DNA of 46,688 nucleotides, from contig BDIP01000017.1 of NCBI GenBank assembly GCA_003568945.1, forward strand, positions 1 through 46,688, given 5' to 3'. How positions within the stretch are numbered: position 1 is the first letter of the stretch; each line of letters begins with the position of its first letter. A program made the translations under genes and the position numbers. The notes under the pieces were generated by a model. It did not search any database and had not been told where the DNA came from. It was given only the letters and a program-made list of their open reading frames with translations. Origin of the DNA: Kipferlia bialata. Its lineage: Eukaryota. Positions 1 to 46,688 of this stretch are shown one piece after another.

Positions 1-38
<38 letters not shown>
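1..38. repeat. poly-G homopolymer at window start, followed by (GA)n
   Basis: 38 consecutive G seen directly; probably a contig end or low-complexity intron tract. Confidence 0.9.
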
Positions 39-39
<1 letters not shown>

Positions 40-361
40 GAGAGAAAGAGAGAGAAGTTCACCACTGAATCCTTCTAGATATGGCTAGACTCCCGTGCTA
101 TGAAAGAGGTAATGATAGGTTGCGCGCATCTATACAAGAGAGGCGGTATAGTGGGATAGAGGGACACATCATTCTCTCCCTCTATCTCACTCTCAGAACA
201 CCATTCTCTACACCACAAACAATACACACACTACATGCACACATAAGTCCGACCAGCACATGTATGAGTAACCAAGAAAGAGTACATATAAGTGACATCA
301 GTAGTCACCATGATCCATATACTGGAGGTCACCACAGAGCGTATCCTCTACATATATCTAC

Positions 362-419
362 CTGGTGGATGTGCCCTCTGTAGCTCTGCATAGTAGGCAT
401 CCACGGCCTCCTCTGCCAT
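362..419 (-). CDS. probable first exon of a gene continuing off the window (MAEEAVDAYYAELQRAHPP...)
   Basis: ATG at 419 (minus), 58 nt of open frame, then a GTAGA donor; lies ~130 nt downstream of the stop of the giant gene. Product unknown. Confidence 0.4.
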
Positions 420-548
420 CCCTCGCTAATGTATCAGAGAGAGAGAGGTCATATTAATAGCTAATGACAGCCAAAGGTGATTGTCGGATATGATTCGGAT
501 TTTCAGAGTCATGTAGACTCTATTCGAGCCACTATTACACACATTTAT

Positions 549-3500
549 TCATATCCCTCTCTTGCCCTGGACAGGTGACAACCTTACTATGTCATGTGGT
601 GGTAAGGGGGCAGAGCGACCCGGAAGATTCACATGATTCCCACCTCCGCCTCCGCCTCTTATACTTGGTGGAGGTGGGGGACTGCGACGCACCATATGGC
701 CACTCTCCCCCTTGCTGCCTGGGTATGGGGTGAGGGCACTACCAGGAACTGCCTCTATGGGGGCATCATGATGCTTCTCAATGGGTGTCTGTGCTCTCTT
801 CTGTCTGCAGTATAGATACACCCCACCAATACACACAAGGACACCAAGGATAGCGGCACCTGCTACCAGTAGGAGTGGTATAGAGGGTGTATCACCACCA
901 GTACCGGGTGGCACAGGTACAGTAGGTGCCTCAGTGACTGATATCGATGAGACTGCCACCCCAGTGAGCCAAGCCAACCCGGCATTGGAGGCCGTAACAT
1001 GGAGTGTATCCACACCTAGGGGGAGGGAGACAGGGCATGCCTCTGCCTCCCTCTCAGTGTCGCTGTACACACTGCATGTGGACACAAGCTCCATGTAGGA
1101 TATGTCTCCACTCTTCCTGGCATACACACTGAGCGTGGTGTCACTGTCTGCTGACAGGGCAGTGGCGTCCAGGGTGTTAGGGCTCCACACATACTCTAGG
1201 TCGAAGGGCGTGTCCTCAGCCACAGAGACAGGCAGGGAGAGAGAGAGACTCGGGAGGGAGAGGGGTGTGTCCGTGAAGGTGACTGATCCTGAGACAGCGT
1301 AGCTAGAGGAGGTGGCGGTTGTATCTACATCCTTGGCCTGTGTCTGTGTATCAACTGCACCACACTCACCCTCTGCCTCTCTGACAGCCAGGGAGTACAC
1401 ACCACTGTAGTATACCACCCCAGCTGTGTCCCACTCATACACACCAGTGCAGGGTAGGCAGGACTCCAATACAACGGTGTCAGCACCAGTGCCTGAGGTG
1501 AGATAGCGGTGGATAGAAATTGGAGACATATAGTTACGTGTATATGTACTAGCACCGCTACCTGACACGAGGGCCAGGTCTATGTAGTCTGTGTCCAATG
1601 CTGATACAGCATACATGACGGTGACTGTCTCTGCTACAGGTAGCATAGACCCAACAGGGGGTGAGTACACATAGACTGGGGGATCACTCACACACGCAGT
1701 CTCCCACTGCTGTGTGCCATCCTCTAGGTAGAACACTACACACATGTCACCAGCTGTGACAGGTACGTTGAAGGAGAGAGAGAGAGAGTGGGTGGAGAGG
1801 GTCCCGTCCTTGTAAATAGAGACAGACACACACCCGTCAGGAAGGGATATCTCTGACCCACCCACTAGGCATGTACCAGTGGATGTGTCTAGGAGAGGGG
1901 TAGAGGTAGGGGCAGTACCAGAGAGGAGACTCACAGAGGTACTTGCACACACACCCTGAGTGGCAATGTCGTCATCTCCATCAAACACCACACACAGCCT
2001 GTACTCTCCCTCTGCAGGTGTGGCTGAAGGGTCTAGGGAGAGAGTGGCGTGCCCGTGGTAGGACCCACCCTCGGGTATAGAGAGAGAGACTGGGTGGAGG
2101 GTGTCGACAAACGATGAGGCGTCCCCAGTCTCAGTGAGTATAATAGGGTACAGTGCCGCCCCTGCCACCTCCCACTCTGTAAAGGGTATGGCAGAGGGAC
2201 GGGACTCCCACCACGCAACTTGGAGTGTACCCTCCTCCACATACACTGAGGAGGGGGCTGATACATACCGGAGTGCCCCTCCATAGGGCACAGAGACCTC
2301 TGATAGGAGAGAGTCCGTAGAGGCTGAGGGTGAGGCATGGCCGAAGGCACCCAGCAGCACCTCTCCCGCCGTCTCACATCTGACATAGGCTAGGGAGAGA
2401 GTGGTATCGGTGGGGTCAACAGCCACTGTCTGGCCCTCAGTGTAGCCAGAGAGAGAGTGCCTAGCTGCCAGGCAGAGGGTGTTACCAGAGGTGGCGGTGT
2501 CTATATCGTGCAGGGTGAGTGGTACAACCCCACACATCTGGACTGAGACACTGTCAATAGAGATGGGTGCTAGGGACTCAAGGGGCACGGAGACGGGGAG
2601 GGAGAGATATGCTGAGTCCGCCGCACCCTCTAGATACAGCACACTCTCTGCCCCTGCAAGTGGGGCCAGCCCTCCATACACCCATATACACCGGTAGGAC
2701 ATGGATGAAAGTGTGGCAAGGAGGGTGTCACTCTCGTCCTGGTCCACCAGAACCCACTCACATGGGACAGCCTCCCCCTCACCCTCTGCACCTGCCACCC
2801 TATGCATGAGGGCAGGCGGGGTGGCACTGTATCCATTGACTGTGGCAGTGAGGGTATCACCAGTGTGTATGGAGGCACTACCAGTGGGGAGGGTCATTCT
2901 CAGGGTTGGTCTTACATACTGCACAGAGACACTCTGATACAGACCAGAGGCCACCACTCTAACTGTCAGTGCCACAGATACCCCATCAGTCATGGGTGTG
3001 AAGACAGAGAGAGAGGCTGGGCTAATGTCAACCTCTCTGACACCGGATACAGTGGCAACCCTCGAGCTATTCACATACACGTCGTAGGTGCCAAACGCCC
3101 CATCTGCGCTATCCGTCTCCCATGAGAGTGTATGGGTGGCGCCATCGAGTAAGATACCAGTTGTAGATGTGTCTGTACCACTGTATAGAGTGTCCCCATC
3201 AAGTGTTACAGTAGTCACTACAGTTGATGTTGTGTCTGAGGCTGTGGGGGAGGGTATGTGCACGCTGTTGAGGTAGCTAGACACAGCCCGGTACTTGGGG
3301 GAGAGAGAGGCGTCCTGGCCGGTGTACTCAACCAGGCCCCAGCAGCCATACACGGAGCACATGCCTGGGGTCAGCCCATTGCATACATAGTATATAGCAT
3401 ATACATACATAGTATGTATATGCATCAGAACTCTATTCATACATACTTCATGTACTGGGAGCACATGCCTTGGGTGAGAGAGACCAGGAGGAGTATAGAT

Positions 3501-6500
3501 ATAGAGACATCAAAGTTCAGAGTATGGTAATGAATAACCTGAATGCCCATGTAAAGGAGGATCAGTAGGGACATATCAATGTACCTGTTGATGTGAAGTG
3601 CATCTGCAGTGATATCCCGTGGTCGTGGTTGGCCTCTAGTATCCCATAGTACACAGCCTCTAGCCTATCATCCTGAGTCATGGCCTCAAAGAGCTCTAGG
3701 GCACCGAGGGTGCGGTAGGTCTGGCCCTGTATTGTAAGACATATGTATATATATATATATATATTTGGCTATCATATCAAATTCAACACTACATACTGAT
3801 AGTGCGGTAAGTCTAACCCTGCATGGTAAGACAGAACCATAGGAGACACTGAATAAGACTTATACATACAGAGAGACACTTATGCTTATCGATATATTCC
3901 CTTAGACTAGAGATTCAGGTACACACCTCTATCATCGCCTGCTCTACAAATGCCGGTCCCCCCTCGTATGTGGCCAGGGCCATATCGTATGACAGGGCAA
4001 GGGTGTAGAAGGCATCGATGTCTGATAGGTACTCATCCTGCCACCCAGTCGACTGGCACTCAGCCATGGCAGAGTCTGGGGTGAGACACTAACAACTGTA
4101 TATAATTAATATATATATGTACTCATGTGTATATATATATATATATATATAAATATGTATATATATGTTCGTATATATACACTCAGCCATGGCAGAGTCT
4201 GGGGTTAGCTCCATATATACTATAAACATATATGTATATAAGGTCTGCCATGCGACAGAGTCTGTGGGGTTAGTATCTAATGACACTATATATCACAATG
4301 ACTATATATACAATACATACACCAACGGCCATGGTGCATGTGGGATGGGTTAGACTGCTGTATACCCATATGTACTCATATATGTATATAATACAAAAAA
4401 TATATATATCAGAAGTCCTATATATATATACTCGGCCATGGCAGAGTCTGGGGTTAGACTCCAACAACTGTGTATAATACAATACAAATATAAGAATATA
4501 TATATATATATATATTTAGATATACTGAGTCATGGCAGAGTCTGGGGTTAGACTAATACTAGTGACTCTACACAACACAATGTATATACATAGAAACACT
4601 TGCTCTACGCACCTATGTCCAGGTTGAGCAGTCTTGTGATCTCTGTGCTTAGACCCCCACAGTCCCAGTAGCCTGAAGTGTAAGGGCAGAGAAGGTGAAA
4701 GTAAGGGGTATACTTATAGGCATGCCCAAGAATATACAAACCCACCCCCTGTGGCCAGCATGTCTGCCAGTTCACCAAGGGATGCACTCATGGATGGGCC
4801 CTGGTAGGCAAGCATGTCGGTGGTGTATCTGGGGTTAAGAGTGTCTAATACAAGTATACATATATATATATATATATATATACATGAAAAGAGTAGGCTA
4901 GCATGTCGGTGATATCAGTGGTGTATCTGGAATGAGAGGCAGGTAGAGTATTCATACATACACGGATACTAATACCATATAATAATACAGTGTATGAACA
5001 TATCCACCCCATACCTCATCAACCACCCCGGCACCAGGTTGACGAGTCTAGAGGCAGAGTCACCCCACAGGTCAGAGAAGATGGACCAGACCTCGCTACA
5101 CCTGGGGTCAGTACATACCATATGTATATACATGATATATATACTCTATATGTAAACGATACGGAGGAGGCAGTTTACCCACCTCACTGCCGTGTATCTC
5201 TGCCTGGCACACATGCCAGTGCATGGTATATATATATATATAGTGTATAATAGTATATAGCAGACTGATGATACCTCACAGCCGTGTATCTCTGTCTGGC
5301 ACACATGTCTGTGCCATAGTAGCAGGTGGGGTCGGTGGTGTAGGACCCGTCCTCCTGGGGGTGGGTATCTAGAAGAGACACGCATATGTATATATACATA
5401 TATATAATATTACACGTATATATAGAATCTTGATGATATATGTACTCTATGTGGTGTAGGACCCGTCCTCCTGGGGGTGGGTCTTTAGACATGACTTATA
5501 AAGAGCTATCAACAATAGTCATATATACAGTAATCACATATACCCACATACCTGCACAACAGTGTCTACTAGCCCCAGTCTCACTCCCTCTGCCTCGGCC
5601 CATTCACCTAATGTTAGGTACTAATATACCATAATTAACAGAGGTCTATGAACGATTGTGTCAAAATGATAGGCACATAGTACATCGAGTAGTTGAACAG
5701 TAGAGTGCAACAGTATCTCAGTGTCCACTAGTACTGACCTGCTGCCGTGGAGTCATTCAAATACATACCCTCCTTGATTGACTATTTCATTACATATTTC
5801 ATATATGCATATACAATACTTACATATATACATATATATCATGTATCAATATCACACCTGCTGCCGTGGAGCCATTCCAGTTCTCATTGCCCACACCCTC
5901 GAGATACACCTGGGGTCAGAGGAATACAGAGGAGAAGATACTGATGATAATCAGATTGAAGAGAGAAACGTTCTGAACATTTGTCTAGAAATGGTTCTTA
6001 AGAGTAATCTACATATCTATATCCACCTTAACGTCAGGCCTGAGTCCATCCCTCAGCATCGTGGCTGCCCCTCTGATGTATGTGTCATCTGACGCATAGG
6101 GCAGAGTCAGCCACAGGTCAGCACCTAGGGGGTTGGAAAGTACCCTCATGATATGTATATCTATGCATTAATCTATGCAATTCTGTATACTACTATAAGT
6201 ATCTTACCATATGGTTCATTCTAATCATGAATATATGATTTTACATGTCTATCCACCTGTTCTGTTGATGAGGTCCACTATCAGCTCGAGGCTCATCCCA
6301 TATCTCTCGTCCCTCCAGTCTGTGGTGTGTCGGGTGGCCCAGGTGGACTGGGCCTGGGGTTAGACCACAAATAGATATAGAAAGATATAGAGAAATGATA
6401 ATTACTACAATTACAAAAATTATATATGTATACCATCATATATTTGTATATTTATCACCTCGTCTATGTATGCAAGTTCGTTAACTCCCAATATCAAAAC

Positions 6501-9500
6501 CACCTCAGAATATATATATATATACATATATTGATAATTAATACATATATATATATACCATCACTCAATACCTCATCAATGTATGCCAGCCAGTTCATGA
6601 CCCTGATGGCCCCGAACTGACCCATGTACTCCAGATAGGCAGGGTGCCAGGGCAGGATGTGGTACCTAACGATAAGTACTACATGTATATATATATACTA
6701 AGAATACATATATACTAAGAACTATATGCCTATATATCTACAGGATGAGATACCGTAAGCCTCTCACTCACTCAGGGTAAAGGAGTAAGTGATTCCATGC
6801 GGAAGAAAGCGAAGAAATGAGTTTGGAGTGTGAAAGGAACAAATTGAATAGAATACTAGTAGATACTAAACAGCATATATGAGTCGAACCTGTCCTCATA
6901 CCCCGCCATGACCACCCTGATGTTCCTCAATGGGTCATCGGGGTTGGTGCGGGTAATGGTCAGGAAGAGACCGTTGTCGTCATCCTGGGGGGGTGAGAGC
7001 CTTATAGGTATACACACGCACACAAACACCCACCCACATATGCATATATAGATCCTCCTGGGGACTGAGAGGGGGTAATGGGGGTACACATATATACACT
7101 ACATACAGGCATGTGTATATATATTTACACCTCCGATGCTGTGTACTGTATGGCCACCACCCCTGCCCTGTATGACAGGAGTGATGCATCCTCTCTCTAT
7201 ATATACATGTATTCATATAGGTATAGACATATATATATACACTCTATATATATAAACTATCATCTATGTCCTTACCTCTGATGCACTATACTGTATTGTA
7301 ACCACCCCTGCCCTGTATGAGAGGAGTGATGCATCCATGCCCACAGTCAGGGTGCCATCGCCATCGTACAGGATGGTGTACTGGCCTAGGCATGAGATAG
7401 AGATTGGTAGTACCTATACCAATCTTACAGTTATCAAGGGGATGGTGAACAGGCCTGGAGAGACGGATTATGAAGAGAGAGAGATTAATGTACTCATAAC
7501 AAGTACAATACATATGATCTACAAGCACACCGTCTTCAAAGGCCATGTGTGTGTCCCTCAGCATCAGCGTGCTGACCACAACACCCTCAGGGATGTAGGT
7601 GGGGTGGCCCTGGGGGGTGAGAAAGAAAGAAAGGTAGGTACGTAGTTACACGATACTTCAGTCGCGTAAGAACACAATGTACCCACCATTGTTGGGTGGT
7701 ATGTGACCCTCTCGTCCTCTGTGTCCCACTCATAGGTGGGGGAGAGGACCCACCTGTGGGTGAGAGGGTGTTAAAAGATGTATATATATAGACGGTACAT
7801 CATAGTGTGTGATAGGTGAGGGACAGGACCCACCAGGGGGGGTTAGGTAGGAGGGTATATATAGAACAAATATCCATATGTCAATATATATATATATATA
7901 TATACAATATCCCTCACTTGTTATCCTCCTGTGTCACCCACTGCCTGGCTGTCATGAACAGATCAGAGACAAACTGCCTGGCTGTCATGAACAGGTCGGA
8001 GAAGACAGACTCGGTGGACCAGTCGCTGATGCCTACAATTAGGTACAAGCCCCTGGTGACACATGTGGATATACGTATGTGTAGACACACAGGTCATACC
8101 TGACACGTTCATGCCCAGTCTCCTGATGATACAAGTATATACAAGTGTATACATGATCTAGAGATACTACATACAATATATAAGAGGATGTGTCTAATCG
8201 CATCTACCTGACACGTTCATGCCCAGTCTCCTGTCCCCCATGTTGGGTGCCCACTCACCACCGGCCAGACACCTGGGGGGTTAGGTATACATATACCTAC
8301 ATATTAATATATATATATATATATATATAACAGGTACTATACTATACTGACACCGATGTTGGGTGCCCAATCACCACCGGACAGACACCTGGGGTAATCG
8401 GTTAAACTCTGCAAAGATACAGGCTTACAATACATGTGAAACGATGACCATGTACCCCACCCACCTGTCCCCCCCATACCCTGCCCAGCAGACACATGCC
8501 CCATCTATGCAGTCCCCATAGACACACGAGGCAGAGCAGCCTGGGGTGATGGGGAGATAGTACTGCATACCAAATACAGAGCGGACTGAACACACATGTA
8601 TTACTGTATGTATATTGTGAATGGAGACACATACCTGCAAGACCCGGCCCACTGCACTCTGCCTCTCCCTCACAGTCCCACACACACTCATGCAAAGAGG
8701 CGTCATAGACATAGCCTGTGTCGCACACACATGATGAATTGTCGGCTGAGCACACGCCGTGGCCATTGCACCCACAGTCGATCTGGGGTGAGGATACATG
8801 TAGAGGTGTCAGGAGGACTCATTTACAACAGCGTGTACTAAGGCAAAGAGGGTATTTGCACACTTATGCTCGGTACCTCGCATGTGTCACCGGAGTACCC
8901 CTCATAACACTCACAGACCCCAGGGTCAGTACAGGTACCGTGATAGCCACACCTACCCTCACACACTGTGGGTGAGACACATCAATACATGCAAAATGTA
9001 TACATACTCTAAGCATACACACAGGAAGGGTGAGAATGGGACCAACAGAGAGAGTCACGTCTTCGTTCCTGCACAAACCTTATACCCACCCACATATATA
9101 TATGTATATATACATACGTATACCTGGCTAGTGGTACTTGTCACACTCGTATTCTGTGCCACAAGTACACACACATCTATATATACACAAATATGTATAT
9201 ACACAGCGTCTATATGCATATCTATGTTTCTACCTGGGTAGTAGCACGTGTCCCCCTCGTAGTCTGTGCCACAGGTACAGACCTCATGCACTAGGTACGG
9301 CTCATCTGATCGGGTAGAGAGGGTGATGATGGTATCATGGCACTCACAACAACAGTATACTGTAGTATCTGTATGTATATATGAGTGTGTATGTGTGTGT
9401 ACCTGTGGACGGGCGTGACTGCACACACTCCTCACACGAGTAGCTGCAGTAGTCATACACAATGTTCCTCAGTTCACAGCTTGTCACGCCCTCTGTGACG

Positions 9501-10472
9501 GTAACCGTGTACCCGTAGTCACATGCCACAGTCCCGTCCGTCAGACACTGTCCGTGTGTCACATCACTGTCAGCACAGGTAGGGGTAGGGGGTATGTACC
9601 CACTGTCAGAGAAGTATGTCTCGATGGCAGCCTCTTTGGATGAGACAGAGTGTGTGTCAGAGGCTGGGTGTGAGACATATGCAAATAGAATGGAGTAATA
9701 CAATATACGCATAGGAAAGGTGGTGCATGTCGATGTTAGAGAGAATGCTGTGTGGTTCCAGTACTTCCAAATATATACTATTCATATACAGAATTTGTAG
9801 CCACCTGTGTTCAAGGCCCATGGGAACCCACTTGTACCAAACTGCACTACCAGGTCTAGGTGGTCCTGAAGGAGGGATGTGTAGCTGGAGGTGGGGAATA
9901 CGATCCGTTGTAAGGGAAGAACAGAACCTAATAGTAGAGTATATGTCTATTACAGTACATGTCATGTCTATAGAGATCATATAGTATTGAAGGGTGGTGT
10001 ACCTGGGTGTGAGGGGGGATAGATGATAGGAGCCACTACAACGAAGACATGTAGTAAGTAGAGTGATACCTTAGCAGTACATCCCCCATCCTACTATCCC
10101 TGTGCAGTGTCTGTGCCACATCCTCATCAGTGTCATCGGCCATGGTGAAGGAGACAGCAGACTCATACCTATTGTGAGGGTAATATATATCAGTATCAGT
10201 ATCACCATATATACACGTTTATACATGGTGAAGGAGACAGCAGACTCATACCTTGGGTGAGGGTAATATGTATCAGCATCAGCATCACCATATATATACG
10301 TTTATACATGGTGAAGGAGACAGCAGACTCATAGCTGCAGAGTGAGTGGACAAATGTATGCTTCAGCTTAATCATACTTAGAGAGTGAGGGGGCAAAGTA
10401 ATACACATACCAACACACTTCACATTGAGGATAATAGTGCACACATATACACGTACGATATGAGCCTGGAAC

Positions 10473-10503
<31 letters not shown>

Positions 10504-13500
10504 ATATCCGTACGATATGAGCCTGGGTGTGTGCCCCGTGGCCTGTGCCATCTCATCCAGCAGAGCATCGTGCTTGGCCTGGGGTTAGCCATCTACTGTA
10601 TTCTATATACTAAATACTATATAGGATATACTATATATCTCATCATACCACTCATCTCTATGCTGCCCCCTAGATAGGGGGCTAGGGCCAGTGCATCAGT
10701 GTTCAGCCAGAATACATGGTCAGAGAGGCAGTAGTCACCAATCGTGTAGTCAGCTACGGTGACATCGCCAAACATCTGCAGTGAGAGGGAGGGAGACAAG
10801 AGGTGTCACTAGCTATCAATACCCGCACCCTAATCCTTCCCATACTACATTCACACATATACATATATATATATACATATATATATATGTGTGTGTGTGT
10901 GTGAGCCACACTGACGTCACCAAACATCTGCAGTGCGGGGGGGGGGGAGACAAGAGGTGTCTATATACGCATGCGCAAGTCCCAACCTTGTGATTTACCT
11001 CTAGATATATATATATATCCCTACCTTCTTCCACGGCCACACTGTCACTGCCTGACCCGCTGCCACCCTGACCAGTCTGTCTGTCTGTCTCTCTCTCTCT
11101 CAATATATATATGTGTGTACATATCTATATATATACCTTCCTCCAAGGCCACACAGTGACTGCCTGTCCCGCTGCCACTCTGACCAGTCTGTCTCTGCTG
11201 CCAAACACAGACTCGAAGATGGACCACACCTCAAGGCTGGGAGTAAGTATAATTACAGCGTGATCTCACTGGTTGGTATATGTACACCGGTATCATACCT
11301 TCTCATAGCATACCAGCACAGCCCCATCTGCTGCATGTCGTCTGAGAGCATCCACCCATGCACTGTCTCTATGGCCTCATCATCTATGAGGGGTGTACCG
11401 TCCACCCTGCTACCCTCAGAGGCAGCGTAGATGGCACCGGGGAAGTATCCTGGAGTTAGAGCCTCTGCTACGCGATGTGCATAGCATTACAAGATTTAGA
11501 CCTAAAGCTACGCGATGTGTGATTTACTACACGATACATTACCTGTCCCCCAGACCTCGTTGGACAGTTCAATGTACATAGAGACATCGGGCCTCAGGTT
11601 ATCACGCAGATATGTGGCAAACTGGGTGACATACCTAGGGTGAGAGAGAGTGAGGGGTCAACACCGTGAACAATAAGTGTATCTCCAAGGTGATTATGTC
11701 CAATAAATCAGACTACCCACCAGTCACTCCACTAGTGGTCTACATATACTAACGCTTATGCTTATAGGTTCCTATATATGTACATACTGTATTTACACAT
11801 ACATACTGTTACTACACCCACCCGTCACTCCACTTGTGGCCTATGTTGACCCAGGGGTCGGAGCCTAGGGTGTTGCAGATGGTCACAATCTAAAGGGGTC
11901 AGATATGTCATAGAGTTCATACATACGATACATATATATACATATATATATGATGCAGATGGTCAACATCTAAGGGGAAAGAGTACATGGGTCGGCATAT
12001 ACGCTGTAAAACTTCCTATCTATACCTGCTCCACGGGTATCCCCCCCTCTGTCCATGTGTAGAAGGTGTCTCTCTCTTCTCTCTGTCTCTCTCTCTCTCT
12101 CAATATGTATATGTATATCTATACCCATACCTGTTCCACGGGTATCCCCCCCTCTGTCCATGTGTAGAAGGTGTCCCTGGCCAGCCTTGTCTCCCAGTCA
12201 AGGGGCACTCCATCAGAGTCATAAGGAGTGGCGGCATCAACACCATCTACACCCTTTAGTTAGAGATATACAGGAGAGAGAGAGAGAGAGAGTCATGGGG
12301 GGTGGCATCGTCAACACCATCTGCATTTTGGTATTAGAGTAGAAGACAGCAGAGAGAGGGGTAGAGAGGGATAGTCATTAGAGTGACAGCATTCCCTCCA
12401 TCAAGTCCCTGGGTTGGCTGGGAGGCTAGGTTAAGAATTGGAGGTATTAATGGAGAGACCGTGTATATACTTTGTGACGCATACAAGCATCCCTACCTGC
12501 AGCGGGTCTGTCTCCACATCGTGGTTGGTGACCATCAGATCCATGAACCTGGGGGGGTTAGGAGGCATAGAAAGGGGATAAGAGAGGGCTCTAGCAGCTA
12601 CACTACTACGTCATACTAATCAGGTCCATGAACCTGGGGGGAAGAATAGGAGGGGTAGCATAGATACGTATGGATAATGATAAATCAAAATGTGATTAAC
12701 AATGTACACCATTACCTCCGCACCCTGTATCTACATGTATATATGTGTAATATGTATGTGTGTACAGTGGTGTAAGTGCATACCTCAGCACCCTGTATCT
12801 CCTGAGGTAGTCCAGCCACTGAGTGCTCATGGGCTGGGACACATAGAGACACTCGTCATGCTCACTGGGGTCAGGGAGAGTATGGTCCGGTAGAGTTTCT
12901 TCTATGTATGTATATATAGACATAGTATAGTAGAGATGCTCAAACTATACGCACGTATAAATCCAGACACTATTCTTGCTCCCTGGCATCAGAGGTAGAG
13001 AAAGGGATGATTGGGTGATGGATAGGTAGAGAGTGATATACATATCATCTGTTGTGGACATGGCAGAGACTACACCATACATGAGCAACTCAATGGCTTA
13101 CACACATATATGGGAACGCAGTAGACATATACAGCTACCAAACTAACCACACGCGTACAAAAATTCACACAGGGTTACCTGACCACCACAATGTCTCTGA
13201 TTGGATCCTCCGGGTCTGTTCTGTTGATGGATATGTGCAGTCCATTGTTGTAGTCGGTGGAGCAGGTCAGCTCAATCACTATCCTGCAGAGTGAGTGGCG
13301 GATTCATATATATATATATGCATGTAAATACAGTCACACCTATATCCATCTACATGTATATATCCCCCTTACCTTCCTGGCCTAGCCTCCACAGGTGCAT
13401 CGAAGTTGAAGTACACTTATACGTACATACTACATACTGTATATATATATGTATTATATATATACATCCCCCACCTTCCCGGTCTGGCTTCTACAGGTGC

Positions 13501-16500
13501 AGCATCAAAGTTGAAGTCCAGCACCCCCTGTCCCGAGTACAGTACCACATATCTACCATCTGGCACTGAGTGGCACTCAATGTCCCTGGTCAATAGGGTG
13601 TGGGCACACCTAGCGTCAGACTATGATGTATAGATATATATATGTGTGTGTGGGTATATATATATAGGCATATATATACTATGTGAGTAGTTCTCACTAG
13701 CACGATCTAACATGCACTCATCCCCTACCTATTTAGACACACACATAAAATATCATGTATATATACAACGTCGACCCCCCTACCTATTGACATGGGTGTA
13801 CAGCGGGTACCCATCGTCCGAGAGAGTGATCTCCCTATCGTTGGGGTTACCATCGGCGTCTAGACCATCCTCGTCATACCCGTCCAGAGTGTTCCTGAGG
13901 TGAGTATAGTGACATGTTACTCGGTTGTGTGACATGTTACACCACGTACCAGTTGTAGTCTGTGTGCCCGAGTGCCCCATAGAGCCACTGTCTGCTCCTG
14001 GGGTGAGGGTCATAGACATAGCAATAGAGGTGTACTGTACATATATATACTACTCATGACTGCGTTGTCTGCTCCTGAGGGTGAGGGGGTTGGATAGGAG
14101 TCATCATGTATATAGTGCGTCATATACTCTAATTCACAGTTAGTGCAATATGTGTGTATTATGTACAGGTACTATATGTATACACATCCTAGTCATGAGG
14201 TCCTTGTCACACTCTCCCTTTATCAAACTAATACTCCTTCTCTAGATACTGTACATACAATATATCTGAACTATTATATGTGTACCTAGTCATGAGGTCC
14301 CTTGTGACGCTCTCCCTCTGCCAGTCTGACACGCCACTCATGGACACACCCATCGAGGGGGGTCTGGGGGGTGAGGGTGGACAGAGAGAGATATATATAT
14401 AATGATTATATAGATATATATACGTGTGTCCGTATGAACGTACATACACCACCCATGGAGGGGGGTCTGGGGGTGGGGGTAGATGAGTATATACATTCAC
14501 GAATATACTTCGGCATATACGCCATGTAACAGGAAAATGTGAGGCGGACGTAATGATATAATGTATACATATCAGTATAATATTCCATACCTTGTGTCCC
14601 AGTCGCCTCTGTCCATCAGTGTGTCACAGGCATCACCTGAGTACCCGGCATGGCACAGACACAGACCTGGCGGGTGAGTGGTATCATAGACTACCCTAAA
14701 AGAGATACAGAGTGGAAAATCACCTAAGGACCATACCTGTATCCGTATCCACCACAGTGTGTCTCAGATCCAGAATAACAGGGAGGAGATACTAAACATA
14801 TAATACATATGCATATATATTAGTGCTATCCCACCTGTATCCATGTCCACCACCCCATACACACATAGAGTGTCAGATACAGATGGACAGGTAGGGGCAG
14901 TGGTGAAGACTAGAGGGGCACTCTCGGACTGGGGTAAAGGCACAAAGCGCGTGTGTATGAGAGAGAGAGGTAGAGATGCAATGATACAACAACAGTGAAT
15001 ATGAATATATATGTATATATATGTATAGACCTTCATACCTCACTTAGTGGCACACCCCCGTTGGCTGCAAAGTGACTGTATGCCTGGTATCTGGCAGAGG
15101 AGGAGAGGGTCTCCATGCTGTGGTGCTGGGCATCTGAGGTGAGGGACTACTATGCTATATACACGCCTGTTATATATATATATATAGAGAGAGAGAGAGT
15201 GGACAAACAAACGCCATACATAGACACATTCATACACTACTATACTGTGGTACGGGGCATCTGCAGTGAGGGGTCTATCATAGGCCATGAATAGATGTAC
15301 TATACTACAAACATTATGTGTGTGAATAGACCCTAACAACCCACCTATCAGCCCACAGTCCTTGTTGTACCACATGTCCTCCTCACACATGTTGGTGTGC
15401 TTGGTGAGGGCAGGGGCGATCACAGCACGGGAGCCCTGGGGGTTGAGGCATACATACGCACATGTGAATGTGCACGACATAGTGTGAAGTAGTTGACCAA
15501 TACACAGCTACGCATACCTGTGACCGCAGAGTGTTGAGCCAGTCGAGGGTGAGGTCAGTGACAAGCTGGTTACTCGATTCAGTGTCAGATTCACCCATCA
15601 GAATGCGGGTCATTCTACCTACAGGTGAGATAGCTCCCCATATCATTGTTCCATTAAGACATATTTGTGTTAGAAGCCACTTAGACCAGTTATACATACC
15701 CTCCAGTCTGCTCTCCCTCTGTGCGTCCAGTAGCTCATCAGCAGAGGGGTCATCGGACCTGGAGTACCTGAAGGTGAGTATGTGAGTAGGAGACAAACAC
15801 ATACATTCATACACCACATTCATGTTTACTGTCTCCTATACACGTACAGTACTAGTATGTAAGAAACCCCTATACCTGAACCGTGCCCCGTGTGTGGATG
15901 GCCTCAGGTGCATATACACATACAAATACATACATATACACATAAGAGTATGTATATAAACACATGTATATACCTGAACCTAGCCCCGTATGTGGATGGC
16001 CTCAGATGGATACCACCCAGGGTGGGCATGGTACGGAGGCCATAGTCAAGGGCCTGGGGTTGATACAGATACATAACATATACATCTATATACAGGTATA
16101 TACAAGTAGCACTAGGCCATAGTCATGCATCATTACTATTCTTATGACTAAAGAGGAGAGGCCATAGTCAAGGGCCTAGTTGGTAGAGAGATATACATTT
16201 GTCTTTGTATTTCAGAAGGGGTACGCACCACTTGTGCTAGCCCTGTGAAGTATGGGTCGTCTGATATGATGCCCCTGTCCACTGCATAGAGGAGGAGGGC
16301 AGGGTCATCCAGGGAGTCTGGGGGTTAGATGTATATACAAAAAACAATATACAATTTACATTTTCCAATATTCAATATTCAATAATCGATATTATCAAAT
16401 GTATATACATACATACATATATATACCTAGCAGGGCCAGTGTCTCTGAGTCACTGCTGTCATAGCTACCAGTGCCATAGGAGCCAAGGGAGCCTGGGGTC

Positions 16501-18048
16501 AGGAGAGCATGGGTGTCACTTTGGAATAGAGATATATACACCAATATGTCCCATATATGTCCTGTCACCTTTGTATGTGATGTGCTTGATGTATGTATAC
16601 TAAATATATATACTCTACACCAATGCCCACATATATACTCTTTCTATAGCACTAATATAATCAATAGAGGGACAGACACCCTCTCCACCTGTGTATGTGA
16701 TGTGCTTTCCGTAGTTTTACTCTACACCAATACATGTGAATCCTCTACGTTCAATCCATACTATACACATACATGGACACACCTGTGTATGTGATGTGCT
16801 TGACGTATGTATTGGCCAGGGCCAGGAAGGCATCATCCCTGGGGGTGAGGCATACGGTACAGGTAGTGTGAATACTTAGATGCTTGTAGTGAGAGACCAG
16901 TAAGCCCGCACCTATCCTTCATGTCCTGCAGATACAGGTCTAAGTGGTTGTCATACAGTGTGACCATGACCCACTCAGACACACTTGAAGGGGAGGCAGA
17001 GGAGGGGTAGGCGAGGTCCCACAGCTGGAATAGTAAGTACATATAACAGTACATATATATATATATGTATACATGTGTATATGTCATATCCTATACCTGT
17101 GCGGCAGACACGGTCTGTGTCAGGTGGGCACCAACAGCACCCATGTAGGCCTAGAGAGTGAGAAGAGACAGCAATAGATATAGATCTACACTATCGACTG
17201 TCATGACTAACCTTCTCTCCATACTGCAGGTATCTAGGCCGAACGGACCAGTCTCTATGGTGAGAGAGCAGCAATAGTATGTCGAGGTATACATACAGTC
17301 ACTAGTCTAAACCTAAACTGCTCTGCACACAGTGTGAAAGAGTCATCTGATATGGACACATATGTATCAATGAAAGAGTGTATGAACACAAATATACGAG
17401 TAATAATTGAACTCCTCACCATGTGACACAAGAGATAGGGACAAGTACAGACATAAATACGTGTGAAGATTACCTGAACTGCTCTGCGCACTGTGTGACA
17501 TAGCCATCGGTGGCATCGGCAGGCAGGGTGAGGGAGATGGAGAGGCCTGGGGTGGGGGGATGTAAGGAAAAGACTAGAGAGTAGACATGTAGAACACAAT
17601 ATGTTCATGTCATATGTCAACAACTTGGCGTTTCATAAAAGTGCACCTGTCTCCTCCGCCAGTCCCTTGTAGTACAGGTACGGCATGGACTCGTCAGACT
17701 GGGTGGTTAGAGTGTACACATACATGTGTAGAATAGAGTATACTTAGAGTGTCGCTATGTATACAGGTACGGCATGGACTCGTCAGACTGGGGTGACAAG
17801 GATACATATGGGTATATGGATATGAATGGGATTACAAATCTATAGATATGACAAATATATGACAATTCTAAAACTGTTATATTTCATATTATGTGTATAC
17901 CTCATACCCATATACACATAGATAGGTATGGATATGGATATGGATAGAGATACAAGGAAAGAATAGGATACCCACCTTCTAGTACAGCCTCTCTATCTAT
18001 ACCTATCTATACATATATGTACATACAACTCAGTAAATACTATATTAA

Positions 18049-18080
<32 letters not shown>

Positions 18081-20293
18081 GCCCCCACCTTGTAGTACAG
18101 CCTCTCCATTGGTCTGTCCTCCCATGCTCGTGTCTTGTCCCCACTGTTCCACTCATCCTCACTCAGGGTGCTGTCGGACTCCCACTGACATTAGAAGGAT
18201 AGTATATACACAAACCCCCCCACACACACGCATATGTATATATGAAGTGAAGACAAGTACAACATAGGGTGCTGTCGGACTCCACTGGAGTGGGTATGAG
18301 GACTCTTCATTGATGAGGTTAATACCCCGGGAACAGTATTCTTATGCCCATATGGCCAGACACAGCATCCCCCCTACCTCTGGGTGTATTGTGTCGAACG
18401 GCTGCACTGCTGCTATGTACTCTGGTGTGTAGAGGGCATCGGAGGGGAGGCCATCAGATTCAGGTACACACTTGGGGTGAGAATAGGGGTGTAGGGAGAG
18501 AGAGAGAGAGAGAGAGAGGCCATCGGACTCGGGTGCACACTAAGAGTGAAAATAGGGATGGAAAGAGAGAAGAACGGAGAAAGACAGACAGAGAGAGAGA
18601 GAAGGGTATGAGACTGAGTCACAGCCCATGGGGGAATGTGGTGAAGAGAGAGGGAGATTACGACTACGTAGTGGGAGAGAGACATGCTCCACCTGCAGAG
18701 AGTGCAGTGAGAGAGAGTATAAGGGTGTAGGATGAGAGAGAGAGAAAGATGTCATACCTTGAGGGAGTGCACTGGGTCTGACACGTCTGAGTGGGATATC
18801 AGGATGAGGGCATGGCTGGGGTCACAAAGAGAGAGAGAGAGAGAGAGAGAGGGAATATGAGGGTAGAGCTGGTTAGATATATAGATAGTCCAGTATATAT
18901 GTATATATATATACTGGGAGTATGGTACCTGTATGGCGTCTCTCTGTACGAGTACGAGGTGAATACATGGTCACCAATGGGCACAGGTATTACATCCAGT
19001 CTGATATGGTAGACCCCATCAGACTCAGAGACTAGCTCGACAGGTCCCCGGAAGTCAAGAGACCCTGTCCCACTGAATGTGCACACATACTCTGAGTAGG
19101 GGAGGGTGTTGGAGACTGCGACTGGGCCTCCATAGAGATAACCTTGAGTTATACAATAATACATAGATACAGAAAGAGAGAAAGAGGTATTGGAGAATCC
19201 GAGTCTCCATAGAAACACCCTAGAGAAAGAGCCTCTATTTCAGAGACAGAGAGAGAGAGAAAGCACATGTGGAGGAGAGGGGTAGTGGAAGAGAGAGAGA
19301 GAGAGAGAGAGAGAGGTATGTCGCACCCTCTGCCATTGCCGTTGGGTAGTGTGTGTATGCATCTGCGGCACACTCAGTCTCATCAGGGTGGTAGTCCACA
19401 TACACATTCTGGGGTGAGGGGGGACGTAGTGTTAGAATATATAGCATACAACATAATAATAAGACACTCCACTGTATCTATGTCTGGGCCCACATACACA
19501 CACACACACATTCTGGGGTTAAATGGGGGGGGGCATAGTGATAGTATACATGTCGATACAGATTGATGACACTCTAGACTGAGTGGGATCTGCGTGCAGT
19601 CCAAGGATATTATAGTTGGTAGGCACCCACCTGTCTTCCGTATGTGTCTGTATCACCCTCACTGGTGCTGTACTTGTACCAGGCAGTGGTCTCTAGGTGC
19701 AGAAGCAGATTCCTGAGGGGTGAGAGACCGTGGACAGAAAGACAGGGAGAGAGGGAAGGGATAGAGAAGTCAGTAGGAGAAAGAAAGAAAGGGGGGGGAG
19801 CAGATATTGTTTATGCTGACACACATAAGAATAGGGACTAGAGAGTGAGAGGGGAAGCGAGGTAGGTAGGGTATACAGGATTGGGGGGGGTTAGTAGGTG
19901 GGATAGTACTCTCTCACCTGAACACCCAGTCTGTGCCCCACATGTCTGGCTTGGCCACAGGTACACCGACCTAGGGGGTGAGGGGGGGGGGGGAGATGTG
20001 TGGGAACCTACAGGTAGATACTGATAGTCATGCTGTGTGTCACTGGATTAGACACTCTTCCTAAACAGACCTCCCTCGAGAGAATACAGTCAATACATAC
20101 AAAGACACCGCACAGTATCACAAAAGACAGGTCTGATAAGACAAAGAGAGAGAGAGAGAGAGAGAGAGAGGAGTAGTACCTCAGTCCGCGGCTCACAGGC
20201 ATCCCCCCTGAAGAATGCATTGGAGGGGATGTCATCACACACAGAGGCACCCAGACACAGGGATACAAGACACACTGACACAAGGATACGCAT
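549..20293 (-). CDS. giant multi-exon type-I membrane protein: signal peptide, 3x clan GH-A-like (bacterial 'cellulose-binding protein'-type) glycosidase domains, EGF-like spacers, stalk, TM, Pro-rich tail
   Basis: Exon 1 (20293-20180) encodes MRILVSVCLVSLCLGASVC (signal peptide; alternative ATG at 20299). Dozens of GT-AG exons splice into recurring motifs (GMNVSGISDWSTE, GQYTILYDGDG, TNPDDPLRNIRVV, RFMD/RVMNW, YIELSNEVW/YLEGVGNENW, YEGG). The terminal exon 3364-549 holds the TM (LLLVAGAAILGVLVCIGGVYLY) and PPPPP tail. A few internal exon boundaries remain unresolved. Confidence 0.8.
3280..8271 (-). other. GH-A-like domain copy 3 (acid/base NE and nucleophile YEGG retained)
   Basis: Spliced peptides RLGMNVSGISDWSTE, GLFLTITRTNPDDPLRNIRVV, WHPAYLEYMGQFGAIRVMNWL, DLWLTLPYASDDTYI, VYLEGVGNENWNG (exon 5858-5909), LATYEGGP (~3957-3975) and YGCWGLVEY. 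Confidence 0.78.
8460..9580 (-). other. tandem EGF-like/Cys-rich modules
   Basis: Exons encode GQCLTDGTVACDYGY, CTCGTDYEGDTC, CVCDTGYVYDASLHECV and CVYGDCIDGACVCWAGYGGDRC. Confidence 0.75.
9640..14365 (-). other. GH-A-like domain copy 2 (acid/base NE and nucleophile-position Glu retained)
   Basis: Spliced peptides MGVSMSGVSDWQRE, GRYVVLYSGQGVLDF, NRTDPEDPIRDIVV, VLRFMDLMVTN, DPWVNIGH, MYIELSNEVWG (exon 11543-11634), DALALAPY and RLISYESA. Confidence 0.75.
14628..15135 (-). other. Cys-rich/EGF-like linker between GH-like copies 1 and 2
   Basis: Exons encode PTCPSVSDTLCVYGVVD and CLCHAGYSGDACD (EGF C-x-C-x2-GY-x-G-x2-C). Confidence 0.65.
15360..19970 (-). other. GH-A-like domain copy 1 (degenerate; catalytic Glu motifs replaced)
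   Basis: Spliced peptides GVPVAKPDMWGTDWVFR, YVCTFSGTGSLDF, ISHSDVSDPVHSLK, SLTLPADATDGYVTQCAEQFR, AYMGAVGAHL and RTMPTLGG occur in the same order as in copies 2 and 3. Confidence 0.6.
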
Positions 20294-20299
20294 GCTCAT

Positions 20300-20463
20300 C
20301 CTATTGGGCGACACGAATGTCACCCAGGGTTGGAAGGGAGGAAGAGGGCAGATGATCAGACCCTGACTGGTTGATAGCATGAAACGTTCAGACGTTCTCT
20401 ATACTCAGAGACTCTGCTTCTCTAGTCTTCACACCGATCGTGAAGAAGGTCCACGTTATCAAT
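20300..20463. promoter_or_regulatory. compact divergent (putatively bidirectional) promoter region
   Basis: About 165 bp separate two signal-peptide-encoding start codons on opposite strands (20293/20299 minus; 20464 plus). No specific motif identified. Confidence 0.5.
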
Positions 20464-23400
20464 ATGTGGGTGGTCCTTGTATGTATGGCGGTGGTCGCTT
20501 GCATGCAGACCCCCTTCGGGCCTAGACCCGTCCCCAAAGACACATATGGGAGAGGTAACCGTCCCTCATTGTGAATACCATAGTCTATCGTGAGTCACGA
20601 TTCGTGACCAGCTTACCCCTTCACAGTCAGACGTAACACTGAAAATGCATTAGTTTAACCTACTGACTGATTCTATCATCTTCCAAGTTCGCATTCTGGG
20701 CTAATACTTAATGTGTGTGGCCTACACGCTCCACTGGAGTGTTCAGGTACTGACCCTCAGGTGTCCCAGCAGGTGCATTCACCTATCTCTCTGACCTTGT
20801 ACTGCCATCCTACCCTGGCCCCTATCCTGAGCTGGCACTCACAGAGGGCAGGGCATCGGTGTCAGGTGGGAGCGCATGCCTATTGAACAGTGCACTGCAT
20901 TGTATCTATGTACCAAGTCACACCCTCTCTTTCCTTCTCACCCTAGGCGATTGGGCCGCAGTATCAGGGGAAGGTTAGTCCAGGTGCAAAAGGGAGAGCG
21001 AATGCCTTTAAGGGACTGTGGTATATATTGAATGACTATTGCCAACTACACACACTCTCACTCTCCCTGTCTTTCGACATCTCATCCCCTAGGCATCAGT
21101 GACGGTGTGATAGAGGATATGGTCATTCTCTTCCACTCTGAGGCGTGCAGATCGGACCAGAGTCCTACCCTCCAGAGATGGGTGCCCGCTGACACTGCTC
21201 TACACGGTACCCTTCCCTGTATGTCAGGTACATACCCAGAGTATACATGTAGTCCGACATACTTGTCAAGGGAGTGCACTGCCACTGTACACTCTGGATT
21301 ATATACATATATGTGGGGCTCACCATGCCCAACACACTAGTAACAGATACTTACCCCAGGGGACTGGCTGGTGGTGTCTACTGAGACTGGGGTAGACACC
21401 TACATCATGACTGTCACTGGGCCTGAACTCCACTCATCCCTACCCGTGCCTCTCTCCCCCTCTGCGTGTGTTGTGTCCCTTGCGGTCTCTGGTTCTTACC
21501 TAGTTGTGGGCACCTCAGACCAAGAGGTCTACACCTACCTCTACTCTGCGGCCTCAGATACCTGGTCCCTCCAGGGAGACCTCACACCCATCTACCCTCC
21601 ACTCTCTGAGCTGAGTTGTCCAACCCGGTTTGGAGAGGTCCTTTCTCTCTATGTCTCAGACGATGCAGAGGGTAGTGAGGCAGCTAGGGTGGCAGTGACA
21701 GTCAGTGACGCCGGTTCTTACTACGTGTACCTCTTTGAACCGGCACAAGGGTTAGGGGACTCCACTGCCTGGGTACAATCAGGAGTCGTCATGCCTACCA
21801 CCTCGTCAGGGACAGGACCCGTAGGCACAGTGGGTACCGCTGTAGCAGTCTCCGGCGCCACCCTTGTCACAGCAGGTTGCCGCAGTTCCCTCGACTGTGT
21901 TATCCAGACATTTACACTCTGTCAGGAGAACAAGTACACAGACTCCATTGATGAGTGGTGTATAGAGAGCGAGATACCAACCGGGGCTGAGGTGTCATAT
22001 CTCAGCCTTGTTGATAACATACTGGCAGTTGGGTGTGTGGATGAGGCTGTATTGTACTCGGTGGACCCCTTGTCCCCCGTTGTCCTCTCACACTTCCACA
22101 GCAGTCTCTCAGTGACTTGTGTACCGCAGTTGGCTAGAGAGAGAGACACTGGGGAAGGAGGATCCCCAATGCACACCGCCATCATACAGGTGATTCCTAT
22201 ATTGTACTGATACACTCTGCTTGTCCTGCTGACCACCAGTGTGGGTCCCTTGCAGCAGTTGGAAGCATGAGTGTTACACTGACTGTCAACCGAATTCACT
22301 TCGGGACCTCTGTCGCAGCGGTGGAGTACCCTGGTTCAGACTATGACTTCTACCGTCAGTTGTCGTTCTGGGATGACTTCTCTCTCTACCCTCATGACTC
22401 ACAGGCAGTGTACGGCTCTGCGTATACCGTTGAATCCTCCAATTCTATGACTGTGTTAGTTGATACTGCGGCAGACCCAACTATTCTCTTCGGCGACCCC
22501 CACGACTCCATATCCATGTCATTCCATGTTAGCATGTACACAGATGTCTTGTGGTCACCTTTCCTGGCAACATGTGTCTCACTGCTACTATGTGCGTGCG
22601 TGTCTGTGTATGTTGCTTGTCGGTGGAGGGGTGTCTATAGGAATACCGTCTATGCCGCTTCTGAGTCTGAGTCTATAACTGTTGAGGGCAATCATGCAGC
22701 GATACTGGAGAGAGTATCACCCGGGAGCAGGGTTGTTTCTCAGGTCGTACTAACTGTGGCACTCTGTGCGGCAAAAGCGTGTAGACTCTGTGTCGACTTG
22801 TACGTGCTCTCACTCTTGTATCCGTTCGTCACATCACGGTTCCTCCCAAGTATAAGAGAGGACTTGCCTTTCCCACTGGACACTGTGTACGACATAGTGC
22901 GGCAGGCCCAAGATTACTCTCTAGAGTTCGCGCATCGTGCCCTCGCGGCCTGCCTCTATTACGAGGACCTAGCTGTCATTCTGTTCCACTTTGTTGTCCG
23001 GGGGTTTGCTTTTGCCATCAATCGTACCATTGTGAGGTGGGAGGCCACCTGTCACCCGTACGTACGCGGAGTTTTGGCAGTGGTCTACACCATTCTGAAC
23101 ATGGGTCTCTGTTGTAGCACCACCCACATTCTCTACACGATGTGGAACAGGCAGGTCTCTGGTGACATGTACCTAGTGACGCCAATGGGGGTGGCTACCC
23201 TAGGATGCTGTGTGATTATGTGCTGGATACTATATGACAAGGACACGTGGATTGGATACTTAGCCAAGAGCATTCAGCGCATTGGAGGCCTTGTCACCAG
23301 CTACATGAGATCCTTCCACAACCCAGTGCATTCATCGAGACCTGAATCTTCTCTCTCCATATTGTGCTTGAATGTAGTGCTTGCTCCCTTTGTAGCTCTA

Positions 23401-24408
23401 TACTACCTCGTTCTTGTTGTGGGGCTACTCATGGTTGTGCTTGTGAGTACTGCTGTGTCTCTTCTCAGCTGGGTGGCGGTTCCCGTCCTGGCAGCTGTGC
23501 CTCACCTCCTGAGGGCCATGGTGGGAGTGTACTCTCCCGCACAGGAACACATCCGTGTGCTTGGCCTATCATCTCAGACTCGGTCGCCAAGCACCACCGC
23601 TAGTGTCGTCCTAACAGGGGTTGTGTGTGTGGTGTGGCAGCTACTGAGTCTACCCTCAATGAGCCACAACAGGCTTGGTGAGGTCCTGGTAGTGCTTCTG
23701 AGTGCCACTGTTACCACCTGTGTGGTAGATGGGTATACGTTCGACCCCTTTGCCTCACTATTGCCCACCAAGGGGGTGGAATCAAGTACACCTGCCCTCA
23801 CTTGGGAGGACCGAGACAGCAAGGGTATCAATGGCGACTGGACTCAAGATGTGGTGTCAGGCTACTCATCCCTGCTCTCCCCTACTCCCGCGGCCTTGAG
23901 GCATGCGGAGCTCACTATGACCCTAAAGACCAATGCACTACTCTTCATACCCTATGTCGGCCCTACCTGTAAGGTTGTCGCGGACCGCCTGACATCGCCG
24001 CCTCTCCGGGTACCAGGATGCCCTTCAAGCAAGAGGCTATGGGTCAGCAACATACTTGCCACCCTCTGTGTGTTCTTCCTAGCCTACCAGATGGCCTTCC
24101 CCACCATCTCCAATGGCCAACTAACAGCCATGTGTGTAGTGTTCTGGGTGTTTGCTGCCCAGCAGGTGTGGGATGCGTATTGGCAGAGTGAGAGGGTGTT
24201 AGGACTGAGGTCAAAGGCCAGCGACTCACGGAACACCATGACAGGAGTGGAGAAGTACTCTTCCTTGGACCTGGAGGGGGTGCATGTCAGCGACAGAGAT
24301 GCCATGAGTAAGAAAGAAGCCGAGGCAGCTGAGACCATGGCGCTGCTGACCACCCAGACGGAGATGGCAGGGATTAACGGGTATGGAAACAGCGCCCTGT
24401 CTTGGTAA
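20464..24408 (+). CDS. membrane protein, ~1118 aa: signal peptide, beta-repeat (FG-GAP/propeller-like) ectodomain and ~11 TM helices
   Basis: Exons 20464-20554, 20761-20865, 20947-20973, 21093-21227, 21360-22189 and 22240-24408 join in phase with GT-AG. N-terminus is MWVVLVCMAVVAC. Ectodomain repeats include SLAVSGSYLVVG, RFGEVLSL, VGTAVAVSGATLVTAG and LSLVDNILAVG; the last exon has many hydrophobic segments. Confidence 0.75.
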
Positions 24409-24884
24409 TCGTTCGGAAGTGATCCCCAGTTCTGGGCCATGCTCTGAGCCTCAGACTCTGAGGGAGTGTTGGAGAATATATGACTATGAAAACTGTGTCC
24501 TTGGATTCATCTGTCTCACCGACCTTGTTTTACCTCCGGCGAAGAGCCGATGATCTTTCATTTACACTCTAGAACTCTGGCTTGCCCAACAAGATCGAGT
24601 CGCACCAGTGGTGCGGCACGGCATACATCACAAAGGGCCGATCATTGTAAATCTTGGCACATGACTATCTATTCAGATCATCTCACGTCAACCACGAAGG
24701 TGTTTGAGACAGTCACCCTACTCACAGCCGTTGATATAATCCACAGTACACCGAATTCAGGAATGGGCCAGATTCACTAGCCCCTTTCGAAGAAACTAAA
24801 ATAGCTGAATGATCGGTGTGGAAGATCGGTGAAGATGAACGTACGGACACCGCTCTTTCACCACCTAATTTTCAACTTTTATCA

Positions 24885-25164
24885 ATGAGAGTCCTAGCCC
24901 TGCTTGCCGTCGTCGTTCTGGTGTGTGCTGCGTCTACCAAGGTGCACATACACTAGTGTTGCCCGCTATAGTAGCGATTACTCTGCCTGTCTTGAGAGTA
25001 CAGTTGGCTTTCTATATCCAGGCTCTCACCTTCTCACCTCTCAGCCCATGCGCTTCAATAACCACCACGACCGTAAGTGCGACACATGCGGCATCTGGAT
25101 GGACGAGATAGGATATATTTGGGATAAATATTGGAAGTCTTTTGATGGAGGGGAAGGAGTCTTA

Positions 25165-25220
<56 letters not shown>

Positions 25221-25878
25221 ACCCCAGCTGGAGAAGCTCATGCCCCTGGAGAAGATGGACCCCATCGACACCAGGTGAGTCAGACTACATCTCTCTCACC
25301 TCCCCATATTCACATATATATTGATGTCTCAATCAGTCTCTGCCTCTCTCTCTCACACAAACACACCCACCTCAGGTTGACCTAGAGATGGCCTGTCTGG
25401 ACATCTGTGACGTATATGGCCAGTGCACCCAGGAGGAGAACGAGGAGGTGCTCCCCCCCCCCCTCTCTCTCTGTCATAACTGCTTTCACGCACGCCCTCT
25501 ACCTCTGTATTTGTGTATCGAGTATGTATGCACGGAATATGTACCTATGGACCCGTATCGATATACATGAAATCATATTCCTGTTGACTTTTGTTGTTCT
25601 CTCATTCTATAGCCCTCCCCCCCTTTCTCTCCCTCCAGGTCTCTCCCATTGTATTTCCCTCCAGATCTCTCTCCCTCCAGGTCTCTCTCTCTCCCCCTCT
25701 CCCTCCAGATATATATATCTCTCTCTCCCTCTCCCTCCAGATATTTCTCTCTCTCTCCCTCTCCCTGCAGGTCTCCCGCTGCATATCCCTCCAGATGAGG
25801 TACAACAACCAGGTGACCGAGCTCCTGATCCAGGGATACACTCCCGACGTCATGTGCGAGATGATCGGAGTGTGCTAA
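24885..25878 (+). CDS. secreted saposin-like protein (single saposin B domain); possibly a pseudogene or sequence errors
   Basis: Exons 24885-24941 (MRVLALLAVVVLVCAASTK), 25045-25107 (..KCDTCGIWMDE), 25228-25274, 25376-25447 (..MACLDIC..) and 25771-25878 (..RC..YTPDVMCEMIGVC*) give the saposin Cys pattern. Intron 2 begins AT rather than GT, and exons 3/4 are 1 nt out of phase. Confidence 0.7.
25149..25216. repeat. (CT)n microsatellite in saposin intron 2
   Basis: Perfect CT dinucleotide run seen directly. Confidence 0.9.
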
Positions 25879-26098
25879 AGAGAGAAAGGGGGGAGTACTG
25901 CACTCCTGGTTATATCCTTGGTAAGTCACACACAGCTAGGCATGGTGTCTGGGGCATGTATGTCTGTACATGCACGTAGGGTACGAATGGATTAAGAGGT
26001 GGAGTCTTTGGTCTTTGGCTGGGTATATACACAGAGATAAATATTAATATCAGTGAACGATACTATTTGCCACAAAACGTGTGAGTCGTATAGTCTAC

Positions 26099-29000
26099 AA
26101 TGTCGGTTGAGACCTGTGAGGCTCTCTACCGTATAATACACATTCGAAGCCCTCGAAGTGAATGGACAAGATGGGCTGTTAAGTGTTCTCTCTAATCGAC
26201 CATAGCACCTGGACCAGAAAGCACGAGACCCTTGAAGCAGAGCACTGGTGGCACACCGCGTATGCCTAAAGAGTATGTTTACTGGAGGATATCTTGCACT
26301 TTCCCCAGACTCCCCAACTCTCAGAATACGACAGCTTCGCCTTGTTGCCCTAGTTGCGTATCTCTCTGCGACTGCGTATCTCTCTCTTGCTGCTCTGGCA
26401 AGTGCTGCGTCACGCTACTATCCTGGGAGTGAGGTCCTGTCCACTGTAGACCTGTGGTTCCATCAGTCAAGTGGATGGAGTCAGTCTCTGCTGCAACTAT
26501 GCCTGGTGGCACAGCCAGTGTATGTCCTCTATGTAGGTGAGTATCCTATAAGTGTCCTCACCCTATGTTAGCTAGACAGCTTGATACTTATCGAATCCTA
26601 ACTGTAGTCAACCACTATTGTGTTGTATCCCTCAGTTGTGCTTGTGGATCCAAACAGACGGAACCGACAACGTCTCTATTGGACAGAGTCGGAACACGCA
26701 GTACATCGTATACAATACGTAGATGGGTGGTTGATGTGTTGAGACTGTCTGGGTATTCAGACTATGACATATCTGTGCACGCCAAGTGTGTGATGCGACT
26801 TGGTATTGTCACAGAGGGTCTGTCTCACATTGTCAAACTGAGACGGGACATGAACCCTGTGGTTTCAGGGATGACCTTGACAGCGGGAGTGACACTGGTC
26901 TACTCACAGCTGAGGGTTGGTGGTATTTACAGCGTTTCTGACATTGATACCTTTGCATGCATAGCTATCCATGTCCATGGATGTCAATATCATCCTATTG
27001 AAGCGTAGAACTCTTCTCTTTCTATCATTACCACAGACAATGTCGCTCTACAATGCCAGTGACATCGCCATTATCAACAGGGGACCATCAAAACCTTCAC
27101 TAGGTATGAAGCATTATTTACTGGTGGTATAGAAGTCTTAGGTCACATACGTTCAAGCTGACTACTGAATCTAATTCAGCAATGTCCTTTGTGGTAGATA
27201 CACTTCCCATATCATTCGGCGGATACTGATGAACCAGCTCCGAAGTCCTCTCAATCCTGGTCCTACCATTGCCGAACTGTTAGTCGCGTCAGTACGATGG
27301 TACGTAGCAGTTGTCGATGTACAGAGGTAGTGTGACAGGTATCTGACTGCAGGTACTCAGTGTCGCCTCTGTCTTAGGCACAGTATGCCTCTATGTACCA
27401 AGAGTCTTAGGCTGGGAACTACAGGTAGGGGATCTAGGAGGGGGTTGATGCAAAGTGTGTCGAAGGTTACCCCCCTTCAGCTGCTTGGTGGACTCCACTT
27501 ACTCCACAGTCACTCTTCCGCTTCCTGCCGGTGTACCTCTTTGTGTCTGTTACGATGTGTGGCCTCGCAGCTTTCACAGACAAGTATGCAATCACACTAT
27601 GCTCGTGGCTACTGGAGCCAAGATTTCTGAAAGTGGTCCAGAAAGAGGTATGTAACAAGGGTCCGCAATGTTTAGTTCTTTCAAGTCTTCCGACAGACTT
27701 CTGACTTCAGCGATGTCCATCTCACACCCTCTCTGACAGAGCGTTCAAGAGCTATCTCAAGTGGCTCTTAGTCGATGAGTCTGACAATCCACCACTAAGG
27801 CCGCACCAGGTGAGTTTGATACTGATATTGAACACTAATCTACAAACACGACAGGCATTTCGTATGTAACTACCCCTCTATACACTTTAACTACTAGATG
27901 GACTCTAGGTGCTATACGTTAACACCTGTGGCTAGTTCTTAACATGCAGGTACTGCAGCTCTTGGTACAATCGGACCCCATAGATCCTGCCCAACGAATA
28001 GTTGAGTACTCGGCAACCTGTGTGTTCGGGCCCCCAGCAAGCTCTATCCTCCAATCGGTTAGTATCAGACCAACGGTGACGGCTACTTCGGCTGTGCTAT
28101 TACGGTATAAACCCTTGACTAACTACCAGGCAATGCTAGACGTGGCCTATTCACTTCCGCCGTGGCTGCAAAGGCACTTGGCACCCTATTTACTGCCTCA
28201 GTCACTAGTCCTGCGAGACAGGTACTTTCTGCAAACACGTGTAGTGTCAGTATACGATATACCAAGTTCCATATTTCGCTCCTCGAGACTCATACGTGAC
28301 ACTGATACTGTCTAGCTCCTCACCACAGGGCGTGGATCCGGGGAACAGTCTTAGCACAGCGATATACAGCAATGTTGCACACACCTGCGGCAGTGAACCT
28401 AGGCCATCTAGCCTACTTCAACACAGCTGGTGGGGCACCCTTACTAAACTCTATGCTGATGGTCAAGACTCTACATATCGGCCGCTAACGTCTAGGAGAG
28501 TTTGCGTCCCTAGTGACAGCCATCCAAGACTGCCGCGAGTTACATAGGTGCGGCCTCAGATGTGGTTGTACCTCACTGCACATACACGGACTGGCACTGA
28601 TGTACAGTATCCACTTGGCCAGCAAGATATGTGCCTTCAACTTGGTTATGGGGCGGGTCCAGTGCAACTACCTGGATCACTTTCCCATGGGTCCTGAGGT
28701 GAGGCGTAGCTATCGTGTGCTTAGTGAGAGTTTCTAAGTTATATTCTTGACTCCTACACTGTGTGTGATGGCAGACTGCCATTGGCAGTATTCTAGCTAT
28801 TGTTCACCCCCAGGACATTGAAGACAAGCATTGGCTGCCTGTACACAGGAGTCTCTGCAGAGGACTGCAGTGCACAGTTCCCACGCCTACCCTGCCTTTC
28901 ATCCCATTTACAAGACGACGCAAGCTCTGGTGCGTTCACCTTCCTCTATCATGTACCCACACGAGTGTTTGTGGTCAGTTAATACCATATGTTTCTCTGT

Positions 29001-32000
29001 GATCACTATTGGTTCTAACTTCAGCTGGCCCCCTGTGTCCTATCCACCCACTGGACGTCTACTCCGGTGCTTCCAGGTGAGTGATCAGTGCCCTGACATC
29101 TCATACGTAGGGCTTTACAGACGCCCCTCTCCCCTCACAGTGTGAGTCACACCAGCTACCATACATACTCTTCGTCCAGAGGCACATCATGATGATTACA
29201 GAGACCTGGTACCGGTTCTTCTTGTTGAACCCATACGAGGTGGTCTCGATATGAACTGTGCATATGTATGATATGTCAAAGTACTACTATTTACACGACT
29301 CGATCACTCACCTAGCCCCACGGTGTGTGGAAGCGACACCTGGACCAGATGTATCCGGAGACCAGGAATGTTCTACTGCTAGAAGAGGTATGAGTGCAAA
29401 GTTCTGTGGTATACCAGTGAGTGTTGTCTCTCTGCACCTTCTTGTCTGACCAATTAGACCAAGAGCGACTTTGCAGGTCCTGAAGCCAAGCCTAGCGAGT
29501 GCTCAGTGTCCAACATCATACTATCAATCGAGGGAGATAAGGTATGTGAAAGGACACTTGACAGTACGTACATACCAACTGGTAGTCCTTTCTCAGAAGT
29601 CACTATATCTATATACTAGTTCTTACCAGTCAGATCGATACATGTTTTACTTGGTTCCACGAGGTGTTCAACCGTGGGTCAGACAACATACCAACAGAGG
29701 TACCAACACAATATCACATAATGGTATAGAATACAAATATTGGCCTATACACAAGCAGAATGCTATCCTCAGCTTCGTGGCTGCATAGTCTTCTTCTGGC
29801 ACAGAGACCGCCTTGCACTGATGCGCCGCATGCAGTGTCTAGGACTGGACGCTGAGCTAACCCTACCACGAGAACTCGTCAGTAACCCAAGGTGCCAGTG
29901 TGTTGTCTGCTCCCAATCTAATTGCAATAACAGCAACAAGAGATGCGTCACTCTGGCCGCTCTCTCTCCCGCAGTGGTGTATGATTGTGGGCCAGACATA
30001 CATCTGCCACTCACGATGTTTAGGTCACCTGTAAGAATTGCGACGAAGGCGAGTCACCTGGGATACTCTACAATGTAATCTCATGCAGTTGTTGAGGTCT
30101 TTCTCACAATCAGACACACGCAAGGGAGTTCCAATGTGTGTATAACCAGGCAACCGCTGATCTAGCCATAAGGTGAGAGACCATACTCGTAGCAGGCAGA
30201 TTATGGTATGTTACTGACGCTCAGACATGCCCTAGATCAGTTTGGTGTTGACCTGCAATACGACACCGCACCTGTTGCTCGTTCCGACTATCCATCTGGC
30301 CTGTGTGTGGCGGCTATGTATCTGTTCAACGTGGCAGGGTGGGTCACCTAACACTCTATGTACATCACCTCGTTAGTCCACCAACTATTATCGCACTGAC
30401 AACAGACTCGAGGCTTGTCGAGTCTCGCCTTCAGCGTTTGCACGATTCGTGCTGACGGTTACGGTAAGGGCTCTTGGTTCTTCTCCACTTCTGCAGGGGA
30501 GACACTACAATTCCATACTCTTATAGTCTTCTCAATTGTGTTACTCAGCCTAACCTGTTTAGTCTGCCTTCCCGTACGGCCACATCCAGACCACCCTCGA
30601 CAGTCTCCACCTAGCATACCACCTGTGCCACTCTATCAGAGCGTCTCAGAGAGGGGAGGCTCTGATGAACAGACACCAGAAACTGCTCGCAATGGTGACT
30701 GCTCTTGCTGGAGGTCTAGCGAGAGGTACCTATATAGCAGTGTTGTGGTTTCTGTGACCCAAGTTGTAGCGTAGATGATTCAAATCAATTGTGTCATTTG
30801 CGCATCATTACCCACCTTCCAGGTATGGCTCTAGATGGCAGAACCCAGGTTGCCTCCTGTCTACACAGAGATAGACACACTTGTGACAGGGAACACATAG
30901 CAGGGTAAGTATATGGGGAATCAATTGGAGATGCTTGCGTCATGAGTGACAGTGTTTAGTAGTGTGCACTGTACAGCAGACTTTCCAGCCTCATGTGTGT
31001 GATAGTCAAGGAGACAGTTGATATAGATAGTATATGCAGTGTGTGCCTATCAATTGTATACCGAATGTAGTACACACTACCTCCCATTCAACCCAGCCTG
31101 GTGTGTGTGATGGCCAAGCAGACAGGGCTACTGAAGCACCTCCCCCTGGGTACATGTGCACTGTTGAAGACACTCATAATGGCCACATCTCCAGACAGCA
31201 TATGCGGCATAATCCTAGAGGTACCTATAAGTGCATCCAAGAGAGATATATGCCAGTGTCTAAGTGTATATACAGGTGTATAACAATACAACACAAACAT
31301 AAGGTTCAGCACTGCACATCCTGGCTGAGGGGCATGTCTAAGGAGGAGAGAGACGAGATCCTAGTGGTGTCCAGGCTTCAGGTACCGACGATAGAGAAGA
31401 TGGAGTACCACCAACAAGAAGGCAAACTCATCGTTTACTATTATTGTGTCACTGGTCTATTTGAGTGCGCAAGTGAGGTGATCAATACGTATACCTCACA
31501 CCAGCGTGAAGAAGTTATCCCCTCTATTCTTGTGGCGCCCCACTCAGTTATGGGATCTCTCCAGAGTCTGCTACTGAGGTGCGATATCGATCTATTACAC
31601 ACATCCATAAGGACGGCATATACCGTCACACATGACTAGAGAGTCTAACCCCCTAGGAGCATTGTGTGTCTGTCTAGCATGGCCTGGTGCAGATCACCAG
31701 ACTCAGAGAGGGGGTGAGTGCACTAATCTACAGTGACTAGTAACAACCACAGTTAGACTGGGGTCACAGGTGTATTGGCACGCAGTCTTCGCTCGATTTA
31801 ATTAGCCGTCTATATAGTCTAACCCTCAGGTGGCAGGAGGCCCAGGCTTTCAAGGCATCCAGAGACAAGTATGCCTTTGGTGTCAGTGCCAACTGGTCAG
31901 GGGCGGAGAGACAGGTACAAGTAAACGGCAATCATATGTATAGCATATCCATAATGTATAGAGGGGAAGTAGGCTCTAACTGTCAGCTTTGCAATGGGTT

Positions 32001-32112
32001 CCGACAGGCACTCTATGTTCCTTTACTCGAGCAACTGAAGGGGTTGGCATCCGTGTTGAACCTTCGTAACATGGTTGGACTACTCTCGGAACTCATTGAG
32101 AGTGCCATGTGA
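26099..32112 (+). CDS. probable large multi-exon gene of unknown function (Leu-rich, helical-looking); exon structure only partly resolved
   Basis: Possible start MSVETCEALYR, a chain of plus-strand open segments bounded by GT/AG, and in-phase terminal exons WQEAQAFKASRDKYAF...ERQ | LCNGFRQALYVPLLEQLKG...ESAM* (TGA 32110-32112). No family recognised. Confidence 0.45.
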
Positions 32113-32578
32113 TACTAAGTCTTAGTAATGATTAATCATTCTTGAAACAAGTTGGATAAATGCACAATCATTGTTTGTTCCTCTGTTTATCCCGAACCTC
32201 CAGAACGTAGACATCTGTATATTATGTTTTATGTCTCGAATATGAGATGTTATACCTTTATATATAGGACTCATATAGGATTAGTACTAAGTACTTTCTG
32301 TATAGCCATCGTTTGGGCTCCTAGCATGTTTGGTGTTATTGATTAGAGTTCATATATTGTATAGATGGCCGCATCTAAACACAACTAGAGGTAATAACCA
32401 GGGGACCACGATATAACATACGAATCTATTATTGCCAACCTAATGTTGGGGGTCTCAGTACACACAAAACAACACTAAAAATCGCTCCACGGTATGCTCA
32501 ACTACAAGGTTGAGTCCTTCGCAAGGGGGCTTGGGTGGGGAGAAGACACACTCTCTCACTCTCTCTCCTAGCAGGGTT

Positions 32579-35141
32579 CTAGAGCAGTGGTAGCGGCGTG
32601 GTGGGAGTCAGCTAAAACAGTCTCACTCTCACTCTCCCACACACTCTAGTGAGGGAGGGGTCAACCATCCTCTGCATCTCTCTCTCTCTACTTGAATGGA
32701 GGGCGGGGTTCTACCTCAGGTGTCTTCCAGTCTGGTATGGGTGTCCCATATCGGGGACCTCCATAGCCTAATGATCAAAGAGAGAGAGAGAGAGTACGAG
32801 ATGAAATTATATACGGGACCTCGTGAGGCGGGGGGGATACGATACGATATTCTGAGACTCATACCAGAGGAGCGAGGTGTCTGCCTCCTCCTCCGAGTGG
32901 TTGGAGTGGTGGCCAACTCCCCTCTCCTTCCACGCACTACTGCAGGGCAAGAACGGCCTGATGTAAGAGTATAGTAGTACACTATATGTACCATGGTACT
33001 CACCCTGTAGTAGCCTAGGGGAGCCTAGGGGAGCCTAGGGGAGCCTGACCATTCTCTCTTACCAATGCCACAACACACACATATATATACTTCGTGGTAC
33101 ACATACAACACTGTATCACTCACCCATTATTGCCCTGGGCCTGGGCCTGGCCTTCTGCTCGTTGAGGCACATACGATGGAGAAACATCATGTCCCTGCGA
33201 GCACCCAACTAGAGGGTGAGAGAGACTGATAACATGGAAAGACATAATGTAACATTCAATAGTGTGAAATTATCTAAAGAGGGTTATATACAGACTACAT
33301 ATGAGTAGTATATATAGTGGCATACTACTACATAGTGGAGGTGTATACCACCTACGCATCGTAGGAGGTCCTAGTCCCACGTCGTGGGAGAGAGAGGGGG
33401 TGAATACCCTAAGAATATCCATGTACCGAAATAGTGTATATCCTGCCATGTACATATACATCCATACATCGTACCAGGTCCTCTTCCCAAGAGAGAGATT
33501 CGGGTGTCCTTGTCTCCCGACACCTGGGGATCAGAGACCATAGACAGAGAGAAGGAAAATGAGAGGAATATTTATACATATACGTATGTCTGAGACTCAG
33601 AGAGAGGATGAGACACTTGTGGCACCTGTCGATGCCCCTGTCACAGGTGACAATGATGTTCTCTACCTCTCTGATCCACCATTTGAGGTAGTCTTGGGTT
33701 AGTGCCGAGGAGGGATATCATACAGCATACCCATATCAGTAAGTGTATACCTAAAACATATATATATATCATGTACTGACATGGATAGAGTAGGGGTTGT
33801 GTTACACAACTTGTGTATGAGTATGATTCCTGTCTGGGGTCAGTATAGAGAGGGTACCGTAGAGAGTCGGATTGAGTATGACGTGCCAGTGCTCTCAGTC
33901 CGGGAGAGATGTAGGATATAGACAGTGGCGCTTGGATTGAGTGGGGTCAGTATGGAGAGGATAGGGTGGGGGTTGTGGATTGAGTTGATTGTGTGCTTGG
34001 GATGAGGGGAATACTGTACCGGGAGAGTGAGTGAAATGCGTGGGAGGGGTCAGAGAGCAGAGGGAAGTTGGATTGAGTTAAACATGTGTGGCGCGCATAT
34101 ACTCACACACCGATATGGCTCGCTATACAGATGGGTAGGCGTACATATACAAGTATTGGGGGCAGATAAGACGTGGGTACACACAACTGTGGCATAGGTT
34201 CCTAGACTAGAGTGTTGAGCACGGTAACTGAAACAGTCACAAGTTGTGACTCACAACGAGACCGTTACACAACCGATACTCACCCTATATACTAGTGTAG
34301 AGAGTATTCGAATTTAAGAAGAAGCCTAGAGCACGTTGTACTCACCATATCGCGTTCTGCTTGGTTCCCCACCCACTAGAGAGACTGACAGTGTGACTAT
34401 TCTGAGCATAGTATTCTCCGAATCTGAGTAGGATTTGGGTCGGATATCCTCCCCAACTAACCCGGTAGTCTTGTCTACCTCTCTACCCACTGAGTATGCA
34501 GTAGCTTAACTGCAACATTCCATCTCGTAGAGGAGTGTGAGAGTGACCATATCGAAAGGGTCTTACTGTAGTGGCTGGGAGTTGGCTCGGATACTGTAGA
34601 GACCGCCATCCACCCCAACTATATATTAGTGTGACTCTCTAAGCACCATCCCCCCCCACATCTCTAATATAAAGTGCCTTCGTGCGTACCAGCCCTACTA
34701 GGGGCAAGTCTGTGCATGAACAGCTGGCCTACCTCAGGTAACATATACACATACACACATATATAGTGTCAACATAGACATAAATGTATATATATATTGA
34801 GAGAGAGAGAGAGATGCATGAGGAGCTGGGATATCTCAGGTATCTCTCTCTCTCTCTCTTTCTGAGACTGGCCTCCCTCAGGTACCTCAACTTACCCTCA
34901 CTCCCTGAGTGGTAATGCATATCAGTGTGAATATGCCTATTACATATACTGCTTCCTAGTACTGAAGCTGGCGTACCTCAGGCAGACAGTATATATATAT
35001 ACCTTGATCTAGCTCTCTCTCTCTCTCACCCATCTACCTCAGGCAGACAGTCTCTCTCTCTCTCTCTCTCAGTATCTCTCTCGTCCTCTCACCTCAGGCA
35101 GAGAGTCACCCCCCAGAGCATCCTGTGTCAGCAGAGTGTAT

Positions 35142-35189
<48 letters not shown>

Positions 35190-35460
35190 ATCCACTAAGT
35201 CACAGTACATGTATGCAGTATTCAATATATAGGCTGCCAGTATCTTTATAGGGTAAGTACAGGTAAGAGCAAGGCATATAACATATACATATGCAAAGAC
35301 ATGTGTATCTCCACCCCGCTCCTCACCCCCCCCTCTCTCTATATATATATATATGAATATTTGTATGTATCTAAGTCCAGGTCAAGTGGAGGTACTGTTT
35401 TGAGGAGCCAGTCAACTGCACTCCCTTGCCCCACCCCGTCAGAGAGTATCTCTGGCGCAT
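32579..35460 (-). CDS. probable multi-exon gene of unknown function
   Basis: Small AG/GT-bounded exons encode DALGGDSLPE, DYLKWWIREVENIIVTCDRGIDR, CRETRTPESLSWEEDL, LGARRDMMFLHRMCLNEQKARPRPRAIM, GYGGPRYGTPIPDWKTPE and LTPTTPLPLL*. The start and several junctions are uncertain. Confidence 0.4.
33012..33046. repeat. 10-bp tandem repeat (AGCCTAGGGG) x3.5 that triplicates a minus-strand CCCCTAG acceptor
   Basis: Seen directly; lies just upstream (minus strand) of the micro-exon GCTACTACAGG|GTGAGT. Confidence 0.8.
35144..35186. repeat. (TA)n microsatellite
   Basis: Perfect TA run seen directly; representative of many in the introns. Confidence 0.9.
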
Positions 35461-35869
35461 TAATGTAGAGTGACTGTAGTCACCCTCTCTCTCGCTAGAG
35501 TTCCAGTCATGTGACTATATATATATAGTCATAGTGTAGTATACACTGTATAGTGACTATATATATTAGACTGACAGATTGCTTTAAGATCTCCCTGACG
35601 ACGCAGCTTGACGAATTATTGGCACAGTATAGGGCAATGAGAGTCAAAAGTAGTAAAGTAACCTAGTTGGTTGATCATGCCAAGACAATATTGGATATGG
35701 GATTGATGGACGCCAAAAACAAAAGAGAGTATGTTCAGAATGATAATGTGGCTCATTTACTAGGATTTCATCATTCCATTTCCGACTCTATCTAGCAATA
35801 CGACACCCCAAATGCGCTTTGGTTGTACCTTTCCTTCACGAACTACCAGGAATTTACACTTTCAGTAAA

Positions 35870-38800
35870 TCATACCAATGACTGGGAGGACTCGTCAGAG
35901 GAGGCCGATGAGGAGTCTCCCAGAGCACCTTGTTCTGTGTCATCCACAGACTCATCCAACTGGGGCCCCTCTGCTTGATGCTCAGGGATACCGACCGGCA
36001 CCACCAACACTGGCAGTGCACAGCACTCCTCCACAGAGGGATCCACAGGCATCACGCGGAAGGGCATTCCACCATCGACCTGGATCGTGTTCCCTCCCTT
36101 CCAGAGGCTAGGGTTCCCGCCTTCATACAGGGTCATTGGTGTCATTCCAACGGGCGTTGAAGGCCTGGAAGCAATGTCCTCGCTGTTCTCTTCCTCATCA
36201 GCTCTGCACCCTACACAACAGCAGGCACAGACACATAGCAAGAAGAGGAGGCCCAGACCAATCTGGACCGGTACTGCCCAGGAGGTCTCCAGGCTGTAAC
36301 TCACTGCATACCCATACCCAGTTGGGGGCAGGTCTGAACCGGTGTAGTCGATCACAAGGCAGTTACGCAGCACTGGCAGCAGAGTGTAGAAGCGGCTGCT
36401 GCTTAACTCTCCCCCTCTGACCACCACGGGACTATCCCCAAGGGATAGCAGAGAGTGGTCCTCACCACACTTACTGGGCGTGACGGTGAGTGTGTCTGTG
36501 GTAGCAATGGTCCCAAACATCTCCAAGAACATGTCACCCACGCCGCTGCCTAGCACTACGCCGTCTGGGTGTACAATCATGCGCTGGCGCCTAGCGTGAG
36601 AATGACATGATGGAAATTTCTGAGGGTATTCTTAGGTGCGTACGTGTTGGGAGTATACACACTAGGTGTAAAGAAGCCAGCGTCTTCGGTCAGCACGGCC
36701 CCGTCGGTTACAGCCTCTGGCCCGCTATCGGCAGCGGCTGGCGTCACTGAGTACTCACAGGACCAACCGGCGAAGTCGGTGTGCTCACTGTCAGTATCGA
36801 ACTCGACTACTAGGCAGTTCTGCAACCACTCTTCACCGGTGTGGGTGAATGAAATGCCCTGACGTTAGCAGCCTAATACTATTTCAAGTGAATATAGTGG
36901 CTCAGTTGAGGTGGCATACCTGGTTGATGTTTATGCTGCCACTCTTTGTTGTGATGGGAGTGGAAGACAGGATAGTGTGGGAGGGGCCGCAGTGGGCACG
37001 GTGTATCTGACGGTCAAGGGCAGAGAGTGGAGTATCAGTATCGGTATCTAGTATGCGTGTCTGGCATATACAGATACTGGGTCAACGGCATAGCTCAGTA
37101 TCACTGGGGCTCGGGATAATAGAGGGTGTGTGTACCTTCAGATAGTCACGCCCTGACTCTGTGTATCCTGTGCATTCAAGGTGCACGCTGTCCATACTGC
37201 CAGGGTGCACTACAAACATGTCATCCCTGAGGTGGGTATTGGTACTCAATCGATGTGGAAAAGGGATGATACTGATACTGATGCAAAGCTATCAGGACTC
37301 CCCACGTACTGGTCGTTTCTGTATGAGACTGGCGCAAATGAGCCAAAGTCAGCAGTGTACACCTCGGTGGAGTCGGGAACGGCTACCACCGCCTCATAGG
37401 AGCATGTAAATGTATCCCCCTTTGTCAAAGAGTAACTCTCCGCGTTGTGACTGGTCGTCTCATACGTCACAACAAGGCAGTTTTCGTCTCCGGCAAAATA
37501 CATGTCATGGGGTGAGGCTGGTTTCTGCAGGTCCAAGAACACTCACAAATGCAGCTTATGACACAGAGAGACAAAAGTACACAAACTGAAAGCCAGTGGC
37601 GTAAATCCACTACTGATGGTAACAGAGGCTCTATCCACAGAGAGTGGGTATACACTTCGACAAGCATAGACCATACACGTACTGAGTAGATGTCATATTG
37701 GTTGGCTGGGTTGCGGTGCCTGTGCTCCCTCAACCCCGATGGAGAGTGGGCGTCATCGCACGTGGCGTAGAAGGTCTGATGAGTAAGCATCAACATAGAA
37801 CATTGAATGAACATTTGGGTAGAAGAGGTCGAACCGATGATAAACAATATATATGTCCACTCTGTAGAAACCACTGATTACTAGGTGCTGATAATTATGT
37901 ATACAAGCTCACTCCTACCTTCAGATCCGCATAAGAGTCACTGTATTTATAGTAACTCAAGTCCATGGAGCAATCTAGGGTGATCTGTGACAGGTAAGCA
38001 GGGTGTACAACGAACACATCGTACCTGACCTGTCAGTATTTGAAGGATGATGCGATGAAACGATTTGTGATTGTGAAGAACAGGCCTCAAAAGGGTATAC
38101 ACGGACTGATTATGTTCACCAATGAGATATATATATATACTATATGTGTATGATATATATACACTGATATGCACGTACTCCTCAGGGTGGCAGGACTCGA
38201 TAGAGAATTGGCCCGTCACGTCTGTATAGTCCTCTGTTCTGTTTGGAGGCATGTCTTGGATTGTGTAGGTGGCTGAGAACCCTGGCCCGTGTGACCCCGT
38301 GTCATCAGTGTCCCAGCGGATCGACACACAGGTGTCATAGCCCTCAAAGGAGATGTCCTGGAGTTAGCATGGAAGGAGGTCTGTGGACAATACTGCTCTC
38401 GGGTGAAGAGACTAACTGTAACATATTGGTCCATACCAAGGGATCAGAGGCCCCGGGCATGTCTCCACTCAACACTAGGAGGGGCTCAGCACTGTCCCGG
38501 TCTACATATCCTGGCTGACTACCCGATGGCTCACACTCGGCCATCCAGACCTGGGTTTGAGATATGGATCTATCACCAGTGCAAGTATCAGTTACAGAGT
38601 GTTTTAGTACCCCATACCGACACTGTGTTCCCCTCGGCTACAGACCCAGTGAACTCTATCCTGCCACTCTCTGCCCAGGCTGGGTATATGTAGAAGCGAT
38701 CATGCCTGGCGGTTGATGATCGGTGCAGAAAGAGTACATCACTTTAATGAATGGGGAATGACGTACTGGTTGATGTGGTAGGTCGCTGGAGCTATTGTGC

Positions 38801-41800
38801 CGGTCTGTTCCGTGTACCACTCTCTCACATCGGATTGGGCCGTGTAGGAACATGAGAACTCCTCATACGCTGCATAGTTATTAGAATAGAGCTGCCTTGT
38901 GGAGTACCGTACAAAGAAGCAGTTCCTGTTATTGTGCGAGTCTGCATTGAACGACATGTCCTGTGTCAGTGTGTGCAATTGGTGCAGACATATACTAACA
39001 GACACGGCAAAGAGCACTAAAGTAGAACTTAGCAAAGAAATTGTCAGTGCCAAAAAAGCGGATCAGCGTGTCTGACTTACCAGGGTGAAGTCAGTATCCT
39101 CGAGATCAGCTTGGTCATAGATGTCGTCATACCAGAGAGGCTCCTCCACCACTCCAGAAGCATCACAGACGGCATAGTAGACCTGGGTGGGTGAGTGGGG
39201 ATGACTGTTTCCACATTGCAGTCTGGGTGGGCGCTACCCAGGCAAGAGGGCAAGACAATCGCCAAAATACCAACATGTAACACTGCGCTGCTCTTGGCCT
39301 ATGACTTGTAGTAGAGACATGTGACACCCACCCTCAGGGAGTCCCAGCCGCCAGGGTCGGCAGAAGAGCCCGTGCAGGACACTGTCGCCAGACCCATGTC
39401 AGGCCCGGGATACACGATGAACCGGTTGTTCCTGGGGTGAGAGGTACTCTAGGAGATGGGGTGTGTACAGACAAGCATGAGAAGCAGATAGCGCGCACAT
39501 GTTCTCGTGGTAGTGTTCCGCAGTGAAGGCGAAGGTCCCCTCCCAGTCGCCGAGGAGGGTCTCCTCGTTCTTCTCCCACGCAGTATAGGAGCAGGAGAAC
39601 CCTGGGTAGTCGGCTGAGGAGGCGCTGGTCTCGTACTTGACCATGAAACAGTTCGCCCCATCATCAGGGTCTACACGTTCGTGCCCAATACTCACATAAC
39701 TGGAGAATCTCAAATCCTGGTGTAAGTCTATGGCGTGGTGCACCCCTATAGTGATATACTATATAGACAATACAGACTATATAGACTATATAAACTGTAG
39801 AGAGAGAGGGCATGTTAAGTGTGTGTCGTGCATATATGTGCGTGCCCTGTAGTAGTCGATGGTCCCCGATGTACCCTGGTCTGCATCCCAGAAGGGTCCG
39901 TACTCGTAGTACTGGTGGTGGTCTGAGTCGCAGTAGGCCTGGCTCACCTGGGAGTGGGCGCAAATGGGATAGAGACAGATGCACGTGGATACATGTACAT
40001 GTCACATAATGGTAAGTAATAACACGATACCAGTTATGTTTAAATAAATACCTATATAGAGGAACATTAAACCCAACTGCTGTATGTGTTGTTGTAACTT
40101 ACACTGATTTTGTCAGAGGGTGCAACCTCGCCGGTGCATGTCAGTCGGGCTGCCCCCATTGTATCTCTGTGCACAACATACTTGAGGTACCTGGGTGGTG
40201 AGAAGGAACAGAGAGAGAGAGAGCATGGGATGCCAGCAGTGTGGTCTCATGAATCAATGCCGACGAGGGAGACGTGGTGGATGTTCGTGCCATCCGAATG
40301 AGGGGGGGGGGAGAGAGAGAGAGAGAGGCAGAGAGAGAGACGTACTGGTTGTCTGCATAGGAGGCAGGGGAGAATGTGCCAGAGAGCCCAGTCAGCACCT
40401 GGGGTGGTCAATGAGGGGATACGGGGGGAGATACTCATACTTGACAGGACGTGCCACCAGAGAGAGAGAGAGAGGGAGGTGAGAGGAGGAACAGAGAGCC
40501 ATACTGCATACCTCAGTGTTCTCCCACTGAGTGGCTGTGTAGGAGCATGTGAACTCTGTGGAGGCGTGGTACTCGGTGTTGTACTGGACCACCACACACT
40601 GAGGGGCGTTGTAGTCATACTTGCTCTGGAAGGATAGATCCTGAGGTGACATAGAGAGAGGGGGGGAAGAGATAGAGATGCTTCTGGAAGACATAGTCCT
40701 GATATAAGGTAGAGACAGTAGCAGTACGTTCACAGATGAAGAGGTATTCATATGTCGAGGAGAGGAAGAGAGAGGGGATTGCAAGATAGAGAGAGAATTC
40801 AATGTCCCAAGTTGAGATGGACCTAGTATCACCCACTATATCTAAACTTCCTGATTGAATCTATATCTTCAACAACAAAGCGTCAACACGACTATATTAA
40901 GCACAGTACCTCTGAGATATCAATTGTGCCGCTCTGAGAGTCTACCTCATTCAAGGACCGGTATGTAGTGCCGTCATAGCGTGTATTACAATAGGCCGAC
41001 ACCACCTGGGTAAGAGAGAGAGCGAGAGACATACACACTGATAGATAATGAGTGACTACAATAGTATCAGTGTTAGCTAACACATGCACACTACAGTGTC
41101 CACACAGCATAACCAAATAGGCTTGGCATCAGGGGATGTATATATATGGTGTATACACACACACATATATATATGAATTGCTACTGATTATTAATATAAT
41201 ATATGTATCGGCACCTTCACTGCGTCTAGGGCGTCTGTTGTGCCAGCGCATGTGAGAGAGAGAGTCTTCATCTCAGCTGGGAATATCATGAGAGAGTCCG
41301 TCCTAGGTGTGAGGGGTGAGGGGGTGAGGGAGTGGGTTCGAATATCGACACAGGCACAGCGAGTGTCAGAGAGTAGGGTAGAGAGTAGTGCTTCGGTCAC
41401 ATGGGGGATAGGGGTCGCTGACATATAGAAAAATATCAGAAGACAAGGGGAAAGGAAGAGATAGAAGGGTTGAACGAGACAGAGAGAGAAAGACGTACTG
41501 ATAGTCGTGGAAGTCGATGCTGGAGAAGGATCCCGAGAAGGAGGTGTGGCACTGGAGTTTAGTGTGGAGAGAGAGAGAGGGGAAATGGTAGTGGGACACA
41601 GGGTATGGACAACGCATTAGTGTTTGGGGGGGGGTAGGAGAGGGAGGGGGCGGATCAGAAACAGCATGAGAGTGGGAGTGTGATACCTCTCTCTCGTCTG
41701 GGATCCCCCCCCTGGTGGTATACACGCATGTGATGGGGGTGGGGTCTGTGGGGCAGTGGCCAGCCTCCGACCCAGTGTCGTAACTGACGACAAAGCAGTT

Positions 41801-41824
41801 CTCATCACCTGTGAAGTCTAGGTA
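35870..41824 (-). CDS. type-I membrane protein with >=8 tandem CUB-like domains; 5' end missing
   Basis: Repeating spliced unit G.Fs...Y..Nq / ..D.l.v / NCfvV.Y.T....GFsCsY (near 41790, 40580, 39630, 38900, 38310, 37450, 36800 and 36340) matches CUB-domain start and end motifs. TM is VPVQIGLGLLFLLCVCACCCVG, followed by an acidic tail in the terminal exon 36590-35870. Confidence 0.7.
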
Positions 41825-41893
41825 CTGGCAGTGAGTCTCGTATGGATGTGGCTCCAAAAGAATAATAATCTGAAGAGAAAATAACTGAGGGGC

Positions 41894-41919
41894 GGGGGGG
41901 GGGGGGGGGGGGGGGGGGG
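41894..41919. repeat. internal poly-G run (26 G), possible assembly junction
   Basis: Homopolymer followed by tttttgtttttaaaaagg; the CUB-like gene ends here without a start exon. Confidence 0.8.
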
Positions 41920-41957
41920 TTTTTTGTTTTTAAAAAGGCGATCTCTTCACACCTCTC

Positions 41958-43531
41958 ATGTCTATGTATGAGTGTCAGTGGGAGTGGGAGTGTCGGTCTC
42001 TCTCATCATTGTCTCTATCCATACCTCCAGACGTACTTTGACTCTATCACTTTGTACTAACCCCAGGTGACATCCTTTGCAGTGGGGTGTCTGTTCCTGC
42101 TGTACCTAGGCCACAGACACTTCTTCGGGGCAGGCACAGCTAGGTATCTATATACCATGAACATCCCTATATATATATATATACTATATACAGTATACTC
42201 ATTCCATGTATACTCATTTCTTGTATTCCATCCATCTGTCATCCACCCTGCACCCACCATTGTATATATATATACGTATACTTCCACCCACCATGTGCCT
42301 TTATTAATAAGTATATATATGTATATATGTATACACTGATTTATCCACCCTGCACGATTGTGTCTACCACTCAGATTCAGACATAGTAATGAGGTGTTCT
42401 GTGTATATGTATTGCCCATTGTGTCTCACCTGTACTTATATGTAGTCAGACACAGTGATGAGGTATATATATATATGTGTGTCTCTCACCCCTAGGGGCA
42501 AGCGCATTGGGTCCAACGACCAATGTTATATTTATATATTACTTATAGAATTTATATATTATATATACTATATTATATAGTCCCTTGTGCCTCACCCCTA
42601 GGGGCAAGCGCATTGGGTCCATCGATCTGTTTCTTGCCTTCTATACACTATATATATATATGCTCATATGTGTATACACTGACACCAGGGGCAAGCGCAT
42701 TGGGTCCATCGACCTATTCATAACTCTTTGTCAGTATATATATAGGCCATTAGGACACTGACACCAGGGGCAAGCGCATTGGGTCCATCGATCTGTTTGT
42801 GGCTGTGTCTGTGTGTCTAGACCTAGTCATGCTGTACGGGTGGGTGTGCCCGAGGTGGATAGACACAGACACGCAGTGTATGGTGCGTGGCATAGTGTGA
42901 ATGTATATACATATTGTATATATTAATATATATATATATATGCTGTACGGGTGGGTGTGCCCGAGGTGGATAGACACAGACACGCAGTGCATGGTGCGTG
43001 GCTGTTTATACTATATATTCACATATTGTATATTTATATATTTGCAGTCAACAGATACTCAGTGCATGGTGTATCGCTGACTATAATATATGAGGGAGTA
43101 TGTGTACACTGGTATGACTTTTGCTGACATAGAATGTAGAACTGCCCTCTCACACCATACCCCTATACCACAAGTACCCACACCCCAATCCCCCTTCTGT
43201 GTGGCCTCTCTCGTGTCTCTCCCTCTCTTGCACCCCTGGTCTCATTTGTATATACCAGACTATGTGGGAGGTATCAGTATGGATATCAGTGTCAATATCA
43301 GTATCAATACTGACCCCCAGGTCTCCTTTGCATATAGTATATATATGTACTGGACTATGTGGGAGGTATCAGTTAGGTATTAATTATGTATAAGATACTG
43401 ATACTGACCCCCAGGTCTCCTTTGTGCTTGACTATGTGGGTGGGGTGGCAGCAGAGGTGGTCATGGTGTGCTTTGCACACCACGCTTGCCTGTCTCTCCA
43501 GGTACCAGTACTGATGTACTCTCCCTCCGTC

Positions 43532-43574
<43 letters not shown>

Positions 43575-43885
43575 TGTATGTTGTCTATCAGTACCATATA
43601 TGTTTGCTTTGGGAGTGGGTATTTTCATTTAGAGGTCACTCCTCCCCTACTCACCCCCAGTTCAGACTTCGCATTGACTACCCCTCTCTGCTCAAGAAGT
43701 ACACGGTTGTATGTGTCATGGTGAGTCTGTGTACCATATGTATATATATTCAACCCTAGACATAGTTATATATTAGCGAAAACTCTATTCTGCTGAAGAA
43801 GTACACCGTGGTATGTGTGATGGTTCGCACACATGTATCTCTCTCCCCAACCCCCCCCCCATACCCCTGATGTGCTTAACATGTC

Positions 43886-43921
<36 letters not shown>

Positions 43922-45772
43922 ACCCCAGGTCCCTGCCACCCTGACTGTCATAGTGACACTGGGGGACATGGTCAACACAGGTGGGTGGAGATACATATAT
44001 ATATATATATATAGGTATATATAGGTAGTTGTATGTGCTATAGTCACATTGGGGGACATGGTCAATACGGGTGGGGGGATATATATATATATATTGGAAA
44101 ATATTTGCTATATGGGAAGGCATTGCTGTACTGAGGAACATGCTATGGTCAACACAGGTTGGCATCAGTGGTATCTACCATAAGGACATATAGATATACA
44201 TATGTATAGACCCCTGCCCTCACCCCAGACATATCCGATGCCACCCTCGACCCGTGCTGGTTTGCAGAGGACGCCAGACACCACGGTGGGTATAGTAACG
44301 ATATACACACACATACACACATATATATATATGTGTGTGTATAGGCATAGTAGAATTATTGTTGTATTGGATGTTTGCAGAGGATATGTGTGGCTTCCCT
44401 GGTGTGTCCTCTCACCAACATCTTGATACGGTTCGATTGTATAGTATTGTATAGTGTAATATAGTATTGGATATGTGACACTGCCACTTACCCCAGCCCT
44501 GATATGGTTTGAGGGTCCCATGGTGACCATGATACTCATCACGCTGGTCTATCTGGTGGCAGGGTTCAGGTAGATATCGTGTATATATACATAGGTATAC
44601 TAGGAACTGTCGTAGAGTGGTCTATCTGGTGGCCGGGTTCAGGTAGACCTGTACACTGATACTGATTCTGATATGTGTATAATAGGCTTAGTAGTGGATA
44701 TGGTGACTATTCTAACAATATAGTGATGGTTCACAGTCTAGATATATTGGTATATTCCTGGCGGGTGGGTTCAAGTATGGGTTTGTCGTATATAGTATCG
44801 TATCTCGATATTCCTGTGATTGACATGCCGTCACCCCATAGTATCCTGGGAATGTATATATATGTATATATTGTATATATACATTCTCTCTCTCATGCCT
44901 AGGATCCTGAGGCGTGAGCTGGGTCAGGCCCCTAGTCAGAGGGCCCTCCTTCACCAGTTTGCAGTGCTCTCATTCCCAATCCCCATACTCAGGTATTGGT
45001 TATGCAGAGAAACTACTATATACATTCTACATACTGTCCATAACCATAATACATACTATATATGGGTATATATGTACCTACCCAATCCCCATACTCAGGG
45101 AGTGAGGGTCATACACATACACTTCTACTATTATATATGTGTATATATACAGATTCCCAATCCCCATACTTAGGTAGGGATTGTTGATGCAGTGAAACTC
45201 TTCTGTTTGTCCCTCCATACCCCTCTGACCCCAGGGCCGTCCCCACCGTGTGCAATGCTGTGTTTGATGTACTCACAGTCAAGGGCCTCCCGTACTCAAG
45301 GTATGGAATTTAATCACTACTCTGTCAGCACCTACCCCCTCCAGTAACTATGTGTGTTCTATATATTAGTAGTTACCCCTCCCCCCCCCCCTCTCCCCCC
45401 AGCACCTACCCCCTGTTTGTGGCCTCTGCCACCCCTGCCCTCTGTACTGTCATGGCATATGCCGCACCCAGGGCATACCTGGCCATGAGGGACAGGAGGC
45501 ACAGGAGGAGGCCAGGTAATAGTATACGTGTTAATTATACTGATACTGATACCAGGTGTGGTCAAGATACAGTATATATGTATCAGTTGACTATATATGT
45601 ATCCTATATGTTATGGTCAAGATACAGTATATATGTATCAGTTGACTATATATGTATCCTATATGTTATACTGATACCGATACTGATACTAATACTGATA
45701 CCAGGTGTGGTCAAGATGCACCCCATGCACGACAGACATGACAGAGGGTCCCCTGCACACAGCGAGGTGTGA
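41958..45772 (+). CDS. 7TM GPCR-like protein, ~310 aa (cAMP-receptor/GCR1/class-B-like topology)
   Basis: 12 exons join in phase with GT-AG: 41958-42032, 42067-42143, 42768-42882, 43415-43501, 43661-43720, 43929-43980, 44229-44285, 44497-44569, 44903-44992, 45235-45300, 45403-45515, 45705-45772. There are seven hydrophobic segments, a Cys at the top of TM3 (DTQCM), CWF in ECL2 and a basic C-tail. Confidence 0.72.
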
Positions 45773-46186
45773 TATATGAGGGGGACAAGGATGCAGAGAG
45801 AGAGATACCGGTAGCATTGCCCGGACTCAACTACACCCTTTTAGCAGTCTCCTTCTTCACGACTGAGGTGTACATGATGCTCATTCCTTGGATTGCATCA
45901 TCATTAAGACGTAACATAAATTGATAATGACTGTCACAGGACTGTTGGAAGGTGTCACATCAAAAGAGAAGTGAGTTTCAGTGTATCAACCCTTTTGTCA
46001 CAGATAGCAAAAATGTTACGTCCCAAAATGAGCTTTGACTACCCACCCACTCTACACCCACACTGACACCTACCGTGTACTAGGCAGTGTGCACGCCCTT
46101 ATTGAGTGTACATCCTTGCTGCGTAGGCGAGTGTTGCGCCCTCTAGCCCCCTCTATACCCTCTATACCCTCTGGACCCTCTGCGTG

Positions 46187-46532
46187 ATGCCGTCATCGCG
46201 CAGGGAGAAGGAGAAGGGGGAGTCTACCCGGCACTCCACCCACAGGAGTAGCAGGAGTAGTAGGAGCAAGGACCACAAGGACCACAAGGAGCACAAGGAG
46301 CACAAGGGAGAGAGGTCGAGCAGGGAGAGGGAGAGGGGGAGGGAGAGAGAGAGGGATTCGGCTGTGCCCCAGGCCAGACAGCAGCTGCCGGTTGTGTCCC
46401 ACCCCTCCACCCCCGTGGTGCCCACACCCCTCACAGCCATCACACCCGTGCCCAGGTACAGAGACAGACACATGTGTTTATGTATATATGTGGGTATATA
46501 CCATGTGTACTCACCAGGACACATGCAGCAGG
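46187..46532 (+). CDS. 5' part of a gene with a low-complexity charged N-terminus (RS/RE/KDH repeats); truncated by window end
   Basis: ATG 46187; exon to 46455 (MPSSRREKEK...KDHKDHKEHKEHK...PVPR|gtac); possible micro-exon 46518-46532. Confidence 0.55.
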
Positions 46533-46635
46533 GTACTGTTTCAATCCTGGTTCATTTGTATATGTCACTGTGTATTCGCCGGTCTCTGGTGGATCAGCAG
46601 TAGGGGCTTCCACTCTCTTATGCCCCTTACTGTAT

Positions 46636-46636
<1 letters not shown>

Positions 46637-46674
<38 letters not shown>
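46637..46674. repeat. poly-C homopolymer near window end
   Basis: 38 consecutive C seen directly. Confidence 0.9.
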
Positions 46675-46677
<3 letters not shown>

Positions 46678-46688
46678 CCTCTCCTCTC

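Follow-up and report, generated by a model that had tools for sequence, protein, structure and literature searches.

In the free-living metamonad protist Kipferlia bialata, the giant gene KIPB_000157 carries direct copies of its own exon ends, each with the attached splice site, in the adjoining introns at 41 of 124 splice junctions. The evidence supports local direct duplications that take in the splice site and that are strongly concentrated at splice junctions. With a probability of about one half, the copies are relics of local head-to-tail ("mirage"-type) duplications whose units of ~100 nt straddled the junction and have since decayed. The window is one entire contig of 46,688 bp, and the analysis was confined to it.

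The giant gene and its transcript

KIPB_000157 lies on the minus strand (363..20380) and has 63 annotated exons and 62 GT-AG introns; splice signals in this host are compact. The 63-exon annotated model was reproduced exactly starting from protein P0001, which matches the last large exon at 97% identity. The product, a type I membrane protein, has EGF repeats (EGF_TEN and EGF_Teneurin matches) and two internal paralogous domains of ~500 aa each. The transcript is seen as a spliced RNA contig of 8470 nt which includes an exon missing from the annotation (10775..10649, minus strand). Real internal exons go down to 43 nt in length, and an in-frame exon duplication of 33 nt is present at 7940-8002.

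Copies of splice junctions in the giant gene

For each junction, a query of 30 nt of exon and 8 nt of intron was aligned locally to the adjoining intron. At a cut-off score of at least 12.5, 19 donor and 22 acceptor junctions had a copy, spread over 36 of the 62 introns, and 40 junctions still had one when simple repeats were masked. The same queries aligned to the 61 non-adjacent introns gave median scores of 6-8 and maxima of 9-16. A rank test, in which the adjacent intron must outscore all 61 others, was passed at 40 of the 124 junctions against a chance expectation of ~2. Inverted copies were nearly lacking (1/124 junctions versus 40 direct). Windows placed purely within intron interiors passed in 16 of 276 cases (Fisher p = 2e-11 versus junctions), or 8 of 268 after removal of windows from the missed exon and one tandem unit (p = 3e-15), so that copies are far commoner at the junctions of this gene than in its intron interiors. 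The exon-derived part of the copies is 9-64 nt long (mean 29) with an identity of ~90%.

An earlier note on this DNA had claimed about 30 decoy copies at exon ends, mostly keeping GT or AG. All 13 donor-side and 16 acceptor-side positions that it listed hold a copy, among them one near 10914 which duplicates the acceptor of the exon that is absent from the annotation and present in the RNA contig. GT is retained in 18/19 donor copies and AG in ~20/22 acceptor copies. The observation of decoy copies is thus confirmed as real; its interpretation, taken up below, is partly supported. The copies are listed with the true site that each resembles and the offset from it in nt.

19501..19519, minus strand: copy of acceptor 19408, offset 104, score 17
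19205..19225, minus strand: copy of acceptor 19142, offset 77, score 13 (weak)
18510..18541, minus strand: copy of acceptor 18470, offset 69, score 18.5, partly CT-repeat
18266..18287, minus strand: copy of acceptor 18184, offset 100, 18/18 nt identical
17971..17996, minus strand: copy of donor 18089, offset 113
17759..17792, minus strand: copy of acceptor 17698, offset 89, 31/31 nt identical
17311..17342, minus strand: copy of donor 17474, offset 161
16566..16598 (offset 214) and 16686-16713 (offset 94), minus strand: copies of donor 16783
16158..16177, minus strand: copy of acceptor 16053, offset 122, 20/20 nt identical
15871..15905, minus strand: copy of donor 15974, offset 98
15242..15268, minus strand: copy of acceptor 15133, offset 127
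14735..14755, minus strand: copy of donor 14835, offset 98
14446..14473, minus strand: copy of acceptor 14363, offset 103
14188..14217, minus strand: copy of donor 14286, offset 97, GT changed to GA
14066..14083, minus strand: copy of acceptor 13997, offset 78
13722..13739, minus strand: copy of donor 13784, offset 55, score 12.5 (weakest case)
13363..13399, minus strand: copy of donor 13475, offset 104
12965..12986, minus strand: copy of acceptor 12864, offset 118
12713..12732, minus strand: copy of donor 12784, offset 68
12619..12641, minus strand: copy of acceptor 12548, offset 85
12299..12325, minus strand: copy of acceptor 12253, offset 74, without AG
12022..12055, minus strand: copy of donor 12131, offset 105, ~44 nt of homology with one mismatch
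11951..11977, minus strand: copy of acceptor 11889, offset 80
11715..11742, minus strand: copy of donor 11822, offset 101
11022..11054, minus strand: copy of donor 11137, offset 112, ~54 nt of homology
10904..10935, minus strand: copy of the acceptor region of the unannotated, RNA-contig-supported exon 10775..10649, offset 152
10452..10469, minus strand: copy of donor 10514, offset 57
10169..10336, minus strand: two additional 83-nt units, both containing a copy of acceptor 10168 and of 28 nt of exon, spacer score 39; a young head-to-tail repeat, homologous across the whole unit
9121..9151, minus strand: copy of donor 9234, offset 110, RNA joint at 9234
8359..8394, minus strand: copy of acceptor 8272, offset 116, RNA joint at 8272
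8097..8125, minus strand: copy of donor 8208, offset 108, 29/29 nt identical, 79-nt unrelated spacer, RNA joint at 8208
7812..7840, minus strand: copy of acceptor 7753, offset 80, AG changed to TG
7440..7456, minus strand: copy of acceptor 7385, offset 69, score 13 (weak)
7129..7160, minus strand: copy of donor 7276, offset 145, ~63 nt of homology
6457..6476, minus strand: copy of donor 6572, offset 113
5737..5758, minus strand: copy of donor 5858, offset 119
5451..5478, minus strand: copy of acceptor 5354, offset 116, 32/32 nt identical
5181..5212, minus strand: copy of donor 5275, offset 92
4893..4922, minus strand: copy of acceptor 4828, offset 87
4180..4555, minus strand: four copies (~4205, 4267, 4454, 4548) of acceptor 4075 and exon start, inside a 537-nt intron
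3795..3824, minus strand: copy of acceptor 3726, offset 92
3453..3475, minus strand: copy of acceptor 3364, offset 104

Copies elsewhere on the contig

A second gene, predicted in this analysis on the plus strand, has copies at 9 of its 20 junctions. Of 37 local repeats elsewhere on the contig, ~26 contain a splice motif as judged by eye. The cases in the predicted gene and at a third locus are as follows.

42494..42718, plus strand: three copies (42494, 42600, 42687) of acceptor 42768 and exon start
42942..43091, plus strand: two copies of donor 42882 with its exon end; the copy at offset 111, the first, is 60/61 identical and its spacer homology is weaker
43233..43330, plus strand: two copies of acceptor 43415
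44040..44162, plus strand: two copies of donor 43980
44618..44647, plus strand: copy of donor 44569, offset 73
45081..45176, plus strand: two copies of donor 44992
45532..45669, plus strand: copy of acceptor 45705, then a perfect 55-nt head-to-tail repeat (45559-45669)
34815..35050, plus strand: third locus, three or four donor-junction copies (first copy 34713-34740), splice motif assigned by eye

Period, spacers and intron length

The offset between copy and true site in the giant gene has a median of 101 nt (mean 102, sd 28; 41 copies), and periods below 55 nt were not seen among the copies. The length of the copied exon part is not significantly correlated with the period (rho = 0.21) and is negatively correlated with the spacer (rho = -0.36, p = 0.02). 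A period that is independent of the copied exon length fits a unit of set length. The median intron length is 97, 203 and 288 nt with zero, one and two copies, and the single introns with three and four copies measure 345 and 537 nt. The slope of ~94 nt per copy (r = 0.76, p = 1e-12) bears out the idea in the earlier note that copies lengthen introns. What is left of the intron beyond a copy has the size of an ordinary intron.

In 7 of 41 cases the spacer is similar to the flank on the far side of the copy (p <= 0.05); in the other 34 it shows no similarity to that flank. It is unrelated even beside identical cores, as at 8097-8125 (29/29), 17762-17792 (31/31) and 5451-5478 (32/32); with a single neutral decay rate, 30 of 30 identical positions at 25% divergence has p = 2e-4. 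The spacer exceeds its presumed source stretch in ~6/24 single-copy introns, a figure worked out by hand from part lengths, offsets and remainders. Changes in the copies (strong-to-weak 38/499, weak-to-strong 32/406) reveal no drift towards A+T, so the TA-richness of the spacers is not simple decay after the event. Microsatellites lie inside 30 of 41 spacers versus 9 of 26 copy-free introns. The proposal that breakpoints fall in microsatellites retains a weak enrichment only, since these adjoin 11/41 inner copy boundaries against a background of 15% (p = 0.04).

Three young cases are repeats whose units are homologous throughout: 83 nt in three units at 10169-10336, 111-nt units at 42831-43050 and the perfect 55-nt repeat at 45559-45669. 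Their head-to-tail arrangement is in line with a duplication model.

Origin of the copies

In the head-to-tail duplication model, duplications of ~100 nt would arise along genes by replication slippage or unequal exchange. The mRNA would be left intact only when one breakpoint is exonic and the other is in the adjoining intron, because the outermost site beside the real exon would still be used. The TA-rich, intron-derived part of the unit would soon become unrecognisable. The exon-derived core would stay identifiable thanks to coding constraint on its template, possibly also through gene conversion from the exon. As for the silence of the copies, a ~30-nt pseudo-exon with a splice site on one side only would escape exon recognition.

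An excess at junctions would be expected from this model without targeting of the mutation, since ~100-nt duplications do not fit basic introns of ~97 nt, duplications within an exon or spanning a whole exon or intron would be selected away, and intron-only copies would fade faster. The suggestion in the earlier note of a process centred on junctions therefore stands as far as the events are local, direct and junction-concentrated, but mutational targeting need not be assumed. The model has costs. Unrelated spacers beside identical cores call for a far faster turnover of TA-rich sequence or for gene conversion; the spacers that exceed their presumed source also speak against it; and slippage usually favours short units, so that selection must be invoked to explain the lack of periods below 55 nt.

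One-step break repair is on balance an unlikely origin. After a double-strand break near the junction, staggered or resected, the gap would be filled with TA-rich filler DNA and the ends rejoined, leaving a target-site-like duplication of 15-60 nt that flanks a new, unrelated spacer. Fragile GTATAT-type intron starts and (TA)n tracts might favour junctions. The 34 unrelated spacers and both microsatellite excesses agree with such a mechanism, as does the abrupt loss of homology in young donor copies, 2-5 nt after the GT (at 8097-8125, 29/29 and then none). Offsets and identities also indicate that the most identical pairs already have ~100-nt spacers, so the spacers did not grow slowly. However, filler would not be predicted to make copy and spacer sum to ~100 nt regardless of copy length, and the three youngest events are simple head-to-tail repeats that are homologous throughout the unit. 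Snap-back copies, which would be inverted, were not seen (1/124), and a source of filler was not found within the contig.

Strength and use of the copied sites

The copied sites are near-equal to the true sites in score, with means of 8.8 versus 10.0 bits for donors and 9.3 versus 11.5 for acceptors. The earlier note had suggested that the spliceosome would be made to choose among near-identical sites; the likeness is real, but the RNA contig follows exon-contiguous sites and ignores nearly all copies, bearing in mind that assembled contigs drop rare isoforms. Over five intervals, which together contain 26 copies, the transcript is as long as the annotated exons added up, to within 1 nt, and the RNA joints at 8208, 8272 and 9234 fall on true sites. 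A partner site within 90 nt is present for none of the 19 donor copies and for one of the 22 acceptor copies. At the youngest repeat, the 83-nt units at 10169-10336, the RNA contig carries 82-83 unplaced nt, and this repeat may be an exception to the silence of the copies.

That selection keeps the copies for a function, be it tuning of splicing efficiency, recursive intron removal or nonsense-decay isoforms that set expression, is quite improbable. Its appeal lies in sites that stay strong (14/19 donors and 18/22 acceptors are above the 10th percentile of true sites), in exon-derived cores that are far better preserved than spacers, also between two intronic copies, and in the missing A+T drift; a shared-variant mosaic among four acceptor copies suggests inter-copy exchange. 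Against a function, the copied sites are unused in the RNA contig and 36 of the 41 would bring a stop within 60 codons if used. The GT needed by a recursive site follows 5/22 acceptor copies, the same share as for all exons (16/62). The true site scores higher in 15/19 donor and 15/22 acceptor pairs, indicating mild decay of the copies, and their ~10% divergence is distributed across all change types.

It is more improbable still that the spacers are short mobile elements (introners, MITEs or retroposed RNA) inserted near junctions with target duplication. The layout of copy, ~70 nt and copy would suit them, spacer composition is intron-like, and retroposition is known to produce long target duplications of variable length; yet the spacers have no common termini and match only low-complexity sequence elsewhere in the 46.7-kb contig, target duplications of 15-60 nt far exceed those of DNA transposons, and no paper among those searched mentions both Kipferlia and introners. 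Short-read misassembly is scarcely credible: the assembly is a draft and the DNA-run contigs end at TA-rich repeats in several places, but the copies are ~10% diverged from their originals and sit within unique spacers, RNA joints agree with the exon map around them, and separately built DNA-run contigs, which may share their reads with the assembly, show zero differences across the many copies that they cover (5453-7874, 12146-15160, 15213-17043).

Relation to known junction duplications

The closest known likenesses to the Kipferlia copies are the amphioxus "mirage" junction duplications, a precedent described in PMC3087553, and the repeat in human F7 intron 7, where, according to PMC1557585, the most upstream of identical donors is used. 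What is new in Kipferlia is the density of copies, the predominance of single copies whose TA-rich spacers are unrelated, and their occurrence in a metamonad with compact splice signals.

The giant gene and its splice signals

The longest open reading frame on the minus strand (552-3365) matches a 2753-aa protein at 97% identity. Threading this protein back onto the DNA recovered the public model of KIPB_000157, referred to here as the giant gene, exactly; on the minus strand, its 63 exons are separated by 62 introns and extend from 20380 to 363. Kipferlia bialata is a free-living fornicate (Metamonada) and 124,912 GU-AG introns have been described in its draft genome (PMC5874029). The protein is composed of EGF repeats, two internal paralogous domains, a membrane helix and a short tail; Pfam searches of single exons returned weak EGF matches only. 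The paralogous domains, encoded by 3927-8272 and 9805-14363 (minus strand), are about 500 aa each, carry NE(V/N)W-type motifs and have no Pfam match. They may resemble a TIM-barrel glycosidase.

The 3' end of the public model (363-1562, minus strand) looks doubtful. The model cuts a 69-nt "intron" (1493-1561, minus strand) out of a long open frame and ends in an additional exon at 363-425. Left whole, this frame reaches a stop codon at 549-551 and encodes the membrane helix and a Pro/Gly-rich tail. At 18798-19500, the contig depth of the DNA run rises about eight-fold (4242 versus about 500), and many false contig joints converge at 18893-18913 and 19491. This region probably contains a CT/GA-rich repeat that also occurs elsewhere in the genome.

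Donors of the giant gene read AG|GTA or AG|GTG. The acceptor consensus is CTCACCCCAG|G, with a YTNAY motif that starts 10-13 nt ahead of the exon in 52 of the 62 introns. Exons begin with G in 40 of 62 cases and with GT in 16 of 62, and the smallest real internal exon is 43 nt. With the branch point predicted from the motif, which lies at a fixed short distance from the AG, the acceptors appear to have the fused branch-point/3' splice-site layout of other metamonads. A duplication of about 12 nt would therefore carry a complete acceptor.

Exon ends are copied into adjoining introns

The earlier note had listed 29 intronic copies of exon ends with their splice signals and proposed that duplication is centred on splice junctions. 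Each of the 124 junctions was represented by a query of 30 nt of exon and 8 nt of intron, which was searched against the adjoining intron with a cut-off score of 12.5. A score of at least 12.5 was reached at 41 of 124 junctions (19 donors, 22 acceptors) in 36 of the 62 introns, and at 40 when simple repeats were masked; in all 41, the copied unit spans the exon-intron boundary with its splice site. Every one of the 29 copies was recovered and twelve more were found. Against the 61 other introns, the same queries gave medians of 6-8 and maxima of 9-16. Expressed as a rank test, 40 of 124 junctions scored higher in the adjacent intron than in any other intron, where about two would be expected. 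An inverted search reached 12.5 at just one of 124 junctions; thus, the copies are direct.

The exon-derived part of the copies is 9-64 nt in length (mean 29) and has diverged by about 10%. The changes show no A+T bias (strong-to-weak 38/499 versus weak-to-strong 32/406). All but one of the 19 donor copies retain GT, and about 20 of the 22 acceptor copies retain AG.

When the intron-rich part of the gene was scanned without gaps, 72 local direct repeats were identified. They pair a junction with an intron in 41 cases, an exon interior with an intron in five, and an intron with an intron in 24; one more, the in-frame 33-nt duplication, lies within an exon. By reading, most intron-intron pairs join one copy to another or are weak TA-rich matches. 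Of 304 interior windows, 62 score 12.5 or above; since TA-rich sequence inflates such a fixed-score count, the rank test was preferred for intron interiors. Of 276 interior windows, each with at most 5 exon-derived nt, 16 outscored all other introns, as compared to 40 of 124 junctions (Fisher p = 2e-11). Six of these 16 are the acceptor copy of an unannotated exon and two are the spacer of one tandem unit. Upon removal of these eight windows, the comparison becomes 8 of 268 versus 40 of 124 (Fisher p = 3e-15). The earlier note had held that equal frequency in intron interiors would speak against a process centred on junctions; the junctions are instead clearly enriched. Intron-only duplicates are harder to detect because both copies drift and are TA-rich.

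In a gene predicted in this study at 42.0-46.6 kb (plus strand), the adjacent intron outscores 71 other introns at 9 of 20 junctions, so the copies also occur outside the giant gene. Elsewhere in the contig there are 37 local direct repeats with a score of at least 15, of which about 26 have an in-register splice motif as judged by eye.

Spacing of the copies and intron length

The offset from a true splice site to its copy ranges from 55 to 214 nt, with a median of 101 nt, a mean of 102 nt and a standard deviation of 28 nt. It is independent of the amount of exon copied (rho = 0.21); a longer exon part is accompanied by a shorter spacer, the stretch between original and copy (rho = -0.36, p = 0.02). 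The median intron is 97 nt without a copy, 203 nt with one and 288 nt with two; one intron has three copies and measures 345 nt, another has four and measures 537 nt. The slope of intron length on copy number is 94 nt (r = 0.76, p = 1e-12). Measured from a copy to the far splice site, the remaining sequence is as long as a normal intron, and copies lie near the middle of their introns. From this slope and the normal-sized remainder, it follows that about 100 nt were added per event. Insertion of a 30-nt copy alone into introns that were already long is ruled out, since the increment is 94 rather than about 30 nt per copy and the copies are located mid-intron.

Origin of the copies

The set period, the direct orientation, the quantal intron lengths and three young head-to-tail repeats argue for a tandem-type duplication. 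The young repeats, in each of which homology extends over the entire unit, are as follows:

10169-10336: three units of 83 nt
42831-43050: units of 111 nt, the exon-derived part 60/61 identical and the TA-rich rest loosely similar
45559-45669: perfect repeat of 55 nt

Together, these features favour a tandem-type process acting on junction-spanning units of about 100 nt, in the manner of the amphioxus duplications known as mirages. Selection would account for the excess at junctions: a 100-nt unit would not fit inside a 97-nt intron, and units within exons, or across whole exons or introns, would alter the mRNA.

The weak point of tandem duplication is the unrelated spacers. The spacer resembles the flank beyond the copy in 7 of 41 cases and shows no similarity to it in 34, including cases with a core that matches at 29/29, 31/31 or 32/32 positions. 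If both parts decayed at a single neutral rate, this would be very unlikely; a 30/30 identical core at 25% divergence has a probability of about 2e-4. The TA-rich part of the unit could be turning over far faster, or the core could be corrected from the exon. Four acceptor copies show a mosaic of shared variants, which hints at exchange between copies. Many of the events may, on the other hand, be one-step insertions, by break repair, in which filler was placed between the two halves of a long duplication. Such filler would explain the unrelated spacers directly, while a search for spacer sources elsewhere in the 46.7-kb contig, on either strand, returned low-complexity matches only. Of the two, tandem-type duplication is the one to which the period and the young repeats point.

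Copied sites are strong and mostly unused in the RNA contig

The copied donors have a mean score of 8.8 bits versus 10.0 for true donors, and the copied acceptors 9.3 versus 11.5; random intron positions have median scores of -4.8 (donor) and -7.3 (acceptor). The 10th percentile of true sites is exceeded by 14 of the 19 copied donors and 18 of the 22 copied acceptors. No acceptor-like partner was found within 90 nt upstream of any of the 19 donor copies, and a donor-like partner lies downstream of only one of 22 acceptor copies. With full site scoring, these counts rule out the reading of the spacer as a complete intron next to what was once a micro-exon. Splicing at a copy would lead to a stop within 60 codons in 36 of 41 cases; only 8 of 41 offsets are divisible by three. 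GT directly follows 5 of 22 acceptor copies, the same share as among all exons (16 of 62), and the copies do not fit the layout of a recursive splice site, or ratchet point, in which a regenerated GT donor comes straight after the 3' splice site. In 10 of 19 donor copies, an AG is found no more than 2 nt from the start, versus a background of 21% (p = 0.002), and several of these are (GA)n tracts. There is no enrichment of GT after acceptor copies (9 of 22 versus 33%, p = 0.30).

Use of the copies was followed in run X2, which is labelled "RNA?" and presumed to be RNA. It derives from the same sample as the DNA run X1 and has 23% of the sampled words. An 8470-nt contig from X2 aligns with the giant gene in exon-sized pieces with the joints at GT-AG introns, the introns being skipped. 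In each of five intervals, which together include 26 copies, the transcript differs by at most 1 nt from the combined length of the annotated exons. Between 7500 and 11500, the annotated introns account for 10 of the 12 listed RNA joints, among them those at the true sites 8208, 8272 and 9234, all three close to a strong copy. At the level of the contig, the mRNA uses the exon-contiguous site, with a possible exception at 10169-10336. Contigs lose rare isoforms and low-level use of copies may therefore exist. The copies would be silent if the site that is used always adjoins a full exon, a one-sided site with about 30 nt of exon-like sequence forming no exon. The functional pseudo-donors downstream of the authentic donor of human F7 intron 7 are likewise ignored (PMC1557585).

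The possible exception involves the 83-nt repeat, which the alignment of the RNA contig left out. The contig contains 82-83 unplaced extra nt between 10513 and 10169, equal to one unit of the repeat. The extra nucleotides fit either use of the copied acceptor 10251 or an exon at 10334-10252, and a brute-force frame search gave many open-frame solutions. The youngest copied acceptor may be used in RNA.

Two further features of the RNA contig concern the gene model:

10775..10649, minus strand: 127-nt exon found in the RNA contig and in the gene model of this study, absent from the public annotation
7935-8002, minus strand: in-frame 33-nt tandem duplication inside exon 8032..7918, with 11 aa repeated in the annotated protein

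In our reading, the 127-nt exon translates into part of the second paralogous domain. The neighboring RNA joint from 10579 to 10649, which skips 69 nt, is one base off a GT-AG intron, which makes the reading frame there provisional. The 33-nt exon duplication is represented in the RNA contig by a single unit; the missing stretch, 7935-7967, has no GT-AG ends. The single unit could reflect allelic variation, a difference between assemblies or collapse of the contig.

Comparison with known systems

In amphioxus, mirage units span a 5' or 3' exon-intron boundary and measure from tens of bp to about 160 bp; many copies retain AG or GT, regular splicing is undisturbed, and degenerate copies are found within introns (PMC3087553). 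The Kipferlia units share all of these traits, spanning the boundary on both sides, keeping AG or GT, leaving splicing undisturbed and having degenerate intronic copies. Mirages are described as head-to-tail arrays at a few animal loci. In contrast, the Kipferlia copies occur at about one third of the junctions of one gene and also in a second gene, are mostly single, usually have an unrelated spacer, keep a narrow period of about 100 nt and belong to a metamonad protist. In human F7 intron 7, the first unit of a 37-bp VNTR spans the exon 7 donor and the most upstream site is used (PMC1557585). There too, identical-looking functional pseudo-donors lie downstream and are silent. F7 is a single, experimentally studied locus whose short tandem array is perfect, whereas Kipferlia presents dozens of diverged single copies, at donors and acceptors, identified from sequence.

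The Rogers model reportedly has introns created by tandem or segmental duplication of an exon piece that contains AG|GT. As in Kipferlia, a second splice site arises from a local duplication and the mRNA is unchanged; however, the model requires a copy flush with the opposite splice site and an intron that is entirely duplicate. The nearest copy in Kipferlia is 53 nt from the far splice site, which does not fit this birth of introns by AG|GT duplication; pre-existing introns were lengthened, not created. Introner and MITE-derived introns form families of similar elements with target-site duplications of a few bp. While short repeats at intron borders and many introns hit together are common to both, the 41 Kipferlia spacers have no shared termini, form no family within the contig, where their matches are low-complexity only, and are accompanied by duplications of 15-60 nt.

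The fused branch-point/3' splice-site motif has been described in introns of Giardia, Trichomonas and Spironucleus, and 87 of 174 spliceosomal proteins were found in K. bialata (PMC6679479). That work, as far as its text was available, concerns intron-poor parasites, includes K. bialata only for spliceosomal proteins and does not address junction copies. The main text of the K. bialata genome paper makes no mention of duplications in introns (PMC5874029). A literature search gave no report of junction copies in Kipferlia or in any protist, at genome scale or at this density. Junction-spanning repeats are already known as sporadic arrays in animals. What is new is a dense and mostly single-copy form that combines unrelated spacers with a period of about 100 nt, in a host with compact splice signals.

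Implications

Gene finders are misled by the copies; the gene model of this study called micro-exons at 14466-14448, 10251-10215 and 4198-4181. For splice-site choice, the giant gene may be regarded as a natural experiment with dozens of replicates, in which near-equal sites lie about 100 nt apart. Only the exon-contiguous one is represented in the RNA contig, apart from the possible exception at 10169-10336, in an organism with compact signals and, reportedly, 87 of 174 spliceosomal proteins (PMC6679479). An unlikely extension is that a junction-aimed duplication, acting genome-wide, lengthens introns by increments of about 95 nt and perhaps also multiplies them. Tens of thousands of full-strength silent decoys would then be ignored, the reduced spliceosome recognising an exon as a whole and not whichever two sites lie closest together. 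If the copies are genome-wide, the introns of this intron-rich metamonad (124,912 in total, PMC5874029) would owe most of their differences in length to one simple type of event. The pattern would also have a bearing on intron growth and, by way of the mirage model, on the possible birth of introns and exons.

Follow-up and report, generated by a model that had tools for sequence, protein, structure and literature searches.

A Kipferlia bialata membrane protein with three tandem glycosidase-like domains, probably an old device of eukaryotic cell surfaces that grips and cleaves polysaccharide

In the 46,688-nucleotide stretch of DNA from the free-living protist Kipferlia bialata analyzed here (contig BDIP01000017.1; hereafter the window), one minus-strand gene, KIPB_000157 (GIQ79506.1), encodes a large protein whose three tandem domains, of a kind that is unclassified, are predicted to be of glycosidase type. 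We consider it likely that eukaryotes have long used this protein at the cell surface to grip and cut polysaccharide, and that it is not a recent gene theft, because its layout recurs in the related flagellate Chilomastix, a bicosoecid, and about 19 other proteins. In the reading we favor, with a probability of roughly 0.55, it is a type-I membrane glycosidase of the cell surface or food vacuole, with repeats 2 and 3 as predicted retaining hydrolases and with repeat 1 likely gripping the same polysaccharide.

The gene spans positions 549..20299 of the minus strand, as do all features below (start ATG at 20299, alternative ATG at 20293, stop codon at 549-551). The window contains 63 exons of it, and a further 83 coding nucleotides are missing from the assembly; the product is about 2,811 amino acids long. 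All 62 introns have GT-AG borders, in keeping with the preliminary description of a gene split by dozens of introns, and the reading frame is open throughout apart from one phase break at 10649/10578. With 62 introns over 19.7 kb, the density comes to about 3 per kb and is unremarkable next to the 2.45 per kb given for this genome (PMC5874029). One 8,470-nt contig (record 8 of run X2) covers the gene in spliced form from 538 to 20322 and translates to about 2,811 amino acids; the run is typed as RNA by guess, the contig nevertheless being spliced. Its offsets agree with the exon model at 13 of 13 anchor points, two differences allowed, and individual CT..AC joints are visible in its alignment to 7600-11700. 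A 69-nt intron (1493-1561) sits within an apparent single ORF of 986 residues. The phase break is repaired because the contig adds 83 nt there (contig positions 5145-5227; DNA loose end 10592, joint 10648->10546), which places a collapsed stretch of assembly in repeat 2 at 10579..10648. A frameshift or pseudogene at 10649-10578 was ruled out, the contig being 83 bases longer and the Chilomastix orthologue having a segment of matching length. The exon at 7918..8032 contains a 33-nt in-frame tandem duplication that is absent from the spliced contig and is either an assembly artefact or an allele. Several independent genes were likewise ruled out, since the one spliced contig spans all three repeats, and the single gene with tandem domains, EGF spacers, stalk and transmembrane segment that had been read from the DNA is thereby borne out. 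Against the contig, the public NCBI model shows a skipped exon, another C-terminus and an assembly gap, and it is corrected accordingly.

The encoded protein begins with a predicted signal peptide (20237..20299, hydropathy 2.13), followed by the degenerate GH-A-like repeat 1 (residues 38-590; 15048..20188), a single EGF-like spacer (14620..14889), and repeat 2 (residues 651-1205; 9596..14362). A Cys-rich cluster of teneurin-like EGF modules (8266..9595) then leads into repeat 3 (residues 1411-1945; 3252..8235), a predicted (beta/alpha)8 barrel with an inserted beta-sandwich. The C-terminal part comprises a Ser/Thr/Val-rich stalk of about 770 residues (882..3251), which contains the 69-nt intron, a single transmembrane helix with basic residues after it (810..875, hydropathy 2.69), and an 86-residue Pro/Gly-rich cytoplasmic tail with the stop (549..809). 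The predicted signal peptide and single helix agree with the type-I topology proposed earlier. In the spliced contig the tail runs without a break (538-1491), whereas the NCBI model differs at the C-terminus. The EGF cluster aligns cysteine for cysteine with the linker of relatives and with the N-terminus of a scallop protein. No family match was obtained for the stalk (Atlas scores of 0.84 or lower with low recognition), and its comparison with relatives gave nothing significant, similarity being weak at most and the region otherwise unconserved.

The repeats differ in their two predicted catalytic glutamates. Repeat 3 has GNENW (Glu codon 5885-5883), TYEGG (Glu codon 3965-3963) and RVMNW, and repeat 2 has SNEVW (Glu codon 11558-11556) together with SYESA (Glu codon 10164-10162). 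Where the alignment puts the acid/base and the nucleophile, repeat 1 has Lys (17214-17212) and Leu (16020-16018), respectively. Of the motif series first read from the DNA, NE and YEGG stand in repeat 3, repeat 1 has neither, and repeat 2 retains NE but reads YESA, not YEGG. All 84 of 84 alignment rows have both Glu, as do 138 of 143 non-EGF domains. Among the three-repeat proteins they are retained in 22/22 second and 20/20 third repeats, and they occur together in 0/22 first repeats. At 45 highly conserved positions, Kipferlia repeat 2 keeps 31 residues and repeat 3 keeps 38, and an HMM built from bacterial members only scored repeats 3, 2 and 1 at 350, 267 and 33 bits. Judged by sequence, repeats 2 and 3 are likely to be active as predicted glycosidases, and the outermost repeat 1 is likely to be dead. 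Separately, some conserved positions near beta-8 are lost from Kipferlia repeat 2.

An AlphaFold model of repeat 3 (84 rows) is a (beta/alpha)8 barrel with eight barrel strands (pLDDT 87, pTM 0.89) in which Glu272 comes directly after strand 264-267 (beta-4) and Glu440 lies within strand 435-443 (beta-7), as expected from the preliminary proposal of a GH51-like GH-A barrel with two Glu. Neither of the two outcomes against which that proposal had set itself, several independent genes or the lack of a TIM barrel with Glu at beta-4 and beta-7, occurred. The best VIA match of the model is GH51 1pz2 (Z 22.9, rmsd 3.6, 293 aligned), with further matches to 2vrk (Z 22.2) and 3ug3 (Z 21.6). The best 50 VIA rows are overwhelmingly glycoside hydrolase barrels, and Foldseek is concordant. 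Identity to the GH51 and GH79 structures is just 9-12% (Z 21-23), and fold likeness alone shows no function. The first repeat of Chilomastix, the orthologue of Kipferlia repeat 1, is also predicted to form a GH-A barrel (pLDDT 73; best structural match Z 17.8, rmsd 3.6, 282 aligned). Repeats 2 and 3 are predicted to be of clan GH-A type, repeat 3 by its modeled barrel with Glu after beta-4 and in beta-7, and repeat 2 by its retention of both Glu in the alignment. Sequence comparison did not reach these families: 12- and 84-row profiles, taken to E 10, matched neither a GH51 PDB chain nor any other glycosidase in the PDB, no GH51 Pfam family was found in 12 domain-family members at E up to 1, and Pfam, NCBIfam and PDB sequence searches returned nothing for the catalytic domain.

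Analogy with clan GH-A suggests a double displacement in which the Glu after beta-4 would act as acid/base and the Glu in beta-7 as nucleophile. The stalk would raise the head off the membrane and the EGF modules may space the barrels, so arranged that the outermost dead barrel would hold a long glycan and the two active barrels would cut it. The leading candidate for the substrate is capsular or extracellular polysaccharide from prey or biofilm, a choice to which we give somewhat less than an even chance. The receptor-like layout and a first repeat that is dead and conserved as such would also suit a lectin for prey capture or adhesion, in which the three barrels mainly bind glycan, with hydrolysis slow or nil, and tether bacteria or substrate for phagocytosis, possibly with actin coupling via the proline-rich tail. 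The automatic family name 'cellulose-binding' fits such a role, as do the proline runs in the tails of the Kipferlia and Chilomastix proteins and the pair of WW domains that relative P0028 has in its tail. However, both Glu are kept in 42/42 scored second and third repeats, which pure binding does not demand, the tails are unconserved, and the mollusc forms are secreted, and we therefore regard a lectin as unlikely. The signalling-type tail of the preliminary description found no support: proline runs aside, the 86 residues show no signalling domain, have no Pfam match and are unconserved across 24 relatives, 4 of which have a GPI-like hydrophobic C-terminus and no tail.

Some relatives having GPI-like ends is also consistent with an enzyme whose targets are glycans of the cell itself, in remodelling or transglycosylation of the glycocalyx or cyst wall rather than in digestion of food, like GH79 heparanases; GPI-anchored GH72 transglucanases provide a further model. 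Just behind GH51 in VIA rank GH79 heparanases and hyaluronidase (Z 21.0, 19.9, 19.0), among them heparanase 5bwi at Z 21.0, within 2 of GH51 with a sequence match absent, and conservation across distant eukaryotes would suit a housekeeping role. Such a role nonetheless seems improbable to us, given that the bacterial relatives resemble secreted degradative enzymes with CBMs and given the lifestyles of the carriers: the named triplet carriers are flagellates that feed on bacteria or live in the gut, and the named animals are molluscs that graze or filter-feed.

The three-repeat layout was found in 22 proteins, Kipferlia included. Besides Kipferlia, the named carriers are Chilomastix and one bicosoecid, the other 19 lacking a taxon and being assigned a eukaryotic origin by inference; the bicosoecid, the sole named carrier outside the fornicates, is a transcriptome record and possibly a contaminant. 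The Chilomastix and bicosoecid proteins are colinear with that of Kipferlia (40% over 1,881 and 30% over 1,438 residues, respectively), and relative P0021 is colinear with the three-repeat module including the EGF linkers over 1,808 aligned residues. Mollusc proteins (Pecten, Mizuhopecten, Patella), annotated as 'uncharacterized', 'Tenascin-X' or 'EGF-like', match the EGF cluster together with repeat 3, at 31-32% identity across about 670 aa. Because module and linkers are colinear in other proteins, the triplication and receptor packaging likely predate Kipferlia, and the horizontal acquisition confined to this lineage that had first been suggested finds no support as worded. A recent Kipferlia-specific transfer from bacteria is unlikely because 22 proteins share the layout and the per-repeat Glu pattern.

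Position-specific HMMs trained without Kipferlia and Chilomastix placed 6/6 of their repeats correctly and assigned 3/3 mollusc domains to repeat 3 (leave-one-out 19/20 correct). In the tree, a starred clade (100/99, 12 rows) unites the second repeats, and the EGF-type domains all fall together at 91/99, with a weak repeat-3 clade (77/74). A recent transfer from bacteria specific to fornicates or Kipferlia, followed by local triplication, would fit a family that is mostly bacterial where named, and the AU test leaves a fornicate-only clade joining Kipferlia and Chilomastix repeats 2 and 3 unrejected (delta lnL 25.7, p=0.142). Such a transfer is nevertheless highly improbable in view of the colinear triplets with the same EGF linkers and dead first repeat outside fornicates, the 6/6 classification by repeat position, the starred repeat-2 clade, the 62 introns, and the few intron positions common to repeats (0, 2 and 1 for the three pairs, counts that come without a control). 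We instead suppose that the domain was acquired from bacteria once, early, and triplicated before the fornicate and bicosoecid lineages parted; alternatively, the finished gene may have passed between eukaryotes. More tentatively, and doubtful as yet, the protein could be a very old, hitherto undescribed feeding receptor-enzyme, combining a pseudoenzyme barrel with two active ones from a new GH-A family, that predates the fornicate/stramenopile/animal split and with which phagotrophs recognise and strip widespread bacterial or algal polysaccharide, the mollusc form being a secreted digestive enzyme mislabelled 'tenascin'.

At an E cut-off of 0.001 the domain family comprises 12,850 clusters, and members with a named source are mostly bacterial. 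With bacterial relative P0002 as query, the three best Atlas clusters are 96-100% bacterial and auto-labelled 'cellulose-binding protein', the mainly bacterial family that had been named from the motifs; the label is an automatic cluster name with no Pfam or NCBIfam model, possibly derived from Fibrobacter CBP1/endoglucanase F (GH51_3). Bacterial relatives are 24-33% identical to repeat 3 and share its invariant Glu, Trp, Arg and Tyr. Non-EGF relatives carry PA14, CBM9, CBM4_9, NPCBM, LamG, dockerin, RTX or T9SS modules, with one GH9 fusion, and one plasmid match falls in a gene annotated GH16. No conserved operon was seen around bacterial relatives (16 of 80 loci scanned, 106 ORFs); 5 of the 16 have a glycosidase-family neighbour and 2 a sulfatase, in phyla rich in such genes anyway. 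No member with measured activity appeared in PDB, Pfam or NCBIfam searches or in the openly accessible literature searched, which contained no description of this protein or layout. The analysis ties this large uncharacterised family to the GH-A fold with named predicted catalytic residues, and the family is therefore directly assayable; if the feeding receptor-enzyme reading is true, an activity assay would name the function of a family of >10,000 clusters. It also brings out a fixed dead-active-active surface arrangement retained in distant eukaryotes, a candidate means for bacterivorous protists to grip and cut the glycans of prey or biofilm, a process with few known molecules. The mollusc genes, for their part, emerge as mis-annotated and as likely to encode endogenous glycosidases.

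Among known systems, teneurins are defined by an NHL/YD shell and tenascins by Fn3/fibrinogen domains; none of these was found, only EGF matches, and the Kipferlia EGF modules score 40 bits against EGF_TEN, below the Pfam cut-off of 65. The mollusc proteins differ from that of Kipferlia in being secreted, with one catalytic domain, no transmembrane helix and an unrelated C-terminal region. The likeness to clan GH-A, GH51 and GH79 consists of the predicted barrel, NE after beta-4, Glu in beta-7 and about 290 matched residues, and the structural matches are limited to the barrel of the GH51 chains (residues about 20-385). Instead of the C-terminal GH51 beta-sandwich (Alpha-L-AF_C), for which there was no Pfam match and before which the model stops, at the last barrel helix, repeat 3 has a beta-sandwich of approximately 100 residues inserted after beta-1. 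An hhalign comparison with a bacterial protein bearing Alpha-L-AF_C gave a probability of 0.4%, with RFMDW in repeat 3 where true GH51 has RWPGG. GH51 subfamily 3 endoglucanases (e.g. Fibrobacter Fisuc_3111 with CBM11/CBM30, and CBM2-bearing members), compared by description only, share the GH-A fold; the historic name 'cellulose-binding protein' appears for them in reference titles of PMC3079729, and GH51_3 is linked by BLAST to the other GH51 subfamilies, its members mostly carrying CBM2, CBM11 or CBM30 (PMC10461819). No CBM_2 or CBM_11 Pfam match was found among the scanned top relatives, a biased sample of the 12,850 clusters, and four candidates of ~1,050 aa for a Fibrobacter-type protein had other domains or none. 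GH5_5 belongs to the GH-A clan as well. A GH5_5 endocellulase of Orciraptor agilis, used by this phagotrophic flagellate at the prey contact zone, is a functional analogue only, from another family, with known substrate and activity, and its abstract mentions no triplication with a dead copy (PMC9721047). The bacterial 'cellulose-binding protein' family, by comparison, shows full-length domain homology with repeats 2 and 3, and family-invariant residues are kept. Its members usually have one secreted domain with CBM, Ig, RTX, dockerin or T9SS modules and are without EGF linkers, a conserved dead copy or a transmembrane stalk, whereas the Kipferlia protein has all three.

Translation of the minus strand in its three frames yielded a 63-exon model running from 20299 to 549. 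All 62 introns (median length 186 nt) have GT-AG boundaries, there is a single phase break, and the predicted product is ~2,811 aa. This intron density is ordinary for the Kipferlia genome (PMC5874029). The preliminary description had proposed one giant gene, and a single 8,470-nt contig from sequencing run X2, which maps onto the gene in spliced form from 538 to 20322, indicates that it is indeed one gene rather than several. Because X2 is RNA by guess only and shares its sample with the DNA run, this contig is evidence of splicing, not of expression level. Ten CT..AC joints are visible within 7600-11700 when the contig is compared with the window, and, with two corrections, its offsets equal the model's at every one of the 13 anchors. 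A 33-nt duplication of the window is absent from the contig, which carries 83 additional bases exactly at the phase break. Given these extra bases and the fact that DNA contigs part from the window at 10592, a collapse in the assembly is the simplest account of the break. The public database entry for the gene, KIPB_000157 of Kipferlia bialata, omits exon 10775-10649 and has a different C-terminus; neither the skip nor the altered end is backed by the X2 contig.

A decayed copy of the upstream exon end or downstream exon start was observed in 27 of the 62 introns (0 of 2,480 mismatched control pairs reached the score). These introns average 247 nt versus 134 nt. Several fall within DNA contigs that agree with the window at every base, so the pattern may stem from a tendency of this genome to duplicate DNA locally across splice sites. 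Elsewhere in the window, a second multi-exon minus-strand gene (~35870-41900) encodes repeated modules in which a strand motif flanked by Cys ends in 'CSYTA'-like strings, plus one transmembrane helix and, near 36260-36200, a Cys-rich segment next to the membrane. The gene looks CUB-like; its single exons had no meaningful match in Pfam. On the plus strand, 21344-24408 holds two long overlapping reading frames of 288 and 756 aa, the latter rich in hydrophobic stretches, for which Pfam returned no family.

The predicted protein begins with a signal peptide and repeat 1 (aa 38-590), followed by one EGF module, repeat 2 (aa 651-1205), an EGF cluster, repeat 3 (aa 1411-1945), a Ser/Thr/Val-rich stalk of ~770 aa, one transmembrane helix, and a Pro/Gly tail of 86 aa. 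Identity is 31% between repeats 2 and 3 (E 4e-39) and 22-24% between repeat 1 and either of them. Pfam matched the EGF modules only, NCBIfam gave no match, and a PDB sequence search found EGF proteins only. Searching with repeat 3 returned 11 relatives. Two of these are from scallops, and others are of bacterial type and carry PKD, Ig or dockerin modules. A profile run against a 50%-identity library gave 12,850 matches at E up to 0.001 (6,417 at 1e-30), of which the best 150 were inspected. The label 'cellulose-binding protein', previously suggested for a mainly bacterial family, is the one carried by the nearest Atlas clusters (scores 0.98-0.99, 96-100% bacterial, no common Pfam). Named bacterial carriers, in a query-biased sample, are chiefly Planctomycetota, Armatimonadota and Verrucomicrobiota; plasmids of Alphaproteobacteria also carry the domain (26 records). 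One bacterial genome has four matches, two sharing a contig. In the libraries searched, the family appears to have no classification.

The three-repeat layout extends beyond Kipferlia: of 172 domain-bearing sequences, 22 have three repeats joined by EGF linkers (Kipferlia counted once, one near-duplicate removed). For example, a Chilomastix cuspidata protein is 40% identical to Kipferlia's over 1,881 aa, and another EGF-type relative, P0021, aligns with the model as one 1,808-residue segment (27%) with linker cysteines in register. A Bicosoecida sp. CB-2014 protein also has three repeats, and one from Patella has EGF modules and one repeat; these two and Chilomastix are the 3 of 10 clusters looked up that bore a species name, Pecten and Mizuhopecten coming from a separate look-up. 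From their signal peptides, EGF modules and anchors, we infer that the remaining 19 three-repeat proteins are eukaryotic. Among 24 EGF-type proteins, 13 have a transmembrane helix and tail, 4 a GPI-signal-like hydrophobic C-terminus, and 7, some perhaps cut short, no clear anchor; the tails compared among them show no mutual resemblance. That of Chilomastix spans 727 aa, that of P0028 has two WW domains, and the bicosoecid-type P0031 has PA14 inside repeat 1 plus TSP1 repeats. Searches of open-access papers turned up no account of the Kipferlia protein or of this layout.

EGF-type domains group together in all three trees: FastTree with 196 domains (0.908), fast IQ-TREE with 84 (SH-aLRT 99.4), and careful IQ-TREE (LG+G4) with 41, first repeats and long branches excluded (91/99). 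Three non-EGF rows lie inside this group beside mollusc proteins. Second repeats form one clade (100/99) and third repeats group weakly (77/74). Set against this, a tree that unites repeats 2 and 3 of Kipferlia and Chilomastix was not rejected by an AU test (p=0.142). In a separate test, position-specific HMMs were trained on a set that excluded both species but could include unrecognised fornicates; all 6 Kipferlia and Chilomastix repeats were assigned to the right position (leave-one-out 19/20), and all three mollusc domains to repeat 3. With the common linkers and dead first repeat, this makes a single old assembly by far the simplest interpretation. It may have descended vertically or have moved between eukaryotes, and none of the three trees singles out a bacterial donor.

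Both Glu, at the acid/base and nucleophile positions, are present in 22/22 second repeats, 20/20 full-length third repeats (two truncated ones dropped) and 0/22 first repeats, where, depending on alignment, 1/22 keeps only the first and 3/22 only the second. The Chilomastix first repeat is still predicted to fold as a GH-A barrel. The Kipferlia protein is most likely a tethered glycosidase; rival readings are a pure lectin or adhesin and an enzyme that acts on the coat of the cell itself. The stalk would present the head, the dead outer barrel would bind a long glycan, and two barrels whose active sites differ somewhat would cut it by a retaining two-Glu mechanism. Going by the CBM-bearing secreted bacterial relatives and by how the named carriers feed, our best guess at the substrate is prey capsule or biofilm polysaccharide; bacterial gene neighbourhoods gave little help here. 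The Pecten, Mizuhopecten and Patella proteins (an EGF cluster plus repeat 3, both Glu kept), annotated as 'uncharacterized', 'Tenascin-X' or 'EGF-like', are likely overlooked secreted glycosidases.

The AlphaFold model of repeat 3 (84 rows; pLDDT 87, pTM 0.89) shows a barrel of eight strands; a beta-sandwich is inserted behind strand 1, Glu272 follows strand 4 and Glu440 lies within strand 7, in keeping with the (beta/alpha)8 barrel and GH51 likeness first proposed from motifs. Its top structural matches, with Foldseek in agreement, are GH51 (Z 22.9, 22.2, 21.6), and GH79 also matches (Z 21.0), at 9-12% identity. The clan GH-A mechanism is established; from predicted fold and residues, the domain should work in the same way, and its fold and mechanism class are already known. 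It is set apart from GH51 by sequence and by the lack of the GH51 C-terminal domain: a true GH51-type protein aligns with it at 0.4% probability, and its profiles found no glycosidase among PDB sequences. A possible link to GH51_3 was considered from published descriptions (PMC10461819, PMC3079729, PMC13386854, PMC11653725, PMC3377646). The contact-zone GH5_5 enzyme of Orciraptor is a functional analogue (PMC9721047).

Follow-up and report, generated by a model that had tools for sequence, protein, structure and literature searches.

Why do introns of Kipferlia bialata contain partial copies of the exon ends beside them, and why do some of these copies differ from the real exons mainly at synonymous sites? 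The question comes from a 46,688-nt stretch of its genome (contig BDIP01000017.1; the window hereafter), in which an earlier note described five copy/exon pairs. The published assembly holds 124,912 introns (PMC5874029), and the answer bears on two matters: whether this abundance of introns is ancestral or the product of ongoing rebuilding, and by what means a reduced spliceosome passes over the decoy splice signals present in ~40% of introns. If the copies come from another allele, they are a trace of genetic exchange in free-living K. bialata. To our knowledge, sex has never been seen in Kipferlia's group.

Exon-end copies in four genes

The survey covers four genes of the window; genes at 26–35 kb were left uncounted because their frames are uncertain. 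Gene 1 (560..20322, reverse strand, as are all its features below; deposited model KIPB_000157) has ~63 exons, is represented by a spliced RNA contig, and encodes a protein in which a bacterial-like domain occurs twice, together with EGF repeats and one transmembrane segment. Its frames are those of a 63-exon model without stops that matches KIPB_000157 in 2715 of 2861 alignment columns. Splice sites 12253 and 11822 were picked to restore frame and length (KIPB_000157 has both) and 10649 was derived from RNA, so model-to-RNA fits at these sites are not independent. Gene 2 (41958..45770, forward strand, as are its features) likely encodes a membrane protein, its frame being taken solely from an open 12-exon model. 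Gene 3 (24885..25878, forward strand) has five exons and encodes a small secreted protein, and gene 4 (38618..41551, reverse strand, 12 exons modelled) served as an internal control.

Codon-blind alignment of introns to their neighbouring exons found copies in 38 of 87 introns, 56 in all. Copies occur in 30 of the 61 introns of gene 1 and 7 of the 11 in gene 2 (20 synonymous to 4 nonsynonymous differences), and in 0 of 11 in gene 4 at threshold. A score of at least 26 was reached by 44 of 174 adjacent exon/intron comparisons; the expectation set by non-adjacent exons is ~3, and a reverse-complement control gave 6 of 174. Nearly all matches (49 of 56) end no more than 2 nt from a splice junction.

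All five pairs of the earlier note were recovered where it had placed them, and a codon-by-codon recount returned the differences it had claimed: 23 synonymous codons, 3 replacements and 1 codon deletion. In gene 1, the donor-side copy at 7131..7191 (61 nt, followed by GT) shows four synonymous changes plus T>A and S>T relative to the real exon at 7276..7385, which the RNA contig piece 7275–7384 matches with no other letters; the intron behind this copy is unrelated to the exon's own (flank p 0.75). The 58-nt donor-side copy at 11025..11082 has five synonymous changes and R>K relative to exon 11137..11236 (RNA contig piece 11143–11238, again no other letters). This exon had been thought to lack an internal GT that would permit canonical swapping with the copy; it has 11 (11236–11137), none of which lines up in register with an AG of the copy. 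At 13373..13415, a donor-side copy carries six synonymous changes and a gap of one codon (3 nt), and its intron flank is weakly homologous to that of the real exon (p 0.04); the exon, 13475..13609, is placed by agreement with the deposited model and by RNA lengths. The remaining pairs lie in gene 2, where both exons come from the open 12-exon model. The donor-side copy at 43789..43822 differs from exon 43661..43720 by four synonymous and no nonsynonymous changes and has an unrelated intron flank (p 0.80); that at 44040..44070 has four synonymous changes relative to exon 43929..43980, of whose end a second, 13-nt copy lies at 44145–44157.

The survey added further copies. At 15876..15914 lies a donor-side copy, absent from the first list, in which one synonymous change falls at a first codon position (Arg AGG/CGG), and an acceptor-side copy at 18516..18539 has three synonymous changes and V>A. 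The donor-side copy at 8100..8125 is identical to its exon over 26 nt, with an unrelated intron behind its GT. A counter-example is the decayed copy at 9124..9172 (2.5 synonymous to 6.5 nonsynonymous, with a stop). Acceptor-side copies also occur in series: at 4180..4541 (three scored, start of exon 4075), where the branch motif departs from the real one at its degenerate base only, at 42496..42718 (three, start of exon 42768) and at 25642–25742 in gene 3 (three, forward strand).

Synonymous excess against neutral decay

The earlier note had expected ~40% synonymous differences from neutral decay, which our simulations bear out (0.36–0.41); its five pairs stood at 85%. The latter figure was inflated by picking. 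In the codon-blind set we counted 88 synonymous and 75 nonsynonymous differences, or 0.54 of 163 over 56 copies, a share reached by 0 of 100 neutral runs in each of six settings. Fourteen additional short copies gave 14 to 22 (0.39), bringing the share for all 70 copies to 0.51. Thus the comparison without picking that the note had called for, run on this window, exceeds the neutral value. A silent excess exists, smaller than 85%, and it is weak without the five first pairs (edge-trimmed share 0.50; binomial p 0.04–0.29; LRT 4.6).

Ordinary tandem duplicates under neutral decay, with the pattern due to picking and chance or to a silent rate that is higher in exons than it is in introns, would account for the drop from 0.85 to 0.51–0.54 once picking is removed, for the 0.39 of the short copies and for the weak signal outside the five pairs. 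We consider this account rather unlikely. No neutral simulation attained a share as high as the observed one, even when the five most synonymous copies are dropped from both data and simulation (0.48 vs 0.335, maximum 0.459 in 150 runs), and copies with at least three synonymous and at most one nonsynonymous difference number 8 against 1.4 expected (simulation maximum 5). Four-fold sites show 20 transitions to 29 transversions and thus no strong transition bias; simulations with transition bias (kappa up to 4) or A/T bias did not produce the excess. Young neutral duplicates should also keep their intron flank, which 20 of 24 donor-side copies do not.

A model in which copies are already diverged at birth outperforms the neutral model (LRT 12–24) and has a modest advantage over a single uniform ratio (lnL −118.3 vs −121.4). 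Heterogeneity between copies is borderline (p 0.07 in the main set, 0.003 with the extra copies). The replacements look unselected, with a mean BLOSUM62 score of −0.80 vs −0.77 expected and 5 stops in 71; they tend towards A/T on the copy's side (12:25), which silent changes do not (28:25).

These values bear on a suggestion of the earlier note that each copy serves its own exon as a donor in gene conversion and is hence kept coding-compatible. Direct repeats ~100 nt apart would suit this idea, given that the organism depends on homologous repair (PMC8516963). We would nonetheless expect a conversion rate relevant to selection to erase silent differences and to give an equilibrium pN/pS of at least 0.5 (0.5–1), against an observed 0.21–0.29 with unselected replacements. 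On this reasoning the suggestion fails and is very improbable.

Transcripts

RNA evidence came from a run taken as RNA of the same sample and spliced, as its joints indicate. The earlier note had proposed a search for copy-specific codons in spliced RNA. The major RNA contig of gene 1 carries the exon letters, its joints use the exon's own donor, and copies are absent from this one spliced contig, from which rare forms would drop out. The two copies tested (7131..7191 and 11025..11082) are covered by no RNA contig, and the bin 10907–11047 has no RNA depth. Of 13 intervals, 11 have the RNA length that the copy-free model predicts, and in the other two the misfit does not stem from inclusion of a copy. 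Two automatic gene models had inserted copies as micro-exons to meet RNA lengths; hand curation led to their removal, since a model free of copies yields these lengths and the deposited model agrees.

Could the copies be used, now or recently, in minor transcripts, through alternative or non-canonical splicing or as remnants of mutually exclusive exons, and so be under protein selection? The silent excess and the splice dinucleotides kept in 40 of 49 copies would be explained. The RNA contig also lacks 33 nt at 7935–7967, a segment without GT-AG ends, which leaves room for unusual splicing, and a published search found no snRNA candidates in K. bialata (PMC6679479). Against such use stand the RNA lengths, the two uncovered copies, and the unselected replacements and stops. 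An in-register GT/AG swap point exists in 1 of 49 copies (8 of 49 if GC is allowed), and the strict branch motif is found in 10 of 25 copies vs 49 of 76 real acceptors. We judge selection through minor transcripts improbable, and the unconventional splicing entertained in the earlier note finds no support in the RNA contig. Mutually exclusive exons in the usual sense were rejected, the copies being 13–61 nt long and anchored at one junction rather than whole exons with both signals.

Assembly and the search for a second allele

The earlier note had also considered a mosaic of haplotypes in the assembly. Two haplotypes written in tandem would not be out of keeping with a window that has at least one fault (83 nt of RNA missing at 10579–10649). 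Copy and exon share a single DNA contig in two of the five pairs: contig 5453–7874 spans the copy at 7131..7191 with its exon, and contig 12146–15160 that at 13373..13415. Both contigs are unbranched, of ordinary depth (468 and 459) and without differences to the window, although the run may be the window's own source. An artefact is thus unlikely for these two pairs, and as a general explanation we consider it highly improbable.

A single other letter is listed over 19.5 kb of DNA contigs from this same run, possibly the window's own source. No second gene-1 protein was found among candidates of 1051–3000 aa, where the protein search returned only the gene itself, and the nearest domain relative in protein searches is 31% identical. 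Only two RNA contigs lie on 7100–11300 at 80% likeness. A homeolog or paralog as donor is disfavoured, with no second diverged gene copy among the protein candidates or among RNA contigs on 7100–11300. Metagenome scans with two long exons gave 44 and 26 pattern matches, none related. No second allele, strain or relative emerged from these scans, from the protein searches or from a run search, which returned two runs of one sample. The main text of PMC5874029 does not mention duplication, heterozygosity or ploidy.

Anatomy of the copies

The copies are 13–61 nt long (median 25 nt), are anchored at one splice junction and repeat with a period of ~100 nt, each adding ~99 nt to its intron; 25 of the 38 copy-bearing introns have a single copy. 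GT is kept in 22 of 24 donor-side copies. Flank homology to the real exon's intron is seen in 4 of these 24, whereas simulated same-strand duplicates keep it in 96 of 96 cases at decay 0.05 and in 85 of 96 at 0.12. Acceptor-side copies have homologous flanks in 10 of 25 cases, as ordinary tandem duplicates would. Spacers show no local homology to the downstream intron in 20 of 21 comparisons, and dinucleotide runs at the junctions are modestly in excess (23 of 49 vs 28% background). A cDNA template was discarded, as donor-side copies run into GT and intron and not into the next exon. A mobile-intron origin of the spacers was likewise set aside: an all-against-all comparison of 130 intron segments revealed no family, the best unrelated pair scoring 42.

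Much of this anatomy would also follow if the copies were old same-chromosome duplicates, with the exon-like part refreshed by conversion from another allele's exon or the real exon swapped later by recombination. Conversion would end where homology ends, at GT or AG, which explains why homology stops at the junction with unrelated sequence alongside, why even identical copies can have unrelated flanks, and also the acceptor-side flank homology and the ~100 nt period. Such a route requires frequent conversion of 13–30-nt targets, which are short for homologous recombination. We would moreover expect conversion without a diverged allele to give a pN/pS of at least 0.5, so the same polymorphism is needed. 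We regard this route as unlikely, if worth keeping in view.

A proposed origin by break repair

The reading we favour, to which we give somewhat less than an even chance on the letters of the window, is that break repair copied an exon end and intron from a diverged allele and that the copy then decayed. A break within an intron would be repaired off the homologous chromosome, with one broken end invading the other allele through exon homology, using that allele as template for the intron and a little of the exon after it, and then being released. The released end would be joined to the other broken end without homology, in the manner of polymerase theta. The product would consist of the own exon end with the cut own intron, followed by the other allele's exon end with its intron. 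Exon and copy would have diverged as alleles while both were under protein selection, with ~0.10 extra silent differences per site (range 0.04–0.15), and after birth the copy would decay neutrally by ~0.035 per site. The spliceosome would skip the copy because it has one splice signal only.

A diverged allele as template, already an option in the earlier note, fits best, but only as an allele outside this clone, and none was found. Copying from an allele also presupposes, as we assume, that introns of alleles diverge much further than silent sites do, including next to copies identical to their exon such as 8100..8125. The repair genes reported for K. bialata are compatible with such events: it has Dmc1, Spo11, Hap2 and PolQ and is listed without Ku70, and fornicates are described as lacking Rad51A (PMC8516963). 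Dmc1-type residues aid recombination between diverged sequences (PMC6719624).

More tentatively still, and with rather more doubt than confidence, we suggest that the introns may be an archive of other alleles. Homolog repair that is Dmc1-only and Ku-less would routinely insert exon and intron pieces of the partner; a clonal assembly would thus record a silent diversity of ~0.1 and prove genetic exchange in a free-living metamonad, with the rebuilding of introns between alleles outpacing change at silent sites. Should copy and exon represent two alleles, the assembly would contain thousands of allele pairs, and diversity, recombination and intron turnover could be estimated without new isolates.

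Comparison with known systems

One-sided invasion, in which homologous repair is ended by end joining, is reportedly known from experimental breaks (Belmaaza and Chartrand, 1994). It resembles the Kipferlia copies in having one homologous and one non-homologous junction and a short duplication beside the break, and the anatomy of the copies, as far as it can be read from the window, fits its predicted product. It differs in setting: in Kipferlia it would be a routine event, templated by a diverged allele and affecting ~40% of introns. A literature search over titles and abstract openings found no report of such exon-end copies.

In human F7, a splice-junction minisatellite in intron 7 leaves splicing to the first donor, with silent pseudo-donors downstream (PMC1557585), and the pseudo-sites likewise stay silent in the major RNA contig of gene 1. 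Units of the F7 array stand head to tail, are nearly identical and take in intron sequence (PMC1557585); Kipferlia introns, in contrast, mostly hold one copy, on donor or acceptor side, and the intron part is mostly unrelated. Daphnia neointrons are accompanied by direct repeats, and different alleles may have non-homologous introns at a single site (PMC4202315), so that there, too, alleles can hold unrelated introns at the same position and break repair is invoked. The Daphnia repeats are short marks of staggered breaks, and the available part of that paper describes no exon-end copies with silent excess (PMC4202315). In Schizophyllum commune, silent diversity is 0.13–0.20 with low replacement diversity (PMC4576712), and crossovers favour exons (PMC4209137). 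Its hyperpolymorphism was measured among isolates, whereas the value for Kipferlia (0.10) would be read from one clonal genome.

In the Rogers model of intron gain by tandem genomic duplication, the new intron takes its two ends from an AGGT that has been duplicated (PMC3443670). Short intragenic duplications containing splice signals are common to both systems; in Kipferlia, unlike in that model, the intron pre-exists and the copy's signal is unused, in line with the single in-register GT/AG. The 33-nt repeat at 7935–8000 alone may be a Rogers-type gain.

As a separate observation on that repeat, its only near-canonical register by sequence reading is GC-AG, and the listed RNA joint fits other ends.

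Synonymous excess in a codon-blind count

Each intron was aligned to both flanking exons with codons ignored; every count given here refers to this window only, namely to the 87 introns of four modelled genes, with the genes at 26-35 kb left out. Gene 1 (560..20322, minus strand; a two-part model of 63 exons), gene 2 (41958..45770; 12 exons), gene 3 (24885..25878; 5 exons) and gene 4 (38618..41551; 12 exons) were all modelled without internal stops. The window's proteins have 100% matches in the K. bialata models KIPB_000158 and KIPB_000157. In 2715 of 2861 columns the gene 1 model and the deposited protein agree, the disagreement lying in the ends and one gap.

The alignments yielded 56 copies, that is, partial duplicates of a neighbouring exon's end, in 38 of 87 introns, with about 3 false matches expected in 174 comparisons. 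The copies carry 88 synonymous and 75 nonsynonymous differences (synonymous share 0.54, pN/pS 0.26). Simulated neutral copies passed through the same pipeline gave shares of 0.36-0.41, and 0 of 100 runs reached 0.54 in each of six settings. The silent excess in the window is real. Its size, however, is far below the 85% of the five pairs in the earlier note, which are otherwise as described there (23 synonymous codons, three replacements and one codon gap).

The share was 0.60 after edge trimming (49 copies) and 0.62 with one copy per intron side (39 copies). Counting against the excess are the trimmed set without those five pairs (0.50; p 0.04-0.29; LRT 4.6) and 14 short copies added by an anchored search (0.39); all 70 copies together give 0.51 (p 0.00002-0.002). 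When the top five synonymous copies were dropped from data and simulation alike, the shares were 0.48 and 0.335, respectively, with a maximum of 0.459 in 150 runs. Eight copies combine at least three silent with at most one replacement difference, versus 1.4 expected. Copy density varies among genes, since gene 4, which encodes a repeat protein and has GC-richer introns, shows no copy at threshold in any of its 11 introns.

The replacements look unselected: their mean BLOSUM62 score is -0.80 (-0.77 for random changes), and 5 among 71 are stops. Counts for an A/T lean in the copy are 12:25 for replacements and 28:25, no lean, for silent differences. A model of neutral age plus divergence at birth gave an age of 0.035 and a birth divergence of 0.10 (0.04-0.15) per silent site, and its fit was 3 log units above that of a uniform ratio with equal parameter number; exponential, constant and two-class forms fit indistinguishably. 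For heterogeneity between copies, p is 0.07 in the main set, falling to 0.003 once the extras are included.

DNA and RNA evidence on the copies

In gene 1, copies are present in DNA. Single contigs from a DNA run (5453-7874 and 12146-15160) cover two of the five pairs (7131-7190/7276-7335 and 13373-13412/13475-13517) with 0 differences and at unique-sequence depth, although this run is possibly the window's own source; across 19.5 kb one other letter is listed. The 11025-11081/11137-11193 pair is unbridged by any listed piece. For that pair, the statement that the exon (11236-11137) has no internal GT was incorrect: it has 11, none in register with the copy's AG.

The major RNA of gene 1 leaves the copies unused. 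One spliced contig of 8470 nt, from a run of the same sample taken as RNA from its spliced joints, covers gene 1 and matches exons 7276-7385 and 11137-11236 with 0 differences. The bins containing the 7131 and 11025 copies show no RNA depth; since rare isoforms are lost from contigs, the copies may still see minor use. A model without copies gives the same offsets in 11 of 13 intervals; the RNA guided the placing of three of its splice sites. In the remaining two intervals, the RNA contains 83 nt that the window lacks, and the window contains 33 nt that the RNA lacks. The 83 nt fall at 10579-10649, where the DNA joint steps back 103 nt; this is likely a collapsed repeat hiding an exon, and because of this fault the deposited model omits exon 10775-10649. 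At 12236-12253 (minus strand), a 9-nt in-frame repeat with one silent difference lies at an exon start, and both units are required to meet the RNA length.

Anatomy and origin of the copies

The anatomy of the junctions is new relative to the earlier note. Copies end at the splice junction in 49 of 56 cases, and each lengthens its intron by 99 +/- 8 nt (r 0.81, 76 introns). Their flanks are mostly foreign. Of 24 donor-side copies, 22 retain GT, but in only 4 of 24 do the 30 nt that follow resemble the intron of the real exon, and no local homology between spacer and downstream intron was found in 20 of 21. Among simulated same-chromosome duplicates at 0.05 substitutions per lineage, 96 of 96 had detectable flank homology, and at 0.12 the figure was 85 of 96. 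On the acceptor side, AG is preserved in 18 of 25 copies and homology of the flank in 10 of 25; a strict branch motif occurs in 10 of 25, versus 49 of 76 real acceptors, and at three loci the motif departs from the real one at its degenerate base alone. The order of divergence seen here, replacement < silent < intron, would be that of two working alleles, whereas a neutral duplicate would give 1:2:2.

We infer that the template of the copies was another allele. A break within an intron would be repaired off the homolog: one broken end would pair through exon homology, copy the donor's intron plus 13-61 nt of adjacent exon, and be joined without homology to the other end. One-sided invasion of this kind is a known repair process. 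According to PMC8516963, K. bialata has Dmc1, Spo11, Hap2 and PolQ and lacks Ku70, and Rad51A is missing in fornicates; Dmc1 tolerates mismatches (PMC6719624). Schizophyllum has silent diversity of the required size (PMC4576712), and its crossovers favour exons (PMC4209137).

Alternatively, old duplicates may have been refreshed or re-paired through recombination with other alleles, a route that requires the same polymorphism as birth from an allele; we regard these two allelic routes, taken jointly, as the probable origin. Conversion between a copy and its own exon should be unable to bring pN/pS below 0.5. The main gap in the allelic reading is that run search, metagenome scans and protein searches found no second allele.

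Among known systems, F7 pseudo-donors lie behind the real donor (PMC1557585) and introns can be gained by tandem duplication (PMC3443670), but the K. bialata copies fail the defining tests of both. Daphnia alleles with non-homologous introns (PMC4202315) are a known relative of the pattern. A literature search found no paper on this combination, and the portions covered of the K. bialata genome paper (PMC5874029) and the metamonad intron paper (PMC6679479) leave it unmentioned. The pattern, based on one window without a second allele, is cheap to test genome-wide and bears on unseen sex in metamonads.

Additional features of the window

The start of exon 43415 has two copies (43239-43271 and 43346-43366) in which GT directly follows a Gly codon, at a point where no intron interrupts the real exon; they possibly derive from an allele with an extra intron. 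The spacers ahead of two donor-side copies (12074-12130 and 11083-11136, minus strand) are alike, their score of 42 being the best among pairs from different introns, and both terminate in a GA run. A 34-nt intron is predicted in gene 2 (42033-42066) and a GC donor in gene 4 (39845). In the gene 1 protein P0002, a domain without Pfam match (residues ~1378-1890) occurs twice; its relatives (24-33% identity) are mostly unnamed, one being a bacterial hypothetical protein.

An in-frame 33-nt tandem repeat lies within an exon at 7918-8032 (minus strand), its units differing by three silent codons and W/F, and here the RNA contig is short by 33 nt. W is kept in the 10 of 20 relatives that align at the motif. 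Judging by the sequence, the sole near-canonical removal would be a 33-nt GC-AG intron with W retained, a possible newborn intron. The listed RNA joint is more compatible with the F version, and this would suggest an assembly fault.
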